64,000 nt of DNA from a virus (lineage: Duplodnaviria; Caudoviricetes): positions 1 to 64,000 of the IMG/VR virus record IMGVR_UViG_3300033066_001722. The stretch is one strand, 5' to 3'. Positions 1-64,000 of this stretch are shown piece by piece. The translations under genes and the position numbers were made by a program. The stretch's first letter is position 1. Each line of letters opens with the position of its first letter. The notes under the pieces are model-generated. The model had not been told where the DNA came from and searched no databases. It was given only the letters and a program-made list of their open reading frames with translations.

Positions 1-20
1 GTTCATCGTTGCGATCCTAA

Positions 21-707
21 CTACGCAGCCGACAGCGCCGGCTCGTGCCAAGGTCCATAGTGCTCGTACGCATGCACCAGCGTCCGCTGAAGCATCATGT
101 AGGCGAGCTCCTCTATCACCGTAGCGAGCTTTTGAACAGCAGCCTGACTGGGGTAGCGGCACAGGTGCAACGCCGCCTTCATAGCAGCGGCGTGTGCTGT
201 GTATGGGTCACGGCGGATGCGGACGGTCCCGACCGTCAGGACGTGACCATCCAAGGTCGCCAGCTCCGCCAGATACCACAAGACGTCCCCGAGCTCCTTG
301 GCGAGATCCTCTCGGAAGTCCTGACTGTCTCCTCGGATCCGGCGCTTCAGCTTGCCAGCGACCTCTCCGAGCTCCTCCAGGAGTCCGCTCTGGAGGCAGT
401 GAGTCTGCGTCTCAAGAGGCTGACTTTTGGAGAGGTTGAAGTTGGACGCCAGTGTCTGATAGACCGCGAGTGTGCGAGGGTAGGGTAGGGCCGTCGCGGT
501 CATGTCCTCCTGAACTTGGAGGGTTGAGACGAGGTAGAACTCAGACTCGTAGAGGAAGACATCCGACCCTCCACGGACCTGGATCGGTACGTCTGGTACG
601 AGGTGACCTTGTACTGTGGGTACCGCCTTAACCAGCTGTTCCGTCTGTAGCGACCCGTTCGGAGGGAAGACCCACTGACCTTTGAGGTTGAGAGTTGCGA
701 GCAGCAT
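21..707 (-). CDS. mazG: MazG-like nucleotide pyrophosphohydrolase
   Basis: Motif LLEELGEVAGKLKRRIRG...LAKELGDVLWYLAELA (EExxE...ExxD). An alternative in-frame ATG at 503 has a strong AGGAGG RBS. Confidence 0.8.
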   Translation of the reverse strand: MLLATLNLKGQWVFPPNGSLQTEQLVKAVPTVQGHLVPDVPIQVRGGSDVFLYESEFYLVSTLQVQEDMTATALPYPRTLAVYQTLASNFNLSKSQPLETQTHCLQSGLLEELGEVAGKLKRRIRGDSQDFREDLAKELGDVLWYLAELATLDGHVLTVGTVRIRRDPYTAHAAAMKAALHLCRYPSQAAVQKLATVIEELAYMMLQRTLVHAYEHYGPWHEPALSAA

Positions 708-725
708 ACCTGCTATGACGGCAGG

Positions 726-869
726 CTAGGCCTTGGTCGAGAGCGCATCGTCTGACAGTATCACCAGATCTAGACTCTCTCGGATGATGTAGAATCCCCT
801 GTCGAGAAGCTTGCGCACCACGACAGAGATGGAGTTCCGAACGAGCTGTTTGGAGATATAGACGAGCAC
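726..869 (-). CDS. small hypothetical protein (47 aa, below the ORF-track cutoff)
   Basis: Manual translation from GTG at 869 to TAG: MLVYISKQLVRNSISVVVRKLLDRGFYIIRESLDLVILSDDALSTKA. It fills the gap in a tightly packed operon. Confidence 0.4.
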   Translation of the reverse strand: MLVYISKQLVRNSISVVVRKLLDRGFYIIRESLDLVILSDDALSTKA

Positions 870-878
870 CCTAGAGTG

Positions 879-1124
879 CTAAACAGGGGATCGGAAGAAG
901 CGGATCAAGATGATGGCGATGAAGCAGAGGAGCATCCCGAGATTCGACAGCAGGATGTACGGATCATGGATCCGGTAGCCGTGGACGGTCCATACAGTCG
1001 TCGCAAAGACGGCAGACCCACTCCATAGATAGGAGCTCCCAAGCGGGACACGCCAGGCACGCACAACCTGCGGGACCAGGCTCAGGACAGCGATCGTTGC
1101 CGCGAGGCTAAGTAGAGCTTGCAT
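879..1124 (-). CDS. SemiSWEET / PQ-loop 3-TM transporter-like protein
   Basis: 81 aa with three hydrophobic segments, the PQ motif (SLVPQVVRAW), Trp in TM2 (TVWTVHG) and Asn in TM3 (ILLSNL). Confidence 0.7.
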   Translation of the reverse strand: MQALLSLAATIAVLSLVPQVVRAWRVPLGSSYLWSGSAVFATTVWTVHGYRIHDPYILLSNLGMLLCFIAIILIRFFRSPV

Positions 1125-1710
1125 CGTCTTTCCAGTTTGGGTTGTCTGTGGGTAGATGCCGTGTACAACGGGGCTCGTAGATCGAGTCTCCCACCAGTAT
1201 AGGACCCTCCTTCAGCACCTTGCAGATCGCGAACTGGGCTACCTCTCTGCAGATCGTACAGTAGGCGATCCGATGGGAGACTGAGGTAGCCCAGGAGACG
1301 ACCTCCAACGTCGTGTCGAAGGGCTTGAACTCCGTCGTGAAGAAGAGTCCAGCTGCGACGACGCGGGAGCCTCTCTCCAGTACCTTCAGCAGGAACTGAC
1401 GAGAAGCCGAGGGTGATGGACTCCGCTGTAGGAAGTGGATCTCATCGACGAGGATGACGGCCTCATCCGGGACTGGGATATCCACCCAGGAGGCCTCCTT
1501 CTGGAGGATGTAGTCGAACCGACGACTCCGTCCGTCTCGACTCCGCAGGTGGTCTCCGCTTCTCGTATCAAGCTCAGGTCGAACGCAATACACGAGGGCT
1601 CCCTCCCTCTCCGCAACCTGCGCGATATCCAACAGCTCAGCTGACTTGCCTGCGCACATCGGCCCGAGGACGATGCGCAGCGGATCATATCGACTCGTCT
1701 CGACCTTCAT
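1108..1710 (-). CDS. tdk: thymidine kinase
   Basis: GPMCAGKS Walker A, VILVDEIHF, VVAAGL, Zn ligands CTIC...YEPRCTRH. Start moved to ATG 1710 (ATGA overlap with the nrdJ stop). Confidence 0.9.
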   Translation of the reverse strand: MKVETSRYDPLRIVLGPMCAGKSAELLDIAQVAEREGALVYCVRPELDTRSGDHLRSRDGRSRRFDYILQKEASWVDIPVPDEAVILVDEIHFLQRSPSPSASRQFLLKVLERGSRVVAAGLFFTTEFKPFDTTLEVVSWATSVSHRIAYCTICREVAQFAICKVLKEGPILVGDSIYEPRCTRHLPTDNPNWKDDASST

Positions 1711-4397
1711 CCGCAACCTCCTGGAGAACCGCAGTTCAGGCACTTGACGCACGGACCTTGTCGTACTGTCAGATGGCCACACTCCGCACAGGGAGGACCA
1801 TTCGCGTAGGTCGACACGATCGTTGAAGCTTCGACCTTCGGATAGACCCCGGCAGGAATCTGGATCTTGGTCGGGATCTCGTCTCGTAGAGCTCCCGACT
1901 CATTCAACGTGATGGCGGTATCGCGTAGCGTCGGACCCTTCAGCATCTTCGCCAGATGCTGACAGATGTAGTCGATAAGAGAAGACGCCGAACTGACATC
2001 CTGATCCTCCGACGTGAACCCAGACGGCTCGAACCGCGTATGCTGGAACTTGGTGATCACGACCTCAGGCTCAATACCGGCCTGAAGCCCCATACTGACG
2101 GCGATCGCCCAGGCGTCCAGTAGTGCTCCTACCGTCGATCCTTCCTTGTGCATCCGAACGATGATCTCTCCGAAGGATCCGTCCGGATGGTGATTGACCG
2201 TGAGGAGCCCCTCGTGACCGGCGAGATTGAGCTTGACGGTCTGCCCGTACCGGTGCTGTGGCAGACGCTTGCGATCACCCCAACGACGCTCCGTCTTCAC
2301 AGCCTCCTGCAAGGTCTGCTTCTGTTGCTCTGTCTTCGACGTCGAAACCGGCTGACTACGCTTGCAGCCGTTACGATAGACTGCGACGGCCTTCAGCCCC
2401 AGACGCCAGGCCATCATATAGGCGTTTTCGATGTCCTCGACCGTGCAATCGTTGGGTAGGTTGACGGTCTTGCTGATCGCACCCGACAGGAAAGGCTGGC
2501 AGGCTGCCATCATGAGGATGTGACCTTCGACGGAGATCGAGCGCTTGCCGTTCGCGGGACTGAAGGCACAGTCGAAGACCTTCTGATCCTGCTCGGTGAT
2601 CGGAGACTCGATCAGTTCACCATTTAGGATGACGTCCTCGATCGTGTCATAGCGTGCGATATGCTCGAGAGCAGCCTCGATGTTGTGATCGTCATAGGCC
2701 AGACGCTGTAGCGCCTCGCGCACCGTCTGGTTGACGAGCTTGAGCGTCCCACCGCCGACGAGTCGCTTGTACTTGACCAGCGCGATGTCCGGCTCGATAC
2801 CCGTCGTGTCGACGTCCATCATGAATCCAATCGTACCCGTCGGAGCCAAGACGGTCGTCTGTGCATTGCGATAGCCGTGCAACTCGCCGAGGTCGACTGC
2901 TATCTCCCACTCCCGCTGCGCGACTTTGGACAGACGATTGGCTTCCCCTGCGCCTCGATTCAAGTTGTTCGCTGCCATCTGATGCTGACGCATAACACGC
3001 ATGAAGTCGGTGCGGTTGTTGGCGTAACCGTCGAATGGCCCGACGAGCTCCGCCAGACGCGCGCTCATCGCATAGGCCCGTCCGGTCATGATCGCAGTGA
3101 TCGCAGCTGCGATCAATCGACCGTCTGACGAGTCGTAGGGCAGACCCCATGCCATGAGGAACGCACCCAGATTCGCATAGCCGAGTCCGAGAGGGCGATA
3201 GGCCTTGCTGTTGCGGGTGATCTTGGCCGTTGGGTAGCGGCTGTTGTCAACGATCGACTCCTGTGCCAGAATCGTCAGCTCGACGGCGTATGTGAAGCTG
3301 ACAACGTCGAACTCGTCTCGACGTTGGAACTTGCGCAGGTTCAGCGACGCCAGGTTGCACGCGCTGTCGTCCAGGAACATGTACTCCGAGCACGGGTTCG
3401 ACGCGAAGATCCTGGAGGTCGTCAGGCAGGTATGCCAGCGGTTGATCGTCGTATCGTACTGCAGTCCGGGGTCACCGCACTCGTATGCAGCGACCGCGAT
3501 CGAACGGAAGATATCGTACGCCTGATAGGTCTGGTGGACCTCTCCCGTAGTCACATAGTGAGTCGCCCAGGAACCTCGCGCTTCGACAGCCTTCATGAAC
3601 TCGTCTGAGACGCGCACGGAGTTGTTCGAGTTCTGATAGAAGACCGAACGGTAGGCCTCTCCGTTGAAGGACCCGTCGTACCCTGCGTCGATGAGTGCGT
3701 GTGCTTTACGCTCCTCAGCTGCCTTGCACTGGATGAACTCCAGCACGTCGGGATGATCGTCGTTCAAGATGACCATCTTCGCAGCACGGCGAGTCTTGCC
3801 CCCGGACTTGATGACGCCTGCGAAGGAGTCGAAGCCCTTCATGAAGCTCACCGGGCCAGAGGCGTAGCCCTCCTTCGAGGAGCGTAGGGTCGAGAGGTTC
3901 GATCCCGTACCAGAGCCATACTTGAACAGCATACCCTCAGTCTTGGCGAGCTCCAGGATACTCTCGAGTGTGTCCTCGACGGAGTTGATGAAGCAGGCCG
4001 AGCACTGTGGATGGTCTTCGACGCCGACGTTGAACCACACAGGCGAGTTGAAGGACATGTACTGCAGGATGACGAGAGCGTAGAGCTCCTCCTCGTAGAG
4101 GAGGCGCTGCTCTTCTCCGATGTACGGGACGGCCCATCGTGCGAGGACACGAACGACGCGACGAACGACATCGAAGATGCTGGATTCACGCTCCGCGGTT
4201 CCGACCTGTCCTCGGAAGTACTTCGAGACGACGACTTGAACAGCGAGGTAGCTCCACCCGGCAGGCGCAGTCACGCCTTGTTGCCGGAAGTAGACCTTTC
4301 CGGTGTCGTCTGTGATCTCGACGTCGTGCTGGACAGGCTGTAGGTAGGCTGCACGCTCGGATAGGAGTTTGGAGAAGTAGGGTTTGATCTCAATCAT
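1707..4397 (-). CDS. nrdJ: class II (B12-dependent) ribonucleotide reductase with C-terminal TSCPD-like and Zn-ribbon domains
   Basis: FNSPVWFN, QCSACFI, ASNPCSEYMFLDDSACNLASLN, TVLAPTGTIG, GAISKTVNLP; C-terminal CAECG...CLNCG. Confidence 0.95.
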   Translation of the reverse strand: MIEIKPYFSKLLSERAAYLQPVQHDVEITDDTGKVYFRQQGVTAPAGWSYLAVQVVVSKYFRGQVGTAERESSIFDVVRRVVRVLARWAVPYIGEEQRLLYEEELYALVILQYMSFNSPVWFNVGVEDHPQCSACFINSVEDTLESILELAKTEGMLFKYGSGTGSNLSTLRSSKEGYASGPVSFMKGFDSFAGVIKSGGKTRRAAKMVILNDDHPDVLEFIQCKAAEERKAHALIDAGYDGSFNGEAYRSVFYQNSNNSVRVSDEFMKAVEARGSWATHYVTTGEVHQTYQAYDIFRSIAVAAYECGDPGLQYDTTINRWHTCLTTSRIFASNPCSEYMFLDDSACNLASLNLRKFQRRDEFDVVSFTYAVELTILAQESIVDNSRYPTAKITRNSKAYRPLGLGYANLGAFLMAWGLPYDSSDGRLIAAAITAIMTGRAYAMSARLAELVGPFDGYANNRTDFMRVMRQHQMAANNLNRGAGEANRLSKVAQREWEIAVDLGELHGYRNAQTTVLAPTGTIGFMMDVDTTGIEPDIALVKYKRLVGGGTLKLVNQTVREALQRLAYDDHNIEAALEHIARYDTIEDVILNGELIESPITEQDQKVFDCAFSPANGKRSISVEGHILMMAACQPFLSGAISKTVNLPNDCTVEDIENAYMMAWRLGLKAVAVYRNGCKRSQPVSTSKTEQQKQTLQEAVKTERRWGDRKRLPQHRYGQTVKLNLAGHEGLLTVNHHPDGSFGEIIVRMHKEGSTVGALLDAWAIAVSMGLQAGIEPEVVITKFQHTRFEPSGFTSEDQDVSSASSLIDYICQHLAKMLKGPTLRDTAITLNESGALRDEIPTKIQIPAGVYPKVEASTIVSTYANGPPCAECGHLTVRQGPCVKCLNCGSPGGCG

Positions 4398-4800
4398 GAC
4401 TTTCGTTGACCTTGACTGCGCCCTGCTGAAGCAGGCGCTGGATGTGCTCGAAGCGTGTCGCGTCGATGGTCTTCAAGCGACGCTCCACCTTCGATCGGAT
4501 TTGACGGACGGACTCGATAGACTGGATCCCGAACTCACGGGCAGCTTCTCGCAAGCTCATACCGTCGTCGATCTTCTTGTAAAGTTCGATGTCTCGAACA
4601 TGTCGCTTGATCTCGTCTGCCGACGGAATGCGAAGCGTTCGGCCAGCAAAGATCTGGAGGAACTTCACGAAGTACTTGTCTCCGAAGACCTCCAACAGCT
4701 CTGGTAAGGGTGTATGCTCCGCGATGTACATCACGGTAGCGTAGTTGCCACCGAGGATTGTCGCATAGTCGAATGGCTCAAATTCTTCGTTATTGGTCAT
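4390..4800 (-). CDS. Mor-like / HTH transcriptional regulator
   Basis: FLQIFAGRTLRIP followed by HTH-like GMSLREAAREFGIQSIESVRQI. Confidence 0.55.
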   Translation of the reverse strand: MTNNEEFEPFDYATILGGNYATVMYIAEHTPLPELLEVFGDKYFVKFLQIFAGRTLRIPSADEIKRHVRDIELYKKIDDGMSLREAAREFGIQSIESVRQIRSKVERRLKTIDATRFEHIQRLLQQGAVKVNESHD

Positions 4801-5755
4801 ACAGCCTCCCGCGAATGAGATCCCAGAGTGGACGCGGTGCCATTCCGCGCATTCGCATGATTAGCTCCGCCATCCGGACGCGTACCATGAGCTGGTCAAA
4901 GAACCCTTGTAGTATCGTCCGCGGATTGCGGTAGCCGTAGAGTCCACTGTAGTCGCGCACGACCTCTACAGGCAGCTCCTCTCCAGTCAGAAGGTAGTAC
5001 TCTAGAGCCTCCCTCGCCAGTCGCAGGAGCGTCTGTCGGTTCGCATTTGCAAGAGGTAGACGCAGCCGATCGAGGATCTTGTCGTAGAATCGACGAGCAC
5101 GCACCATCGATTGCGCCAGCTCGATTCGCTCGTCTGCAGACAACGATTCTGGAGACGCAACCATGGCGAGCTGTCGTGCATCTCCGTAGGACATCTCCCC
5201 GCGCTCTGCAGCCTCGTACGGGTCTAGACCACTGATACGTGGGTAGTCACGCTCGCGATAGCCTATATCGTTGAGGCCGAACTTCGTCCCCCAGTTGTTT
5301 GCGTAGACACGCAGCCAATTGAGCGGACTCATGTTCGTTCGATATGAACCTCGTCGCAGACTCTGTAGAGCGTAGTCGAAGATGTAGAGGAACCAATCGA
5401 CATTCTCGTCATTCTCTCGCAGATTGATGTTGTACCGACGATAGCGCTTTGCCGCGTTCGCAGTCAGCTGTCGACAGAGAGTCGCGAGCTGCGCGAGACA
5501 GCGCTCCTCAAGATACTTGAGTCGTACTCGACCAGCCTCTGCGATGTTTCCCTGAGTCCGCAGCTCGTAGTACTCACCGTACTCTCGTACCCACTCACTC
5601 TCAGAGAAGGTCGTTCTCGCGATTGATAGGATGGCACGGTAGATCGGAGATGCGCTGCGGTTCGCTGTCGCAAGAATCGCAGTCTGCCTCTCCGGAGGTA
5701 GAGATCTGAAGGATCCCTTCGGGGTATCCAGCTCACTGGAGCGTAGGTCACGCAT
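4790..5755 (-). CDS. putative sigma-factor-like transcription protein
   Basis: Weak region-2-like segment (LCRQLTANAAKRY...FDYALQSLRR...SPLNWLRVYANN). Start moved to ATG 5755 next to the upstream stop. Confidence 0.4.
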   Translation of the reverse strand: MRDLRSSELDTPKGSFRSLPPERQTAILATANRSASPIYRAILSIARTTFSESEWVREYGEYYELRTQGNIAEAGRVRLKYLEERCLAQLATLCRQLTANAAKRYRRYNINLRENDENVDWFLYIFDYALQSLRRGSYRTNMSPLNWLRVYANNWGTKFGLNDIGYRERDYPRISGLDPYEAAERGEMSYGDARQLAMVASPESLSADERIELAQSMVRARRFYDKILDRLRLPLANANRQTLLRLAREALEYYLLTGEELPVEVVRDYSGLYGYRNPRTILQGFFDQLMVRVRMAELIMRMRGMAPRPLWDLIRGRLYDQ

Positions 5756-6464
5756 CGCTGGCCACCTGCACATAGACGCAGGATGCATACGGTAGCAGGA
5801 CCTGCGTGCGATGGATACTGTCGTAGTGATCCACGAGCGAGTCGTCTCGACCAATCGACTTGAAGATGGCGTCCTGGATCATCTTGTCCAGGGCACTCAA
5901 GTCGATCGTTCGACGTTCGAAGTACTCCTCCGGAGTGCGAAGCGCTGTCTGGAGCCATGCCAGGTTCAGTTCGATGGAGCCCTCTCGGGCCTTTCCAAAC
6001 ATCGACCGCAGGGCCTCTACACGCTCGCCAGCGCCCTTTCTGAAAGGGGCCTGGGCAGCGGCAAGGCAATGGTCCCAAGTCACGTCCTGGTGGAGCTGGA
6101 GAGTTCCTAGTGAGCGTAGGAACGCGGGCGTCAACCGATCCAGTCCAAGGCTTGCCGCCAGCAGACAGACCTCATGCGCAGGTTGGAGGAACCAACAGTT
6201 CTTGAAGTGCTCCCGGTTCCGGTAGTACGGATGGGGATTCACCCAGAACCAGTCTCCGTAGTAGTGGAAGCGCATGTGGAGCGTCTTCGCTTTGAGCAAC
6301 CAACCAGGTACGGCCTCCCGCTTGAATCGCGCTTCAAGCAGGGCAGCTAACTGCTCCTTGGCACCTCTCGCCTCTGGCGAGAGGATCAGTCTGCCTCGGA
6401 TATTGATCATCGCATTGTTCCACGGGATCGGCGATCCAGGGAAGACGAACTCGATCGTACGCAT
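5748..6464 (-). CDS. rusA: RusA-like Holliday junction resolvase with a large internal insertion
   Basis: N-terminal IEFVFPGSPIPWN, C-terminal DLSALDKMIQDAI...GRDDSLV. Start probably ATG 6464. Confidence 0.6.
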   Translation of the reverse strand: MRTIEFVFPGSPIPWNNAMINIRGRLILSPEARGAKEQLAALLEARFKREAVPGWLLKAKTLHMRFHYYGDWFWVNPHPYYRNREHFKNCWFLQPAHEVCLLAASLGLDRLTPAFLRSLGTLQLHQDVTWDHCLAAAQAPFRKGAGERVEALRSMFGKAREGSIELNLAWLQTALRTPEEYFERRTIDLSALDKMIQDAIFKSIGRDDSLVDHYDSIHRTQVLLPYASCVYVQVASDA

Positions 6465-6465
6465 C

Positions 6466-6735
6466 TCAGCCTCGCTCAACTATCGTTGCATGTCCACATT
6501 GGGTGCTGTGGCTCGTAGCAGCTTGCCTTGCTCCTGCGCGCGTCTTCGCGCGTCTATACCGACCACAGTCAAGGCATCTCCAGTACGTTGGGATCATGAC
6601 TCTGAGAGGTCGATAGCCCTCTCTCCTCGGCAGCGTCACCTGAGCTGGACCTTCAGGCTTCGGCCAGCTTGGTGCAGACTCAGACTGAGTCCACCAACTG
6701 ACCACTCGATCTAGGTAACTGCGAAGCCAGCTCAT
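6466..6735 (-). CDS. small Zn-finger-like hypothetical protein
   Basis: RCLDCG...HSTQCGH; ATGA overlap at 6732-6735. Confidence 0.5.
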   Translation of the reverse strand: MSWLRSYLDRVVSWWTQSESAPSWPKPEGPAQVTLPRREGYRPLRVMIPTYWRCLDCGRYRRAKTRAGARQAATSHSTQCGHATIVERG

Positions 6736-7424
6736 CGCTGAGCCTCCCACTCCTCAAGGTGAGACTTGATCTCGTCACATACGAGCCGAAGGATGACGCG
6801 CGCCTCAGGTTGATCTGAGCCGTACGTCGACGCTATGGTCTGCTGTTGTTGGTCATTCAGCGCAACGTACTCTCTGAGGTCGGCAAGTTGCCGTCGAGCT
6901 GCGACACCCTGGTTCAGCAGCTGTGTCAGCTTCGGCATGACCTTGTCAAGGACCTTGACGAACCGAGCCTCTGAAGAGGCTAGAGATTCGTACTCGACGA
7001 GACGCTGTCCTAACCAGGGCCAGCATCGGAATTCAAGATAGAGCTCCCTGAGGGCAACCGACTCTCGTCGATGCTTGTCCTCGCGCCCTTGATCGCTGAT
7101 CTTCAGCGTAGAAACGTCCCCGGTCTTGACCTCTACCAGATCGTGGACCAGTGCGTATTGGGCAACGAGTCCTACATCGAGTCGTGGACGTCGCGCTATC
7201 CGAGATCTACAGCCTTCCAGCGGACCTACGATTGAGCTGTCCTGTCCTTCCGCCTCACGATTCACCTGTTCTGCGACCGCACAGGCGATCAAGGAAAGCA
7301 TCACAGTGTGATCGGTATCACTCTCGGGTGTGATACCATCCTGGTGTGCTGTGACTCGGTTGACACGCCCGAAGTCGAGCGCAAGCGACGCAAGCTTCAA
7401 CAGCGACGCGACTGTGATTGTCAT
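6732..7424 (-). CDS. HD-domain phosphohydrolase (YfbR/HDDC2-like)
   Basis: ESDTDHT, ALVHDLVEVKTGD, EARFVKVLDK. Confidence 0.85.
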   Translation of the reverse strand: MTITVASLLKLASLALDFGRVNRVTAHQDGITPESDTDHTVMLSLIACAVAEQVNREAEGQDSSIVGPLEGCRSRIARRPRLDVGLVAQYALVHDLVEVKTGDVSTLKISDQGREDKHRRESVALRELYLEFRCWPWLGQRLVEYESLASSEARFVKVLDKVMPKLTQLLNQGVAARRQLADLREYVALNDQQQQTIASTYGSDQPEARVILRLVCDEIKSHLEEWEAQR

Positions 7425-8455
7425 ACGCGGACCCCTTGAACGTCTCGTCGGACACGTCCCATCTGGTAGAGGATCTCTGCTCTATCCTGGATGAGTGAGT
7501 TGAACTCGTACTCCCGCCAGATGTCGTCGAGATGTTTCTCGTTCACAGCCCAGGGAGCTTGCAACTGACGGCGTACCATAGCCAGCTGCTCCTCGTCGAG
7601 GAGGTCAATGGTCAGCAGATCCACCAGGAGGAAGTTCTGGATCAGAGCTGCCTTCGACTCCGAGAGCATCTTGAAGCCTTTCCCTCCGAGAGAAGAAGCA
7701 CAGCTCAGGATGTGGTCCCAGTTCGGCTCGCCGTCGAGGTACTGATCGTCGATGTTGCGTGCGAAGTCACGCGCCTTCTTCTCTCCGATGCGTGCATCCG
7801 GCGCAGCCTTTGGAACATCGTCTCCTGGATCTCCGAGGATGCAGTGACAGAGGCGATACTGCAAGGGCGTAATCTCGTGGATCTGCGTGAACCTCTCCCG
7901 GTTCAGGATCTCTCCCTCTTTTGAGAGGTGACCACGATCGAGTCGTGTCCCAGGGATCTGGAGAAGCTGATAGTAGTCCTTGTCCCCGGAGCAGAGTAGC
8001 GCTCCCGGATTCGTCCGTGCAAGATGCGCGATCACGTCGTCCGCCTCGACGCCTTTGATCCACAGCTGCGGGACTCCAGAGGCTGTCAGGACTTTGCGAG
8101 AGCTCTTCAACTGCTCTAGGACAGACTTGTCCTCCTCGGGGTCGAAAATCGGAGAGCCGTGCTCGTCGTACTTGCGGCGACTCTCTTTGTACGTCGGGAG
8201 GATCGCCTTGCGTCGACTGCTACCTCCGTCCCAGACGAAGAGGATACGCGCTCCGCGATACATCTTCAGGATCGAGTAGGCCAGTCTCTGGAATCCGTAG
8301 AGACCATCGACCGGTATCCCCTTGCTCGTGAAGAGCCCTTTGTGAGCATGTAGCCCTCGGTGGAAGACGTTTGTCGCGTCGACGAGCACGAGCTCTGCTC
8401 GTGTATCCGCTGCGACGGGGGCCTCGTCGAGGTCGATCTCAAATTCAATCTGCAT
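7421..8455 (-). CDS. 5'-3' exonuclease / flap endonuclease (stand-alone PolI N-terminal-type nuclease)
   Basis: LVDATNVFHR, FVWDGG, RKAILPTYKESR, GVEADDVI, SGDKDYYQL, ILGDPGDDVP. Confidence 0.9.
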   Translation of the reverse strand: MQIEFEIDLDEAPVAADTRAELVLVDATNVFHRGLHAHKGLFTSKGIPVDGLYGFQRLAYSILKMYRGARILFVWDGGSSRRKAILPTYKESRRKYDEHGSPIFDPEEDKSVLEQLKSSRKVLTASGVPQLWIKGVEADDVIAHLARTNPGALLCSGDKDYYQLLQIPGTRLDRGHLSKEGEILNRERFTQIHEITPLQYRLCHCILGDPGDDVPKAAPDARIGEKKARDFARNIDDQYLDGEPNWDHILSCASSLGGKGFKMLSESKAALIQNFLLVDLLTIDLLDEEQLAMVRRQLQAPWAVNEKHLDDIWREYEFNSLIQDRAEILYQMGRVRRDVQGVRV

Positions 8456-8900
8456 TTGACTTCCTGCTTAGTTGTTGATGGATCCGAGGATAGCAGTCAG
8501 CCAGATACTGACCGGGGCCTAGCATCCAATGCCAAGCGTTCTGTTGTCGACGACAGTCAGACAGGAACTCTTCCCATCGGAGCTCCATGAGGCGGATGAA
8601 GGGCTCTGGTGAGCCTCGCTCTCGATATCGATTCAGGTACTCCTCCTTGAGGAGCGGATCTGGGTAGACAAGGATGGTACGTTGACCAGCCTTCGCAAGA
8701 CCATCGCGTACTTCCTTGTGCGTTGAGGCGAGGATGAGCTCATGCAAGCCATGACTTGCACGCTCAATCAGCACGTCGACGTAGTTCTGAGGCCACTGCG
8801 CATCCTTGGCGAAGGCGCTCGAGTCTGTGTCGAGTACGTTCGCCTGCTTGGCGAGGTAGGATTTCCCGACTCCGGGAAATCCACAGAGGATTCTGGTCAT
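8445..8900 (-). CDS. P-loop NTPase / kinase-like phage protein
   Basis: ILCGFPGVGKS Walker A at the N-terminus. Confidence 0.7.
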   Translation of the reverse strand: MTRILCGFPGVGKSYLAKQANVLDTDSSAFAKDAQWPQNYVDVLIERASHGLHELILASTHKEVRDGLAKAGQRTILVYPDPLLKEEYLNRYRERGSPEPFIRLMELRWEEFLSDCRRQQNAWHWMLGPGQYLADCYPRIHQQLSRKSNAD

Positions 8901-8942
8901 GGAGACTTGGACGGGCGTCGAGATGCTGGATCCGGCGATTGG

Positions 8943-10472
8943 CTAGAAGTAGCCCGGTGGGAACTCGTCTGGAGTGTCCTTGATCGTTGCGGCGACCTGC
9001 GCCAGCAGAGCCTGGTCCAGCTGGTGATAGTACTCGGCCTGCAGCATGTCGAGGGTCCCGTCGGCGAAGTACTCCTGGTACTTGGCCTCAAAGTCCTTCT
9101 CGAAGAACCCCTTGTCGGTGACGCCACAGGTCTGGATGTAGTGGTCTGTGAATTTGAAGAACGGGCCAGCAGTCTTGAGGATGCCGAAGTCCCGGAAGAA
9201 CCTGAACCACTCCTTGTGGAGTACCCACAGATCGTCGCCGATATAGGTGATCGCCGTCTCGAAGTCGTGGGTATCCTGACTGGTGCGACTCTTGACGGGT
9301 CGGAACTTGATCTTCAACTCGACAGGGTCTCCCGACTTGTCAAGGACCCACGCCTCTGGGATGATCGCTCCGGTCTTGTCGCGGTCGATCGCCATATGCA
9401 GGACCGTCGTCGTTGCGAAGGTGGTAGCCACCCCTCCGACCTTCGATCCGACGCCACTCTTGTGTGAGATCCCCAGGATGGTCAGACCACGGTCTGAGAA
9501 CTCCGCGAGGTGCCGTCCCCACAGCTCCCGGGTTGTCTTGCCCTTGTCTCCCATCATACCGACCTGATCGGGCTTGTACTTCTCGGTCTCTGTGATATAG
9601 AAGGAGAAGGAGTCAACGATCGCCAGCGCCTCTCGACCTTCGAGGTGGCACTGTCGGCTGATCTTGTCCATCTCCTTGAAGAGAGCTTCGATGTGCGGGA
9701 CCTCCACACCTTCGCTGATCTTCAGCCGTGACAAGTCTACACCGAGTCGGGCAGCCTGCGGAGTCAGGAACCCTCCCATCTCGGAGAGGAAATAGTAGAC
9801 ACGGGTCGGCTGCTGATAGATAGGCAGCACACACCGGCCAGAGGCTAGCGCACCATCGACCGTCCAGCCGGCTCCAGGAGTCCATTCCTGTCCGTTCAGC
9901 TTCCGCAATTGAACGTAGCGGAACTGGTAGGGTGACAGACCCTTCCAGTACTTGATCTTGAACTTCTTCCCCTCCGGGACCTCCTCGACCTCCTCGAGCT
10001 TGGCATCGTCCTGCGCCTTCCGCACATCTGCGTAGACCTTCGGATAGGCTCCCTTGAATGCGTCCATGAACCGCGTCGCGAGGTGGACATGCAGCCATGC
10101 ATCCCGCTTCGACGCCTCGACGTCGTCTGGCACGAGGGCGTACCACTGCGCGTCGACCTCAGGTTTCTCTGGGTGATCGACGTTCAGTGTCCCCTTCGAC
10201 ACAAAGTACTCGAGCTGTTGCGTATTCAGTACCTGGTCCTTCACCGGAAGGTAGGCATGGTGCTGCGCATACTTCACGACGCTCAAGGCGAGCGTTGATT
10301 TGCGATCTCCTGAAGACGCGAACAGTTCGTGTAGTCGAGCACGCTCGAAACCTCGACCCAAGACGGCATCCAGATACGGACTGCCTGTCGTGAGCCATCG
10401 ACTTGGGTCGCTATAGTGCGCTCCGTGAGCTGCCAGGAACTCACGTGCTTTGATCGCTGTAGGGGCTGCCAT
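8943..10472 (-). CDS. RecA/UvsX-like recombinase with an atypical P-loop and about 150-aa insertion
   Basis: WLTTGSPYLDAVLGRG, ELFASSGDRKSTLAL, AARLGVDLSRL, Walker B LAIVDS. Confidence 0.75.
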   Translation of the reverse strand: MAAPTAIKAREFLAAHGAHYSDPSRWLTTGSPYLDAVLGRGFERARLHELFASSGDRKSTLALSVVKYAQHHAYLPVKDQVLNTQQLEYFVSKGTLNVDHPEKPEVDAQWYALVPDDVEASKRDAWLHVHLATRFMDAFKGAYPKVYADVRKAQDDAKLEEVEEVPEGKKFKIKYWKGLSPYQFRYVQLRKLNGQEWTPGAGWTVDGALASGRCVLPIYQQPTRVYYFLSEMGGFLTPQAARLGVDLSRLKISEGVEVPHIEALFKEMDKISRQCHLEGREALAIVDSFSFYITETEKYKPDQVGMMGDKGKTTRELWGRHLAEFSDRGLTILGISHKSGVGSKVGGVATTFATTTVLHMAIDRDKTGAIIPEAWVLDKSGDPVELKIKFRPVKSRTSQDTHDFETAITYIGDDLWVLHKEWFRFFRDFGILKTAGPFFKFTDHYIQTCGVTDKGFFEKDFEAKYQEYFADGTLDMLQAEYYHQLDQALLAQVAATIKDTPDEFPPGYF

Positions 10473-10475
10473 CGT

Positions 10476-10712
10476 TCACTCCTCTGTGGATGGATGTCGC
10501 ATATCGTAGTCTGCGTCTCGTGGAGCACGCAGACGCTGAGGCTCGTCGAAGCGTGCCTCCGTCTTGTTGCTGTGTCGAGGCGAGAGATTGATAAGCCCCT
10601 CCTCGACGATTGCGATGTTCTTTTGGATGTTGGCTTGATCAGCCGCGGTGGTGGGTCGTTTCGCCTTGAGTACAGCCAGACGGGTCCGAAGACCCTCCTC
10701 TCGATTGTCCAT
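10476..10712 (-). CDS. hypothetical protein
   Basis: ATG 10712 is preceded by GGAGGAG; 78 aa. Confidence 0.55.
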   Translation of the reverse strand: MDNREEGLRTRLAVLKAKRPTTAADQANIQKNIAIVEEGLINLSPRHSNKTEARFDEPQRLRAPRDADYDMRHPSTEE

Positions 10713-10740
10713 AGACTCCTCCGAGAGGAGGGACGCGAGG

Positions 10741-12213
10741 CTAGCTCGAGGGTGTGGCCTCTTTGCTCGCCTTCTCACGCTTGAACTTGGCCACAACGCA
10801 TCGGTTCTTGATCATCGACGGGCAGGCGAGGCATTCCGGCGACTGGATCACAGGGAGCAATCCGAAGCAGCGAGGCTGCCCCTTCGTGTCCTTCTCGTTC
10901 GGGTTTCGCCGATCCAGCAGGTAGCCGTCGTCCAAGACGATCGGACGACCAGCCGGAGGCATCGTCGTTGCGTAGTCCGACAAGAGCACGGGATCACCGG
11001 ATAGCGGATAGGTGGCCTGCCCTGTCACAGCCTCCGCAGGAACGTGCACAGGAGCCACAGGAGCAGGCTCCGGCTTGCTTTGGCTCACAGCCTTCGGCTC
11101 CGCCTGGACTTGCTGTTGCTGTGCAGTCTGCGTACTGTTCTGTGATTGCTGCGTGTTCACACTCGGAGGAGCGCTCCCCTCCTTCGGAAGCTCCCCACTG
11201 GATGTGCCCTCCAGGACGCGCTGGACTTCGGCCTTCAGGAAGTCATAGACTTCCTTGCGCTTCGCCTCCGCATCCTTCCCGGTCGTCATCTCCTGGAACA
11301 GCTTCTTGCTTCCCAAGCGGGCTTGCAGCTGGTTGGCGCGATGAATGCGGCGCTTGACCTCCTCATCACCGGCCTGCTGGCCTCCACGATAGAAGTTGAC
11401 GATCTCGATGTCGATCAGCTGGCGTGCCGACAACTGGCCCTTGACGGTGTAGATGCCTGCGTTCCCGCGGTACTCGCGCAGAGGCTCCATCGAGTAGTTG
11501 TTGTACTTGTTGCGATCGTCCTTGACACCGACGATCGCAATCGGATAGCCCGTCCGCGCATGCGTCGGGTCATTGCCAGGCTGCTTGACCCAGTCCTCGA
11601 TGATCTGCGCCATCTTGGGCTTGCCCATGTCGAGCCGGATGAGGTAGACCTCGCCGACCACATAGGGATCACGCTTGCGACGCTCTTGGTCGATCACACC
11701 AGCGCCCTTGCAGCTGGCATTGGAGCAGGACGCGCGCAACTGGACGTTGTCGTAGCAACTGGGGCATGTCGAGGAGTCCTGGTACAGGATCCCTGCTCCC
11801 CACGGTCGAGTGTCGTCGTAGCAGCGCTTCATCAGCGGGTGCTTCCAGACGCTCTTGTCGTCTGCCTTGCCCCAACGGATCAGGAGATCCTTGATCTCCA
11901 TCTTCGCCTTGTTGACAGGGTCGATCTCCTTCGGCAGAACCGGGATCACCAGCAGCTTGCCGTTGCTCCGCTGCAAGCCGACCTTCCGATAGATCCGCTC
12001 GTTGATCATACGGAAGACACCTTCACGCGTGTGGAAGGCCACGAGGCGGATGATGGAACGTCCGAGACCGCTGATGAAGCGCTCGGACTGGAACTCGCGC
12101 TCCTCTTCCTCGGTGGCTGCCTCCGAGGTCTCTGCGTCCAGGTTGATGTCGAACTCTTCGGGAGGCGGAGCATCCGCCTGTGACGGCGCTCCATTCTGGG
12201 TCGTTGTGGTCAT
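10741..12213 (-). CDS. putative ssDNA-binding protein (gp32-like position) with Cys clusters
   Basis: Located next to the recA-like gene; acidic N-terminus; CPSC..CSNASC cluster, low-complexity Q/P/A linker and C-terminal Cys4 motif. The SSB call rests mainly on context. Confidence 0.5.
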   Translation of the reverse strand: MTTTTQNGAPSQADAPPPEEFDINLDAETSEAATEEEEREFQSERFISGLGRSIIRLVAFHTREGVFRMINERIYRKVGLQRSNGKLLVIPVLPKEIDPVNKAKMEIKDLLIRWGKADDKSVWKHPLMKRCYDDTRPWGAGILYQDSSTCPSCYDNVQLRASCSNASCKGAGVIDQERRKRDPYVVGEVYLIRLDMGKPKMAQIIEDWVKQPGNDPTHARTGYPIAIVGVKDDRNKYNNYSMEPLREYRGNAGIYTVKGQLSARQLIDIEIVNFYRGGQQAGDEEVKRRIHRANQLQARLGSKKLFQEMTTGKDAEAKRKEVYDFLKAEVQRVLEGTSSGELPKEGSAPPSVNTQQSQNSTQTAQQQQVQAEPKAVSQSKPEPAPVAPVHVPAEAVTGQATYPLSGDPVLLSDYATTMPPAGRPIVLDDGYLLDRRNPNEKDTKGQPRCFGLLPVIQSPECLACPSMIKNRCVVAKFKREKASKEATPSS

Positions 12214-12244
12214 TTGGAACCTCTGTGGCTTGCATCAGTAGCCA

Positions 12245-12907
12245 CTACGTCTGTTCGTTGCCAACAAGTCGGGCTGCACTCGCCTTCAGCTCGACGGTCA
12301 TAGCGAGTAGGAACGGATGGCGAATCACCCGGTGATCGATGTATTTCTGTAGGATTTTGACAGCATTCTGCGCAGCTGGACGCATACGCAAGTTGCCCAT
12401 CTCGACATTCTCTGCTGCGTACGCCACGACCGCCGACATATCCGCGAAGCGGATGATCTGCCCTGCGAGGTCGTCCGCCTTGGCCTTCGTGACAGCGTCC
12501 AGCCAGCTCTGAGGTAGGCCCACTTTGCGCGCCCATGACGTGAGCAGCCGTATGGCGACGCGGTTGACCTGCTTGTTCAGCGTGGCATCGGCATGCTTGA
12601 ATTGGTGCGGGATGTCTCCCGAGACGACCTCGTCGTAGTCGTGAAGCAGCGCACGAGCCAGTAGATCCCCGAGGTCCAAGTCTGCCGTCGGATCGTAGAC
12701 TCGAAGCTTCAGATAGATCATGTGCGCCGTAGCTGCGACGAAGAACGAATGCTCTGCGACGTTCTCGCGACGCAACACATACTGTGTGCTGTAGCGGTCG
12801 ATCACCGCAAGCCGGCGGTGATCTCCGTTCACGAACTCCTGGACCAGAGCACCAGCGCAATCTCGTAGAGATGTGTCTGTGATCCAATCTGCCATAGGTC
12901 GATTCAT
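12245..12907 (-). CDS. HD-domain 5'-deoxynucleotidase / dNTP triphosphohydrolase (YfbR/DatZ-like)
   Basis: RRENVAEHSFFVA, ALLHDYDEVVSGDIP, IIRFAD. Start at ATG 12907 (ATGA overlap). Confidence 0.88.
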   Translation of the reverse strand: MNRPMADWITDTSLRDCAGALVQEFVNGDHRRLAVIDRYSTQYVLRRENVAEHSFFVAATAHMIYLKLRVYDPTADLDLGDLLARALLHDYDEVVSGDIPHQFKHADATLNKQVNRVAIRLLTSWARKVGLPQSWLDAVTKAKADDLAGQIIRFADMSAVVAYAAENVEMGNLRMRPAAQNAVKILQKYIDHRVIRHPFLLAMTVELKASAARLVGNEQT

Positions 12908-13548
12908 TGCGTCTGCCCCTTCCATGGAGTTCTGATTCCCTGCTTGGCACGCTCCATTGCCTCTAAAAGCAAGGTCGCAGGCCCGACGACAACCTCGTTT
13001 GCGTCACCAGTCAGCATCACGTTGATACGGACTGTCTGGTCAGGTGCATAGAGGATGATCTGGGGTCCTTCATCGATATAGCGCCGTTGACGACGGAGAG
13101 CTGAGGCGTAGCCGATCTCCCAGAGTGTTCCCTCATCTGCATACGCGGGGAAGGCGGACGAGCTCATGACCTCTTGGATCATCTCTTGGAGACTCTCCGC
13201 GGTCCTCAGTCGGACCGATGCACGTACTCCCATCTCGACGCCTATGGCATTCTTCTCTCGGTCTTTGAGTCGATCGACCTCCGACTGAAGGCGCTTGTTG
13301 ATGACATCCTGTGCTCGACGTCCGAGACCTGCGATCTGCGCGATGACGATATCGGCGGACTCAAGTCCTGCGACGTTCGCCTCCCAGACCTTGCCCCGAT
13401 CTTCGGGTGAGGCGTCCTTCGAAAGGACCATGAGCCGACGAGGGCTGATGAGCTCGTACCCTGCACCCTCGATGACCTGCTCGATCTGCTCTACCAGCGC
13501 CAGCTGAGCTGGGTAGAAGAATGGTGCTGCGAGATAGACCTTTGTCAC
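12904..13548 (-). CDS. nucleoside 2-deoxyribosyltransferase / N-glycosidase family protein
   Basis: KVYLAAPFF, ADIVIA, DEGTLWEIGYASAL. Start at GTG 13548 (GTGA overlap). Confidence 0.85.
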   Translation of the reverse strand: MTKVYLAAPFFYPAQLALVEQIEQVIEGAGYELISPRRLMVLSKDASPEDRGKVWEANVAGLESADIVIAQIAGLGRRAQDVINKRLQSEVDRLKDREKNAIGVEMGVRASVRLRTAESLQEMIQEVMSSSAFPAYADEGTLWEIGYASALRRQRRYIDEGPQIILYAPDQTVRINVMLTGDANEVVVGPATLLLEAMERAKQGIRTPWKGQTQ

Positions 13549-14453
13549 TTCTTCCTCCGTTTCTTCATCGACTCTGTGTATTTCTCGATCCCCTTCGTGC
13601 AGATTATCCAATCTGCGGGAGGGTTCAACTGAACGACGCCCCACATTGGCTTCAGCGTCTCATCTCGCATCTCATACTCGCGGCGATTCAAGCCACGGCC
13701 ACCTCGGATCTTGCGAAAGACGTCGTAGAGAGCCGTCAGTGGATCGCTGACTTTGAACTCGGAGATTGAGGTGATGAGACGGTCCAACACCTTGCCCTGG
13801 ACCGGGATCTCAGCCTCGTCTCGATCGAAGGCGATCTCCAAGATCTCGTCGAGTACAGCAGCCTCGATCGTCCCTGGCTCTGCTCGGTTGGGAGACTTGA
13901 TGTCTGCCTGACGTTTCTTGGAAGGTGCAGCCTTCTTGGCTTGCTTGACAGCGTCGATGCGCAGTACTGGGTCCACGCCGTGCGTGCGGAGTGCGCAAGC
14001 GTGAGCGTGTGGACACATCGGAACGCAGATCTCCGAGTCATATTTGTAGTTGCCGAATCCGCCCAAGGTCTCCAGACACTTCGGAGGTGTCGGACTCTGG
14101 TCTGGTCCGAACGCAGAGCCCTTCGGGACAGCGGACAGCCGTAGCCTGTACAGCTGCTCTGGGCTGTACTTCTCGTACGGGAAGACACTCCCTCGCACAC
14201 CGCCAACAGCGGCAATCAGACGATCTGTCTCCGGCGATTGCGGCTCGATTGTCTTGACGAGAGCTCCAATCAGGCCTTCGACGAGAACGTAGTCAATCAC
14301 CTTCAACTTGCCGAAGGGTTCGACAACGCAGTCGGACCCAATCGGGGGAGGAGGATACGGCTTACGGGGAGACTCTCCTGGAGCAGGGTCATTGTCTGAA
14401 TCCCAATCTCCGACGAGCTGTTCTCCTGCCTTGTTGAACACGCGTACTTTCAT
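13545..14453 (-). CDS. hypothetical protein with a Cys4 motif
   Basis: 302-aa ORF coupled to the polymerase stop; PKC...EICVPMCPHAHAC. Confidence 0.7.
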   Translation of the reverse strand: MKVRVFNKAGEQLVGDWDSDNDPAPGESPRKPYPPPPIGSDCVVEPFGKLKVIDYVLVEGLIGALVKTIEPQSPETDRLIAAVGGVRGSVFPYEKYSPEQLYRLRLSAVPKGSAFGPDQSPTPPKCLETLGGFGNYKYDSEICVPMCPHAHACALRTHGVDPVLRIDAVKQAKKAAPSKKRQADIKSPNRAEPGTIEAAVLDEILEIAFDRDEAEIPVQGKVLDRLITSISEFKVSDPLTALYDVFRKIRGGRGLNRREYEMRDETLKPMWGVVQLNPPADWIICTKGIEKYTESMKKRRKK

Positions 14454-17400
14454 GCTACTGCTCCAGCCTGACCGGATCGCCGAATCCAGGCACCGGTATC
14501 GGCGTATTTGTGAGGGTCGAGCTCGATCTTCTGTCCGACCGAGACACCTACGGCGGTATCTGCTTTGAACGGGACATCCAGGTACGGGAAGTCCGAACCG
14601 TCTTCCATGACGAACCGTGTGATCGGCGTCACGTAGTCGATCTCCGGGATTCTCGAGTCGATATAGATCGAGTCGTGTACCGTCATGAAGATGTTCGCCG
14701 CTGGAGGTGCAGGCTCCTCAAGTAGCTGTTCGACAGCTCGAACGATGTCCGAGCGTTCCGCATCGACGGCTCGACGTGCGACGAGATCGATATACTCTGT
14801 CTCCCGCTTCAGAGTCCGAGCGATGACCACGAGATCTCGATTGACCTTGTCTGCACCCTGACCCTGGATCGGATAGTTGACAGGCTTGACAGACTGGTTC
14901 CAGTTCGACTCATTGACAGGTAGAGGGACCTCTCTACCTATCTCCATCACGATCATATGACGCTCGCGAGCGATGCGCTGCTTGCGTAGCTGCCACTCCT
15001 TCACGCCGCTGTACTTGCGGTAGTAGCCGTCAATGATCTTCTGGCAGTAGACGACGAGTTCGTCGAAGTGGACCTCGTACATCGCCTCGACGTCTTGACC
15101 ATCAAGGCCACGAGTCCCCAGGTGGATCCGGAAGTCGGCGGTCGCGACCTTGTGTCCGTGTAGCTCACTTGCTCCGACGCGAGTTCCCCCACAGCTACAG
15201 CGTACTCCCTCGAATTGATGCTGATGGCCGTTCTCTCCTCCGACGACCAACCAGAGTAGAGCCTTCGCTGGATAGCTCGTCTGAACGACCCCGTCGACGA
15301 CCCGGACATAGTCGGAGCGCATCCGCTCGAACAGCTGTTGCGCACAAGACTTCGCAGATCGAAGGTAGAAGATACCGAAGTGGATCATCTTGCAGAAGCG
15401 TCGCTCAGCGTCGTTGACCTTGTCGATAGGTCTGCCGAGAGCGTTGTGTGCAACGACGCGATGAGGATCTGTCCAGAGAGCCCACTGCTTCAGGGTCTCC
15501 TGACGAGAGTACCCCTCCTTGCCGTACTTCGCGAAGATCTGTGCCCAGTCTTGGGGCTTGCTGGGGTTCAACGCTCCGTCTTTGAATATCTGGAGGAGCT
15601 CTCGATCTCCAGAGAGTGCTGCTCCTACACGAAGCTCGAGCTGGGCCTGGTCTGCTTGCACCACGCCTCCGCCTCGAATCTTGTTGAGGACGTCCAGCTG
15701 CTTCTTTGCGTCTTTGCCTGGCTTCCCCGGCTTGTCTAGGTTCGCCGTTGCCTCTCGATGGAAGTTCGTCAGCATCGGAGACGCTGTGTAGTCTGTTGGC
15801 TCAGACCTGAACTTCGAGACGTACATCGACTTCAGACCTTCATCCCATGGGAGCGTATGCCACTCGCTGGTATGCCGGCCTGTCACTGCTGCGTAGGCAT
15901 TGAAGCTGGGATGGATCAACGAGTCTGACGACCGCTTCTCCGGGGCAGGCTTGACATAGACGGAGTAGAGCTTGTGGACATCGTTCTTGTCGAGGATGAT
16001 CGAGGCAAGGTCGTAGATCTCGACGCCCATCTTGGCCATAGCCTGATACTCGACGAGCTTCTTACCACTGGTCGTCGGGATCCTCTGCGTGCAGTTCATC
16101 TTGATCTTTGCACCGACAGGTGGAGCTCGACGCAGGATCAGCTGATCTGCCATCTCCGGAGCCTCCGAGAGGTAGCGGACGACTCTTCCGCTCCATCCGT
16201 TGCCCTGAAGATCGATCTTGAATGCCCGCATTGCTGCGTGGTCCTTGCCTAGGGACCAGGACTTCGTCTTCTCAAGTTCGACCCGGTGCCGAGCTCCTCC
16301 ATGCTCGACCCAGACCTGGTGGTCGAAGGTATAGTCGAGTGGGCTGTCCTTGAGCCCCTTGTTGCGCTTCTGCAACGCGTGGATCGTGAAGACTCGCTGG
16401 ACTCCATCTCCAACGCCGATCTCGATCTCGCTGTACTTGATCTCTCGATTGTACCCGAGGATAGGCCAGCCGAGGACCTTGTAGATAAGCTCCGAGACAC
16501 GTTTGGGTGACTTGTGCTTGAAGCGCGTCTTCACCTTCTCCAGGTAGGTAGGACCATCCTCCGGGACGAACTCGCCGTCGACCTCCTTCCCATGGATCCC
16601 GAAGACCGTCGCATAGTAGGCGATGAAGTCCGGATGGAAGTAGAAGTTCCTCTCCGCCTTCTCGAGTGCAAGACGCAGACGCTCCTCTGCCTTGGCCCAG
16701 GCTTCAAGGTCGAGTGCCATCCCGTTCCGTTTCATCGCTGCAACCTCTGTCATGAGCGGTTGCATGTGGAACTCGTAGAGTTTCCAGATCTTGCCACGCT
16801 GGCGAGCCTTCTTCTCATCCTCCTCCCATGAAGCCAGCGTGACGCACGTGTCGATCGCGTTGTATCGCCCGAGCTTTTTGACCGGGACAACATCGTATGC
16901 GAAGGGATACTTCTTCGTCGTCCTGATCTGGTGCTCAGCAGCGTAGCGTGCCATCTCGACAGAGATGATGTTCTTCCAAGGCCGGTACCCGAGTGCCGCC
17001 CCTAGTTCGTCGAGAGCACCCGGTGACAGAGGGTCGACCGCCTTGTGCAACAGGAAGCTGTCATCGATGTTGTCGAGAGCCTTGCCCCAGAATCTCCAGG
17101 TGAGCTGCCATTCGTAGCCTGCGTTGTGCGCGATCACACGCCTTGCAGCCAGCAGCAAGCGCCAGATAGCATCCATTTTGGCGCGTAGGTACTGTACGGC
17201 AAACTCAATGCGGGAGGCTAGGTCGGCAGCTCTTAGCCTGGCGTTTTCCAGGGCCGTTCCTGTGAGACTGGCGATATCCTCGTTGACTTTTCGCAGTTCC
17301 TCTCGGAGGTAGTAGACTGGTGTTTGCCCTTCTGGGTGCTCCAGAACGACGTAGCGAGCAGCATGACGACCGTGCGCGAACGCTACCGTGAGGAGACGCT

Positions 17401-18247
17401 GATCCGTGCTGTAGAGGTCTTCAGCTCCAGGCGCGTTCTCCATGTCGTAGGCGATCGCCTTGCCTCGGACATAGCGCTCTGTGTAGAGATCGATCTGCTC
17501 GGGAGTCTCCAGCTCCTCGATCTCAAACTCCTCATCGAGGAGTTTGCCAGTCTTGCTGTAGCGTGCTACAGCTTCGAGGTCCTGCTGGACTTGATTGGCG
17601 ACTGTCTGTGCGTTGCTGCTCAGCGCAGCGTACGGGTGGATAGCTGGCATGACCGGGATCCCCCACCGAGATGGATAGACCTGGCCATGGATGTTCGAGA
17701 TGGAGTCTTTGACATCTGGGAGCACTGCCTTTAGGGCTGCAGCGCCAAAGACAACGATTAGTTCAGGCTTCAGCTCCTCGATCAGCTCATTCAACTGACC
17801 TGCGCACGCCTCGAGCTCGCGAGGATCCGGATCACGATTGCTGCCGTCGGGAGAGTAGGGGCGACACTTGCTGATGTTGTCGAGTGAGTACTGACCATGC
17901 AGACCTACACCCTTGAACTGCATGTCTCGCACACGAACGACCTCGCGCTCGCTGGCGTCACAGACTCCTCGGACAAGCTTACCGATGTCTCCTCCGAAGG
18001 GCTCGCCCTTATCTTCACGTCCAGGTGCGATACCGAGGAAAAGGATTTTGTTGCCTCGACGCCAAGGAGGCACTCGTAGAGAGGATTTGAAGAGTGGACA
18101 GGTCGTGCAGCCCTTGTGGAAATCGTCTGGACCAGCCTTACGACGGCCTTGACCGAGGCTGAGACGTGCTGCTGGGATCAGCTTCGAGAGCATAGCAGCG
18201 TTCTCGCTGATATGCTCGTCGCGGTTCTTCCAGTTGCCCTGACTCAT
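14450..18247 (-). CDS. polA: family A DNA polymerase with N-terminal uracil-DNA glycosylase-like (Fe-S) domain and 3'-5' exonuclease
   Basis: UDG part: CTTC, GIAPG, NISKCRP, HPYAAL. Exonuclease: YDME, HNAGYE, YNAID. Polymerase motifs: A ADQAQLELR, B RRFCKMIHFGIFY, C MTVHDSI. Confidence 0.95.
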   Translation of the reverse strand: MSQGNWKNRDEHISENAAMLSKLIPAARLSLGQGRRKAGPDDFHKGCTTCPLFKSSLRVPPWRRGNKILFLGIAPGREDKGEPFGGDIGKLVRGVCDASEREVVRVRDMQFKGVGLHGQYSLDNISKCRPYSPDGSNRDPDPRELEACAGQLNELIEELKPELIVVFGAAALKAVLPDVKDSISNIHGQVYPSRWGIPVMPAIHPYAALSSNAQTVANQVQQDLEAVARYSKTGKLLDEEFEIEELETPEQIDLYTERYVRGKAIAYDMENAPGAEDLYSTDQRLLTVAFAHGRHAARYVVLEHPEGQTPVYYLREELRKVNEDIASLTGTALENARLRAADLASRIEFAVQYLRAKMDAIWRLLLAARRVIAHNAGYEWQLTWRFWGKALDNIDDSFLLHKAVDPLSPGALDELGAALGYRPWKNIISVEMARYAAEHQIRTTKKYPFAYDVVPVKKLGRYNAIDTCVTLASWEEDEKKARQRGKIWKLYEFHMQPLMTEVAAMKRNGMALDLEAWAKAEERLRLALEKAERNFYFHPDFIAYYATVFGIHGKEVDGEFVPEDGPTYLEKVKTRFKHKSPKRVSELIYKVLGWPILGYNREIKYSEIEIGVGDGVQRVFTIHALQKRNKGLKDSPLDYTFDHQVWVEHGGARHRVELEKTKSWSLGKDHAAMRAFKIDLQGNGWSGRVVRYLSEAPEMADQLILRRAPPVGAKIKMNCTQRIPTTSGKKLVEYQAMAKMGVEIYDLASIILDKNDVHKLYSVYVKPAPEKRSSDSLIHPSFNAYAAVTGRHTSEWHTLPWDEGLKSMYVSKFRSEPTDYTASPMLTNFHREATANLDKPGKPGKDAKKQLDVLNKIRGGGVVQADQAQLELRVGAALSGDRELLQIFKDGALNPSKPQDWAQIFAKYGKEGYSRQETLKQWALWTDPHRVVAHNALGRPIDKVNDAERRFCKMIHFGIFYLRSAKSCAQQLFERMRSDYVRVVDGVVQTSYPAKALLWLVVGGENGHQHQFEGVRCSCGGTRVGASELHGHKVATADFRIHLGTRGLDGQDVEAMYEVHFDELVVYCQKIIDGYYRKYSGVKEWQLRKQRIARERHMIVMEIGREVPLPVNESNWNQSVKPVNYPIQGQGADKVNRDLVVIARTLKRETEYIDLVARRAVDAERSDIVRAVEQLLEEPAPPAANIFMTVHDSIYIDSRIPEIDYVTPITRFVMEDGSDFPYLDVPFKADTAVGVSVGQKIELDPHKYADTGAWIRRSGQAGAVA

Positions 18248-19056
18248 AGACGCCAGAACGGCAGTACCCGCTGGGCGAGTTCACCTAATCGTTTCACATC
18301 GCCGACACAGTAGCGTGCGACGTCGAAGTAGCGACGCTCAATCCAGGCCTTGCCGACCTTCGTACCGTCGAGATCCTCCTTCGGAGAAGGTAGACCTAGT
18401 CCGAGGCTCACCTCCTCCATCGCAGTCAGACGTCCAGCTCCGTGGAAGCTCAGGACGTCGGCGAGGTCGAGATTCGACCTCAAGTCGTAGCGGTTGAAGG
18501 CGAGAGACCTTGTCGGGCGTACCCTGTTGCGGACGTAGTGATAGGAGAGGACAGGATGGTCGAACCTGCGACCATTGAACGTCAGCAGGGTGACGTCACG
18601 CTGCGGATGAACAAGCTCGTTGAAGAAGTAGAGACCCTCCTTCGAGGCTCGACCCAGTCCGCCTATGATGTTGAAGTCGCAGCTGAACTGCGGGTCTAGG
18701 AACTCCAGGACAATGTCCGGATCCATGAACGCGATGTAACGGCTGTCCGTCTCGTAGAGTACGAGCTCCCGCATCATCGATCGCACGTCCGCGAGTTGCC
18801 ACAGATGCGGTGAGATCTCGATGACCATGACAGCGAGCTCTGCCATGGCAGGATTCAGTGCGGAGTTGGCATGTGCAACCTCGAAGAGGTTGTCCTCGTC
18901 ATAGCCTGGTCCTGCGGACGCCGCCATCTTCTGAAGCTGCCGATCAGATAGCTGCTCGACGAGCTCAGATGAAGCTGCAAGCGTCTCTATGTCGAGGGAG
19001 ACCCAGTCGGGTTGATTGTAGGCGTCGCGCTTCTCGTTCGGAGGGATAACGATCAT
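18244..19056 (-). CDS. stand-alone DnaQ/PolB-type 3'-5' exonuclease
   Basis: SLDIET, TFNGRRFDHP, DLADVL, ARYCVGDV. Confidence 0.85.
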   Translation of the reverse strand: MIVIPPNEKRDAYNQPDWVSLDIETLAASSELVEQLSDRQLQKMAASAGPGYDEDNLFEVAHANSALNPAMAELAVMVIEISPHLWQLADVRSMMRELVLYETDSRYIAFMDPDIVLEFLDPQFSCDFNIIGGLGRASKEGLYFFNELVHPQRDVTLLTFNGRRFDHPVLSYHYVRNRVRPTRSLAFNRYDLRSNLDLADVLSFHGAGRLTAMEEVSLGLGLPSPKEDLDGTKVGKAWIERRYFDVARYCVGDVKRLGELAQRVLPFWRL

Positions 19057-19072
19057 ACTCGGACTGGACGCG

Positions 19073-19618
19073 CTAGCTCCAGTCCCGTGCGTCTGCTTCG
19101 AGCTTCGTCAACCTCGCATGTCCAAGGTTGACGACATCCTGCTCGGTACGACCGGCATACTCGCCAGCTGCCAGGTGCAAGCCGCGACGCTCCGCGACCA
19201 TCGCATCCAGCGCCTTGCGCAAGAGCCCCCAACGCTTGTCGTACTTCTCGCGCAGGTTATAGGCATCGAGCGTCGAAAGGATGATCGGAATCAAGCCGAC
19301 GATCGCCAGCATGATGCCGATAGTCCGACTCGATAGGACGTTTGTGATGACGGAGAGGATCCCGCCTCCGACTGCGCCAACACCGAAGGCTGCTTGCACA
19401 GCGCGCAGGACGATCTGGAGGATGGCAAGTCGGTCACCGATCAGGCACAGCCGATGTGCCTTGGCTGTGCCCTTCTCGATAGCAGCGTCGTAGGCTGCGA
19501 CCAGATCTTCAATCCTGGCGCTTCGGTGCTCGGAGGTGTTCGATGGAGACGTCGAAGGCTGCGGTAGGTCGACGGAGGGTGCTGAAGTACTCATGAGCAT
19601 GCTTCGTAAATCCTTCAT
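19073..19618 (-). CDS. SLATT/DUF4231-like 2-TM protein
   Basis: Two hydrophobic helices followed by KRWGLLRKALDAMVAERR...AAGEY, matching the SLATT pattern. Start uncertain (19618 or 19594). Confidence 0.6.
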   Translation of the reverse strand: MKDLRSMLMSTSAPSVDLPQPSTSPSNTSEHRSARIEDLVAAYDAAIEKGTAKAHRLCLIGDRLAILQIVLRAVQAAFGVGAVGGGILSVITNVLSSRTIGIMLAIVGLIPIILSTLDAYNLREKYDKRWGLLRKALDAMVAERRGLHLAAGEYAGRTEQDVVNLGHARLTKLEADARDWS

Positions 19619-20639
19619 GGCCGTACTTCAACACCATGATAGGATCGACCTCGGCCTTCTCCTCTGTGCTCAAGAACTTCGAGTAGAGGACAGGGCAGAT
19701 CGGACGATCCTTGTTCTCGAGGCGCTCCAGGGCGTCGAACTTCACGTTGCAGTGGCCACCGTCACAGGGCAGCAGACCGAAGAGTGCAGCTGTCCGCGGA
19801 TCGTCTGGCATCTCCGAGCATTCACCACGGAGCAGCTCATCGATCATCCCCTGGATGGCAGGACCCCAGTAGTCGCTCTGGGCGAAGTAGCAGGTACGCT
19901 TCTTCAGCTCTGCTCGCAGCACTCGCAGATTGATCGACATATCTGCCGTGCTGTGTGCATGGACCCCGACATGCCCTCGCGCCGACTCTTTGCGAACACC
20001 CAGCTTCAACAGCTCTTTGTAGGTGTCCTGCTCCCGCTGAAAGATCTCCTGCGTCAGGGCGAGGGCCAGCGGCTTGTCTGCGATGTCGGACGCAATGAAG
20101 TAGTCGCCCGAATCTGCCAGATCTTCGTAGCCACGAACCCGACCCGACATCTCCCAGAAGGCTGCGTCGCGCTGGCGGTCGAGATGGTAGACGAACATCG
20201 CAGGACAGTTCGCGAAGGAGAAGTTGAACTGGATGAACTCGGCGATCGGCCAGTCTCCACTCGCAAGCTCGAAGAAGGCGTCGACCATCATCGCATAGAA
20301 CATCGACTCCAGAGGCTGAATCGCAGCCGTGCCTTCGAGGTCCTTGGCTCCTCCGCATTTGTCCGCCTCCAGACTATAGCTGCGCCCTACGAGGTCGACG
20401 ACCTCACGTAGGGCGCGCGTGAGCCCCTCTCCTCGTCCGCGATCCTTCCAGACGCGTGGGAACAGCTTACCGAAGGTCGGGATCTCCCCGTGGACGATCT
20501 CCTCGAAGGTCCGAGCCTGGAGGTTCTTGACCGTCCATGGGACGTTGGGCTTCTTGCTCTGGCGAGAGTTGAGCCAGACGCAGACCAGCGCTTCGACCGG
20601 TTTGTGCGTCATACTCGTGAGGCGGACTGTCATCGGCAT
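19509..20639 (-). CDS. thyX: divergent flavin-dependent thymidylate synthase (ThyX-like)
   Basis: MTVRLTSMT N-terminus, PIAEFIQFNFSF, RQRx7S (canonical RHRx7S), GVRKESAR, INLRVL..LKKRTCYFAQ. Confidence 0.75.
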   Translation of the reverse strand: MPMTVRLTSMTHKPVEALVCVWLNSRQSKKPNVPWTVKNLQARTFEEIVHGEIPTFGKLFPRVWKDRGRGEGLTRALREVVDLVGRSYSLEADKCGGAKDLEGTAAIQPLESMFYAMMVDAFFELASGDWPIAEFIQFNFSFANCPAMFVYHLDRQRDAAFWEMSGRVRGYEDLADSGDYFIASDIADKPLALALTQEIFQREQDTYKELLKLGVRKESARGHVGVHAHSTADMSINLRVLRAELKKRTCYFAQSDYWGPAIQGMIDELLRGECSEMPDDPRTAALFGLLPCDGGHCNVKFDALERLENKDRPICPVLYSKFLSTEEKAEVDPIMVLKYGHEGFTKHAHEYFSTLRRPTAAFDVSIEHLRAPKRQD

Positions 20640-21186
20640 CTGGATACTCCACGTAGAAGAGGTCTTTGCACTCGCGTGCGAATTCGAGGTATAGGGACGT
20701 CGCAAGCTTACCTCCGTGTCGGTCGGACACTCTGCGCCCTAAGATCACGACCGCCCCTCTTGTCTCCTGGATCAGGCTCAGGAGCTGTTGTAGTCGTATC
20801 TCTGCTTCCTTTGGAAGAGAGGAGATAACCGTGCGATACGGGTCGAGCGCACGTGGGTTGAAGTTCTTGATCAAAGGCACCATGTAGGATGTCCATATCG
20901 ATCTTTGCAAGACTGTCGATTCCAGCCTGCCTCGACTGAACAAGGTACGCAGGTGGTAGATCTGTTGCTCCCGATGCAACTTGTGGATATCCTCGTAGGC
21001 GGACTGAGAGGGGAAGCTCGACGATCGCCCTGGTACTGGAGGAGTCCACGGGACGTAGCGTCGTCGGTACTCTGGATGGAGCGCCTCTGCAAGACGTTGA
21101 CACCCGTTGATACCCTCAACAAGGACGAGCTGTCGAGGATTCGACTTCAGCTCCTGGAGTAGCTCACTTTTGGAGATCAACTGCAT
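20467..21186 (-). CDS. dNMP (thymidylate) kinase-like protein with a degenerate P-loop
   Basis: LVLVEGINGCQR, VLQRSIWTS (DR motif equivalent), YLEFARE. The C-terminal 57 codons overlap thyX. Confidence 0.45.
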   Translation of the reverse strand: MQLISKSELLQELKSNPRQLVLVEGINGCQRLAEALHPEYRRRYVPWTPPVPGRSSSFPSQSAYEDIHKLHREQQIYHLRTLFSRGRLESTVLQRSIWTSYMVPLIKNFNPRALDPYRTVISSLPKEAEIRLQQLLSLIQETRGAVVILGRRVSDRHGGKLATSLYLEFARECKDLFYVEYPDADDSPPHEYDAQTGRSAGLRLAQLSPEQEAQRPMDGQEPPGSDLRGDRPRGDPDLR

Positions 21187-21706
21187 TGGCTGCCCTTTCG
21201 AATACTGAAGTGAAACGGCTCGAGCTGATCAAGGTCTCGCCGAGACGATGTACGATGAGTCTGTCGTAGATCCCTGCGGTGCCATTGTGGGCGATCCAAT
21301 CCGCCTCTGGCTTCTCCATGAGAAGACCGATGGACCTAGGTGTGAGAGGGTAGATCTCCTGCCCTGTTACACCGTCGATCAACTTGATCTCGACGTACCC
21401 TGTGATGTGAGCTCGTGCGACCCACGCGTAGAGCTCGACAGTAGACCGCAAGACCCGTCGCTCCGCCCCCAGTCTCTCTCGTCGGGTCTCGACGAGACCA
21501 GCGTCTAGGACCTGCCAGACACGCGGACGCAGGATCGACCGACGTAGAACCTGCTGCGCAAGGTAGCAGTCCTGCTTCAGCGAGGCTTCATCGAGGTTCA
21601 TCAGACAACCACGTTGCCCGTGAATCTCACACTCTACGTCCACTTCGAGTGGGATCCCACAGGTCGGACAGTTGTATGGGTACTCAAGCAGCGTGTCTTC
21701 GCTCAT
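21164..21706 (-). CDS. hypothetical protein with N-terminal Zn ribbon
   Basis: YNCPTCG...ECEIHGQRGC. Confidence 0.6.
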   Translation of the reverse strand: MSEDTLLEYPYNCPTCGIPLEVDVECEIHGQRGCLMNLDEASLKQDCYLAQQVLRRSILRPRVWQVLDAGLVETRRERLGAERRVLRSTVELYAWVARAHITGYVEIKLIDGVTGQEIYPLTPRSIGLLMEKPEADWIAHNGTAGIYDRLIVHRLGETLISSSRFTSVFERAANAVDLQK

Positions 21707-22649
21707 TCCGAACCAATCCTCGAAGGATGTGCTTGGGGAGTTTGATGGATGCGATGATCACGTCGGTGTAGTCCTGAAGACTCCAACGAGGCGCACCTGC
21801 GAGCTTGCGTTCGAGGTCTGGTGAGGAATCGGGATCCTCCGCCTCTTCTAGCCGTTGGCCTTTGGCGTTACGGCGTGGCTCTTGGAACTGGACGACTCTC
21901 GTCGGGATACCGAGCTCATTGAACCGCAGTCCGAGAGTGTAGGCTGTCAACCGTGCATCGCCGTCGAGCGCAATCGTTACCATCGAAGGTTGTAGCTGCG
22001 CTATCGACAGCAACTGCTTGCGACTCACAGTCTTACCCATAGTCGCGATACAACGACGTCCAGTGCGCTCAACAGCTAGCGCGCTGAACTTCCCCTCAGC
22101 CAGGCAGAGCTCCTGCCCTTGCGCGACCTTGTCGTAGTTCCAGATAGCTGTTGCACGTCGGAATCCAGAGCACGCGTGCCAGCGTTTCGTCACATCGCGA
22201 AGGATGATAGGACTGACGTCGCCCTCTGTCCGATAGGTCCGGGCCTGCCATCCTTGGTACTCACGGCGTGTCCAGACAGGGAAGAAGATGAGCCCACGGT
22301 AGACCCCCAGCTGAGAGAGGAAGATATAGTACCTGGCAGCGTCTGTCGACGAGACACGTCGACGCCACAGATACTCTACCGCTGCAGGGTCGGTCTCAAC
22401 GGAGACTGGTCGTACCTCCTCCCATGGCTTGAGCTTCTTCTCTGTCCGATTGGGCTTGGCCTCGAAGCCTTCGACTATGACAAGACCTCCCTCCTCGCAC
22501 TTGTGACAGAACCACAGACCGTTGGTGAGGTTCACGTAGAGATGACCGCTGCGATCTCCGCAGTCTCCATGCTTGAAGATCGCGTTGGTCTCGTCGGAGG
22601 TCAGTCTGTAGTCTGACCCGAAGGCCTCTTCGATGTTTTGGCTGATCAC
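21684..22649 (-). CDS. dnaG: DNA primase (Zn finger + TOPRIM)
   Basis: HLYVN..GLWFCHKCEEGG, LAEGKFSALAV, IALDGDA. Confidence 0.88.
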   Translation of the reverse strand: MISQNIEEAFGSDYRLTSDETNAIFKHGDCGDRSGHLYVNLTNGLWFCHKCEEGGLVIVEGFEAKPNRTEKKLKPWEEVRPVSVETDPAAVEYLWRRRVSSTDAARYYIFLSQLGVYRGLIFFPVWTRREYQGWQARTYRTEGDVSPIILRDVTKRWHACSGFRRATAIWNYDKVAQGQELCLAEGKFSALAVERTGRRCIATMGKTVSRKQLLSIAQLQPSMVTIALDGDARLTAYTLGLRFNELGIPTRVVQFQEPRRNAKGQRLEEAEDPDSSPDLERKLAGAPRWSLQDYTDVIIASIKLPKHILRGLVRNERRHAA

Positions 22650-22651
22650 GT

Positions 22652-23122
22652 CTAAGACGACGTCTTGGGAGGGTCTTGGTCCGCGATAGGCGCAGCCATT
22701 GCTGCGCGCATGACGTCGACGATCTTCATCTCCATCTGACCGCTCGCGCTGAACTTGAAGTCCACGATACGGTAGTTCTCCAGCATCGGATGATCATTCT
22801 CGTCGAGAAACGTCACGGTTGAACCAAGCGTCTTGTCGGCGACGATCTGGACCTTCTTGACGGGGGACCCCTCGTTTGGGGACTTCTTCCGACCTCCAGG
22901 CCATTGGCTGTCTGTCCGATTCGAGCGCGGGATCTGGACCATGTCCTCACCGCCCTCTTCGGTCTCGACGAAGATTCTGTCGTTGACTTCGTCGGGCAGA
23001 CTGTCGACCTTCGTGATCTTGCCCTTGATCGTCGTATGCTTCTCTGGATCGAAGTACTCAAAGTGCTGTCCGACCCAGTAGCGGTATACGTGCTGTGACT
23101 TCTTGCGTCCTCCCTTAGCCAT
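22652..23122 (-). CDS. hypothetical protein
   Basis: Start moved to ATG 23122 (MAKGGRKK), adjacent to the upstream stop. Confidence 0.55.
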   Translation of the reverse strand: MAKGGRKKSQHVYRYWVGQHFEYFDPEKHTTIKGKITKVDSLPDEVNDRIFVETEEGGEDMVQIPRSNRTDSQWPGGRKKSPNEGSPVKKVQIVADKTLGSTVTFLDENDHPMLENYRIVDFKFSASGQMEMKIVDVMRAAMAAPIADQDPPKTSS

Positions 23123-23285
23123 CGTCGTCTTCCTCTTCTTCGTCGTCTTCGTCTTCCTCTTCGGAGGCTTCCTCCTCTTCAAGAGGCATGCCATCCAGAT
23201 CTTCGTCGGGTGCGATCAAGATCGCCTCGACACGGTTCTCATGGTCGCGTACGACCGCCATCGGATCGTCGTCAGGCTTCGCCAT
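23115..23285 (-). CDS. small, highly acidic protein (56 aa, 28 D/E)
   Basis: MAKPDDDP...LEEEEASEEEDEDDEEEEDDDG; fills the gap between rad50 and the next gene. Confidence 0.55.
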   Translation of the reverse strand: MAKPDDDPMAVVRDHENRVEAILIAPDEDLDGMPLEEEEASEEEDEDDEEEEDDDG

Positions 23286-24855
23286 AGGTAGTCTTACCTC
23301 CCTCTTTGATTGCAACGAGTCTTCGAGGCAGAGATAGCATATCCTGCCTGTGAGAGATCACGTAGATGGAAGGGACGCGCTGGAGGAGTTCAGTCAAGAA
23401 CTGAACAAGACGCTCGACGCCCTGTCCGTCGACAGCCCAGGCTCCCTCGTCGATCACAAAGATGTTTGTCGGCTCGTACCGTCGTCGAGCTACCAAGGCT
23501 CCGGCCATGTTGACAGCGAAATCGACAATCTGACCTTCTCCTCCTGAGAGGAGGCCTAACTGGGTGTCTGGTACCTTGACCTGCAAGGTCCCCTTCGCGT
23601 CGAGAACGATCTCGACCTCAATGTCTGAGAGTTCCCGGAGCACCCAGGTGAGCTCTTCATTGAGCTCTGGTAGCAGACGTGCGACCTCCCACGCAGGATA
23701 GCCAGAGGCACTGTATGTATCGCCGACATCTTCGAGATCCTTGATGAGCTCTTGTGATCTCTCGAGTCTCCGACGGATCTGATCTAGATCACGTCGAACG
23801 GTCGACTGCTGGTATCTCCGCATATCATCACTCCAGCGTTGGCGACGCTCGACGGAGCGCTGATAGAGCTGATTAGCCTCCTCGAAGGGAGGGCGTAGCA
23901 ACTCCACCTCTGTCTTTGACTCTGCCCACTCCTGTTGGAGCCTTGGCAGGTTCGCTGAAGTAGACTCATACCGTGACTGCGTCTGTGTGAGCTTCTCGAG
24001 ATGAGTCTGCAGTAGCAGAGGATCTGCAGGGCTGTGGCTCCCGCACAGCGGGCATGGTTGTCCGCTGAGGAGTGGAGTAAGCTCTTCGAGCTGACGATCT
24101 TGTTCGGCTGCTAGCAGACGTAGACGCTCTTGCATTAGCTGCACTTCGCGTGCTAAGTACGTCTGACGTTGCTCTGCCTGCACCAGCATCTGTCGGAGAG
24201 GATCCGGAGGAGCCTCCAGCCCCGGATCAGGTCCTGGATCTATAGGCCTCTCCTCTTCGCTCAGAAGGACCAGGTCTGACTGAAGGCTGTGTATTCGTTG
24301 CCGTACTGTGCGAGCATGCTCAGCAACTCTTCTGGAGGCGACGTCAAAGGCACTCCCAGCGGCACGTAGGAGTAGTTGCTTTCGATCTGCATCTCGTAGC
24401 GAGAGGAACGAAGGTATGCGGTAACCGAAGAATGTCGTCGCGACGAATGCAGCAGGACCCATGCCGAGCAGTTCGGCGATGAGTCCCGCAGGATGGCTGT
24501 GCCGCTCTTCAGTCGGTACCTCACCGTTAATGAGGACACGTACACCGGTCCGGTCTTTTGGGTGATGGCGGAAGCGAGACACAAGAATGACGTCAGGACC
24601 TCGACGGAATTCCAGGCTAACGCGGACCCATTGAGCACCTCGACGTATGATGTCATCCTTCTTCTCCGGATCTCTGAAAGTCGTATCGCTCAGCACCCAC
24701 TTCAGCGCCTCCCAAGGCGTCGACTTCCCGGCTCCGTTCGAGCCTCCTCGATCTCTGTTCTCGCCTGTAACAGCGTATAGCCCATCTTGGAAATGGATCC
24801 GAGCGTACGCGACGGACAGGAAGTTCTCGATCTCGATGTAATGGAAGTAGATCAC
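23272..24855 (-). CDS. sbcC: SbcC/Rad50-like ABC ATPase (gp46-like)
   Basis: GSNGAGKS, Zn-hook CPLC, LSGGE, IFVIDEG, VISH. Confidence 0.93.
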   Translation of the reverse strand: MIYFHYIEIENFLSVAYARIHFQDGLYAVTGENRDRGGSNGAGKSTPWEALKWVLSDTTFRDPEKKDDIIRRGAQWVRVSLEFRRGPDVILVSRFRHHPKDRTGVRVLINGEVPTEERHSHPAGLIAELLGMGPAAFVATTFFGYRIPSFLSLRDADRKQLLLRAAGSAFDVASRRVAEHARTVRQRIHSLQSDLVLLSEEERPIDPGPDPGLEAPPDPLRQMLVQAEQRQTYLAREVQLMQERLRLLAAEQDRQLEELTPLLSGQPCPLCGSHSPADPLLLQTHLEKLTQTQSRYESTSANLPRLQQEWAESKTEVELLRPPFEEANQLYQRSVERRQRWSDDMRRYQQSTVRRDLDQIRRRLERSQELIKDLEDVGDTYSASGYPAWEVARLLPELNEELTWVLRELSDIEVEIVLDAKGTLQVKVPDTQLGLLSGGEGQIVDFAVNMAGALVARRRYEPTNIFVIDEGAWAVDGQGVERLVQFLTELLQRVPSIYVISHRQDMLSLPRRLVAIKEGGKTTYGEA

Positions 24856-25880
24856 ACCCTCTCCTCTGTCGAGAACGTCCCAGACTCGATTGCTTCGGCG
24901 ATCTGCTGGAGTCTCCCGGCTCTCTCACCGTACTTCTCCTGCAGGTAGCTCTGCAGCGTCGTGCCCTTCCTCTCGGAGGTTGGCTCGATCTTCTTGGACT
25001 TTGGCCTCTGCGCCCCGAGGAGCTTGACGATCATATCAGGAGGCACGTTCCCCAACCAGCGCTGAGCATGCTCGCGGAGTTCGGGCTCTACGGTCAGGTT
25101 AACGTAGACCCGAGACTTCAACGCCAGGGCCTCTAATTCTGACAGGGAGCTCGCGTGGACCTTCAGGAAGGACCAGGCGTAGGGGTTCGCGTAACGCGTC
25201 TCTGTATCGAGTTCTGTGTCGATTACAGATGCGCCGAACTGGTGCTCGCCGGCATCTGAGAAGTTACGAGCCTGTATCGCACCCGTATAGACGATCTCCG
25301 ACTCGCGACCCTTCCATCGCGAGGGTATGTGATAGTGCCCGCTGTAGATCCGACACGCCCCCAGATCGTCGACCGTGACCGAGCCGATGGCGTATCCACG
25401 GATCGTCAGTTCAAGGACACCGAGATGTGCGAATCCAACACGAACGCGCTGCTGTCTCCACTTGGATGGGTGCTCCTCGTATGGACGGAGAAGGACTCCA
25501 TCGGCCATCTGAGGCCGACCGAAGAGTCGTACTCCCAGAGCGCCTAGTGGTAGGATCGCGCTGTCCTCTAGCCGAAGATTGAACATGTCATGGTTACCTG
25601 GGATCGCCCAGGCTGTCGTATGAGTCTCTGAGCAGGCGCCGACAATCTCAATCCAGGCCTCCCAGATCCGGTTGTACACGAACCAATCCGTCGACCTCCA
25701 ATCTTCAAGCAGATCACCACCGAAGAGGAGGACATCCGGTCGAGACTCTCTAACGAGAGAGGCGATCCAGTAGAGGGACTCAACAGCACGCTGGATGCGA
25801 TTCGTCCCGTACTTGTCGACCGGGACGCTGAACTGCTGGAATCGATGCCCGTGTAGATCGTTGAAGAAGAGCACCCTCAT
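24852..25880 (-). CDS. sbcD: SbcD/Mre11-like nuclease (gp47-like)
   Basis: FNDLHG, FGGDL, PGNHD, GFAHLG, SGHYH. Start at ATG 25880. Confidence 0.92.
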   Translation of the reverse strand: MRVLFFNDLHGHRFQQFSVPVDKYGTNRIQRAVESLYWIASLVRESRPDVLLFGGDLLEDWRSTDWFVYNRIWEAWIEIVGACSETHTTAWAIPGNHDMFNLRLEDSAILPLGALGVRLFGRPQMADGVLLRPYEEHPSKWRQQRVRVGFAHLGVLELTIRGYAIGSVTVDDLGACRIYSGHYHIPSRWKGRESEIVYTGAIQARNFSDAGEHQFGASVIDTELDTETRYANPYAWSFLKVHASSLSELEALALKSRVYVNLTVEPELREHAQRWLGNVPPDMIVKLLGAQRPKSKKIEPTSERKGTTLQSYLQEKYGERAGRLQQIAEAIESGTFSTEERV

Positions 25881-26134
25881 CGAGGTCCTCGGATGAGGGC
25901 ACGCGCCACCTTGGCTGTCAGAGGGCCACAACGCTCCGGTGACTCCTGATACAGGCGCACAGCGGTATCTGCGATCTCTTGTGAGATGAAGAGAGACTCT
26001 GGTTGTCGTCTGGGCTGCTGAATCAGCTTCTGTGCGGCTCGCAGAGCGTCTCCGATCGAACCTCCGGGGGACGCCAGAAGGGCATCTTTGGATGCTTCGT
26101 CCAATTCAACTCTCGAAGGATCTCTTCTCGCCAT
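25877..26134 (-). CDS. hypothetical protein
   Basis: Short ORF with ATGA coupling to sbcD. Confidence 0.45.
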   Translation of the reverse strand: MARRDPSRVELDEASKDALLASPGGSIGDALRAAQKLIQQPRRQPESLFISQEIADTAVRLYQESPERCGPLTAKVARALIRGPR

Positions 26135-26274
26135 AGACACTCTCGACCGTTCAGATTTTGACTCTCGGCACGGACGTACGCTCCTATCTCTCGAAGGAGT
26201 CTTCGAGGGCTAGGGTATTCCTTTCGAGAGATCACACGGATGACAGCTTCGCGGAAGCGCTGCCGAGCAGACAT
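26023..26274 (-). CDS. possible small hypothetical protein
   Basis: MSARQRFREAVIRVISRKEYPSPRRLLRE...; overlaps the next ORF by about 110 nt, so it is doubtful. Confidence 0.3.
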   Translation of the reverse strand: MSARQRFREAVIRVISRKEYPSPRRLLREIGAYVRAESQNLNGRECLWREEILRELNWTKHPKMPFWRPPEVRSETLCEPHRS

Positions 26275-26299
26275 ACTTGGTAGGACGGACAGAAGCCCT

Positions 26300-27571
26300 T
26301 CAGGTCGCTCGAACAGCTTGGATCTGAGGCTGACGTAGAGTCTTGTAGCGGAGGTACGCGTAGGCGACACCGACGAAGAGGACGATCATCATAGAGGAGT
26401 AGATAGGCATCAGAGTCCATCGGTTCAGATCCCCTACCGTCGAGGCTGCGATAGGAGTCGCAAGGAAGCCTCCGAGATACTCTGTTCCGTCGAGATAGCC
26501 GACTACACGTCCGCTTTGAGCTGCTCCACTGAGCTCGACGCTCACTGCTCCGTTGAGCAGACCATGGATCGACTGGATGCAAGCGGAGTACAGGATCAGG
26601 CATATGGCGAGCTGATACGCACCAGAGGCTCCCCAGAACCTGGCAAGTAGCAGACAGGACATGACCCCTACTCCTGCTGCTGCGAGCACAGCCCAGCGTG
26701 ATTGGATGCGATCGGAGAGCGTGCCCATCGCAATCACACCTAGACAGGCTGCCCACGGCATCCATGTAGACGCTAGGAGGAAGGGTGGAAACTTGCGCAG
26801 GTTCGCGAACTCGATGCCGTAGGCACGGACGAAATGACTCGCATAGAAGTGGTCGACGTAGTTACGTGTGAACCCGACTGCGAGTGCGACTCCGATCATG
26901 ATCCAGAAGAGGCCTTGACGCCAGAAAGGCTCAGCCGAGACTGCGACCGTTGGAGGTGCGACATGGCCGACATCCTCGGGATTGTTTCGTACGAAGAAGG
27001 CTGTGAACGGGATCGCCAGCGCAACCAGGACAGCAGGCACCCAGAAGGCATACTGCCATGGGAGGAATGCGATGAGGATCGGAGGCAGGATGTTAGCGAG
27101 GATCCGACCACTCTGAATCATGAGCCCGAAGAGCCCTAGGAACTTTCCACGATCATGGTTGCTGAACCAGCGAGAGTTGATCTTGACGACAGAGATCGCG
27201 CCGAAGGACTGGAAGTACGCATTGCAGGCCCATACGAGGGCAGCCATCGTCAGGATCGTGTGAGTCTGAAGTAGTCCGTGTGCAAGGCCTAGACAGCCGA
27301 ATGCGAGGTTGGCGAGCGAGATCCCGGAGGCTCCGATGAGGAGCGCACGCTTGCCTCCTAGCCTATCTGCGAGTGGACCATTGAACGCAACAGCGATGCC
27401 ATAGATGAGTAGTGCGAACTGGAGGATGGAGGATACCACGGCCAGTGGTACGCCCCAGGCCTTACTCAAGGCCTCTTGCATGGTACTGAGGTTATACCGT
27501 GCTGCGTAGAATAGGCCGAATTGGATACCTACCATCATCCAATTCACGATTCGGCGATTTGCGAAGGTCAT
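26300..27571 (-). CDS. MFS transporter, GlpT/UhpT (organophosphate:Pi antiporter)-like
   Basis: 423 aa with about 12 hydrophobic segments; motif A NGPLADRLGGKR, second repeat GTLSDRIQSR, YAARYNLS, SRWFSNHDRG. Confidence 0.88.
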   Translation of the reverse strand: MTFANRRIVNWMMVGIQFGLFYAARYNLSTMQEALSKAWGVPLAVVSSILQFALLIYGIAVAFNGPLADRLGGKRALLIGASGISLANLAFGCLGLAHGLLQTHTILTMAALVWACNAYFQSFGAISVVKINSRWFSNHDRGKFLGLFGLMIQSGRILANILPPILIAFLPWQYAFWVPAVLVALAIPFTAFFVRNNPEDVGHVAPPTVAVSAEPFWRQGLFWIMIGVALAVGFTRNYVDHFYASHFVRAYGIEFANLRKFPPFLLASTWMPWAACLGVIAMGTLSDRIQSRWAVLAAAGVGVMSCLLLARFWGASGAYQLAICLILYSACIQSIHGLLNGAVSVELSGAAQSGRVVGYLDGTEYLGGFLATPIAASTVGDLNRWTLMPIYSSMMIVLFVGVAYAYLRYKTLRQPQIQAVRAT

Positions 27572-27583
27572 ACCCGATCCTCC

Positions 27584-28966
27584 TTATGAGATGCCGCCTG
27601 ACTTCATATCTCGGAATCCGGCAAATCGTGGGTGTGCGAGACTGCCGTTCCTGGTACGTTGTTGATAACGTACGCGAGCCCAGCGTCCAATGTAGGTAGG
27701 GTTCATCTTCCCTCGGGCTGCGACTTTTGGATCTATCTTCTGACCGCTCGAATTCCGCCATTGCTCGCCAGGAGGAAGCGTCCAGATCAGAGCCCAGTCC
27801 TCCTCTGTCATACCTCCGACGAGGACTCTCGTCTCGTTCTCCAGGACAACAACCAGGACAGGCTGTTTGTTCTTCCAGACGATGTCGACGATCTTGAACT
27901 CCTCTTCGATCTCGCCTTTGACCTTCAACCAACGTCCATCGTAACCGAGAGTATACGGAGCAGAGGGATCCTTCACAATGATCCCTTCGAGGCCCATGGC
28001 GATCTTGGCGCTGGCTCGCTTGAACGCCTCTTCGCGGTTCTTGACGATGGTGAAGTCTGCGAGGGAGACGTTCACCGGTACGCTTCTTGCAGGCTGCAAG
28101 AGACTGGCCCACTGCCCTAGTGGGCCATCGTCGAGGAACGGAATGTCTGGTCTGCCGAACAGATTGTTCAGCACTCGTCGACGCTGCCTCCAGCTCACCT
28201 GGAAGTCCTTCTGCCAGAAGCTGGTCGGGAAGATGTCGAAGACAAAAGCACGTGCAGAGGCGTCTGCCGTCCGTCTTGCAGCTACAGCAGCGTCTTCTCG
28301 GGTCGAAGCTCCGACGAGCTCCGTATCGAAAGTAACCTCCGCTCCCTGCACAAGCTCATACAAGTCACGAGCGAGCAGACCGCAGCCTCCTGTGATCTCT
28401 CCCGTAGCGGATATATAGCGTCCGAGGACGTTGCCTGCACTCGAATACGCCTGACACTCTCCCTTTTCGATCTTGAAGAAAAGTCTCCAACCGTCGTACT
28501 TGGTCTCTTCGACCCAGTCCTCGAAGATCTGATCCTCCATCGCCTCACACTTCCTGATGCGGAAGCGTTGAGGGGCATCTCCTCCGAAGTACTTCTCCAT
28601 AGACTTGTGGGAGACGCCAATCTCCAGATTTCGCCTCAGGAGACGTTCTAACCACACCGCCTGGCGCGCAGATCCGCGACGCATCTGGTTGTCAACGCGT
28701 GTGATCGTCGCACTGTTCCGATTCGTCCCGCGCAGCTCGTACGCAAGCTCGACGATCTCTCTGAAGTAGATCTCGTCTGGGACCTGCTCCTGCATCGCGA
28801 GGTCCTCGACCTGGACGGTTGGGAGTGTACCGAAGGCAGTCCCACTCTCCCAAGCTAGACGGAGGTACTTGACCAGTACCTCTTGACCGAGGCCTGTGGC
28901 TAGCAGTGCGGATTTGGCCGTCGAACCTCGCAAGGCAGCGACCTGCTCAAGCAGCTTGATACTCAT
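27584..28966 (-). CDS. lig: ATP-dependent DNA ligase
   Basis: ETKYDGWR (KxDG), FDTELV, FVFDI, EGIIVKD, WLKVK, LAHPRF. Start moved to ATG 28966. Confidence 0.92.
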   Translation of the reverse strand: MSIKLLEQVAALRGSTAKSALLATGLGQEVLVKYLRLAWESGTAFGTLPTVQVEDLAMQEQVPDEIYFREIVELAYELRGTNRNSATITRVDNQMRRGSARQAVWLERLLRRNLEIGVSHKSMEKYFGGDAPQRFRIRKCEAMEDQIFEDWVEETKYDGWRLFFKIEKGECQAYSSAGNVLGRYISATGEITGGCGLLARDLYELVQGAEVTFDTELVGASTREDAAVAARRTADASARAFVFDIFPTSFWQKDFQVSWRQRRRVLNNLFGRPDIPFLDDGPLGQWASLLQPARSVPVNVSLADFTIVKNREEAFKRASAKIAMGLEGIIVKDPSAPYTLGYDGRWLKVKGEIEEEFKIVDIVWKNKQPVLVVVLENETRVLVGGMTEEDWALIWTLPPGEQWRNSSGQKIDPKVAARGKMNPTYIGRWARVRYQQRTRNGSLAHPRFAGFRDMKSGGIS

Positions 28967-29181
28967 GAGTCCTCCAGTGGAGCGAAGGCCGTAATGAAGC
29001 TGTCGACACAGTCGACGTCCTGATGTAGGAGGCCTAGACTCTCGTAGGTATAGAAGCCTCGTCGAGTGCGAAACCCGTTCGACTCGATAACGACCTCTTC
29101 GGATCTGAATGCGAGGATGTACTCGAAGCGGAAGGTATCTGGATTGAATCGATAGACGCGATAGTTGTAGCGAGGCTTCAT
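28963..29181 (-). CDS. hypothetical protein
   Basis: 72 aa with ATGA overlaps at both ends. Confidence 0.55.
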   Translation of the reverse strand: MKPRYNYRVYRFNPDTFRFEYILAFRSEEVVIESNGFRTRRGFYTYESLGLLHQDVDCVDSFITAFAPLEDS

Positions 29182-30260
29182 TTCGAGTGGGCAGAAGACG
29201 CGTGCCGTCTGGATCTTTGCTCCTCGGAGGAGGAACTGACCGAGAGGCTTGTTCGGTTCGATCTCGATGCGACCTTTTGCTCCTGTGACCCACATGACTG
29301 CATGAACGCGTCAGCGTCGATCAGGTATACGGCGTCCTTTTCGACAGCGACTTCTTTCCCACTCTTCGTAGTCTCGACGACGGTGAGCTTCCCAATTCGG
29401 ATGGCTCCCTCCCATGCCTTGTGGCTCTCATCCCGTCCATAACGGGCGAGCTCTCGCTGAAGCTCTGTCACCTTCGTCATCTGGATGAACCGTCTTTGCG
29501 TCTCCTCTTGAAGAGTGTCGAAGGTCACGACCTTGACACCTCGTAGTGCCAATCCACGCAGGGTTGCATGGATGCGATAGCTCGCAGTTCCTGGAGGACT
29601 AGGTGAGGCCAGGTAACTGTCGTTCTTCGCCTCTGCCAGATAGACCTGGAGCTTCTCTGCAAGCATCCGCACGGTGTCCATGACGTAGTCGTACTTCATC
29701 CCCAGACCCCTGTGGACGTCTGCTGGATTCTCATAGTCTCCGGACAGTAGAGCGTTGTAGATCATCGCCTGTGGCGTATCAAGTTCCGCGTAGATCCGCT
29801 CGATCACCTTCTGTAGGAGACGAACGTCTCCTCGCATCTCTGGCGTCGCTCGAACGTTGTCGTGTGCGTACTGCTCTGGATCGTCCGGATGCTCTCGGTC
29901 CGAGTCTCCTTCCTCTCCTGCCCGGCTCGCCCACTCCGACTGAAGGACGTTCCTTCGGGCTTTGCCTCGGCTCATCGAGTACTTGTCGTTGTACGCATTC
30001 AGCACAGCTGTGCGCAGCGCCTTGGTAAGCTTCGGGGTCTCGAGATCCTTGTAGCGACTTGAGGTCACGACCTCGTGGAGTTTGACCATTCCCAGCGATA
30101 GCAGCTCCGTGATGTGCATATCGACATGGAAGTCCCGGCTACGTCGACGTGCCATTGATATGACCTCCCCAACCATGATAGGAAGGTCGTTACGACCGTA
30201 GACGCTGTTCAACTGAACAGAATCCTTACGGAGTTTTTCAATGATCTGTGATACGTTCAT
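29178..30260 (-). CDS. sigma-factor-like protein (region 2 and region 4 HTH)
   Basis: ELLSLGMVKLHE...LRTAVLNAYND (region 2-like); LDTPQAMIYNALL...PADVHRGLGMKYDYV (region 4-like). Start at ATG 30260. Confidence 0.6.
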   Translation of the reverse strand: MNVSQIIEKLRKDSVQLNSVYGRNDLPIMVGEVISMARRRSRDFHVDMHITELLSLGMVKLHEVVTSSRYKDLETPKLTKALRTAVLNAYNDKYSMSRGKARRNVLQSEWASRAGEEGDSDREHPDDPEQYAHDNVRATPEMRGDVRLLQKVIERIYAELDTPQAMIYNALLSGDYENPADVHRGLGMKYDYVMDTVRMLAEKLQVYLAEAKNDSYLASPSPPGTASYRIHATLRGLALRGVKVVTFDTLQEETQRRFIQMTKVTELQRELARYGRDESHKAWEGAIRIGKLTVVETTKSGKEVAVEKDAVYLIDADAFMQSCGSQEQKVASRSNRTSLSVSSSSEEQRSRRHASSAHSK

Positions 30261-31138
30261 TTCACACTCCGGATTCCGAGGATTGTAGCGACTTGCTCTT
30301 GCAACTCTGCGAGGTTCGCAGACTGCGATAGCTTCGCACGATACCATTGACGGAAGATGGGCGGGATTTTGCTCTCGTACCTAGTCGGCAACGTCAATGT
30401 CGCGGATAGTGCCCGCTCCAGCGCCTCCCACCTCTCAGGGTCCGAGAGGCGCTTGATCTCCTCGGGACGCGACATCCCGAGAGTTCGTTGGTAGGCCATC
30501 TCGAGATGGCGGACAACACCATCTTGGCTCAAGGGAGGGATCGACTTCTTAGTCGAGGCTGTTGCCTGCTTAAGGTATATAGGCGCTGGAGGCGGAGGCA
30601 TCGGCTGGATCTCGACGACACGCGTCCACACTGGAGCCTGCAGAGCTGGCTTGGCCCTCCCGCGAAGTTCAGAGGGGTCTGCGTAGCGGTCAGGGTCACC
30701 GCCATGCTTCAGTGGGCTGATGATGTGTAGCCAACTATACAGCAGCCAGCTCCCCAAGTCTGCTCGATCGCGCAGCGTCCAGATGAACTTTCCGAGGTCA
30801 AGCTCTCGCTGGGAGGCTCCAGGTCGGAAGCGACGGTGCTCGAAGTAGTACGCAGACTCTGGAATGGTCCGCAGTGTGAGCTGCTTGATATCCTCTCTGG
30901 CTTGCTCTGTCAGCAGAGCGTTCTTCGAAAGCTCTGCGTACTGATTCGCCCAGAGGATCGCTGCTGCTGCTCGGATGGTCCGCTCGCTTGGACGCTGGAA
31001 TTGAATCTTCAGTAGATCGGGTGTCTCTACAAGCTTCATTGCGAGAGATGTGCGAAGCTCTCTGATCAATGCTGGAGACAACTCCAGGTCGTAGGGTGGA
31101 ATCGCAGGGCACTCCAAGAATGCCAATTGAACCTTCAT
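30257..31138 (-). CDS. hypothetical protein, first gene after the terminator/promoter
   Basis: 293-aa ORF with an AAGGAG RBS. Confidence 0.7.
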   Translation of the reverse strand: MKVQLAFLECPAIPPYDLELSPALIRELRTSLAMKLVETPDLLKIQFQRPSERTIRAAAAILWANQYAELSKNALLTEQAREDIKQLTLRTIPESAYYFEHRRFRPGASQRELDLGKFIWTLRDRADLGSWLLYSWLHIISPLKHGGDPDRYADPSELRGRAKPALQAPVWTRVVEIQPMPPPPAPIYLKQATASTKKSIPPLSQDGVVRHLEMAYQRTLGMSRPEEIKRLSDPERWEALERALSATLTLPTRYESKIPPIFRQWYRAKLSQSANLAELQEQVATILGIRSVK

Positions 31139-31164
31139 GTCTAGTCTTGCTCCTTCGGGTAGGT

Positions 31165-31195
31165 ATTATGCCCGATTTCCTTGAAAGAGGGTGAA
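31165..31195 (-). promoter_or_regulatory. possible sigma70-like promoter
   Basis: -10 CATAAT (31165-31170) with TTCACC 19 nt upstream, in a rare intergenic gap. The spacing is suboptimal. Confidence 0.35.
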
Positions 31196-31213
31196 CTTTC
31201 GTGCAAACCCTCT
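31184..31213 (-). terminator. probable intrinsic terminator after dnaB
   Basis: AGAGGG-TTTGCAC-GAAA-GTTCA-CCCTCT hairpin with a GAAA loop and a short T run. Confidence 0.5.
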
Positions 31214-31219
31214 AGGAGA

Positions 31220-32557
31220 CTACGAAGAGGAGCGCGTTAACAGGGCTGCTCGTTCCTCTTCAGTCATATTCTCGACGGGCCACTCGTCCACCTGCTGGAT
31301 TCTAATGCCGTCTTCCATCTCAACGAGCTTAATCATATACCCATCTGCACGTACAGCGTCGTTCAGACGGATCTTCGTGGGCTCCGCAATCAGGCGATGT
31401 GCCATCTTGTCCGTCGGGCGTACACGGAGATGCCAGATCCCATCCATCATACCAGCCTTGCCCTGCGCTCCCTGGTACTGGCCTGCCTTGTTCTCTTGGC
31501 TCGCTGTCTCAACAGCGACGTTGCACTCTCGAGCAATACGCCCTCGGACCTCGTTGAAGAGATACTCTTGGTTCTGCCACTGGTTGTCGCCGAACTGCTT
31601 TGGCTGGACCATTTTGTCGACGAAGTCGATGACGACCTTGGCGATCTTCTTGCCGGTACGCTGCTCAATCCGCGTGATCTCGGCGACGATCGCAGCTGTG
31701 GTACAGCGGTACTCCTCCCACTCCGCGACGTGGAGCTCTCCTCCGGCAGCCTTGATCTGTGCAATCTGCGCCTCGAGCGTCTCTCGACCGTCGTTCGTCT
31801 TGAGCTGTAGAGGACTCAGCCCTGTGTAGTACTGGTCTGCACGTCCTTCGATGATCTCCTTCCGCAGCTCCAGCGTGCAGTAGAGGACATGGAATCCTGC
31901 CATGACACCGAAGCAGGCGTCATTCTGAAGCATGCGACTCTTGCCGACGCCTGTATCCGCGATGAACATGAAGACCTCTCCGGCTGCTGTCCCTCCGTAG
32001 TAGGTCTCGTCGATGAATCGATAGCCTGTTGGAACGATGTTGACGCGGTCGTAGACCGCGACATTTGGATCGACGCGTCTGGCAACGCGTGCAGCGTCGG
32101 TGTAGCTGACTGTGCGAGAACGTACTCCCACGCTGGAGGCCTGGACTGCGCAGCGCGTCGCCTCTTCGAACTTGCCCTCACGGACAAGAGCTGCGTAGCG
32201 CGCAGAGGCTGCCTCATAACCATTGCGCTTGACAGCCTGAATGAGCTCGTCACGGTGATAGTTGATGAGCTTCGAGTCGGCACTGAAGATCCGCTGGAGG
32301 AGGAACCGAAGATCCTCCTCGTTCTTCCAGCCTTGACGTAGGACTGCGCGCTCCAGAGCCTCACGCTCAAGGAGCACTCGATTGGAGTCCCAGACAGAAA
32401 GCACAGAGGTGACGATTGCCTGGTGTAGCTTCGGCACCCAGATGGAGGGATCGATGTGGTCTCGGAAGTCTTCCAGGAAGACTGGACTACGCAGTAGCGG
32501 GATGAGTAGGTCAGTAGCCTCCACCACAGCAGCAGCCGTCGGGAGAGCCTCAGTCAC
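31220..32557 (-). CDS. dnaB: replicative DnaB/gp41-like helicase
   Basis: ADTGVGKS, YCTLEL, VVIDFVD, TASQEN. Probable GTG start at 32557 (GTGA overlap); the ORF track start is 32581. Confidence 0.9.
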   Translation of the reverse strand: MTEALPTAAAVVEATDLLIPLLRSPVFLEDFRDHIDPSIWVPKLHQAIVTSVLSVWDSNRVLLEREALERAVLRQGWKNEEDLRFLLQRIFSADSKLINYHRDELIQAVKRNGYEAASARYAALVREGKFEEATRCAVQASSVGVRSRTVSYTDAARVARRVDPNVAVYDRVNIVPTGYRFIDETYYGGTAAGEVFMFIADTGVGKSRMLQNDACFGVMAGFHVLYCTLELRKEIIEGRADQYYTGLSPLQLKTNDGRETLEAQIAQIKAAGGELHVAEWEEYRCTTAAIVAEITRIEQRTGKKIAKVVIDFVDKMVQPKQFGDNQWQNQEYLFNEVRGRIARECNVAVETASQENKAGQYQGAQGKAGMMDGIWHLRVRPTDKMAHRLIAEPTKIRLNDAVRADGYMIKLVEMEDGIRIQQVDEWPVENMTEEERAALLTRSSS

Positions 32558-33996
32558 TTGGGGAAGTTTGCCTTGATCCATTGAATGGTACCCTCTATAT
32601 CTGACACGTCAAAGACGCTGCCACTGTCGTACGTCTCGTAGACTCTGCGTCTTGAACGGGCATGCCCCTTGAGATAGAGTGCATCATCTGCAAGGTCGAT
32701 CCATAGAAATCGCTCTTTGCCATCCGCATTGCGGAAGCCTCGACCGATCATCTGTTTCAGCTGATGGCCTTGCTTAATGTCATCTAGACCCCGCTCTGCG
32801 CCTCCCGAGATCACAGTCGTGATACCTGTCATCGAGATGCCAGTGGTCAATGTTACGTTGGCAATCATACCTACGTAGTGACCCTTCTGATAGCGGGCTC
32901 TCATATCTGCGCGAGTCTGCTTGGACTCCTTTCCGAAGTGGATAGGTAGCTCCCATCCGAGCTTCTGAAGCTCCCTCTGAATCGTCTCCATATGGTCTCG
33001 GCGGTTCAGGAAGATGAGCAGGCGCTCTCCTTCCTTGATCAGCCGATCTGCGAGCTCAACTATGAGCTGATTGCGCTCCTTGTTCTTGACGATCGCCCCA
33101 CTGTACACAGAGTGATAGCTGTGGAAGTTGCGCACGTACTGCTTCGTGTGATGGACTGGGAGTATCAGGAAGTACGGACGTGCACTGAATCCACTCTCGA
33201 CAAGCTCGTCTGCGGACACCTCAGCGATGATCGAACCGAACAGACCAGCGATGAGCTGGTCTCTAGTCTCCTCCGTCCACATCGTACCGGATAGCGCGAT
33301 CCGGACGTCTGCGATGCAGTAGGAGAGCGCCTCACCGAGTCTGAATGTGAGCTCATGTGCTTCGTCGAGTATGATGGTCTTGAACCGTCGTAACCAGCGG
33401 ATCGTGCGAGCTGGTTGCTTGCGAAAGCGTGAGACGATCGTCGCTCCGCTTGCTATCACGATCGGAGTGTTTGTGAAGGGTGTTCCACAGACTGTGGAGA
33501 CGCCTGGGATCTGGAGACCTCGAAAGTCGTCTGCTACCTGCTTGACGAGGTCCGAGCGTGTGACAGGCGTGACATACAGAACGCTACCAGAAGCCACGCA
33601 AAGCTCGGCTGCGATGAAGGTCTTGCCAGCGTTCGTGGCAAGGCTCAAACCTCCCCTGCGTTGATTCTGGATAGCCTGCAATGCAAGTTTGCCATAATCC
33701 CGCTGCTGGACGAACGGTGGATCCGGGAAGGTAAGCGGACTTGGCTGATAACGACGCTCTATTTCGACGTCGAGTCCGTTCTCCTTACAGAAATCCAAGA
33801 CTTGCGGTAGGAGCCCCGAGAGGAATCGCCCTGTCGGAGTGCAGTAGTGGATGTCGGCGAGTGCTTCTCGCATGCTCGTCCGACGGACGTACTGCCAGTG
33901 CTGACGCTTCAGGTGATCTCTGATCGCGCCTAGGACGAGCTCATGGGTCTCTAGCTGAGAACGGACTCTTCCGACGAGGATCTTGACGTCTGCCAC
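32554..33996 (-). CDS. UvsW-like superfamily 2 helicase
   Basis: LATNAGKT, ILDEAH, ALSGT, QMIGRGFR. Confidence 0.9.
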   Translation of the reverse strand: MADVKILVGRVRSQLETHELVLGAIRDHLKRQHWQYVRRTSMREALADIHYCTPTGRFLSGLLPQVLDFCKENGLDVEIERRYQPSPLTFPDPPFVQQRDYGKLALQAIQNQRRGGLSLATNAGKTFIAAELCVASGSVLYVTPVTRSDLVKQVADDFRGLQIPGVSTVCGTPFTNTPIVIASGATIVSRFRKQPARTIRWLRRFKTIILDEAHELTFRLGEALSYCIADVRIALSGTMWTEETRDQLIAGLFGSIIAEVSADELVESGFSARPYFLILPVHHTKQYVRNFHSYHSVYSGAIVKNKERNQLIVELADRLIKEGERLLIFLNRRDHMETIQRELQKLGWELPIHFGKESKQTRADMRARYQKGHYVGMIANVTLTTGISMTGITTVISGGAERGLDDIKQGHQLKQMIGRGFRNADGKERFLWIDLADDALYLKGHARSRRRVYETYDSGSVFDVSDIEGTIQWIKANFPK

Positions 33997-34002
33997 AAGT
34001 AC

Positions 34003-35382
34003 TTAGACGCTGACGACGTTGCCACGTACTGTCTGTACGTTCAACCTAACGCCTGGCCTGAACGCTGCTGTCGTCTTCTTCAAAAGGCCGGATCCGTTGT
34101 CCTGGATCCACCGCCCCTTCGCGTTGTAGCGGATTGCCTCCGTCGACCAACCGGTCACGGTAGCTGTGATACCATCGCCGGAGATATAGGAGGCGTCTGG
34201 TGGTGTGGCTGTCACCCACTCGTTGGTGATTGAGATCGTGACCTGGAGGTCACGCGCGCAGGGAGGTATGCTGACGGTCTGGTCGTAGACCGGCGCACCT
34301 GAGTAGTCTCCCGGCTTGGTCAGCGCCAGCTGGAGATCTCCCTGGTAGTAGGGTGTGAATGTCGGTGTAGTCCCGGCGATACCTGTCGTGATCCTGCCCA
34401 ACAGGATGTCATAAGGGGTTGAGGGGAACTCGCCTCCACTGGACCCGCCAGGAGTACCACGCTTGTCCGTCGGATAGGTGTAGGAGGGTACCCCTGACGT
34501 CGGGAGGGTACCTTTCTGGACGTAGATGCAGAGCGCACCCTTCGTGGTGAGCTGTGCGCGTAGGAAGTAGGTCGTCGACGTGTCAAGAGTCGAAGACTCC
34601 CAGACACCCGTAGGCGCACCCCAGGCAGACCTGAACAGTCGTCCGGCAACTCGAATGACATGATCGCCGGAGATACTCACGATCCCGCCTGTCCCAGGTG
34701 ATGTCGCTGCTGTGACACTTGGATAGAGAGCAGTCTCACCCTCAACTCCGAGTCGGATCGCCCCGTACTCTAGAGGTGCGAGAGTCCTTGCATCTCCGAC
34801 GCAGAGAGGATTGCTGTAGTAGTAGCTGATATCTGCTTGAGCGACCTGAGGCTGCCCTGCGATGAGTCGGACTGCTGCGAGGGCAACAACGCCCTCTGTG
34901 GACGCTGCGAGAGCAAGGTCTGCGTCTGGGGCAGCCTCTGTGCCAAGAGCTGCTGTCCCTCCTGCGTATGTCCGATACTCGACGGCGATGACCTGATCAA
35001 AAGGCTGCTCGCTGCCGTTGTCGTCCACCCTCGTCGTTCGATCAACGACGCACAACCGAGCAGCTAACACGACGACTCTTGCGTCTCCGGACTGGACTGG
35101 AAGGGTAGGTCCGACATAGGACCCGTGCGTGGACTCTCCTACCGTCAACACGCCCGACTCAGTGTCAGACAGGTAACCGTTCGAGCAGAGTAGACCAGTC
35201 CCGACTTGGACCTTCAGCGGATCCGCGTGCGCGGTCACCGTTGGGACAGATGTCCAGCCGTTCTGACTGAACACGTGCTGTAGGAGGATCGCATCTCGTT
35301 GCAGCTCTCCTTGCAGGATCTCTGCGAAGTCGACATCACGCACCAGCTGCCCGTTGTAAGGTCGTCGTGTTAGCTTGATCAT
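34003..35382 (-). CDS. tail fibre / baseplate-associated structural protein
   Basis: G/T/S-rich beta protein at the distal end of the tail module. Start at ATG 35382. Confidence 0.65.
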   Translation of the reverse strand: MIKLTRRPYNGQLVRDVDFAEILQGELQRDAILLQHVFSQNGWTSVPTVTAHADPLKVQVGTGLLCSNGYLSDTESGVLTVGESTHGSYVGPTLPVQSGDARVVVLAARLCVVDRTTRVDDNGSEQPFDQVIAVEYRTYAGGTAALGTEAAPDADLALAASTEGVVALAAVRLIAGQPQVAQADISYYYSNPLCVGDARTLAPLEYGAIRLGVEGETALYPSVTAATSPGTGGIVSISGDHVIRVAGRLFRSAWGAPTGVWESSTLDTSTTYFLRAQLTTKGALCIYVQKGTLPTSGVPSYTYPTDKRGTPGGSSGGEFPSTPYDILLGRITTGIAGTTPTFTPYYQGDLQLALTKPGDYSGAPVYDQTVSIPPCARDLQVTISITNEWVTATPPDASYISGDGITATVTGWSTEAIRYNAKGRWIQDNGSGLLKKTTAAFRPGVRLNVQTVRGNVVSV

Positions 35383-35384
35383 GT

Positions 35385-35732
35385 TCAGTTCATCTGGATC
35401 TTGTAGGGTGGATCGACGTACTTCTCTCCGAAGATAAAAGAGCACTCTTCGGGAGCGTCGATGACTTGAGGCGGACAGGTGATCCTCGCATCATAGACAC
35501 CCGGTTCCCGAGGATGTGCGGACGCGTCTAACGTGCCACAGACGCCACCATCCTCCGTCAGGAAGCTCGGGATGGGCGGAGTGTACTCTCGGAGAGTGAG
35601 CAGTAGTCGCGTCGTCAGATACTCTGTCCGACTACACTGGATCTCAGTCGTCGACGACGTCACCTTCCCCTTCAGAGCTCCAAAGTCCCAACATCCAAGG
35701 CATGTGAGTACGTACAAGGCAATGCGGCGCAT
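35385..35732 (-). CDS. putative lipoprotein
   Basis: MRRIALYVLTCLG|C lipobox-like signal; Cys-containing body. Confidence 0.5.
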   Translation of the reverse strand: MRRIALYVLTCLGCWDFGALKGKVTSSTTEIQCSRTEYLTTRLLLTLREYTPPIPSFLTEDGGVCGTLDASAHPREPGVYDARITCPPQVIDAPEECSFIFGEKYVDPPYKIQMN

Positions 35733-35736
35733 ACGT

Positions 35737-36267
35737 TCACCTTCTACAAAACGAGTAGCTAGAGCGTCGGCACAACTCGCCAATATCGGCTTTGCTGTAT
35801 GTTAGTAGATCCCACCGACGCGACTGACTCGCGATTGTCTGTGAAGCGCCGTCGAAGTCTGCGCACATGATGTTGAACCCATCACACGCAATATGACCTC
35901 CGCCGACGGTGTGTCCCAACTCATGCTTGATTGTGTAGATGAAGCGGTAAAGCCAGTCCCTGTCGCCTTGTTCGTAGAAGAGATCGCAGATCCTGATGAT
36001 GCGATTCTCGTAGGTGCGAGAGGTCGCAGCGAGAGCGCCTCCAGTACAGCCTGAGACGTTCTCATGCCGGATCATGATCGACGTCCGAGCTATCCCGCAG
36101 TGTAGGATATCCTGGCAACGGAACTCCTCGAGCGCCTGAACAGCCTCGGTCTGCTGACCTGACTGGAAGGTATTCTCGACGAGAACGAATCGTATCGGGA
36201 GATCAAGGTCGATCTCCTCGGGGCCACAGGCAGAGAGGAGGAGGAAGGCGAGGATTAGGTAGTTCAC
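35737..36267 (-). CDS. lipoprotein with a metzincin-type Zn metallopeptidase motif
   Basis: LLLSA|C lipobox; KHELGHTVGGGH (HExxHxxGxxH) and Met-turn NIM. Confidence 0.8.
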   Translation of the reverse strand: MNYLILAFLLLSACGPEEIDLDLPIRFVLVENTFQSGQQTEAVQALEEFRCQDILHCGIARTSIMIRHENVSGCTGGALAATSRTYENRIIRICDLFYEQGDRDWLYRFIYTIKHELGHTVGGGHIACDGFNIMCADFDGASQTIASQSRRWDLLTYSKADIGELCRRSSYSFCRR

Positions 36268-36303
36268 CTGCCATAGAGACAGGACAGCGATCGGCTCGTT
36301 TGA

Positions 36304-38277
36304 CTACAAACGGAAACTATGAGCCCAGGCGCAGCGGAATCCGCTGTAGACAGTGCCGCCAGCTGCTCCACCATCCAGGGTATAGTTGGCTGGGTCTGCA
36401 GCTCCAGATCCTGCGAACTCCACAACGGTGTCTTGCCTGTTGTAGTAGAACCCAGTACCGTTGTGCGTGGTCAGATTGAACTGACCTTGTGCCATACCAG
36501 AGCCTAGAGCCAGCGAGCCAGTCCCCCAGCTGGAGTAGGAGCCTGTGTTCAGGACTTCGAAGATAACGCGCATACGGCTGACACGTGCATTGGATGGCAC
36601 AGGGGATTGTGTGAACGTCCCTGTGACGGTTGTCCCATGGGAGTAGATCCCATTGACAGGGTGTAGCTGCGTGCCGACACCAGCAGCTGCACCACCTAGA
36701 GAATCGTCGCTGAAGACCGTGAAGGTGAAGTCCCGATCTGTCTGCGTGTATGGGACGATATTGCCAGCAGAGTCGACCCAGAAGGTCGAGACCCACAGGT
36801 AGTCTGTGTTGCCGCTCTTGTACATGTAGCCGTCATCAGGCGCATCCGTGGACTTGGAGAACTCCAGGCTCGACCCATTGATCTTGGCGTAGACGTGATA
36901 GTGCGTCGAGGTCGACAGTCCTCCAGTCGATGGGTTGATCGTCGTCGAAGTCAGATGTGCCAACGACTTGATCGCAGAGCTGACCGTCGCAGAGACGATC
37001 CCCAGCGGCTTGATCGTGAGCACGCTGTTGCTCGAACAATCGACGCAGCGCGTCACGACGTGACCGTATAGGATCAGGTTGCGGAACGTCTCGAGTGCAG
37101 TGGTACGCGCGGTCAAGGACGTTGTCGTGTTCTCGACGGTCGTCACACGACTCTCGACAGAGGTCACACGAGCGTCTAGACTGAAGGCAGCCGAGCATTT
37201 CACTTTCTCGACGAGCGGGATCTGTCCATTGTTCTGCGTCGTGACGATCGCAAGAGGCGTGTCGACCAATGTCGCTGTGAACCCTTGCTGGGTACCGTCC
37301 TGGGTGCCCTTCCCGTCCTGTGGGTAGGGTGGGTCAAGCGGATAGTCTCCGGTCCCGTAGTAGATCGTCGGGACACCATCCTCGTCCAGGTTCATCCGAA
37401 CGACATAGACGGTATTGGCCAGGGGCAGGTTGATCGTTGCTGCCGGCAACGTGACCTGGACGATCCGGATCGCTCCACCGTCCTTGGGATCCTTATAGCC
37501 GATCAGCAGACTCTCTCCTCCTGGAATCGTGAGTGAGCCTGGCAGACCGACTTGGATGTTCGGTGTCGCTGCGATCGTCGCTGTCGACGTCTGAACGACG
37601 GGTCGAGGCATGATGTACGCGGAGGCGACGCGAGAGAAGTGACTCTCTTCTCGCGGAGAACCTGCTTCCCAGACGGGAGTCTGTAGACGCCAGACCTTGT
37701 TCGTCTGCGCGATCATCGAGCCATAGGCGAGCTCGACGATCGCCAACGGTTCTGCGAAGTCGTTGTTGCGCATCGTCTGCACGAGGTTCGAGACGATCGT
37801 TGACCCTCGCCAGTTCGTCCCAGAGACCTGCTCTGCGCTGCCGTAGACGAGGAACTCATATCCAGAGCGGTGGTTCTTGTACTCGGTATCTCCGAGTCTG
37901 TTGATGACCGCCTCGTCGAGCTCGATCTTCGACCGAACGCCGATGATGACCCACCGGATGTTCCCGGTCGTCGTGACGGCTGTGTTCCCCTGGAGGGACC
38001 CTGCTGTCGCAATCGACGTATTGATCGTCGTATTCGAGCTCCAGGTGACCGCGTTACCGTCGTTGCAGACAACAGCTCCAGCTCCAATCGTGATGTTTGC
38101 ACTCGGTGGAGACTCTGCAGTCACCGCAGGAGCACGTAGGACACCAGGCCCCCAGGTCTTCTGGACGCGCTTGAGTGCGCTGTCGACGTTCAAGAACTGC
38201 GTGTTCAATTCGTCGACGACGGTCAGGCCCGTGTAGAAGTTGATCCGATCGTAGTGGGGTGTGCTTTGGCGTGTCAT
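36304..38277 (-). CDS. tail fibre protein
   Basis: 657 aa, T/S/G-rich, short coiled coil (VTSVESRVTTVENTTTSLTARTTALE); downstream of the baseplate wedge. Confidence 0.7.
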   Translation of the reverse strand: MTRQSTPHYDRINFYTGLTVVDELNTQFLNVDSALKRVQKTWGPGVLRAPAVTAESPPSANITIGAGAVVCNDGNAVTWSSNTTINTSIATAGSLQGNTAVTTTGNIRWVIIGVRSKIELDEAVINRLGDTEYKNHRSGYEFLVYGSAEQVSGTNWRGSTIVSNLVQTMRNNDFAEPLAIVELAYGSMIAQTNKVWRLQTPVWEAGSPREESHFSRVASAYIMPRPVVQTSTATIAATPNIQVGLPGSLTIPGGESLLIGYKDPKDGGAIRIVQVTLPAATINLPLANTVYVVRMNLDEDGVPTIYYGTGDYPLDPPYPQDGKGTQDGTQQGFTATLVDTPLAIVTTQNNGQIPLVEKVKCSAAFSLDARVTSVESRVTTVENTTTSLTARTTALETFRNLILYGHVVTRCVDCSSNSVLTIKPLGIVSATVSSAIKSLAHLTSTTINPSTGGLSTSTHYHVYAKINGSSLEFSKSTDAPDDGYMYKSGNTDYLWVSTFWVDSAGNIVPYTQTDRDFTFTVFSDDSLGGAAAGVGTQLHPVNGIYSHGTTVTGTFTQSPVPSNARVSRMRVIFEVLNTGSYSSWGTGSLALGSGMAQGQFNLTTHNGTGFYYNRQDTVVEFAGSGAADPANYTLDGGAAGGTVYSGFRCAWAHSFRL

Positions 38278-39095
38278 GGGAGGTATCCGTCTCCGTTGAA
38301 TGGCGGCAATGTCGTATCTTTGTCTAGCATGGTCTTCTGTAGGGACAGCGAAGGTAGGCTCATGTCACCATCGATCGCGATCGAACCTACGACACCTACC
38401 CCTATGACCCAAGTCGAAGGGGCAAGCTTCGTATCTCTCGATAAACGAGAGCCTTCAACGATCCAGTACTTACTCTTCGCAGGCCAGAGGATCCGATATC
38501 GATCGACGTTCCGACGCAGGAGCTCTAACGTCCAGAGGATCCCCAGTAGATCTCCCTCGGTAGGCTCATACGAGAGCCGGACGACGAATTCGTAGGCGGG
38601 ACTCAGATCTTGAGGTTCCAAGGCTGCGACGCCTATGGAAGCTGCACCGACGACGAAGTGGTCGTACTCTGTGAGGGGACCCGTCCCGAGAGTCGTCTCG
38701 CCTATGACGAGTGTACCTATCTGGAACCTGTTCTCTGCCCAGCCATACTCGACCGCTGCCTGTCTCTGTGTCGTAAGGCGTATAGCCTCTTCAAGAGTCT
38801 TCGCCACACCCTTACCACGATACAGTCGAGGTAGCTCTCTCCACAGCTTCTGGCGGACGTCAAGCCCGATCCAGCCAGGGAAGTCGGAGATGCCGCGCTC
38901 GACAGCGAGCTCTCGTAGTTGCGTAGCTGTCTGATCTTCCGCGCGATATCGCGAGATCTCGTCGAGGGTAGACGTCCACCGAGAGGTCTCCAGGTGAACC
39001 AGCTTGAGCAGATCTTCGAGCTCCCCATTATCCGACTCTCGGAAGTAGCGAGGGAAGTCGTCGAGTGCAGACGTATGATCGTATCGGTCAGCCAC
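38274..39095 (-). CDS. baseplate wedge protein (P2 gpI-like)
   Basis: RELPRLYRGKGVAKTLEEAIRL motif; follows the gpJ-like gene. Confidence 0.7.
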   Translation of the reverse strand: MADRYDHTSALDDFPRYFRESDNGELEDLLKLVHLETSRWTSTLDEISRYRAEDQTATQLRELAVERGISDFPGWIGLDVRQKLWRELPRLYRGKGVAKTLEEAIRLTTQRQAAVEYGWAENRFQIGTLVIGETTLGTGPLTEYDHFVVGAASIGVAALEPQDLSPAYEFVVRLSYEPTEGDLLGILWTLELLRRNVDRYRILWPAKSKYWIVEGSRLSRDTKLAPSTWVIGVGVVGSIAIDGDMSLPSLSLQKTMLDKDTTLPPFNGDGYLP

Positions 39096-40611
39096 GAGTC
39101 GCCCTCTGCATGTGGACCGTCAGCGTAGGTGCGTACAGTTGACTCTGTTGCAGAGGTACTGCATCTCCCTGCGAACCGTCCGGCTTCGTGTAGAGCTTGC
39201 CTGTCTCATCCTTCAGACGTACGCTCACACTGTGAACACCTCGGATCGGTTGGACAGCCTCATAGATCCAAGAGATGGCTACTGGTTGTCCGATGTCCAG
39301 GACCCAGCGAGGATCCGGGACGAAGACACGTCCATCGAGTGTGAGTAGCCCTCCAGCTCCAATCATCCGGTTGACGACCTCCAAACGAACATCTTCAAGG
39401 TTCGCGGCTGCCGTACAGGTTACGTCGACCTCAACTTGTAGCCCGACGATCGCCGCTGATACTGTCAGGAGCCGGACAGTTCCACAGGGAGGGTAGATCT
39501 GCTTCATAGTCGACGCAATCTCGTCAAGGTCGCCACTTGGAAGAGTGGCAAGCTCTTTCGCGACGACGACAAGTACAGTATCGACTGGAACAACTGCCCA
39601 CTCGGAACGAGTGATCGCCATTGCTCTTCGAGCGCCAGCCTGAAAAGCCGCATACCCATAGTCAGGGTTGGAGACGCTCCTCGCGTTTGTCACGAGCGTT
39701 CCGAGTGCAGCCTGACGGATCTCTTCGATCGTCTCCTCATTCGCTCCGCCTACTGTATCCTCTGTCGAGAGGATCGAGGCGCGTAGCTGCGTACCGTCTG
39801 GTGCACTGATTTGACTCAGCAGTTGATTGACCAGGCCCTTCGGGACTCGTCCTGCCAAACCTGCGCATGTTCGCGCTGAGACCTCGACGGTCGCACCTGC
39901 TGGAGGGATCAGTCCGTTGACACTGTCTCCAAACTCGACGTAGTAGACACGCGATCCAGGAATGTCTTCTCGGAATCTCACACGGTAGTGACGATCGCTA
40001 GGCCCGCTCTCAAGGAGAGTAGCTTTGCGTGTCCAAACGACCCCGTTGACCTGGACCTTCAAGGAGTCCAAAGCGACGACCTGCTTGGAGTCTAGGCTTG
40101 CCTGGTAGGCAGGAGTCCCTGAAGAGATCGTCGTAGCTGCGGTCGAGGTTTCACCCTGTACCAACAGAAGGTCGACATAGCTCTGACCGGCAGGCTTGAC
40201 GATGTCCGCTGTAGACTCGAACACGACAGTCGTGCCAAGATTCGGATCCGACGATGCACGTAGCACCGGAATGATCAGTTCGGGCAGATAGTCGACACTC
40301 AGACGCGCCCTGACGGTCGCCGCCAGTGGGCCTCGATAGTTGTAGCCGTACGACGCTGCGATGTCTAGGATCGAGCCTGCTTGACGTGCTGTCAGCAGCA
40401 ACCGTTCCTCCGCCTCCAGTGCAGCTGCGAGATAGAAGGTCTCTCCCAGAGAAGCGAGATAGTCGAGGAAGGCAGACGTCAGGTTTGTCTTGAAGTATGC
40501 CTTCTTCCCAGGGTAATGCTGATCTAGGAATCCTCCAGGTCGGAAGAAATCGTCGATGATCTGGGTTGCACTCCGCCTCGTCGTATCTACTGTCGGCTGC
40601 TCTGTGCTCAT
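39088..40611 (-). CDS. baseplate wedge protein (gpJ / T4 gp6-like)
   Basis: LLTARQ..SILDIAASYGY, VEFGDSVNGLIPP, GGANEETIEEIR, RSVSNPDY. Confidence 0.88.
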   Translation of the reverse strand: MSTEQPTVDTTRRSATQIIDDFFRPGGFLDQHYPGKKAYFKTNLTSAFLDYLASLGETFYLAAALEAEERLLLTARQAGSILDIAASYGYNYRGPLAATVRARLSVDYLPELIIPVLRASSDPNLGTTVVFESTADIVKPAGQSYVDLLLVQGETSTAATTISSGTPAYQASLDSKQVVALDSLKVQVNGVVWTRKATLLESGPSDRHYRVRFREDIPGSRVYYVEFGDSVNGLIPPAGATVEVSARTCAGLAGRVPKGLVNQLLSQISAPDGTQLRASILSTEDTVGGANEETIEEIRQAALGTLVTNARSVSNPDYGYAAFQAGARRAMAITRSEWAVVPVDTVLVVVAKELATLPSGDLDEIASTMKQIYPPCGTVRLLTVSAAIVGLQVEVDVTCTAAANLEDVRLEVVNRMIGAGGLLTLDGRVFVPDPRWVLDIGQPVAISWIYEAVQPIRGVHSVSVRLKDETGKLYTKPDGSQGDAVPLQQSQLYAPTLTVHMQRATRG

Positions 40612-40994
40612 CTTGTCTTCTCATATAAGGAGCTGAACGTCGTCTGACGAAGCTGCTGTGTCCGCGCACGTCTCCAGACGATCTGGATGTTGAAGCCTGC
40701 TGTCCCGGACTCCTGTTCGATACGCGTCACTTGGACCTGGATGACCTGCAAGTCTTTCAGATAGCGTCTAACTGCGATCTTGATGTAGACTCGAACCAAG
40801 ACCTCCGAGACCAGCCGGACAGGCTCGTAGATGAGCTTGCGAAGCGGAACACCTAGATCGGGAGCAAGTAGACGCTCTCCAGGTTCCGTCATGACGAGAT
40901 GGCGCAGAGCTTGCTCTGCAGCTGCGTCTGCATCGAGCTCTGCGAAGACTCCTGTCGGCCCGATCTCAAGAGGCCATTTCCACACACTGCTCAT
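40608..40994 (-). CDS. gp25/GPW-like baseplate protein
   Basis: LVMTEPGERLLAPDLG motif. Confidence 0.88.
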   Translation of the reverse strand: MSSVWKWPLEIGPTGVFAELDADAAAEQALRHLVMTEPGERLLAPDLGVPLRKLIYEPVRLVSEVLVRVYIKIAVRRYLKDLQVIQVQVTRIEQESGTAGFNIQIVWRRARTQQLRQTTFSSLYEKTR

Positions 40995-41803
40995 AGAATG
41001 TCACGTAATGTCTGGATGTCTGTGACGAATACGACCGCTGCTGCGTACTCCTCTGAGGAGGGTGCACCAGGAGCGCTGATGATCGCGTAGCTTTCCTCCC
41101 GCGGAAGATCATCGATCCAGAGCACTCGAACACCTGCCAACTCAGGCAAGGTCAGACTGTCTAATCGACGCTGTATATCCTCCAACCGATCTGCAGCTCC
41201 CTGGATAGTGCGAGCATTCTGCACGGCCAGTCCTTTGGAACCGAGAGAGCGAGAGGTGACGTCCAGTAGCGAATCGATCATCGCTGAGGCTGTCCCCAGC
41301 TTGGGGATCGCCTCTCCAAGTGAGAGCTCCTGATAGCTCGGAAGTCGTTGACGTGTCCGATCTAGCTCCTCTGGAGCGTCGTCCCACCGGAGACCGTCCA
41401 GTGTGATCGTTGTCCCTGTGAAGTCCGCCAGCTTGTCTGCCAAGTTGAGCAACGCAGCTGGGGTCGGCGCAGAGAATAGCAAGATCAGTCCGCTGAGCGT
41501 CTCAGACTCGATCGAAGTCAAGCTCTCCGTCAAGCGTAGGCTGAGTTGACTCCAGGTCTCGACATCAGACAAGGCAAGTGGGATGAAGGAGGCCATTTGG
41601 AGCTTTCGCTCTGCGAGTCCTCGTAGCGGACTCAGTGTCCTCTCCACATCTGAGATCTTCGACGCAAGTGCAGCTGTCCGCAGATTCGCCTGCGACATCG
41701 CAACGTCAGCTGCGATCTTCGCAGCACGTAGCGGACCTGACAGGACCTCCTTCGCAGCAGAGATCGAACCAGGGATACGAAGAGATAGATCTGTGAACTG
41801 CAT
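40991..41803 (-). CDS. hypothetical baseplate-region protein
   Basis: Start moved to ATG 41803; coupled to its neighbours. Confidence 0.6.
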   Translation of the reverse strand: MQFTDLSLRIPGSISAAKEVLSGPLRAAKIAADVAMSQANLRTAALASKISDVERTLSPLRGLAERKLQMASFIPLALSDVETWSQLSLRLTESLTSIESETLSGLILLFSAPTPAALLNLADKLADFTGTTITLDGLRWDDAPEELDRTRQRLPSYQELSLGEAIPKLGTASAMIDSLLDVTSRSLGSKGLAVQNARTIQGAADRLEDIQRRLDSLTLPELAGVRVLWIDDLPREESYAIISAPGAPSSEEYAAAVVFVTDIQTLRDIL

Positions 41804-42825
41804 CAGGTTGCCCTCACCCTGCTTGTGATACACTTCGGGAGTGCGTCGTTGAACGTCGCACATCCGCTCACAAGTGTCGTACAGGCTGTCGTCGTAGCAG
41901 ACGCCTGCGCTGTCAGCGCCGGTACTGCTGTACCCAGCGAGGTAGACAAGGTCCCCAGAGAGCCGCTCAGCGCTGATATGAGGTTCGCGAGGGATTTCAA
42001 CAGCGTGACAGCAGGCTCAAGCAGGATGTACTGCCCAGGCGTGTCACCTTCCCCTGCTCCTAGCTCAACCACTCCGTCGACATATATCCCAGCCGACTTC
42101 AGACTGATGACAGCGCCCTTTTCCACGCGGATGGTGCCGCCCTCTGTCCGGATCGTGACAGGCCCCTCTGTGTCGATCTGGAGGGCCTTGGCGTGGAGGT
42201 TCTTGTTGCCACCTATCTCCACATCCAACTTCCCCGCGATCGACTCCGACTTGTCTCCTCCGAAGGAGGACTCCGACAGCCCCTTGACCTGTAGGCTAAA
42301 CGCTCCAGTGTCGACGGTGTAAGATCCGCGAACGACGTCTCGAACGGACCCGTCGTAGCTTGACTCGCGGGAGCCCTTGACCTCCAAGGTCTGATTACCT
42401 CCAACGAACGTCCGCTGTGAGCGAACGATGTGCAGGTAGTCCACGCCTCCGACCCTCGTGGTCGAGGAACCCCAAACGTTGATATCTCGCTCTAGCTTGA
42501 TGTCGAGTCTGTAGGCTCCAGCGATTCGGATACGCTCGTCTGTGTTGCGCATGTCTCCAGCGTAGACAGGCTGAGCTGTCCAGACAGGGAAGTCAACGTG
42601 CCCGTTCTTGAACTGGACGAATACGTTGGAGTTGACGTTTGGCCGACGCAGCTCGCCATGCTTGTTTCCGGTGTACGGGTACGCTCCGCAGACGGCCCAT
42701 GGCAGGTCACTGGCGGTCAGTCGCTCATCATGGATGCCGATGACTCGGATCTTGAGACGTAGCCGATCTGAGGGATCATTGTTGTCTAGGACGATGCCTT
42801 CATAGAGGCCTGTGAAGCTGTTCAT
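41803..42825 (-). CDS. baseplate spike (gp5/VgrG OB-fold + beta-helix)
   Basis: YEGIVLDNNDP...RLKIRV, RPNVNSNVFVQFKNG..DFPVW, followed by beta-helix repeats. Confidence 0.88.
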   Translation of the reverse strand: MNSFTGLYEGIVLDNNDPSDRLRLKIRVIGIHDERLTASDLPWAVCGAYPYTGNKHGELRRPNVNSNVFVQFKNGHVDFPVWTAQPVYAGDMRNTDERIRIAGAYRLDIKLERDINVWGSSTTRVGGVDYLHIVRSQRTFVGGNQTLEVKGSRESSYDGSVRDVVRGSYTVDTGAFSLQVKGLSESSFGGDKSESIAGKLDVEIGGNKNLHAKALQIDTEGPVTIRTEGGTIRVEKGAVISLKSAGIYVDGVVELGAGEGDTPGQYILLEPAVTLLKSLANLISALSGSLGTLSTSLGTAVPALTAQASATTTACTTLVSGCATFNDALPKCITSRVRAT

Positions 42826-43982
42826 TCGTGGAATCCCCCTCCCTTCATATAAGTGAAGGTCCGCTTCTTCGGGCCTGAGGTCACTTGCGCGTCGTGCTTG
42901 GCACCCTTCTCAACAGTCTCACGACGCGCGGACCCACGATTCAGGCCACCTCTCTTCATCTTGACCGTTGCCTCTATGAGGCTGTCTCCTATGTCATAGG
43001 AGACTTCAGTCGCAAGATAGAGCCCCTCGTGAGCAGGATGGACTCCAACGACGTGGTAGTTCGCTCCCTTCACGATCTCTGTGTTCAGAGCGACTGCGTG
43101 AGCCTCAACGGTCCTCCAGCGTGCACGCTTGCTGTCCTCATCCGCCTTCTTCTGCGTGACGTCTTTCTTCTCTGGAGAGAGGTCGTGCGCAGGCTGCTCG
43201 ACGATCTTCTCTCTGGCCTGGAAACCTCCTCCTTCGAGGAACTTGATCCCTGTCAGTTTGACCTTCGAGGGATTGCGAGCCTCTTTGGAGTTCGCATTCT
43301 CCTGCTTACCAGTCTCGGAGTTGATCCCGGTCGCAAGGATCGAGTGAGCCTCGCCATAGCTTGCCTTGGCAGTTACACTGAAGCTCTTCAAGTTCGGATG
43401 GTCTCCTCCGTATTCGAGCTTCCCAGTCGGAGGTGCATCGTAACCGATAGGCTCGAAGATGACAGTGCTAGCCTCGTCGATACCGAAGTGATAGCCTTCA
43501 TCCTCCGCAAGATCCATGATCAGATCTGCATACGAGCGATAGGCTTGATTGATCGTCCGCCGGACTACGGTTGGAGTGATTCGTGTCCGCATCCCGACTC
43601 TAGCCGCTATCGCCGCGACGATCTCGGAGGCAGTCTTGTTAACCCATGCATCTCCCGTCTTCCGCAGCATCGTATGCGTGCGACTACGGCAAGTCAGATG
43701 GACATCTAAGACCCCCTCGTACGCGTACTTAACCTTCGAGATTCTCAGAGATCTTCGACGAGACCACTCACCCTTCACACCCCAGACGAGGGTGAGCTCA
43801 GATTTCTCCTGCAGAAGAGGCTCGTCGGGGAAGCTCCATGGAGCTCCCTTGATCTCGAGACTGAGCTCAGTGGCCTTGCTCAGATCATCCTTGACGCTGA
43901 TCTTCCCAACAGGCATCAATCGAGGAAATCGCTGAAGGAGCGAACTCCCGTCCTCCAAGAGGATGTCGTAGAATCCGTTCAC
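42822..43982 (-). CDS. baseplate hub (gpD/gp27-like)
   Basis: 386 aa; KTASEIVAAIA...SYADLIMDLAEDEGY; canonical position. Confidence 0.8.
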   Translation of the reverse strand: MNGFYDILLEDGSSLLQRFPRLMPVGKISVKDDLSKATELSLEIKGAPWSFPDEPLLQEKSELTLVWGVKGEWSRRRSLRISKVKYAYEGVLDVHLTCRSRTHTMLRKTGDAWVNKTASEIVAAIAARVGMRTRITPTVVRRTINQAYRSYADLIMDLAEDEGYHFGIDEASTVIFEPIGYDAPPTGKLEYGGDHPNLKSFSVTAKASYGEAHSILATGINSETGKQENANSKEARNPSKVKLTGIKFLEGGGFQAREKIVEQPAHDLSPEKKDVTQKKADEDSKRARWRTVEAHAVALNTEIVKGANYHVVGVHPAHEGLYLATEVSYDIGDSLIEATVKMKRGGLNRGSARRETVEKGAKHDAQVTSGPKKRTFTYMKGGGFHE

Positions 43983-44293
43983 GTCTCCAGCTCCATAGCA
44001 GCTTGGATCCTAGCAGCTGTCGGGATCCTGTACTTCGTCCCTGTCGGAAGTCCTCTGAAGAACGCTTGGAAGATCTGTGTGATCTGATTCACATCAAGGA
44101 TAGCCCACCATAGACGAAAGTCTCCGTAGACTCGGTGAGCTAGGATCGGCAGAGGAACCACCGCATCCATGACCATCTCTCGATCTGATGGATCTGGAGG
44201 CAGTCGTAGACTTGTCCGCCTACTCAGGTGTATGAGGCCCCTCTCGGTGTCGTTGATCTGGAATGTCTTGTACCATGCTGAGGTCTCAGCCAT
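43979..44293 (-). CDS. gp53/tail X-like baseplate protein
   Basis: ILAHRVYGDFRLWWAILDVN...YRIP. Start at ATG 44293. Confidence 0.8.
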   Translation of the reverse strand: MAETSAWYKTFQINDTERGLIHLSRRTSLRLPPDPSDREMVMDAVVPLPILAHRVYGDFRLWWAILDVNQITQIFQAFFRGLPTGTKYRIPTAARIQAAMELET

Positions 44294-44792
44294 CGACGTC
44301 TCCCGTTCCACCTGTACGAGATGCTGCTCCGTCTCGGACATCCTTGAAGTTCACGACAGTATCTTCGACCACCTCAAATACGACCGACGCCGATGCGTGC
44401 TCTGGGTGTCCGCTCGGGTTGAACGCTGTGTGGTACTTCAAACTCACACTCTTGATCAGTCCGACTAGCTCGACGAACTCTCCGAAGATCAGAAGAACGT
44501 ACGGTACCGTCTGCTCCACGACGCCATGTTCGTTGTCAGGATAGGTAAGCGCGAGCAGACGGTCTGTAGCCTTCGAGACCTCATCTTCTTCAGACCCATA
44601 TCGGGCGAATTCCAACGTGAAGTTGTAGCTGTGTTCCGATACAGGACCAGGTCGATTCCGAGGATTTGAGTGAAGGGGCACAGGCGAGGAAGCTGTGTTC
44701 ACAGCACGCTTCACTTCAATATCCTCTGGGAGGTACTGAAACGTCACCTTCGATTGATCTCGAAGGTCGACGATATAGCCTTGGTAACTCAT
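44286..44792 (-). CDS. tail tube initiator-like protein
   Basis: VTFQYLPEDI, LIFGE...IKSVSLKY..F..SG.P..ASASVVF. Confidence 0.75.
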   Translation of the reverse strand: MSYQGYIVDLRDQSKVTFQYLPEDIEVKRAVNTASSPVPLHSNPRNRPGPVSEHSYNFTLEFARYGSEEDEVSKATDRLLALTYPDNEHGVVEQTVPYVLLIFGEFVELVGLIKSVSLKYHTAFNPSGHPEHASASVVFEVVEDTVVNFKDVRDGAASRTGGTGDVDG

Positions 44793-46042
44793 ATCTCCAG
44801 CTCTCCTGAAGTCCAGATGAAGCGTGTACTGAGTTCACGATCTGTAGTCGGCCTACGACGCGCCTCATTGAGCTTCTGTTCGTTTGTGAGAGAAGCTCGA
44901 ACGATGACCTCATCGCCATACTCTTTGACCTCATGGATCTTGAAGGCAGAGCCTCGAGGGAGTAAGAATTCATTCAGAGGATGCTTACCTCCGTTCGCAA
45001 AGAGTGCACCCTTTGTCCCCTTAGGGAGATCGAGCTCAACTCGAACAAGCTTCTTCTCACCTCGTAATTCATACTTCATGTAAGGTTTGAAATCGCCTCC
45101 CGGCAATGATGTTGAGACGTAGCCATGATCCCGAAAGACCTTACCAGGACGTAGCTTGCTTAGCAGATCACTATCTGCCGCGAGATACCTCCTTACGGTC
45201 GTATCCTCCCTGAGAGGCGTCTTCATTGCCGAGTCTAGATGCTGTACAGCTCTTCGAATCTCGTCAAGATTGATATCCTTGCGAACCCCTGTCTCATCAC
45301 TCGGGTGTACAACTACACCTGCACCATCTCGCAGAGCACGATTCATCCAGCTACTACCTGACCCCTGATAGTAGAGCTGAGCTGCCTTTTCATCTTTCGA
45401 AAGTGAATGCCAATGACCCTTTGCATAGGCTTTGAATTCTCGCACCTCAGGTTTGGACCAGCTACGAAAACTCACAGCCATCTCCTCTGCGTCCTTAGCC
45501 TCCCAGACCTTACCTTCCTTGTGATACTGTTTCGCGAGCTCGTCAAATGCCTTGGCAGCCTTCAGATTAGCTGATTCAGTGGAGAGACGGTCTGCCTCTC
45601 GCAGTAGATATTGCGCACGATCTTTCAGCTTCTTTGGCTCGGTACCTGCTGCACGATGCTGCATATCTGATTCGAAATTCTTCTCGCTGAAGCCTCGTGA
45701 CTTGATCTCTCGCATCAGTATCTTCTGTACAGAAGTATCTGGTTTCGCCTGCCACTCTCGTAGCAGCTCTTCGTCTGAAGCAAGTGCGTACCTTACCTCC
45801 TCCAGAGGTATCTTCCTACCGTCTGAAGTGTACGCATGTGGTCCTTCGACCTTAGCGATCTTTACGAGATCTCCCTTCGTATCTTCAAATTCAGCTCCTA
45901 CATACTTCGGTTCTGATCCTTGAAGACTCTTCACCAACTTCTGTGGCCCTGCCTTGATCTCGCCGTCATCGCCGATGAGTACAGGTGTACCGTTCATCGT
46001 GACCCAGCCTTCAAGAAGGAGACTCTGTAGGTCTTTGATCAT
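44789..46042 (-). CDS. tagged putative virion protein with a C-terminal ADP-ribosyltransferase domain (R-S-E clade, VIP2/Alt-like)
   Basis: Start at ATG 46042 (ATGA with the tape measure stop). N-tag LLLEGWVTMNG; ART motifs YQGSGSSWMNRALR, TVRR, YVSTS, NEFLLPRG. Confidence 0.85.
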   Translation of the reverse strand: MIKDLQSLLLEGWVTMNGTPVLIGDDGEIKAGPQKLVKSLQGSEPKYVGAEFEDTKGDLVKIAKVEGPHAYTSDGRKIPLEEVRYALASDEELLREWQAKPDTSVQKILMREIKSRGFSEKNFESDMQHRAAGTEPKKLKDRAQYLLREADRLSTESANLKAAKAFDELAKQYHKEGKVWEAKDAEEMAVSFRSWSKPEVREFKAYAKGHWHSLSKDEKAAQLYYQGSGSSWMNRALRDGAGVVVHPSDETGVRKDINLDEIRRAVQHLDSAMKTPLREDTTVRRYLAADSDLLSKLRPGKVFRDHGYVSTSLPGGDFKPYMKYELRGEKKLVRVELDLPKGTKGALFANGGKHPLNEFLLPRGSAFKIHEVKEYGDEVIVRASLTNEQKLNEARRRPTTDRELSTRFIWTSGELEI

Positions 46043-48312
46043 GGGATAGCGCCTCCTCCGCCACCTTCCTTGTGACGACGCTGCTGAACGTCGTCGAGAG
46101 CCTCTGCGAATGCTCCTGCTATCAGCTTCTCGTTCGGACGGTTGTTCGTCATATCTCGACGGAGTCCTCTGATCTCGTCGCGTAGATCTGTACTTCCACG
46201 CTCGACACCTGCAGGCCCACCTCCTGGTCCGGAAACTGCTGCTACAGCGCTCACGTTCGAGTTCGCAGCCAGTGCACCATCCGCTGTCGGATTGCCTGGA
46301 GTATAGCTGAATCCTTGCACACTCCCTACGTCTGCAGTCCACTTGATGGAGGCGATGTTCTGCCAAGCTCCCTGGACGATATCTTTCATCTTCGCTGGGT
46401 TCCACGTCTGAGCTAGCTGTGCCAGCGCGTCTATGACGTAGAAGACAGACTTTCCAATTCCGTCGATCACTCTCCACAGGGTAATGAAGACGTCGATGAC
46501 AGAACGGAAGATCATCGCGATCACCTGTCCGGCTGACGACAGCCTCATGAAGCCCGGTGTGAGGTTTCCTGTGATCACGTAGGCTATCACATTCGATAGC
46601 TCCCCAAAGATCGAGATCACCCAGCCTATGACCTGGAAGATGTCTCCCATGACGTTGAGTGCGAAGATGAAAGCGTCGACGAGGAAGTTGACGACGACGA
46701 TCACGAAGTCGATCGAACGCTTCGTTCCATCCATCTGGTTGGAGACGAGCCCGAAGGACTGTCCGACATCCACAAAGATCTGGAATAGACGTCCCCAGAC
46801 CGTCAAGAATCCTTCCATGACTGGTTGGAGCGCTCCTGCAACACGTCGCCACTGACCTAGGATGAAGCTCAACGCGCTCTTCACGTAGTCAACGATCGAG
46901 CCCAACCAGCCTCCGACGTTGACGACCCACTCGAAGATGCCTGCATTCTGCAGAGCCTCTGCAGTCTCTTGGGAGAGCTCAGCTGTGCCATTGGACCAAG
47001 AGGTGATGACCTCCCATAGCCCAACCACTGCATACCGGATCCGGTCGATCAAGGTCGCGAAGCCTCCCCAGTTCTCCATGTAGGCTCGATAGAACACGTA
47101 CCCTACCGCCACTAAGGCCCCGATGATCGCCACGACAGTCGCGATTGCAGCAGCGCCTGCGAGTATGGCGGGAATGGCCAAAACGATCACCTTCAAGAAC
47201 AGACCTACGGCGATTGCCGCAGAGAGCAGTGCTGCTCCAGCAGTGACGAGAGCAACGGCATAGGCTCCCCAGATCACAACCGTCTTGAAGATCTCTCGAT
47301 GCTCGGTGATGAACCCAACGAGGAATCTTGCGACCTTCAGGCCCTGCTGAACGAAGAACGTGACCTGGACGCCGATCTCCTTGAAGACCTCACCGATGGC
47401 CTCGAAGAGGGGCTTGTTCCGCTTCACCTCGATGGCGAACTTGTAGACGTCACTCAACAGCGGGACCATAGCGTCCTGAAGTGGCTTGCCCATCTTGCCC
47501 AGGATGTCGTGCCCGATGTCTTCGATGTTCTTCGAGAGCTCGTTGAAGGCCATGTCTGTGATGTTCGACATGCCACCGAACTTGTTCTGGACGAGCTGTG
47601 CGACGGTCTCAAACTTCTTCTGCATCCCATGAGCACTGGCGATCGCCTGCTTCTCCCAGGACTTGAGAGGTGCACGAGCGAAGAGTCGTCCGATTAGCTT
47701 CTCCAGACCCTTCGCGTTCTTCCCACCCATGCTGAAGGCGCGTGCCATCGTCTGCTGCATCGCGCCTAGAGACTGGCCGGTGAATGCTGAGAGGTCGTCG
47801 AGAGACTCCAGCGCTGTGATCGATTCTCCAGTGGCTGACTTGACCTTCGCAAGGGCGTCGACGCCCATCTTACCCATAGAGAGTACGAATCCAGCAGCCT
47901 CCTTGAAGGCGAATCCCGCGTTGTCTGCTGCCTCCTCAGTCTTCTCGAAGGTCTCGACGGCCTTGTCCTTGAAGACGATCTGCATCTGCTTCAGGGTATC
48001 GTCCATGTCCGCAGCAGCATGGACTGCGCGCATGACGAAGTCTTTCCCCTGGTTGAGTATACCCATCCCGAAGGCAACGACCTGATCAAGACTCTCCTTG
48101 GCATGCTCAATAACCGCAGAGAGTGTGTTGCCGGCTATGGCCTCGACACTCTCCTTGACCTGCTTGCCAGTGTCCTCCGCAGCGCCTGCGATGTTCGCGA
48201 GTGCATCCTTGAACTCGTCGAACTTCTGCTGCCAGTCTTCCATGACTGTCAGCCGGACACCTGCGTCGAATGCGCCTTGAGCTTCGTCTTCCACGGCTAC
48301 AGATCCTTCCAC
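46039..48312 (-). CDS. tape measure protein
   Basis: About 750 aa, helical, with hydrophobic W/F-spaced repeats. Start at 48312 or 48294. Confidence 0.88.
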   Translation of the reverse strand: MEGSVAVEDEAQGAFDAGVRLTVMEDWQQKFDEFKDALANIAGAAEDTGKQVKESVEAIAGNTLSAVIEHAKESLDQVVAFGMGILNQGKDFVMRAVHAAADMDDTLKQMQIVFKDKAVETFEKTEEAADNAGFAFKEAAGFVLSMGKMGVDALAKVKSATGESITALESLDDLSAFTGQSLGAMQQTMARAFSMGGKNAKGLEKLIGRLFARAPLKSWEKQAIASAHGMQKKFETVAQLVQNKFGGMSNITDMAFNELSKNIEDIGHDILGKMGKPLQDAMVPLLSDVYKFAIEVKRNKPLFEAIGEVFKEIGVQVTFFVQQGLKVARFLVGFITEHREIFKTVVIWGAYAVALVTAGAALLSAAIAVGLFLKVIVLAIPAILAGAAAIATVVAIIGALVAVGYVFYRAYMENWGGFATLIDRIRYAVVGLWEVITSWSNGTAELSQETAEALQNAGIFEWVVNVGGWLGSIVDYVKSALSFILGQWRRVAGALQPVMEGFLTVWGRLFQIFVDVGQSFGLVSNQMDGTKRSIDFVIVVVNFLVDAFIFALNVMGDIFQVIGWVISIFGELSNVIAYVITGNLTPGFMRLSSAGQVIAMIFRSVIDVFITLWRVIDGIGKSVFYVIDALAQLAQTWNPAKMKDIVQGAWQNIASIKWTADVGSVQGFSYTPGNPTADGALAANSNVSAVAAVSGPGGGPAGVERGSTDLRDEIRGLRRDMTNNRPNEKLIAGAFAEALDDVQQRRHKEGGGGGAIP

Positions 48313-49283
48313 ATATAGGGTGCTTGATCTGCGTCACCCTCCTCGACTTGATAGCCGAGTTTGCGCCAGACTGCGGGACCGTCTTGTTCTGCGAGTAGCT
48401 GAATACGCTTCACACCTAGACTGCGCAGGAGATTCTCCTCGTGCATCGTCCAAGCACGTGCGAGTCCCTTACCTCGATGACCTTCTTTGGTTGTATACCA
48501 GTTCCGAGTTGCGGTCTGCCCGCTTATGGAGGTTGTACCCTCTGCGGCAATCTTGCCATCCCGAGCGAGGAGCTTGAACTCATATCCTGGCTTGCTGTCT
48601 CCTTCTTGGATCTGAGAGAATCTAATCTCTCCTAACTTATAACCTTGATGCTCGAAGGTGCTGAGCTGTCGGACGACTGCCTTCGGATCTGGACCTCTGT
48701 AATCGTTCGAGACTTCGACCTTCTCTTCCCGATTCGGTGTCCCCTTGAGAGGTCTTGTGTCTCCAGTCGCACGCAAGAGTCCTAGGTTGTACTGACGCTT
48801 GATCTCCTTCGCGATCTGCGATACCTCTCCATGGCGGAGAGGGATGCCCTGGAAGCCACCCGTCTGGTTCAGTCTCACTGAGGTCTTGTGGACGATACCG
48901 TCGACATTCGGGATAGGCTGACGCAGCCCGTTCCAGTCAATCGTCTGGTCGACGTCCTTCCAGACCTCTGCGAAGAGGTCCTTGTTACGCTGCTGAGCCT
49001 GATGAATGATGCGATCGGCATGGTCTAGGGTCGGCTTCTTCGGCATCACATGTGGATTGCCGTACTGGTCTGTCAGGATCCACTGCTTGCCCTCTTTGGT
49101 AAGCTCCGCACCGTTGGAGGAGACGTATCCACCGTCCTTCTGCTCCCACTTGTGAAGTGGCTGTAGATCCTGCTTCACACGTTCTGGTCCTGCCTTGATC
49201 TCTCCGTCGTCACCGATGAGTACAGGCGTACCGTTCATCGTGACCCAGCCCTCAAGGAGTAACGTGTGGAGATCTTCGATCAT
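48297..49283 (-). CDS. tagged putative virion protein with a C-terminal GNAT acetyltransferase
   Basis: Same N-tag as the ART gene; acetyl-CoA motif EGHRGKGLA, RSLGVKRIQL, AVWRKLGY. Confidence 0.8.
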   Translation of the reverse strand: MIEDLHTLLLEGWVTMNGTPVLIGDDGEIKAGPERVKQDLQPLHKWEQKDGGYVSSNGAELTKEGKQWILTDQYGNPHVMPKKPTLDHADRIIHQAQQRNKDLFAEVWKDVDQTIDWNGLRQPIPNVDGIVHKTSVRLNQTGGFQGIPLRHGEVSQIAKEIKRQYNLGLLRATGDTRPLKGTPNREEKVEVSNDYRGPDPKAVVRQLSTFEHQGYKLGEIRFSQIQEGDSKPGYEFKLLARDGKIAAEGTTSISGQTATRNWYTTKEGHRGKGLARAWTMHEENLLRSLGVKRIQLLAEQDGPAVWRKLGYQVEEGDADQAPYMWKDL

Positions 49284-49530
49284 CGCTTTTTCTTGGATTG
49301 ATTCTGAGCCTTTTCCATCCGGCTACGCATGTCCTCGATAACCCGGCTCCGAGATTCGAGGAATAAGCGTCTCTCTTGCAGAGATAAGTCTAGAATGTCG
49401 TGATCGGAGAGGTGGAAATCTCCGAACGAGAGCGCCATTCGTTGTTCGACTTGCTCTGCGAGAGATCCCGCAAGGGCCATGAAGGCCTGCTGCTTGATCA
49501 GCGCTACTCTGCGGGGTCCGGAATCCAAAA
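49280..49530 (-). CDS. tail assembly chaperone, frameshifted C-terminal extension (gpT-like)
   Basis: Open -1 frame overlapping the chaperone 3' end; FHLSDHDILDLSLQERRLFL. Confidence 0.6.
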
Positions 49531-50328
49531 ATCCGAGGAACCCATCTCGAATCTGGCTTGATACTGGTTGCGGCACTGCTTGCAGGTCATGTTGACGCGC
49601 GTATCGACGCCACAACCGGCTTTGCCGATCTGCGTGCGCATGTGGAGTCGGTCACGGGTATGAGCCTTCTCCCAGAAGATGTCATGCCGACGCTTGCCAC
49701 TGGGGCTCGTGTCTCCATCGAGACATACGGTCGTCAGCTCCAGAAGCTTCGTGATCGCTCCTGGGTCGTTGTCTTGAACAAGGCGGATCGCATTGGCCTG
49801 ATCTCGGACCTTCAACAGCCGGAACTCAACGACGCGGCGCGACTCCGGCAGGGTCGTCTGTAGCAGCGACGGACTCTGCGTGAGGTGGTCTGCCGGGATG
49901 TCCGAGAGATCAAGGGCGAGCTCGTCTGTCAAGTCCTCCGGCATCGTGCGCTTGCCGTCGAAGAGATGGCAGTTGCACTCTGCATTCCCACAGCGCATGA
50001 CTTGGATCGTCGCGCGTCGGAGGTCGATGGTATACTTCTTGGGTGCGCATCCCTTATGCGTCTGTTTGACCTCGTAGGATGGTCCGAGAGACGCCATCCG
50101 GATCAGATAGAGCAGGTGGACTTGCTCTCCGACATACATCTCTCCCTGAACTTCTGCGTCCGGTAGAGGATGGTCCTGCTCGTCTCGCACCAGCGCCTGG
50201 ATCAGGCGACGATTGATTGCCAAGTTCTCGATCGCGTTGTTCGTACCGTCCAAGAGCCAGCGCTCGTGGACTCCAGTCATCGACCCGATCAGGACACGAC
50301 GACCTGTGTTTGTGATAGCTGCAAGCAT
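49504..50328 (-). CDS. tail/baseplate assembly chaperone (gpG / gp26-like)
   Basis: LLYLIRMASLGPSY, CGVDTRVNMTCKQC, ends ...SDFWIPD; upstream of the tape measure. Confidence 0.75.
   Translation of the reverse strand: MLAAITNTGRRVLIGSMTGVHERWLLDGTNNAIENLAINRRLIQALVRDEQDHPLPDAEVQGEMYVGEQVHLLYLIRMASLGPSYEVKQTHKGCAPKKYTIDLRRATIQVMRCGNAECNCHLFDGKRTMPEDLTDELALDLSDIPADHLTQSPSLLQTTLPESRRVVEFRLLKVRDQANAIRLVQDNDPGAITKLLELTTVCLDGDTSPSGKRRHDIFWEKAHTRDRLHMRTQIGKAGCGVDTRVNMTCKQCRNQYQARFEMGSSDFWIPDPAE
49528..49534 (-). other. putative -1 programmed ribosomal frameshift site G_GAT_TTT
   Basis: In-frame heptamer near the chaperone 3' end that links to the open -1 frame. Confidence 0.6.
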
Positions 50329-50488
50329 GTAGTCCTCCTGTTGCGGTAGGACGCTACGGCTAGGCCGACGTTTCGTGGTTGGTTTGAGACTTCAACGCAG
50401 GGCTCGCCAGGATCGACAGGAGCAAGCCTCTGACTTTGAGGGAAGGCACGGGCAAGGTGGAGGCGGTCAAGCTAGGCTGCTGTCGAGT

Positions 50489-51223
50489 CTAGCGTAGGCG
50501 GTATGTACGTGCGGCGTTCTTCTTGAGCCAGTCCTGGCCTTCGAGGTAGCGGTTGTGGTCAGAGACGCGTCCTCGCAACTCCTGCATCAACTCGTCGGAG
50601 CGTGCGCTGTGCCCGTTCTGACGAGTATGGTCTGCGAGTTGGTCGAGAGCCTCGACGCTCGCCTTGCGCGCCTTCTCGTGCGCCTTGTCCAGGTCTGGGC
50701 CAGTCTTCGCCTTCGCCGCTTCCTCGGAAGCTCGTCGCGCAACGTTCGCCTTCGCCTCGACATGATCCGGAACGGCTGACGTCTTGATGTCGACACTCGT
50801 ATCGGGGACGTATCGACCAGTTCGCTTACCGTCGATCAGCTCCGCAACGACAGGACGATGCTGGATTGCCGCAGGACCTGCGACGTCTCCAGCTGCAGCT
50901 GCTGCAGTTCCCTTGTACTCCCGCGTCCAAGCAGCACGCTCTGCTCCTGTTGAGTTCGAGAGACGCTCGAGATGATCAGCAGCCTGATCGTGCGCCTTGG
51001 CTCGATACTGCTTGTCCTCCCGCTGCTGCGGGTCCTTCTCCTTGCGAGCGTCTGCTCGCAGGCGAGAGCCTTCATCTCTGTGACCTTGAGGAGTCATCTT
51101 CCGCAGAGCGGGAGGGCCCTTGACGACTTCACCGTTGTCATCCAGCTCGATGTGGGTACCGCTGGGTAGCGTGACCCACCCTTCCGTGAGCAACAGTGCT
51201 ATGTCTGCGACGTGCCCAGCCAT
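50489..51223 (-). CDS. tagged putative internal virion protein (charged, helical)
   Basis: N-tag LLLTEGWVTLPSGTHIELDDNGEVVKGP; Ala/Lys/Glu/His-rich body. Confidence 0.75.
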   Translation of the reverse strand: MAGHVADIALLLTEGWVTLPSGTHIELDDNGEVVKGPPALRKMTPQGHRDEGSRLRADARKEKDPQQREDKQYRAKAHDQAADHLERLSNSTGAERAAWTREYKGTAAAAAGDVAGPAAIQHRPVVAELIDGKRTGRYVPDTSVDIKTSAVPDHVEAKANVARRASEEAAKAKTGPDLDKAHEKARKASVEALDQLADHTRQNGHSARSDELMQELRGRVSDHNRYLEGQDWLKKNAARTYRLR

Positions 51224-51225
51224 GA

Positions 51226-51702
51226 CTAGACTGTGACACGACGGTAGCGATCACAAGAGATCTCGACCGTCTCGATTGCAGCTTCGGCATCCTGCATGCT
51301 GGAGCGTTCGCCGTGTGAGTCCTTCACGGGGAAGCAGCCCTCGCACTCCCACTTGTCGATGATCTGATCGCTGTCACCCTTGTCGATGATCGTCAGACCA
51401 CGCTTGTAGCGTGCGGCTCCGATACTCTGCCCCGTCTCCGGATCGCGGACCTGACGCATCCAGTCCCAGAAGAAGGTATCGCTCGAGTTCGCAGGCATCA
51501 CCTTCTTCAGCGTGATGTTGCCGAACTTCCAAGCGCCTGCAGTCTTCTGCTTCGTCGCACTGCCTGGAGGCGCGTGCTCGACTGTCCCGAGCTCAGAGTC
51601 TGGGATCGAGACAGACTGGACGAGCGCAACGGGTAGACCTTCGCACTCGACGAGGAAACGAAATGTCTTCCGTGGATCAACTTCTTGAGCTTCGATGGCC
51701 AT
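51226..51702 (-). CDS. tail tube protein (gp19-like)
   Basis: DPRKTFRFLVE, GNITLKK, FWDWMRQV, IETVEISCD. Confidence 0.92.
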   Translation of the reverse strand: MAIEAQEVDPRKTFRFLVECEGLPVALVQSVSIPDSELGTVEHAPPGSATKQKTAGAWKFGNITLKKVMPANSSDTFFWDWMRQVRDPETGQSIGAARYKRGLTIIDKGDSDQIIDKWECEGCFPVKDSHGERSSMQDAEAAIETVEISCDRYRRVTV

Positions 51703-51708
51703 AGGGAA

Positions 51709-53979
51709 TTACTCCTCTCCGACGCTGGCAGCAGAGCTTGTCACGATGAACCGAACCTTGAACTCTCGCGCAGGCCGGTATGGGCTGATATAGAGTTCCG
51801 CGTTGACCTCGCCACGTTCGATCGAGTCCGCCGTCTGCAAACGAGCTTGCTCCATCGAGGCTGCACCCTGGTCGATGTCGAACCGTGCACTCTCGATCCA
51901 GTCCTGACGCTTCAGCGTCGTCAGGAACTTGTCGACCTCACGTGCGACTGCACGCCAGAGGGCCGGACGGTTCGGCTCATAAATCTTCTTGCGGATCACG
52001 GTGATGATCCGCTGCTCCAGATAGATCAAGATGCGACGGACGGATGTCCACTGGAAGGCTGTCGTCCCGTCACGGCGCAGCGTGAAGGCATCGCCGAAGG
52101 TCACATAGCCGTCCTGGCGCAGGACTGTGTTGACATGGTTGTCGTCGGACAGCTGCTTGAGCTGCGCACGCTTTCCACTGGGGCCAAGGTCGTACGGGAT
52201 GTCGTCGACGATCATACGACCCTTCACGCCTGCGGGGCTGAAGTGCGGACCGTAGTCACGGACGTCGAGCTTGCCCTTGCCGGTGTCGCACAGGTTCAAG
52301 GAGACAGCCAGATCACCAGCAGGGAAGATGAAGAGCGTGCCCTTCGTGATCGGATCCGTCACCTGGACCGTACCCGCATAGAGACATCCATACGAGGAGT
52401 CGAAGTTCGTCCCGCTGTGCGCAGCCTGTCCTCGCCGGTAGTCCTCGATGTCCTGAACGTCGGCTGCAGTCTGTAGCTCTCGGAACAGGTGGACCAGCAT
52501 ATCCTGCCGATCTTCGGCCCACGCCAGCAGTGAGGCTGCCGTCGCATTGGAGACCTCGTAGGGCAGGATCATATCCTGACATTCCGTACCCGAGATCTCG
52601 CCGAGGGCATGGACACCTGTCCCTGCCGAAGAGTCGCCGACGATGTCAGCCTCGACGAAGCCTGCCAGACCGTCGTTGCCACCAGCCAAGGTGTAGGTCC
52701 CGAGGGCAGGACGCTTTTCAGCGAGCGTACTGCCCGTCGAGGCGAGGTCTGCCAAGGAGATATAGGCAGAGCCGTTTGTCAAGCTGTTGACGATCGTCAG
52801 TGCGTATCGTGCCGAGTTCGGATCCATACTGAGGTTGGACCAGCGCTCTGCACTTGCGATCCCACGCTGCGCAGGGACAACCAGCGTGAACTGGTCGGCT
52901 GCGTCTGTGTTGCTCGTGGTGACCTGCACGGTCCAGCCTGCCGAGTAGGTCCCTGCGTACTTACCAAGGACCTTCAGCGTCGGCGATGTGGCAGAGTTGG
53001 AACCGTGGGAGCGTCCACCTGAACCCTCCGTGAAGCCAAGGGCGACAGCAACGGTCGAAGTGGCAAGCACACCCAGATAGGCAGATGCGCCGCTCGCTCC
53101 GGTATAGACGACGTCGAGCTTGCCGTCGATGTTCGACGGTGTCAAGGTCGCCTCACCTGCTGCTGTGATCCACGTCACAAGCTCGTCTGTCGAGACCTGT
53201 GCGAGATCCTTCGCGCTGCCATTGCCGGAGTTCGTCGTCGTCGGGAAGTTCAGGATCGCATTCGCCGTGCCACCAGTCACGATGACACGAGAATCTGTCC
53301 CGTAGAAGTCCGAGACCAGGGTGACCTTGGAGCCTGCCGAAGACGGCACGGCGCTCCCGTAGAGCATCGTGTTGAGCTTCGCAGCCACCTCTTCTGCTGT
53401 CGGAGCTGCCGGATTGGCGAAGTCCCCGTTCACAAAGGAGATCGACTGCTCTGGGTAGTTCACCTTGCCGACCTTGAAGGTCAAGGTCGTGCCAGGCAGA
53501 CCTGCGTAGTTCTCCGCGGACCCAGACTCGACGCTGGCCTGCGTGCCCGCCAGCGTCCGGTCTGGCCCGGACGTTCCATTCCGGTCGAAGATGAAGTGTC
53601 CGCCGATGACAGAGACCAGGTTGAACGGCCCTGCCTGCGACGTCCGTAGCCGAGGATGCGTCGCACCTGCCTGTCGATCGCTGATGCTGATGTACGCCTG
53701 TGCCGCTGCGGTCGACGAGGCGTCTGTCGGATCCGAGTAGTGCACCAGACGCACGATGACGAGGCGCGCACCGCCATCCAGCGCACGCTTGGCCTGCAAC
53801 GGACCCGTCTCCGTTGCCAGCAGACCTCCGTAGACGCGCTGGAACTCGGGCCAGGAGTTGATCTTGGTCGCCTTGAGAGGCCCACGCTCCGTCTTCAACA
53901 GCATCGCATAGAAGCCGGCGATCTCTGTGTTCGGAGAAAACGTCGCGTCCGTCTCGGAAATGTATACACCGCTGGGCAT
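51709..53979 (-). CDS. tail sheath protein
   Basis: PSGVYISE, ERGPL, SFAEF-like SWPEFQRVYGG, VRRILIYLE, YEPNRPALW. Confidence 0.93.
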   Translation of the reverse strand: MPSGVYISETDATFSPNTEIAGFYAMLLKTERGPLKATKINSWPEFQRVYGGLLATETGPLQAKRALDGGARLVIVRLVHYSDPTDASSTAAAQAYISISDRQAGATHPRLRTSQAGPFNLVSVIGGHFIFDRNGTSGPDRTLAGTQASVESGSAENYAGLPGTTLTFKVGKVNYPEQSISFVNGDFANPAAPTAEEVAAKLNTMLYGSAVPSSAGSKVTLVSDFYGTDSRVIVTGGTANAILNFPTTTNSGNGSAKDLAQVSTDELVTWITAAGEATLTPSNIDGKLDVVYTGASGASAYLGVLATSTVAVALGFTEGSGGRSHGSNSATSPTLKVLGKYAGTYSAGWTVQVTTSNTDAADQFTLVVPAQRGIASAERWSNLSMDPNSARYALTIVNSLTNGSAYISLADLASTGSTLAEKRPALGTYTLAGGNDGLAGFVEADIVGDSSAGTGVHALGEISGTECQDMILPYEVSNATAASLLAWAEDRQDMLVHLFRELQTAADVQDIEDYRRGQAAHSGTNFDSSYGCLYAGTVQVTDPITKGTLFIFPAGDLAVSLNLCDTGKGKLDVRDYGPHFSPAGVKGRMIVDDIPYDLGPSGKRAQLKQLSDDNHVNTVLRQDGYVTFGDAFTLRRDGTTAFQWTSVRRILIYLEQRIITVIRKKIYEPNRPALWRAVAREVDKFLTTLKRQDWIESARFDIDQGAASMEQARLQTADSIERGEVNAELYISPYRPAREFKVRFIVTSSAASVGEE

Positions 53980-53982
53980 GGT

Positions 53983-54600
53983 TCAGTCCTCGATCTCGAT
54001 GTTCTCTGTATTCGCGTCTAAAGCGACAGTGATATGACCCTTCGTAAAGGTAGGCTGGTTCTCAACCTCTTCGCTCGTATGGAAGATCCAGGTGTAGACG
54101 CTCAGTCTCTGCGCGGAGTAGATGTCTCGGTCTCCTGGATTGAACTTCGGCTGGAGAGAAGCCTGCTGAGGGCTGATACGCGCTGGTATACGCCGTAGGA
54201 CTCCATCTGCGAATACGTCTACCTGAACGTCGACACGTCGCTGGAGCTGGTAGCGTTGGAAGTACCTCTCGAGAGCCCATACCAGATCTGTCATGAGCGG
54301 GAAGCTGAAGGCTACCTGGAGCGTCAGTACGACCGCCTCAGGGTAGCGCACGGAGAGTACCCGCAACTTGTCGTTCGAGAGATACTTCTCGAGTCTGAGA
54401 TGCCGTCGCATCCTCTGAGGATCCCGTTTCACGTCGAGCAGACTCAGGATGACAAGAGACCTCTTCGGATCTGTGGCGTAGGAGGCGTACTTCTCTGTGC
54501 CAGCCCACACTGTATCGATCTGAGCGTGACTAGGTGCTGTCGTCCAGTTCTGCTCGAAGTCTTTCACAAGTATCGTACAGATCTCACCGACGGTCGACAT
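53983..54600 (-). CDS. tail terminator / sheath-completion-like protein
   Basis: Position immediately upstream of the sheath; 205 aa. Confidence 0.6.
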   Translation of the reverse strand: MSTVGEICTILVKDFEQNWTTAPSHAQIDTVWAGTEKYASYATDPKRSLVILSLLDVKRDPQRMRRHLRLEKYLSNDKLRVLSVRYPEAVVLTLQVAFSFPLMTDLVWALERYFQRYQLQRRVDVQVDVFADGVLRRIPARISPQQASLQPKFNPGDRDIYSAQRLSVYTWIFHTSEEVENQPTFTKGHITVALDANTENIEIED

Positions 54601-55036
54601 GGAACCCCATCTCTCGTAGCTTCCTTCGAAGGAACTGTAAAGCTACACCCTTCGCGACACTGAGGTGAGGCCTGGCTGGCATTGTCCGCGTGCCGAACTC
54701 CAACCACATACCCAATTCCTGGAACTCAGGACTAGGTCCGACCACCCAACTGAACTGTCCTATAGCTCTTGCTTTGATCGATTGATAGTAGTTGTCCTCG
54801 GGACGAGCAATGAGGATACGCTCATCTAGACCGTGACGACGCTTCCATCGAAGATACTTCTCCGTCAGGGGAGTGTGTCCAAGACGCTGCTGTTCAATCG
54901 CAGCCTTCAACCAACCTTCCGTCTCCATCGCAGACCACATGACCGCGAGGGAGACAGCAGATTTGATCTTGGGCGGGAGCTTCTTGAGATGATCTTGGAT
55001 ACGATCGAACCCGAAGGAGAACTCTTCACTTCCCAT
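54584..55036 (-). CDS. neck/tail completion protein (HK97 gp10-like)
   Basis: WLEFGTRTMPARPHL motif. Confidence 0.8.
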   Translation of the reverse strand: MGSEEFSFGFDRIQDHLKKLPPKIKSAVSLAVMWSAMETEGWLKAAIEQQRLGHTPLTEKYLRWKRRHGLDERILIARPEDNYYQSIKARAIGQFSWVVGPSPEFQELGMWLEFGTRTMPARPHLSVAKGVALQFLRRKLREMGFHVDRR

Positions 55037-55463
55037 AGGGTGCGACCTCGAGCTCGTAGGTCAATAGACGCTGATCGTGGAGTCTACCCTCTCCGACGGA
55101 GATCGTCGTGTACTCGCGACCATTCAGCTGGATGTGGTCGCGTATACTCGGTGGACGTCGTAGGGCTGACGTACAGAGCTCTTTGAGCAAGACGACCTTC
55201 ATGTTGCCGGAAGCATCGAGCTGAGGCTTCTCGCCTGGCTTCTCAACCTTCATGACTGGCCCCCAGTAACCGAGCATCGAGATCTCGATGAACTTAGGAG
55301 AGCGTACGACCTCACCGAAGGTCGTATTAATTTGACCCTCCGTCGAGTTCGGATCGTAGTACAAGTAGGTCAGAGGAGAGGCTCCAGCCTCGAACGCTTC
55401 TCGAGCGTGCAGCGCGATCAGCTCCGCGTCGTTGTCGAAAACATGTCGCCAGCCTGGCCTCAA
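55026..55463 (-). CDS. head closure / neck protein
   Basis: RDHIQLNGREYTTISV; canonical position. Confidence 0.55.
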   Translation of the reverse strand: MRPGWRHVFDNDAELIALHAREAFEAGASPLTYLYYDPNSTEGQINTTFGEVVRSPKFIEISMLGYWGPVMKVEKPGEKPQLDASGNMKVVLLKELCTSALRRPPSIRDHIQLNGREYTTISVGEGRLHDQRLLTYELEVAPYGK

Positions 55464-55762
55464 ATGACGACCTTGATCAAAGAGGAGATCACCGAGATGA
55501 TCTTGTTCGCTGCGCTGCTGATCCGAGCCTGTTGTGCGCGCTCCGTCTTCTGCAGCTCCGCCAGTAGATTGCTCGACGCCTCGAGATCATCAATGGCCAG
55601 GTCGAACGAGACCCTTCCGTCTGCCAAGCTTGTCAGTAGATTGACCGGACTGGCGCTCTTGCGGACGAGGTCTCGTAACATCGTCATGATGCGCGCCTCC
55701 TCATCTCCTTCTGGACGCAGCTCGTCTAGGTGCTTCTTGACGAGTTCATCTAGATTGCTCAT
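55460..55762 (-). CDS. hypothetical helical protein with a hydrophobic C-terminus
   Basis: 100 aa; ends KIISVISSLIKVVI. Confidence 0.6.
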   Translation of the reverse strand: MSNLDELVKKHLDELRPEGDEEARIMTMLRDLVRKSASPVNLLTSLADGRVSFDLAIDDLEASSNLLAELQKTERAQQARISSAANKIISVISSLIKVVI

Positions 55763-56094
55763 TTGCTGACCTCACAGTAGGAATCGACGCTCGGCACCAC
55801 AGGAGGATCTGTGCTTGGCGCTGGCATCGCCACCGTTCGGCTGAGGTAGAGCGCCATTTGCTGATGCCAGGGACCTCTGGCCTTCACGACAATCGCGTCC
55901 GCGGCAAGCGCCTTGCAACGGGCCTTGTCGCCCTTTGCCGCGGCTTCCTTGGCTTCTGTCAATAGCGTCGTAGACGTCTTCTCAGCAGCTTTGCCGAACC
56001 ACTTGACCTCCGCCTGGAGCACGTCGATGTTTCGGCTCGTCAGATTGCAACCAGCTAGCCAAACGGCACACACGATCAGTAGAAGGTTCCGCAT
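55759..56094 (-). CDS. lipoprotein
   Basis: MRNLLLIVCAVWLAG|C lipobox; Pro-rich C-terminus. Confidence 0.75.
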   Translation of the reverse strand: MRNLLLIVCAVWLAGCNLTSRNIDVLQAEVKWFGKAAEKTSTTLLTEAKEAAAKGDKARCKALAADAIVVKARGPWHQQMALYLSRTVAMPAPSTDPPVVPSVDSYCEVSK

Positions 56095-56109
56095 AGGAGG
56101 TAGGGTAAA

Positions 56110-56280
56110 TCAGTCCAGCCGTCTCAGGAGATCTTCCGAGGAGAGGCTCTGCATCCGTCGTAGGACATCATCCCATACTCTCGAAGCTTGACGTGACTCA
56201 CGACGTACCTGTTCGATATCCGCAGTCGTGATATGAGGTGGCGGAGGCAAGTCTAGCGCTAGCTTTGGCTTCCTGATCAT
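56110..56280 (-). CDS. small hypothetical protein
   Basis: ATG 56280 in an ATGA overlap; 56 aa. Confidence 0.5.
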   Translation of the reverse strand: MIRKPKLALDLPPPPHITTADIEQVRRESRQASRVWDDVLRRMQSLSSEDLLRRLD

Positions 56281-56960
56281 ACAGGAGAGAACGGTACCCG
56301 CGAGACGCGCGTCCGGAAACTGTCCTCCCACTCTTTGACGAGTGACTGGAGGATCGAGTTGTTCACGGAGAATGAGCTCACACCGAAGTTGACCTGCGCG
56401 AACTTCGAGCGGAGAGCGAGCAGCGTCTGACCAGCGTAGGCTCTAGTGATGAGGCGGAGCTCTTCGAGGTAGCGTAGAGGGAAATTCTCCCGCTTGTGTG
56501 CGACGTATGCATAGGCGCTGATCGTCGACCCTGGCTCGATAGCGCCGACGAGAGCAAACTGACCTCCCTGGTTCTCCAGGAAGCTTTCACTCGCGTCGTT
56601 GGCGACCTCTGCTGCGTAGAGAGACAAGTAGTCATCAGTGGAAGTCGATGGCTCGCTACTCACGGTCAGCCCACCGATCGCAGGTGCACCCCTCAACGAG
56701 GTAGCCAGGATAGCCAGGATGATCTCGTCAGGGGGATCAAAATCACTCACGTCGTAGATGAACTTGTCGACTTCTGTCGTGAGCTGGACACGCATCGTAC
56801 GAGGCTGGAACTTCGAGAACTCGAGGAGTCCTCGGTCGACAGCGTCGTAGATGTCTTGATAGCTGAGCTCTCGATCTGAGGGAGAGCCTAGTGCGGAGCG
56901 GATCTCCGCCTCGAAGGTTGAGGCGACGCCAGGTGTCGTAGAGATGAGAGGGTTAGGCAC
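56277..56960 (-). CDS. head-tail adaptor / neck protein
   Basis: ELSYQDIYDAVDRGLLEFSKF; position after the major capsid gene. Confidence 0.65.
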   Translation of the reverse strand: MPNPLISTTPGVASTFEAEIRSALGSPSDRELSYQDIYDAVDRGLLEFSKFQPRTMRVQLTTEVDKFIYDVSDFDPPDEIILAILATSLRGAPAIGGLTVSSEPSTSTDDYLSLYAAEVANDASESFLENQGGQFALVGAIEPGSTISAYAYVAHKRENFPLRYLEELRLITRAYAGQTLLALRSKFAQVNFGVSSFSVNNSILQSLVKEWEDSFRTRVSRVPFSPV

Positions 56961-56982
56961 GGTAGCTCCTCAGCTGAGGAGA

Positions 56983-57411
56983 CTACTTCGCAGCGGTCTC
57001 CTTCTTCTCCTCGACGATAAAGTCGTTCGAGGCCAGGTTGCCGGTCAGCTCATACAGCGCACGAGGCTCACGCAGCCGACGCCCTCGCAGGTTGTCGTAG
57101 GCGCGGTAGGGCTCGGCCCAGGCATTCTGGGGCTCCGCCATGAACATGAAGTCGATGTGGCGGTACGACGCGCTCATGAACAGCTCACCGGGATGGATCG
57201 TCACGCTGTTGTTGACGCCACCTGCGAGCGCATTGATGACCTGATCGATCGTCGAGACGTTGACCATCAAGATGTTCGGCTTGTCCTCCGGACACGCCAG
57301 GACATGCTCCTGGCCCATGACGGTTCCGAGACGGACCTTGTGGTCCTTCGATCGGCTCGCACCGAGCATCGTGATGAGTTCTTGGGCGGACAGCTTCAGT
57401 AGATTGGCCAT
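56983..57411 (-). CDS. hypothetical protein (possible head accessory)
   Basis: 142 aa with an AAGGAG RBS, directly after the capsid gene. Confidence 0.65.
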   Translation of the reverse strand: MANLLKLSAQELITMLGASRSKDHKVRLGTVMGQEHVLACPEDKPNILMVNVSTIDQVINALAGGVNNSVTIHPGELFMSASYRHIDFMFMAEPQNAWAEPYRAYDNLRGRRLREPRALYELTGNLASNDFIVEEKKETAAK

Positions 57412-57438
57412 AGGGTGACTCCTTACCTAGATAGACGA

Positions 57439-57472
57439 AGAGCCCGGCTAGTGGTTAGACCAACCGGGCTCT
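57439..57472 (-). terminator. strong hairpin downstream of the major capsid gene
   Basis: AGAGCCCGG...CCGGGCTCT 9-bp perfect stem followed by TCGTCT; weak U-tract. Confidence 0.45.
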
Positions 57473-57595
57473 CCATCTCCTGAGGTACTGCCGACGGGGT
57501 GATCGGACTCAGGCGCTGATCTCAGCAGATCTCAAACGCCGCAAGCCAGAGGCCTGAAACTCGATCTACCGGATCGCATCCCGTTGAACGGGCGA

Positions 57596-59086
57596 CTACG
57601 TCAGGGTGACGGTCGCGAAGGCCTTCGCGTTGATGCACTTCTTGCCGGCACGAGACAGCACGCCCTTGCTGTACTGGAAGTTGGCCGACGGATCCGGCAT
57701 GGTCGGGGTCCAGGTCAGCAGCGAGTATGGCGCAAAGACCGCTGCCATGTACATGGGGTTGTCCGCCTTGTAGCCCAGCAGGATCTTGCTGGCGGGCATG
57801 AAGGGGTCCATGTAGACCTGCGTGGTGCCGCTGTTGACGGTGCCGAACAGGATGCGCTTCTCCAGCGTCGCCGTGTTGCTCACGCCGATGCCACCGCGAT
57901 CGACCGACGAATCCAGCTGGCGGAAGCCCGAGATCAGGCGCAGCCGTTCGGCGGCATCACTGCCGGCGATCAGCCAGTTGGCCCGTGCATTGCCGTTGGT
58001 CGCCTTCCAGATCATCTGATCGGCCTTGATGATCGCCTGGCCCAGGGTGGCCTCGTAGGCCAGCCGACTCGCGGTATCGATGTCACCGGCCAGATAGCCG
58101 GCGGTGCTCCAGTTGACGTTGCCAGCGCCGTTCATCGCGGCTTCGACCAGCATCATCCGCACCAGCTGCCGGTCGATCTCGCGATCGAGCTGGTTGCTGG
58201 CTGCATCGACCATCTCCTGCTCCAGGTCGCCGTTGTGATAGGCACCGAAGTCCTGGCGAGACTGCTCGGTGAACAGGAAGCGCAGCGTCATGTCCGTCGC
58301 GGTCAGCGTCTCGCTGGTCATCTTCATGTCCAGCTCACGCGGCGTGTCGCCTTCGGCATAGGTCGCGTACATGACCTTGATCTTGGCATTCAGCGCCGGA
58401 GCGACACCGAAGATCACACGGCCACGCCCGTTCACACCACCATTGTCGACGGTGAAGTCGGTCGTGTGGGTCTTCTCGACTCCGTTCACGAAGACGCGGA
58501 CGCGGCTGCTCGAGAAGGCACCAGCAGTGGCAGTGGTCTTGACCGCGGTCGTCTCGACGACGAAGGTGGTCGTGACACCGTCACCGGTGAAGCTCTCGGG
58601 CGACTCACCCCAGCCCGAGTAGTTCGGGTCGACGGCCTGATCCAGGCGATCCGCAGCGGTCGTCGGATACTTGGTCGAGGCATAGCGGTGATCGATATAG
58701 AAGATCTTCGCCTCGGGTGTGGTCATCGGCCACACGGTGCACAGACTGCGGGCGTACAGCTGGATGTACAGTCGGCGGATCAAGGGCAAGGCCACCTTGA
58801 CGAAGGGCTCGACCGCCGAGGTCGTGACGGCCTCGCGCAGCTCCTTCGGCGACATGCTCAGCGCCTTGCGCCCCAGGCCCAGCCCGGTGTGAGACGCCAG
58901 CTCATTGACGTGACGCTCCAGCAGCAGCTCCAGGCCGATGCGACATCCCATGCCGTAGGCTTCCTGGACGTCGACGAGCTTCAGGCTCTTGTCGGCACCG
59001 TAGCCGGTGTACATCGACCACTTCGAGGCACGATCGGGATTGTGAACCAGCCACGGGATGCGCGGCTCTTCGGTATGCGTATACAT
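57596..59086 (-). CDS. major capsid protein (T4 gp23-like)
   Basis: PLIRRLY...LCTVWPMTTPEAKIFY, EQSRQDF..YHNGDLEQEM...DREIDR, FAPY, GVLSR; strongly biased codons. Confidence 0.93.
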   Translation of the reverse strand: MYTHTEEPRIPWLVHNPDRASKWSMYTGYGADKSLKLVDVQEAYGMGCRIGLELLLERHVNELASHTGLGLGRKALSMSPKELREAVTTSAVEPFVKVALPLIRRLYIQLYARSLCTVWPMTTPEAKIFYIDHRYASTKYPTTAADRLDQAVDPNYSGWGESPESFTGDGVTTTFVVETTAVKTTATAGAFSSSRVRVFVNGVEKTHTTDFTVDNGGVNGRGRVIFGVAPALNAKIKVMYATYAEGDTPRELDMKMTSETLTATDMTLRFLFTEQSRQDFGAYHNGDLEQEMVDAASNQLDREIDRQLVRMMLVEAAMNGAGNVNWSTAGYLAGDIDTASRLAYEATLGQAIIKADQMIWKATNGNARANWLIAGSDAAERLRLISGFRQLDSSVDRGGIGVSNTATLEKRILFGTVNSGTTQVYMDPFMPASKILLGYKADNPMYMAAVFAPYSLLTWTPTMPDPSANFQYSKGVLSRAGKKCINAKAFATVTLT

Positions 59087-59126
59087 CTCTCAAATCCTCC
59101 TGGGATGCGTTGATCTCTTGGGTTGG

Positions 59127-60470
59127 TTAGCGCCGAGCTCCCGACAGCCGTGCTTCGTGCTCGTCGAAATCCTTGGCTCGCAGTGCGTCGCCATCTGCCT
59201 GGCTGTGACCACGCTGGGTGGAGACGCCTGTCGCCTCCAGCAGGGCCTTCTGACGCTTGACAGCCTTCAGGGCCTCCTCGACGGAGTTCGGGAACTCCAC
59301 ATCGCCATAGGCCTCGGTCAGCTGCTTGCCGACGCGGACGCCGCCCTTCGCAGGGTTGGCACCCAGCACAGCGACCTGCAGCATCTCCGCCAGCGGATGA
59401 CCCTGCGTCGCTTCCATGACTGCGGCCTTGACCTGGCTGCGCACGCGCTCGGAGCGGACCTCCTCCAGGAGGGCGCTGTTGGCGCGGTTCTGCGACATCT
59501 GCTCATTCAGCTGGCGCTTCGTCGACTCCAGCTCGTCGCGGATCAACGCGACCTGGGTGTTCGTCGCCTCGTTCAGGTTCGCTGACTTGTCGTTGGCCGT
59601 CCGCAAGGCTTCGGTCAGATTCTCGATGCGATTCAGCAGCGGAGCCTCGGCAGCCTCGCGAATCGCCTCCTCACGTGAGGCCACTTCGACTTCGGCCAGC
59701 GACGTCAGGACTCGCCGCGACAGCTGCAGCGCCTCCGTGATCAGCCCCTTGTAGGTATCCGGCACGAGCTTCCGTAGCTCGAGTACGTTCTTCGTGTTGA
59801 GAGCGCCGAAGACTTCAGGCGCGTTCTCCTTCAGCCATTCGAGCTTGATGTCGCCTTCCGGCAACGTGATGGTCTTGGGCATCTTCCTTGACTCCTGCAA
59901 TGAGGTCATCTTGGCTGTGCTGACAGAGGGATTCAGGACGAGATCCCATCCTCGCAGCCGTAGATCCTTCTGGACAATGGAACCACGCTGACCGTTGATC
60001 TCTCCCTCTTGCACTGTCCCCTGCGCTCGACTGCTGACGCCGAGAGGTACACCTAGGCGGGCGAGCGCCAGGACATCTCGTCCTCGTGCTGTGTCCGGGA
60101 TGAGGAAGACGCCATTGGCGATCTTCTTCTGTGCCTCGTCAAGGTCGTAGTCCTTCAGGACCACTGCGACCTCGCCTGCGCGATATCCCTGGTCGTCCGC
60201 TGGGTGCCCATCGAATCCTGGGACTGGCTCATTCGCCAGGACCTTGCCCTTGAAGTCCGCTGCGACTTCACGCAGCGTGTCCCACGGGTAGATCCGCTTG
60301 TTCTGATTCAGCCGATCGCCCTCTTGGATCGTCGCGAACCGCAGGATCCCGATAGAGCCAGGAGGTAGCTTGGGCTTCGTCCCCTCCTGGAGCTCCTGCT
60401 CTTCGAGGCGATATTCCTTGGTGATCAGTACTTCGTTGAGATCTTGTGCAGCCACCCTGTGGACTATCAA
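59127..60470 (-). CDS. prohead protease (gp21-like) fused to scaffold
   Basis: NQNKRIYP, DGHP, LGVSSRAQG, WDLVLNPS, then a coiled coil rich in LxE(A). Start possibly GTG 60455. Confidence 0.9.
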   Translation of the reverse strand: MIVHRVAAQDLNEVLITKEYRLEEQELQEGTKPKLPPGSIGILRFATIQEGDRLNQNKRIYPWDTLREVAADFKGKVLANEPVPGFDGHPADDQGYRAGEVAVVLKDYDLDEAQKKIANGVFLIPDTARGRDVLALARLGVPLGVSSRAQGTVQEGEINGQRGSIVQKDLRLRGWDLVLNPSVSTAKMTSLQESRKMPKTITLPEGDIKLEWLKENAPEVFGALNTKNVLELRKLVPDTYKGLITEALQLSRRVLTSLAEVEVASREEAIREAAEAPLLNRIENLTEALRTANDKSANLNEATNTQVALIRDELESTKRQLNEQMSQNRANSALLEEVRSERVRSQVKAAVMEATQGHPLAEMLQVAVLGANPAKGGVRVGKQLTEAYGDVEFPNSVEEALKAVKRQKALLEATGVSTQRGHSQADGDALRAKDFDEHEARLSGARR

Positions 60471-60507
60471 TACTGGGTGCGCTGAATCATAGAGACTTGG
60501 GAATGGC

Positions 60508-61248
60508 CTAGGCGAGTTCAGCTTCCAGTTCAGTCTGGGTCATGAGCGGGAATCTGAATCGTAAGGTAGAGACGTCTGAGGTGTCTTCGCCGCGTTGTGC
60601 GAGAGACTTTCTCCACTTGCCCCAGTATGATGAAGATTCATCGATCAACATCTCACCTTTCGGTCGAGTACGATCGAATACCTTAACGAACGGGTTTGAT
60701 GTAGTGTGACCAGCTACAGTATGAGCATAGACGGAGAGATCGAACTCTTCGACGAGATCATCGAAGATCCTCTGAGCTGTATCCACAGAAGAACAAGCGT
60801 AGAAGATGATCTTAGGCGAGGAAGACGAAGCCTGGCTTTGAGAGGAAGACGAAGCAGTGGAGTAGATTTGAGCTTCTGATGAGCAAAGCGAATCAGAAGC
60901 GATTGGAAGCGACGCGAAGCGGAGCGCAATGCGAAGCGCACTGACGGCATTGGGGTACTCCGGTGTGCGGGGATCAAGTAACTGGGTTGCATTCGGCCAA
61001 CCATGCATCAAGAACGCAAGATAGTCGAGCGAACCGACCTCACGAAAGAAGTCGGTGATCTGTTGCATACGGTTCGAGATAGGTTGATCGATGTCAACGC
61101 GTAGCGTACGCGGATACCCTGCCGAGATGGGCTTGGTCTGTAGGAAGCGTCCGAGCCGTTCAGACTCTGGCTTGAACGCTCCCTGGAAGTCGTGCTCGTG
61201 CTGATTGCGATCGGGCGTGATAATGATAGGACGTTGCGGCTGGTACAT
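60508..61248 (-). CDS. hypothetical protein with a caspase-like His-Cys dyad pattern
   Basis: YLAFLMHG...KIIFYACS...VYAHTVAGHTTSNP. Confidence 0.55.
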   Translation of the reverse strand: MYQPQRPIIITPDRNQHEHDFQGAFKPESERLGRFLQTKPISAGYPRTLRVDIDQPISNRMQQITDFFREVGSLDYLAFLMHGWPNATQLLDPRTPEYPNAVSALRIALRFASLPIASDSLCSSEAQIYSTASSSSQSQASSSSPKIIFYACSSVDTAQRIFDDLVEEFDLSVYAHTVAGHTTSNPFVKVFDRTRPKGEMLIDESSSYWGKWRKSLAQRGEDTSDVSTLRFRFPLMTQTELEAELA

Positions 61249-61270
61249 CAGGAAGCCTCCTTACGGAGGA

Positions 61271-62917
61271 CTAACCTGGGAACCGCTTACGGACCTTCTT
61301 GGTGAAGCGGTCCTCGAGCGCCGTGTGATCCTTAACCGCCTTCTCGTGGGTCTCAGCGGACTTGTGATCACCAGCCTGTCGCGCAGCGATCGACGCGATC
61401 GCGTGTGCTTCCTTCGCCGCCTTGTGGCTGTTCACGCGATCGATGTCAGTAGATGCGGCTGTAGCCTTCGAAGAGGCCTCGACAGCTTTGTTGGTCGCAG
61501 TCTTCGCCACATAAGCCTTGTGTGCGGCAGCCTTGGTCTCTTCTGAGTCTGCAGAGTCGTGATAGTTGCGATTGTTGCGTTTCTTGCTGTCGACGCGTGC
61601 TTGCTGGACTTGCTTCTCCTGTGCAACGTTAGCAGCGTGACGCGCGTTGAGCCCCGGATCCCCTTGAAGCGTCTTGTCGTTGTAGGCTGCTCGCGCCGCT
61701 TGCGTCGCGTCTGTCGCCTTCGACAAGGCTTCCGCACGCTTCCTCTCCTCATACGCTTTCTCTGCTGCAGCCTTGGTTTCTTCTGTATCTGCCGAATCGT
61801 AGTAGTTGCGACTACGTGATTTGGAGGCTTTCGTCGCATCATCCGATGCCTTCGGAGCCAGCGCCATCTTTTGCTTGTTCGAGATGCGCTCAATCTGGCG
61901 CTCCTGGTCGGTCTTCGGCAGGTGCCCGAAGTTCTTCTCGATGTGCGCACGAGACGTCTTGTCGATCTCGTCGAACTTCTTATGGAGGTCCTCATGCCCA
62001 GGCTCTGGTCCGAATCCGTTCTTGTGCTGGACACGTGCGATGTGGAACTCCTTCTGTGCGGGAGTGCCTGACGTCTTCTCTTCGACGTGCCGACGGATCT
62101 CTGCAGCCTTCTCAGTCTTCTGATCCTGATCCTCTCGCTGCTCGTTGCGATGAGCTTTGACCACGTTGCGGAAGGCGCTGTTGAATACTTCCTTCGGATT
62201 GACCTTGTTGAGGTCATCTCCGCTTCTCGCAACGGTGTCAGCGAAGTGCCGCCCTGCGCTCGAGTCCAGGAACGCTCGTATTTCGTCGTCGCTGTGCCCT
62301 GCAGGAGCGTTGGACTTCAGCCAGCTGTGGGCCTTCGCGTAGTCAGCTTTGATCGCCGGATCGTCTTCGCTCTTCCCAAGATGCTTGGTCGTCTGGAGTT
62401 CACCGTGGTAGCCTCGCCCAGGATTCTTCGTCTCGATCTCGGGTTTGTCCAGATGCTGGCGTAGGAGGTCCTCGACCTCCTTCTTGTTCTGGCCACCTCT
62501 CTCTGGGATATGGTGGAACTCTCGATGAGTCTCTCCATCGGAGACTACAGTCTTACGAGGACCTCCGACAGGACCTTCCTGTTCAACCTTCAGCTCCTTG
62601 CCACCGTGCGTTAGGTAGAAGCGGTTGAAATTCGCCGTACCGACCTCAGGTAGGTTCTTTTTGTTCGGGTATGGCTTGTCGCTTCCCGCTTCAACTCGTC
62701 TCGCGCGATCACCGAGGGTTCCCTTCGGTCCACGATCGCGCCGAAGGGATTCGAGACCCTGCGAGGTCGCACGCTCGAAGCTCTTACCCTTGAGACCTGC
62801 GGGACCTCCTTCGACCTCGCCCGTTTCGTCGTTGATCATGATCCGGGCACCGTTAACGGTGATCCAGCCCTCAACGAGTACCTGTTCAACCTGATCTGTG
62901 ATGTTCTGCTGAGCCAT
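61271..62917 (-). CDS. tagged putative internal head protein with internal repeats
   Basis: N-tag VLVEGWITVNGARIMINDETGEVEGGP; two copies of RNY(Y/H)DSAD(T/S)EETKAAA(E/H)KAY; lies between portal and protease. Confidence 0.8.
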   Translation of the reverse strand: MAQQNITDQVEQVLVEGWITVNGARIMINDETGEVEGGPAGLKGKSFERATSQGLESLRRDRGPKGTLGDRARRVEAGSDKPYPNKKNLPEVGTANFNRFYLTHGGKELKVEQEGPVGGPRKTVVSDGETHREFHHIPERGGQNKKEVEDLLRQHLDKPEIETKNPGRGYHGELQTTKHLGKSEDDPAIKADYAKAHSWLKSNAPAGHSDDEIRAFLDSSAGRHFADTVARSGDDLNKVNPKEVFNSAFRNVVKAHRNEQREDQDQKTEKAAEIRRHVEEKTSGTPAQKEFHIARVQHKNGFGPEPGHEDLHKKFDEIDKTSRAHIEKNFGHLPKTDQERQIERISNKQKMALAPKASDDATKASKSRSRNYYDSADTEETKAAAEKAYEERKRAEALSKATDATQAARAAYNDKTLQGDPGLNARHAANVAQEKQVQQARVDSKKRNNRNYHDSADSEETKAAAHKAYVAKTATNKAVEASSKATAASTDIDRVNSHKAAKEAHAIASIAARQAGDHKSAETHEKAVKDHTALEDRFTKKVRKRFPG

Positions 62918-62920
62918 GAT

Positions 62921-64000
62921 CTAGACGTCTCCAATTCGGGTGTCGAGAGGACGATTAAACTGAATGAGCTCCTGGATACACTCCACGAGTTCATTGACTT
63001 GTCGGTTGAGCGATTCAATCCGAGTACGGTCATTGACCGGGATCGGAGGGGCTCCACGCGGGGTCGGACGCTTGACGATCGGCTGACCGTCCTCCGGCTT
63101 TGCCGCGTCCGCGGCCTGGCCACCTGTCGCTTGCATCGCCGCCATGGCCTCTGCCTGCGATTCTGCGGCCTCTTTCTTAAGGAGGGCTACCTGGGCCTTG
63201 GCCTCCTTTTCGGAGAAGCCTAGGTGTCGAATCAGGAGCTGTTCTCGTGTAAGCAGCTTGGCCTCCTGCCCCAGAGCAACGATCGTATAGCGCAACTGGT
63301 CGACCTTCATCGCTGTCAGATCGTCGATCTGGGAGAGGGATGGAAAGGTCGTTCGAACGACCACGTCGTCCACGACCGACTTCGAGTATCCTTGGCAACG
63401 CAGCTCCACACGACAGCAGCGTACGATACCGTGCGCGTAATCCTTACGCACACGTCGTATAGCGCGCAGGAAGTTCATGATGGCGATCGTAGGAGCGGTG
63501 TCTCCGGACAGCGTAGCGTTGCCATTGCTGGAGAACCAACCTCGATACATCCCGAGTCCCATGAAGAGGCGATCATAGATCATGTCCATGTCGCCAATCT
63601 TCGAGATGTTGGGGTCCCCCTGCATGCGCTCGACGTCGTTCTTGCTCTTGTCACTGACAGGGATGTAGATGTCCTCGTCTGAGCGAAGAGGATTCGTCCG
63701 CATCTCCATCTTGCCGGACGCATCTGTATAGCGCGTCCGCTTCGTCTCTCGCCTGAACTTCATCAGGTAGATGAGACGATCGACAGGGTTCATGTCTGCG
63801 ACATCAACCTTCCACTTGTAGCGTGGTTGACTGTTGGCGAGCCGATTGATGACCATACCATCGAAGAGAAGCTCAAGGATCTTCGCAAGTCTGTCGACTG
63901 AGCGGAGGATCGAGGTACCATAGACCTGTCCAGCACTGAGCTGGAGCATGAAGTGGCAGACCTGCCAACGATCGAACTCAGCGGCGCTCTCCTGATCCTT
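62921..64000 (-). CDS. portal protein (gp20-like), 5'-truncated by the window end
   Basis: YGTSILRS, KWKVDVADM, EDIYIPV, ISKIGDMDMIYDRLFMGL. Confidence 0.88.
   Translation of the reverse strand, partial: KDQESAAEFDRWQVCHFMLQLSAGQVYGTSILRSVDRLAKILELLFDGMVINRLANSQPRYKWKVDVADMNPVDRLIYLMKFRRETKRTRYTDASGKMEMRTNPLRSDEDIYIPVSDKSKNDVERMQGDPNISKIGDMDMIYDRLFMGLGMYRGWFSSNGNATLSGDTAPTIAIMNFLRAIRRVRKDYAHGIVRCCRVELRCQGYSKSVVDDVVVRTTFPSLSQIDDLTAMKVDQLRYTIVALGQEAKLLTREQLLIRHLGFSEKEAKAQVALLKKEAAESQAEAMAAMQATGGQAADAAKPEDGQPIVKRPTPRGAPPIPVNDRTRIESLNRQVNELVECIQELIQFNRPLDTRIGDV

Follow-up and report, generated by a model that had tools for sequence, protein, structure and literature searches.

A T4-like leader joined to a widespread effector-associated motif on putative capsid cargo of an uncultured phage

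How a phage selects the proteins that it carries, loads them and ejects them is, to our knowledge, understood in detail only for the 10-residue capsid-targeting sequence (CTS) of T4 and a few other cases. The question is raised again by the window analysed here, a stretch of 64,000 nucleotides from a viral contig of 89.8 kb, in which four proteins with unrelated bodies begin with one and the same module. The source is an uncultured phage from wastewater with a T4-type head. A preliminary description of this DNA took the module for a single packaging tag that directs its cargo into the prohead, is cut after L-x-E and might serve as a programmable signal for protein delivery. What, then, does the module consist of, and what may it do?

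The tagged genes and their T4-type setting

All four genes lie on the minus strand. Cargo 1 (44789..46042, 417 aa) consists of leader, motif and a VIP2/Alt-like ADP-ribosyltransferase (ART); cargo 2 (48297..49283, 328 aa) of leader, motif, a middle domain of ~145 aa and a probable GNAT; cargo 3 (50489..51223, 244 aa) of leader, motif and a charged body of no known family; and cargo 4 (61271..62917, 548 aa) of leader, motif and a charged body with repeats. The ORF translations are as the preliminary description gave them, and alignment and profile agree that the four proteins share one N-terminal module. The tags, also on the minus strand, align across their first 33-39 residues and no further, with L, E, G, W, T, G, D, G, E, G and P invariant. 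In cargo 1 (tag at 45944..46042) a leader of 11 aa ending in L-L-E precedes a GW...GP core of 22 aa; in cargo 3 (51113..51223) and cargo 4 (62801..62917) leaders of 14 aa ending in L-T-E and of 16 aa ending in L-V-E each precede a core of 23 aa. The tag of cargo 2 (49185..49283) is defined by translation, alignment and the tag profile. The core is much better conserved than the leaders, and over 23 codons the cores of cargos 1 and 2 differ at 6 synonymous sites only, with flanks that diverge immediately.

The preliminary description had proposed a profile search for further bearers, and this was productive. Across the whole contig the tag profile found six copies (E 7e-9 to 8e-25), the four in the window and two outside it at contig positions 78543-78782 and 77513-78274, and a broader profile of 218 instances returned the identical six and no others; among proteins, a search gave the 332 bearers described below. 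Four of the six copies have another residue in place of the motif's His. A word-based search of proteins with tag residues 1-45 matched the paralog only. AF2 models the tag of cargo 1 with a helix at residues 3-10 and strands at 13-16, 19-23 and 29-31, and a complex prediction for four tag copies (residues 1-48, own alignment), run without controls, scored 0.01, which speaks neither for nor against self-association. Contigs of four runs were also compared with the region of copies 5 and 6; the one match was an identical DNA-type contig, probably the source, and the RNA runs do not cover the region and so do not bear on expression or on a possible frameshift there.

As for the bodies, which had been described as an ART, a GNAT and two charged helical proteins, the ART is borne out: PF03496 matches residues 210-375 of cargo 1 at E 2.4e-14 (Pfam), PHROGs 3895 and 802 (Alt-like ART) are matched as well, and the translation holds candidate ART motifs, with Arg in V-R-R-Y, V-S-T-S-L and Glu in N-E-F-L-L-P-R-G. 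Two residues ahead of the candidate catalytic Glu the translation has Leu, not Gln or Glu. The gene is kept in a relative, and it is present in four metatranscriptome runs and one other run. The GNAT of cargo 2 is suggested by three GNAT-type Pfam families at residues 229-312 (E 0.005-0.1, all below the cut-off) and by R-G-K-G-L-A, a candidate acetyl-CoA motif; its close relative of 182 aa (82% identity) keeps tag and middle domain and is missing the C-terminal domain. Cargo 3 has an ortholog in a relative, and Pfam gave no family for the bodies of cargos 3 and 4. Cargo 4 belongs to PHROG 8020, of unknown function, had no match in the protein atlas, and comes immediately after the portal gene, where relatives carry 485-aa orthologs at the same position. 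Each tagged protein of the window bears at most one recognisable effector and no portal or MuF fusion, that is, it is a solo form.

The head genes around them are of T4 type. The ORF at 59127..60470 (minus strand) encodes a prohead protease (gp21/S77-like) with a scaffold-like tail; it matches PHROG 207, head maturation protease, at E 5e-22, and PF03420 (S77) at E 4.9e-4, below the Pfam cut-off. The major capsid protein (57596..59086, minus strand) is of the T4 gp23 family (PF07068 at E 3.4e-34; PHROG 138), and the portal gene (62921..64000, minus strand, continuing outside the window to contig position 64630) belongs to PHROG 213, its ortholog in relatives carrying PF07230 Portal_T4. That L-x-E sites occur in the capsid protein's propeptide and throughout the scaffold holds on inspection: L-R-E-A stands at residues 83-86, ahead of the Gp23 domain match beginning at residue 94, and the protease-scaffold ORF has 24 [LIV]xE sites. 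Thirteen of these are [LIV]xE[AG], a density of 2.9 per 100 residues as against 0.32 contig-wide (9-fold). The product of 59127..60470 is presumably the enzyme that would process the leaders.

The six leaders run 11-22 residues from the Met and end in L-x-E, followed by G in five copies and by A in one. They fit the pattern hydrophobic(-6)-x-x-hydrophobic(-3)-hydrophobic(-2)-x-Glu(0)-Gly/Ala(+1), with the Glu and the hydrophobic residues at -6 and -2 present in 6/6 copies and that at -3 in 5/6. Positions -6, -3, -2 and 0 are the equivalents of residues 4, 7, 8 and 10 of T4 IPIII, whose N-terminus, like that of IPII, reads MKTYQEFIAE-A in NC_000866; mutagenesis of IPIII showed residues 4 and 7 to matter for targeting and residues 8 and 10 for processing (PMC9026906). 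Another T4-type contig holds a motif bearer with a V-L-E-A leader.

Cleavage after L-x-E by the gp21-like protease is a prediction from these patterns. In T4, an Asp in place of the Glu prevents processing and leaves targeting intact. [LIV]xE[AG] stands ahead of all six motifs (P = 0.029 for a random 12-mer), and the L-L-E-A site of the sixth copy is distinct from the motif's own acidic cap. However, the six tags are paralogous and are not independent evidence for a cleavage site. Across all phages, the commonest residues before the W of the motif are Glu at -2 and Gly at -1, so that E-G ahead of W is partly intrinsic to the motif and, for five of the six, nothing but the Leu at -4 adds evidence for a cleavage site. 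This weakens L-x-E as an independent observation; [LIVM]xE upstream of the motif is modestly enriched over all phages (25% vs a background of 15%).

The motif beyond this contig

The motif is a beta element of ~30 residues with the pattern W-x-T...G-x-H-V-x-I...G-x-I-x-x-G-P, and 332 proteins match it at E<=1e-3 among 1.84 billion protein representatives. Among the 143 non-self matches listed, 84 have it no more than 60 residues from the start and 63 have 2-4 copies. The median distance between copies is 306 aa, and the stretch behind the last copy has a median of 247 aa. Other phages have the motif without any leader, behind a basic leader of a different kind, or internally, and some bearers begin directly with it. 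Outside this contig the GW...GP part is therefore not restricted to N-termini, being often internal and repeated; unlike the part that precedes it here, it is no leader of T4 type.

Bearers carry three portal families and MuF as anchors, together with ART, ART-PolyVal, Zeta, 2H, InPase, NUDIX, Kinase-PolyVal, RelA_SpoT, SNF2/Sno, TopoI, LPD1 and others. All inspected fusions to portal or portal+MuF have the motif after the anchor domain, and within portal/MuF fusions it precedes each of the effector domains. Unrelated phages, too, repeatedly have several tagged genes in one genome. At least four portal families are represented among the phages that have the motif, and Gp23 and S77 are absent from the phages of other bearers in 5/5 tested. 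A strict DNA pattern of the motif occurs at 24 loci in IMG/VR and at 2 in 185,579 prokaryote genomes, and 10/10 bearers checked by cluster come from metagenome sources or an NCBI assembly.

The motif appears to be previously undescribed. No Pfam family, LPD models included, covers motif-only proteins even at E<=10; no PHROG covers it (ten small bearers); no PDB sequence matches the tag profile below E 0.19; and neither Foldseek against the PDB nor VIA-align gave a significant match to the AF2 tag model, choline-binding repeats coming closest (E 0.6, Z 2.3). Searches by tblastn with the tag, a 32-aa motif-only protein and two bearers gave no credible match in 50,697 records of cultured phages, and a literature text search for the motif strings returned nothing relevant. 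Across 30 loci with short flanks, no partner gene recurs adjoining the motif. Self-cleavage at Asn-Gly or N-x-T-H was considered as well and dropped, since neither Asn (52%) nor His (81%) is invariant in the profile of 218 instances.

What the two parts may do

The sequence features and head genes observed here, together with the observed associations, lead us to infer packaging, cleavage after L-x-E, ejection and a role for the motif. We propose that the shared N-terminus is composed of two separable parts, a lineage-specific leader and then the motif, and that in this distant T4-type phage the tagged proteins correspond to T4 Alt and the internal proteins. Made late, they would enter the prohead, be trimmed and be injected together with the DNA. 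The leader, like the CTS of T4, would bind the scaffolding core and be removed by the gp21-like protease, which would cut after the Glu; the three-stranded motif of ~30 residues would be retained on the mature protein. The motif itself may be a pan-phage effector-unit header: in other phages it follows a portal or MuF anchor, ahead of each effector domain, and also separates the domains of polyvalent proteins; its likeliest role would be that of a junction for the release of units or their readiness for ejection, in addition to cassette exchange. Head packaging and injection of the tagged proteins are well supported by association; the proposal as a whole, a T4-like leader with a retained effector-unit header on late-made, head-loaded, trimmed and injected proteins, we consider somewhat better than an even bet, at a probability of roughly 0.55.

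A stronger form of this proposal would hold for any capsid type: every effector unit that leaves a capsid would start with the motif, be it a gene of its own, an extension of portal or MuF or part of a polyvalent protein; the virion would read the motif at release or ejection, and the lineage-specific leaders would be only the loading address. Units would then be cut free just upstream of the motif and enter the portal channel header-first. If so, unrelated phages could exchange effector cassettes, and the module would lend itself to use as a portable ejection signal. We put this forward tentatively and think it has perhaps one chance in four.

The reading of the preliminary description, in which leader and core form one packaging tag, stands in part; spelled out, the core would bind a component of the prohead and so address the cargo in all phages that bear it. 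The T4-type head genes, the CTS-like leader positions, the Alt-like ART and the tie of the motif to head-anchored effectors speak for packaging; the far better conservation of the core and its N-terminal place in 84 of the 143 bearers listed would fit an address in the core, and for bearers that start directly with the core no other address is possible. However, the core would be retained on the mature protein, and elsewhere it is leaderless, preceded by a basic leader or internal in 2-4 copies. It is kept behind portal and MuF domains, which are themselves built into the head and already sure of incorporation, so that it is unlikely to be merely a prohead address. Given the at least four portal families and the missing Gp23 and S77 in 5/5 other bearers tested, a common structural receptor is hard to name, and no adjoining partner gene recurs in the short flanks of the 30 loci. 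We regard a single tag of this kind as unlikely. Nor is programmable protein delivery by a CTS new, being established for T4 (PMC3012670, PMC9026906).

Alternatively, the motif might act in the host after injection, as a small domain for targeting or binding that brings each effector to a conserved structure, for instance a universal host factor, the entry site or the incoming DNA. It is always accompanied by effector-type domains and is highly conserved in sequence across phages of differing capsid types, and on the AF2 model W, T and H would share one face of the hairpin. Nevertheless, the strict pattern is nearly missing from the prokaryote genomes, which are rich in the polyvalent proteins of conjugative elements, and this near-absence argues for a virion-specific role; in addition, the His is replaced in 4/6 copies here. 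An action in the host seems to us quite unlikely.

The motif might also have no binding role and be a structural spacer and recombination junction kept by cassette exchange. The silent differences between the cores of cargos 1 and 2, set between diverged flanks, the relative that has lost its GNAT domain behind the same tag and the highly varied bodies behind the motif would all be expected of such a junction. Yet in very distant phages the amino acids are conserved and the DNA is not, which indicates selection on the peptide itself and makes a mere spacer very unlikely.

Extracellular contractile injection systems load cargo through N-terminal signals, and the genes of three of the four tagged proteins of the window lie within the tail module, outside the head module, in the order tube, cargo 3, two small genes, cargo 2, a 757-aa tape-measure-like gene, cargo 1 and a tube-initiator-like gene, an order conserved in a relative. 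That the tagged proteins are tail cargo, carried in the tube lumen with the tape-measure protein, is nonetheless the least probable reading, given that cargo 4 follows the portal gene, that the two further copies are distant from tail genes, that the motif is fused elsewhere to head-internal portal and MuF, that the leaders match the site of the head protease, and that a place among late structural genes could merely secure late expression.

Comparison with known systems

Should the virion read the motif, this would give a sequence handle for injected effectors in metagenomes, including anti-defence enzymes, a testable account of how polyvalent proteins split into units, and a candidate portable signal for phage protein delivery; if it is a mere junction or spacer, it would still be a useful marker for annotating capsid cargo. 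In polymorphic toxins, pre-toxin motifs such as VENN (CdiA) and DPxGL (Rhs) border a constant delivery part and swappable effectors. The phage motif resembles them as a short conserved peptide at the border between delivery part and exchangeable effectors, but its sequence and delivery machine are different, and self-cleavage is not indicated here, its Asn and His not being invariant. Over 21 residues its G-W, G, G and G are spaced as in the cell-wall-binding repeats of the choline-binding and CROP kinds, its model is likewise a beta-hairpin, and such repeats fill the top Foldseek rows. However, the E of 0.6 over 18 columns is not significant, aliphatic residues replace the aromatic residues of the choline cage, there is one copy per unit, and CW_binding_1 gave no Pfam match to the motif at E<=10.

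Closer in content are the polyvalent and the portal- or MuF-fused effectors, which have the same repertoire (ART, Zeta, 2H, InPase, NUDIX, kinase, RelA/SpoT, SNF2) and the same inferred logic of being made late, carried in the head and injected; they are punctuated by the motif. Many domains, LPD1-40 among them, are named in the papers on these proteins (Iyer et al. 2017, PMC5512222; Iyer et al. 2022, PMC9503650), in whose text no description of the motif was found. In contrast to polyvalent effectors, the proteins of the window are single-effector solo forms.

The leader finds its nearest likeness in the CTS of T4 (IPI-III and the Alt propeptide), likewise a short leader on unrelated proteins with a hydrophobic-x-Glu end, a small residue thereafter and hydrophobic residues at the positions mapped in IPIII. 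T4 Alt is packaged in the head and clipped by gp21 (PMC9026906), and here too a gp23-type capsid protein, a gp21-like protease and an Alt-like ART cargo are found together. Yet the leaders of the window are without sequence homology to that of T4 and vary in length from 11 to 22 residues, and the ~30-residue motif that follows the predicted cut here is present in none of the T4 internal proteins. In this phage, a T4-like leader is coupled to a second, far more widespread peptide that marks effector units in hundreds of uncultured phages.

Tagged genes in a T4-type virion module

The window covers the first 64 kb of a virus contig in IMG/VR that measures 89.8 kb and is ~36% complete by the CheckV estimate, so that a jumbo-size genome is probable; almost all of the contig's genes are encoded on the minus strand. 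Between 40 and 64 kb lies the virion module of a myophage that has T4-type core genes, comprising a portal (62921-64630, ortholog with Portal_T4), a gp21/S77-like prohead protease that carries a scaffold-like tail (59127-60470; PHROG 207, 5e-22; PF03420, 4.9e-4, below the cut-off), a gp23-family major capsid protein (57596-59086; PF07068, 3.4e-34) whose identity to cultured phages does not exceed 25%, and sheath, tube, 757-aa tape-measure-like, tube-initiator-like and baseplate genes. Protease and scaffold apparently form a single ORF, with the protease-like part at residues 50-190 and about twenty L-x-E sites in the tail. A 111-aa ORF in the head-tail module (55759-56094) starts with a lipoprotein-like signal ending in L-A-G-C. 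Comparison with cultured phages at the DNA level gave no close relative; related contigs occur in other metagenomes.

The preliminary description held that four otherwise dissimilar proteins begin with one tag, which has a leader ending in L-x-E. In each tag a core motif of ~30 residues follows the leader. Our translations of the four ORFs match, similarity is confined to the first 33-39 residues, and a profile of the tags found two further copies elsewhere in the contig, past the end of the window, in a 79-aa ORF (copy 5, contig 78543-78782) and a 253-aa ORF (copy 6, contig 77513-78274). A broader profile built from 218 instances returned the same six copies and no degenerate extra ones in the contig. 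A 95-aa ORF read in a different frame (78293-78580; whole region 78293-78782, L005:1161-1650) overlaps the 3' end of the copy 5 ORF, and a frameshift, real or an assembly error, could split one tagged cargo gene here; an identical contig from one other run has no indel in this region.

The first cargo (44789-46042, minus strand) is indeed an ADP-ribosyltransferase (ART) of VIP2/Alt type (PF03496, 2.4e-14), and its gene is nearly whole in four wastewater metatranscriptome runs of one study. Candidate Arg, S-T-S and catalytic Glu motifs can be read in its sequence, with Leu rather than Gln/Glu two residues before the Glu, a position that usually sets target-residue specificity. The second (48297-49283, minus strand) is probably the GNAT that had been proposed, on weak support. 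Cargo 3 (50489-51223, minus strand), cargo 4 (61271-62917, minus strand) and the 253-aa copy 6 protein match no recognised family. Cargo 4 carries two ~20-residue internal repeats, R-N-Y-[YH]-D-S-A-D-[TS]-E-E-T-K-A-A-A, within an extended body that is charged and helical, and its ortholog in relatives has 485 residues against 548 here, 63 fewer. Between the ART and GNAT genes, the 23 core codons differ at 6 sites, all synonymous, and both flanks diverge immediately; a close relative retains cargo 2 from the tag through the middle domain (82% identity), without the C-terminal domain.

A widespread core motif

When a profile of the motif was run against 1.84 billion representative proteins, 332 of them matched at E<=1e-3, and 22 matched at E<=1e-10. 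Its consensus over 218 instances is acidic-acidic-x-W-V-T-I-N-G-T-H-V-L-I-D-D-D-G-x-I-x-K-G-P-x-x-L-x-G-K, with the W and T conserved at 100%, three Gly at 93-97%, His at 81% and Pro at 78%; no family or sequence in Pfam, PHROGs or the PDB sequences covers it. In 84 of the 143 listed non-self bearers a copy lies no more than 60 residues from the start, and 63 carry 2-4 copies; the median gap between copies is 306 residues and the median stretch after the last is 247, so that each copy heads a domain-sized stretch. An AF2 model of the tag (47-row alignment; pLDDT 76-78 over the core, mean 63) has a leader helix (residues 3-10), short strands (13-16, 19-23, 29-31) and a helix (34-41). It has no significant structural neighbours; choline-binding and CROP repeats rank first without reaching significance and have a G-W/G/G/G spacing in common with the motif, a lead only.

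In 38 large bearers and another 18 proteins, a survey with Pfam found the motif together with head anchors (Phage_portal, Phage_portal_2, Phage_portal_3, MuF), with ART or toxin domains (ADPrib_exo_Tox, ART-PolyVal, PARP, Zeta toxin), with 2'-5' ligase/2H, InPase, NUDIX and Kinase-PolyVal, and with RelA_SpoT, His phosphatase, SNF2/Strawberry-notch helicases, topoisomerase I, LPD1 and an ATLF-type metallopeptidase. In every portal or portal-MuF fusion examined the motif lies between the anchor domain and the C-terminal body, for example at 529-556 after a portal at 107-460, at 628-656 between a lambda-type portal (80-454) and Kinase-PolyVal, or at 738 and 894 in a portal-MuF protein. Several bearers per genome recur in unrelated phages; Gp23 and S77 were undetected in five such phages (73-92% complete) by a search that does detect Gp23 in this contig. 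A strict DNA pattern of the motif matched 24 IMG/VR loci versus 2 contigs in 185,579 prokaryote genomes, both of them MAG contigs. One unrelated phage contig (L019) has two leaderless bearer genes (1183-2106 and 8935-9546) among RecA and 7-deazaguanine genes (QueC/QueD/QueE/GTP cyclohydrolase) rather than in a structural module, and a 945-aa bearer in another phage (L025:9466-12300) contains a Hint/LAGLIDADG intein.

A lineage-specific leader

In all six copies of this contig the leader closes with L-x-E then G or A, and hydrophobic residues stand at -6 and -2 (6/6) and -3 (5/6), counting from the Glu as 0. T4 IPIII and IPII both begin MKTYQEFIAE then A (T4 record), and mutagenesis of IPIII assigned residues 4 and 7 to capsid targeting and 8 and 10 to processing (PMC9026906); these correspond to positions -6, -3, -2 and 0 here. 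The site [LIV]xE[AG] occurs 2.9 times per 100 residues in the protease-scaffold ORF versus 0.32 contig-wide, and the major capsid protein has, as described, L-R-E-A immediately upstream of its Gp23 domain. For a random 12-mer the probability of containing an [LIV]xE[AG] site is P = 0.029; the six tags are paralogs and do not count as independent samples. Across all phages, Glu and Gly are the residues found most often at -2 and -1, here counted from the motif's W, so that in five copies the Leu at -4 alone adds evidence; in copy 6 four residues separate L-L-E-A from the motif's own acidic cap, and in that copy the site is thus conserved in its own right.

Among 81 N-terminal bearers on other contigs, some have the motif nearly at the Met, many carry a basic helical leader that is conserved (K-Y-R-x-R-R-D-A-R type), and 12 have [LIV]xE[AG] within 12 residues, one of these in another T4-type contig (gp13, sheath and gp19 genes). 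These three situations indicate that the flank is lineage-specific and the core universal, which is the main reason for dividing the single tag of the preliminary description into two elements. In ~35 small bearers a basic helix (K-Y-R-x-R-R-D-A-R-x-K-K-R-M-D-E-E type) directly precedes the motif as a second conserved leader. For another capsid lineage, this basic helix may serve as the loading address.

Function and relation to known systems

The best reading is that these are effectors packaged in the head and injected, which have a T4-type leader for targeting and processing and, distinct from it, a conserved header, the core motif. The fusions to portal and MuF speak against a need for the header in incorporation as such, and its placement at the front of each unit suggests a role in release, ejection or cassette exchange. 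The motif could still act on the host side. That the tagged proteins are tail-lumen cargo is disfavoured, as the motif is linked to portal and MuF, copies exist outside the tail module, and a site among late structural genes would give the late expression that virion cargo needs anyway.

Published work covers the principle of the capsid targeting sequence, the loading of GFP, nucleases and other proteins by means of it, and the proposal that T4-like phages carry diverse proteins in this way (PMC3012670, PMC9026906); head-packaged ARTs and portal- or MuF-fused effectors are likewise in print (PMC5512222, PMC9503650). No description of the motif was found in the polyvalent-protein papers or in a literature text search. 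What seems new is the motif itself, how widespread it is, and the fact that solo genes couple it to a T4-like leader.
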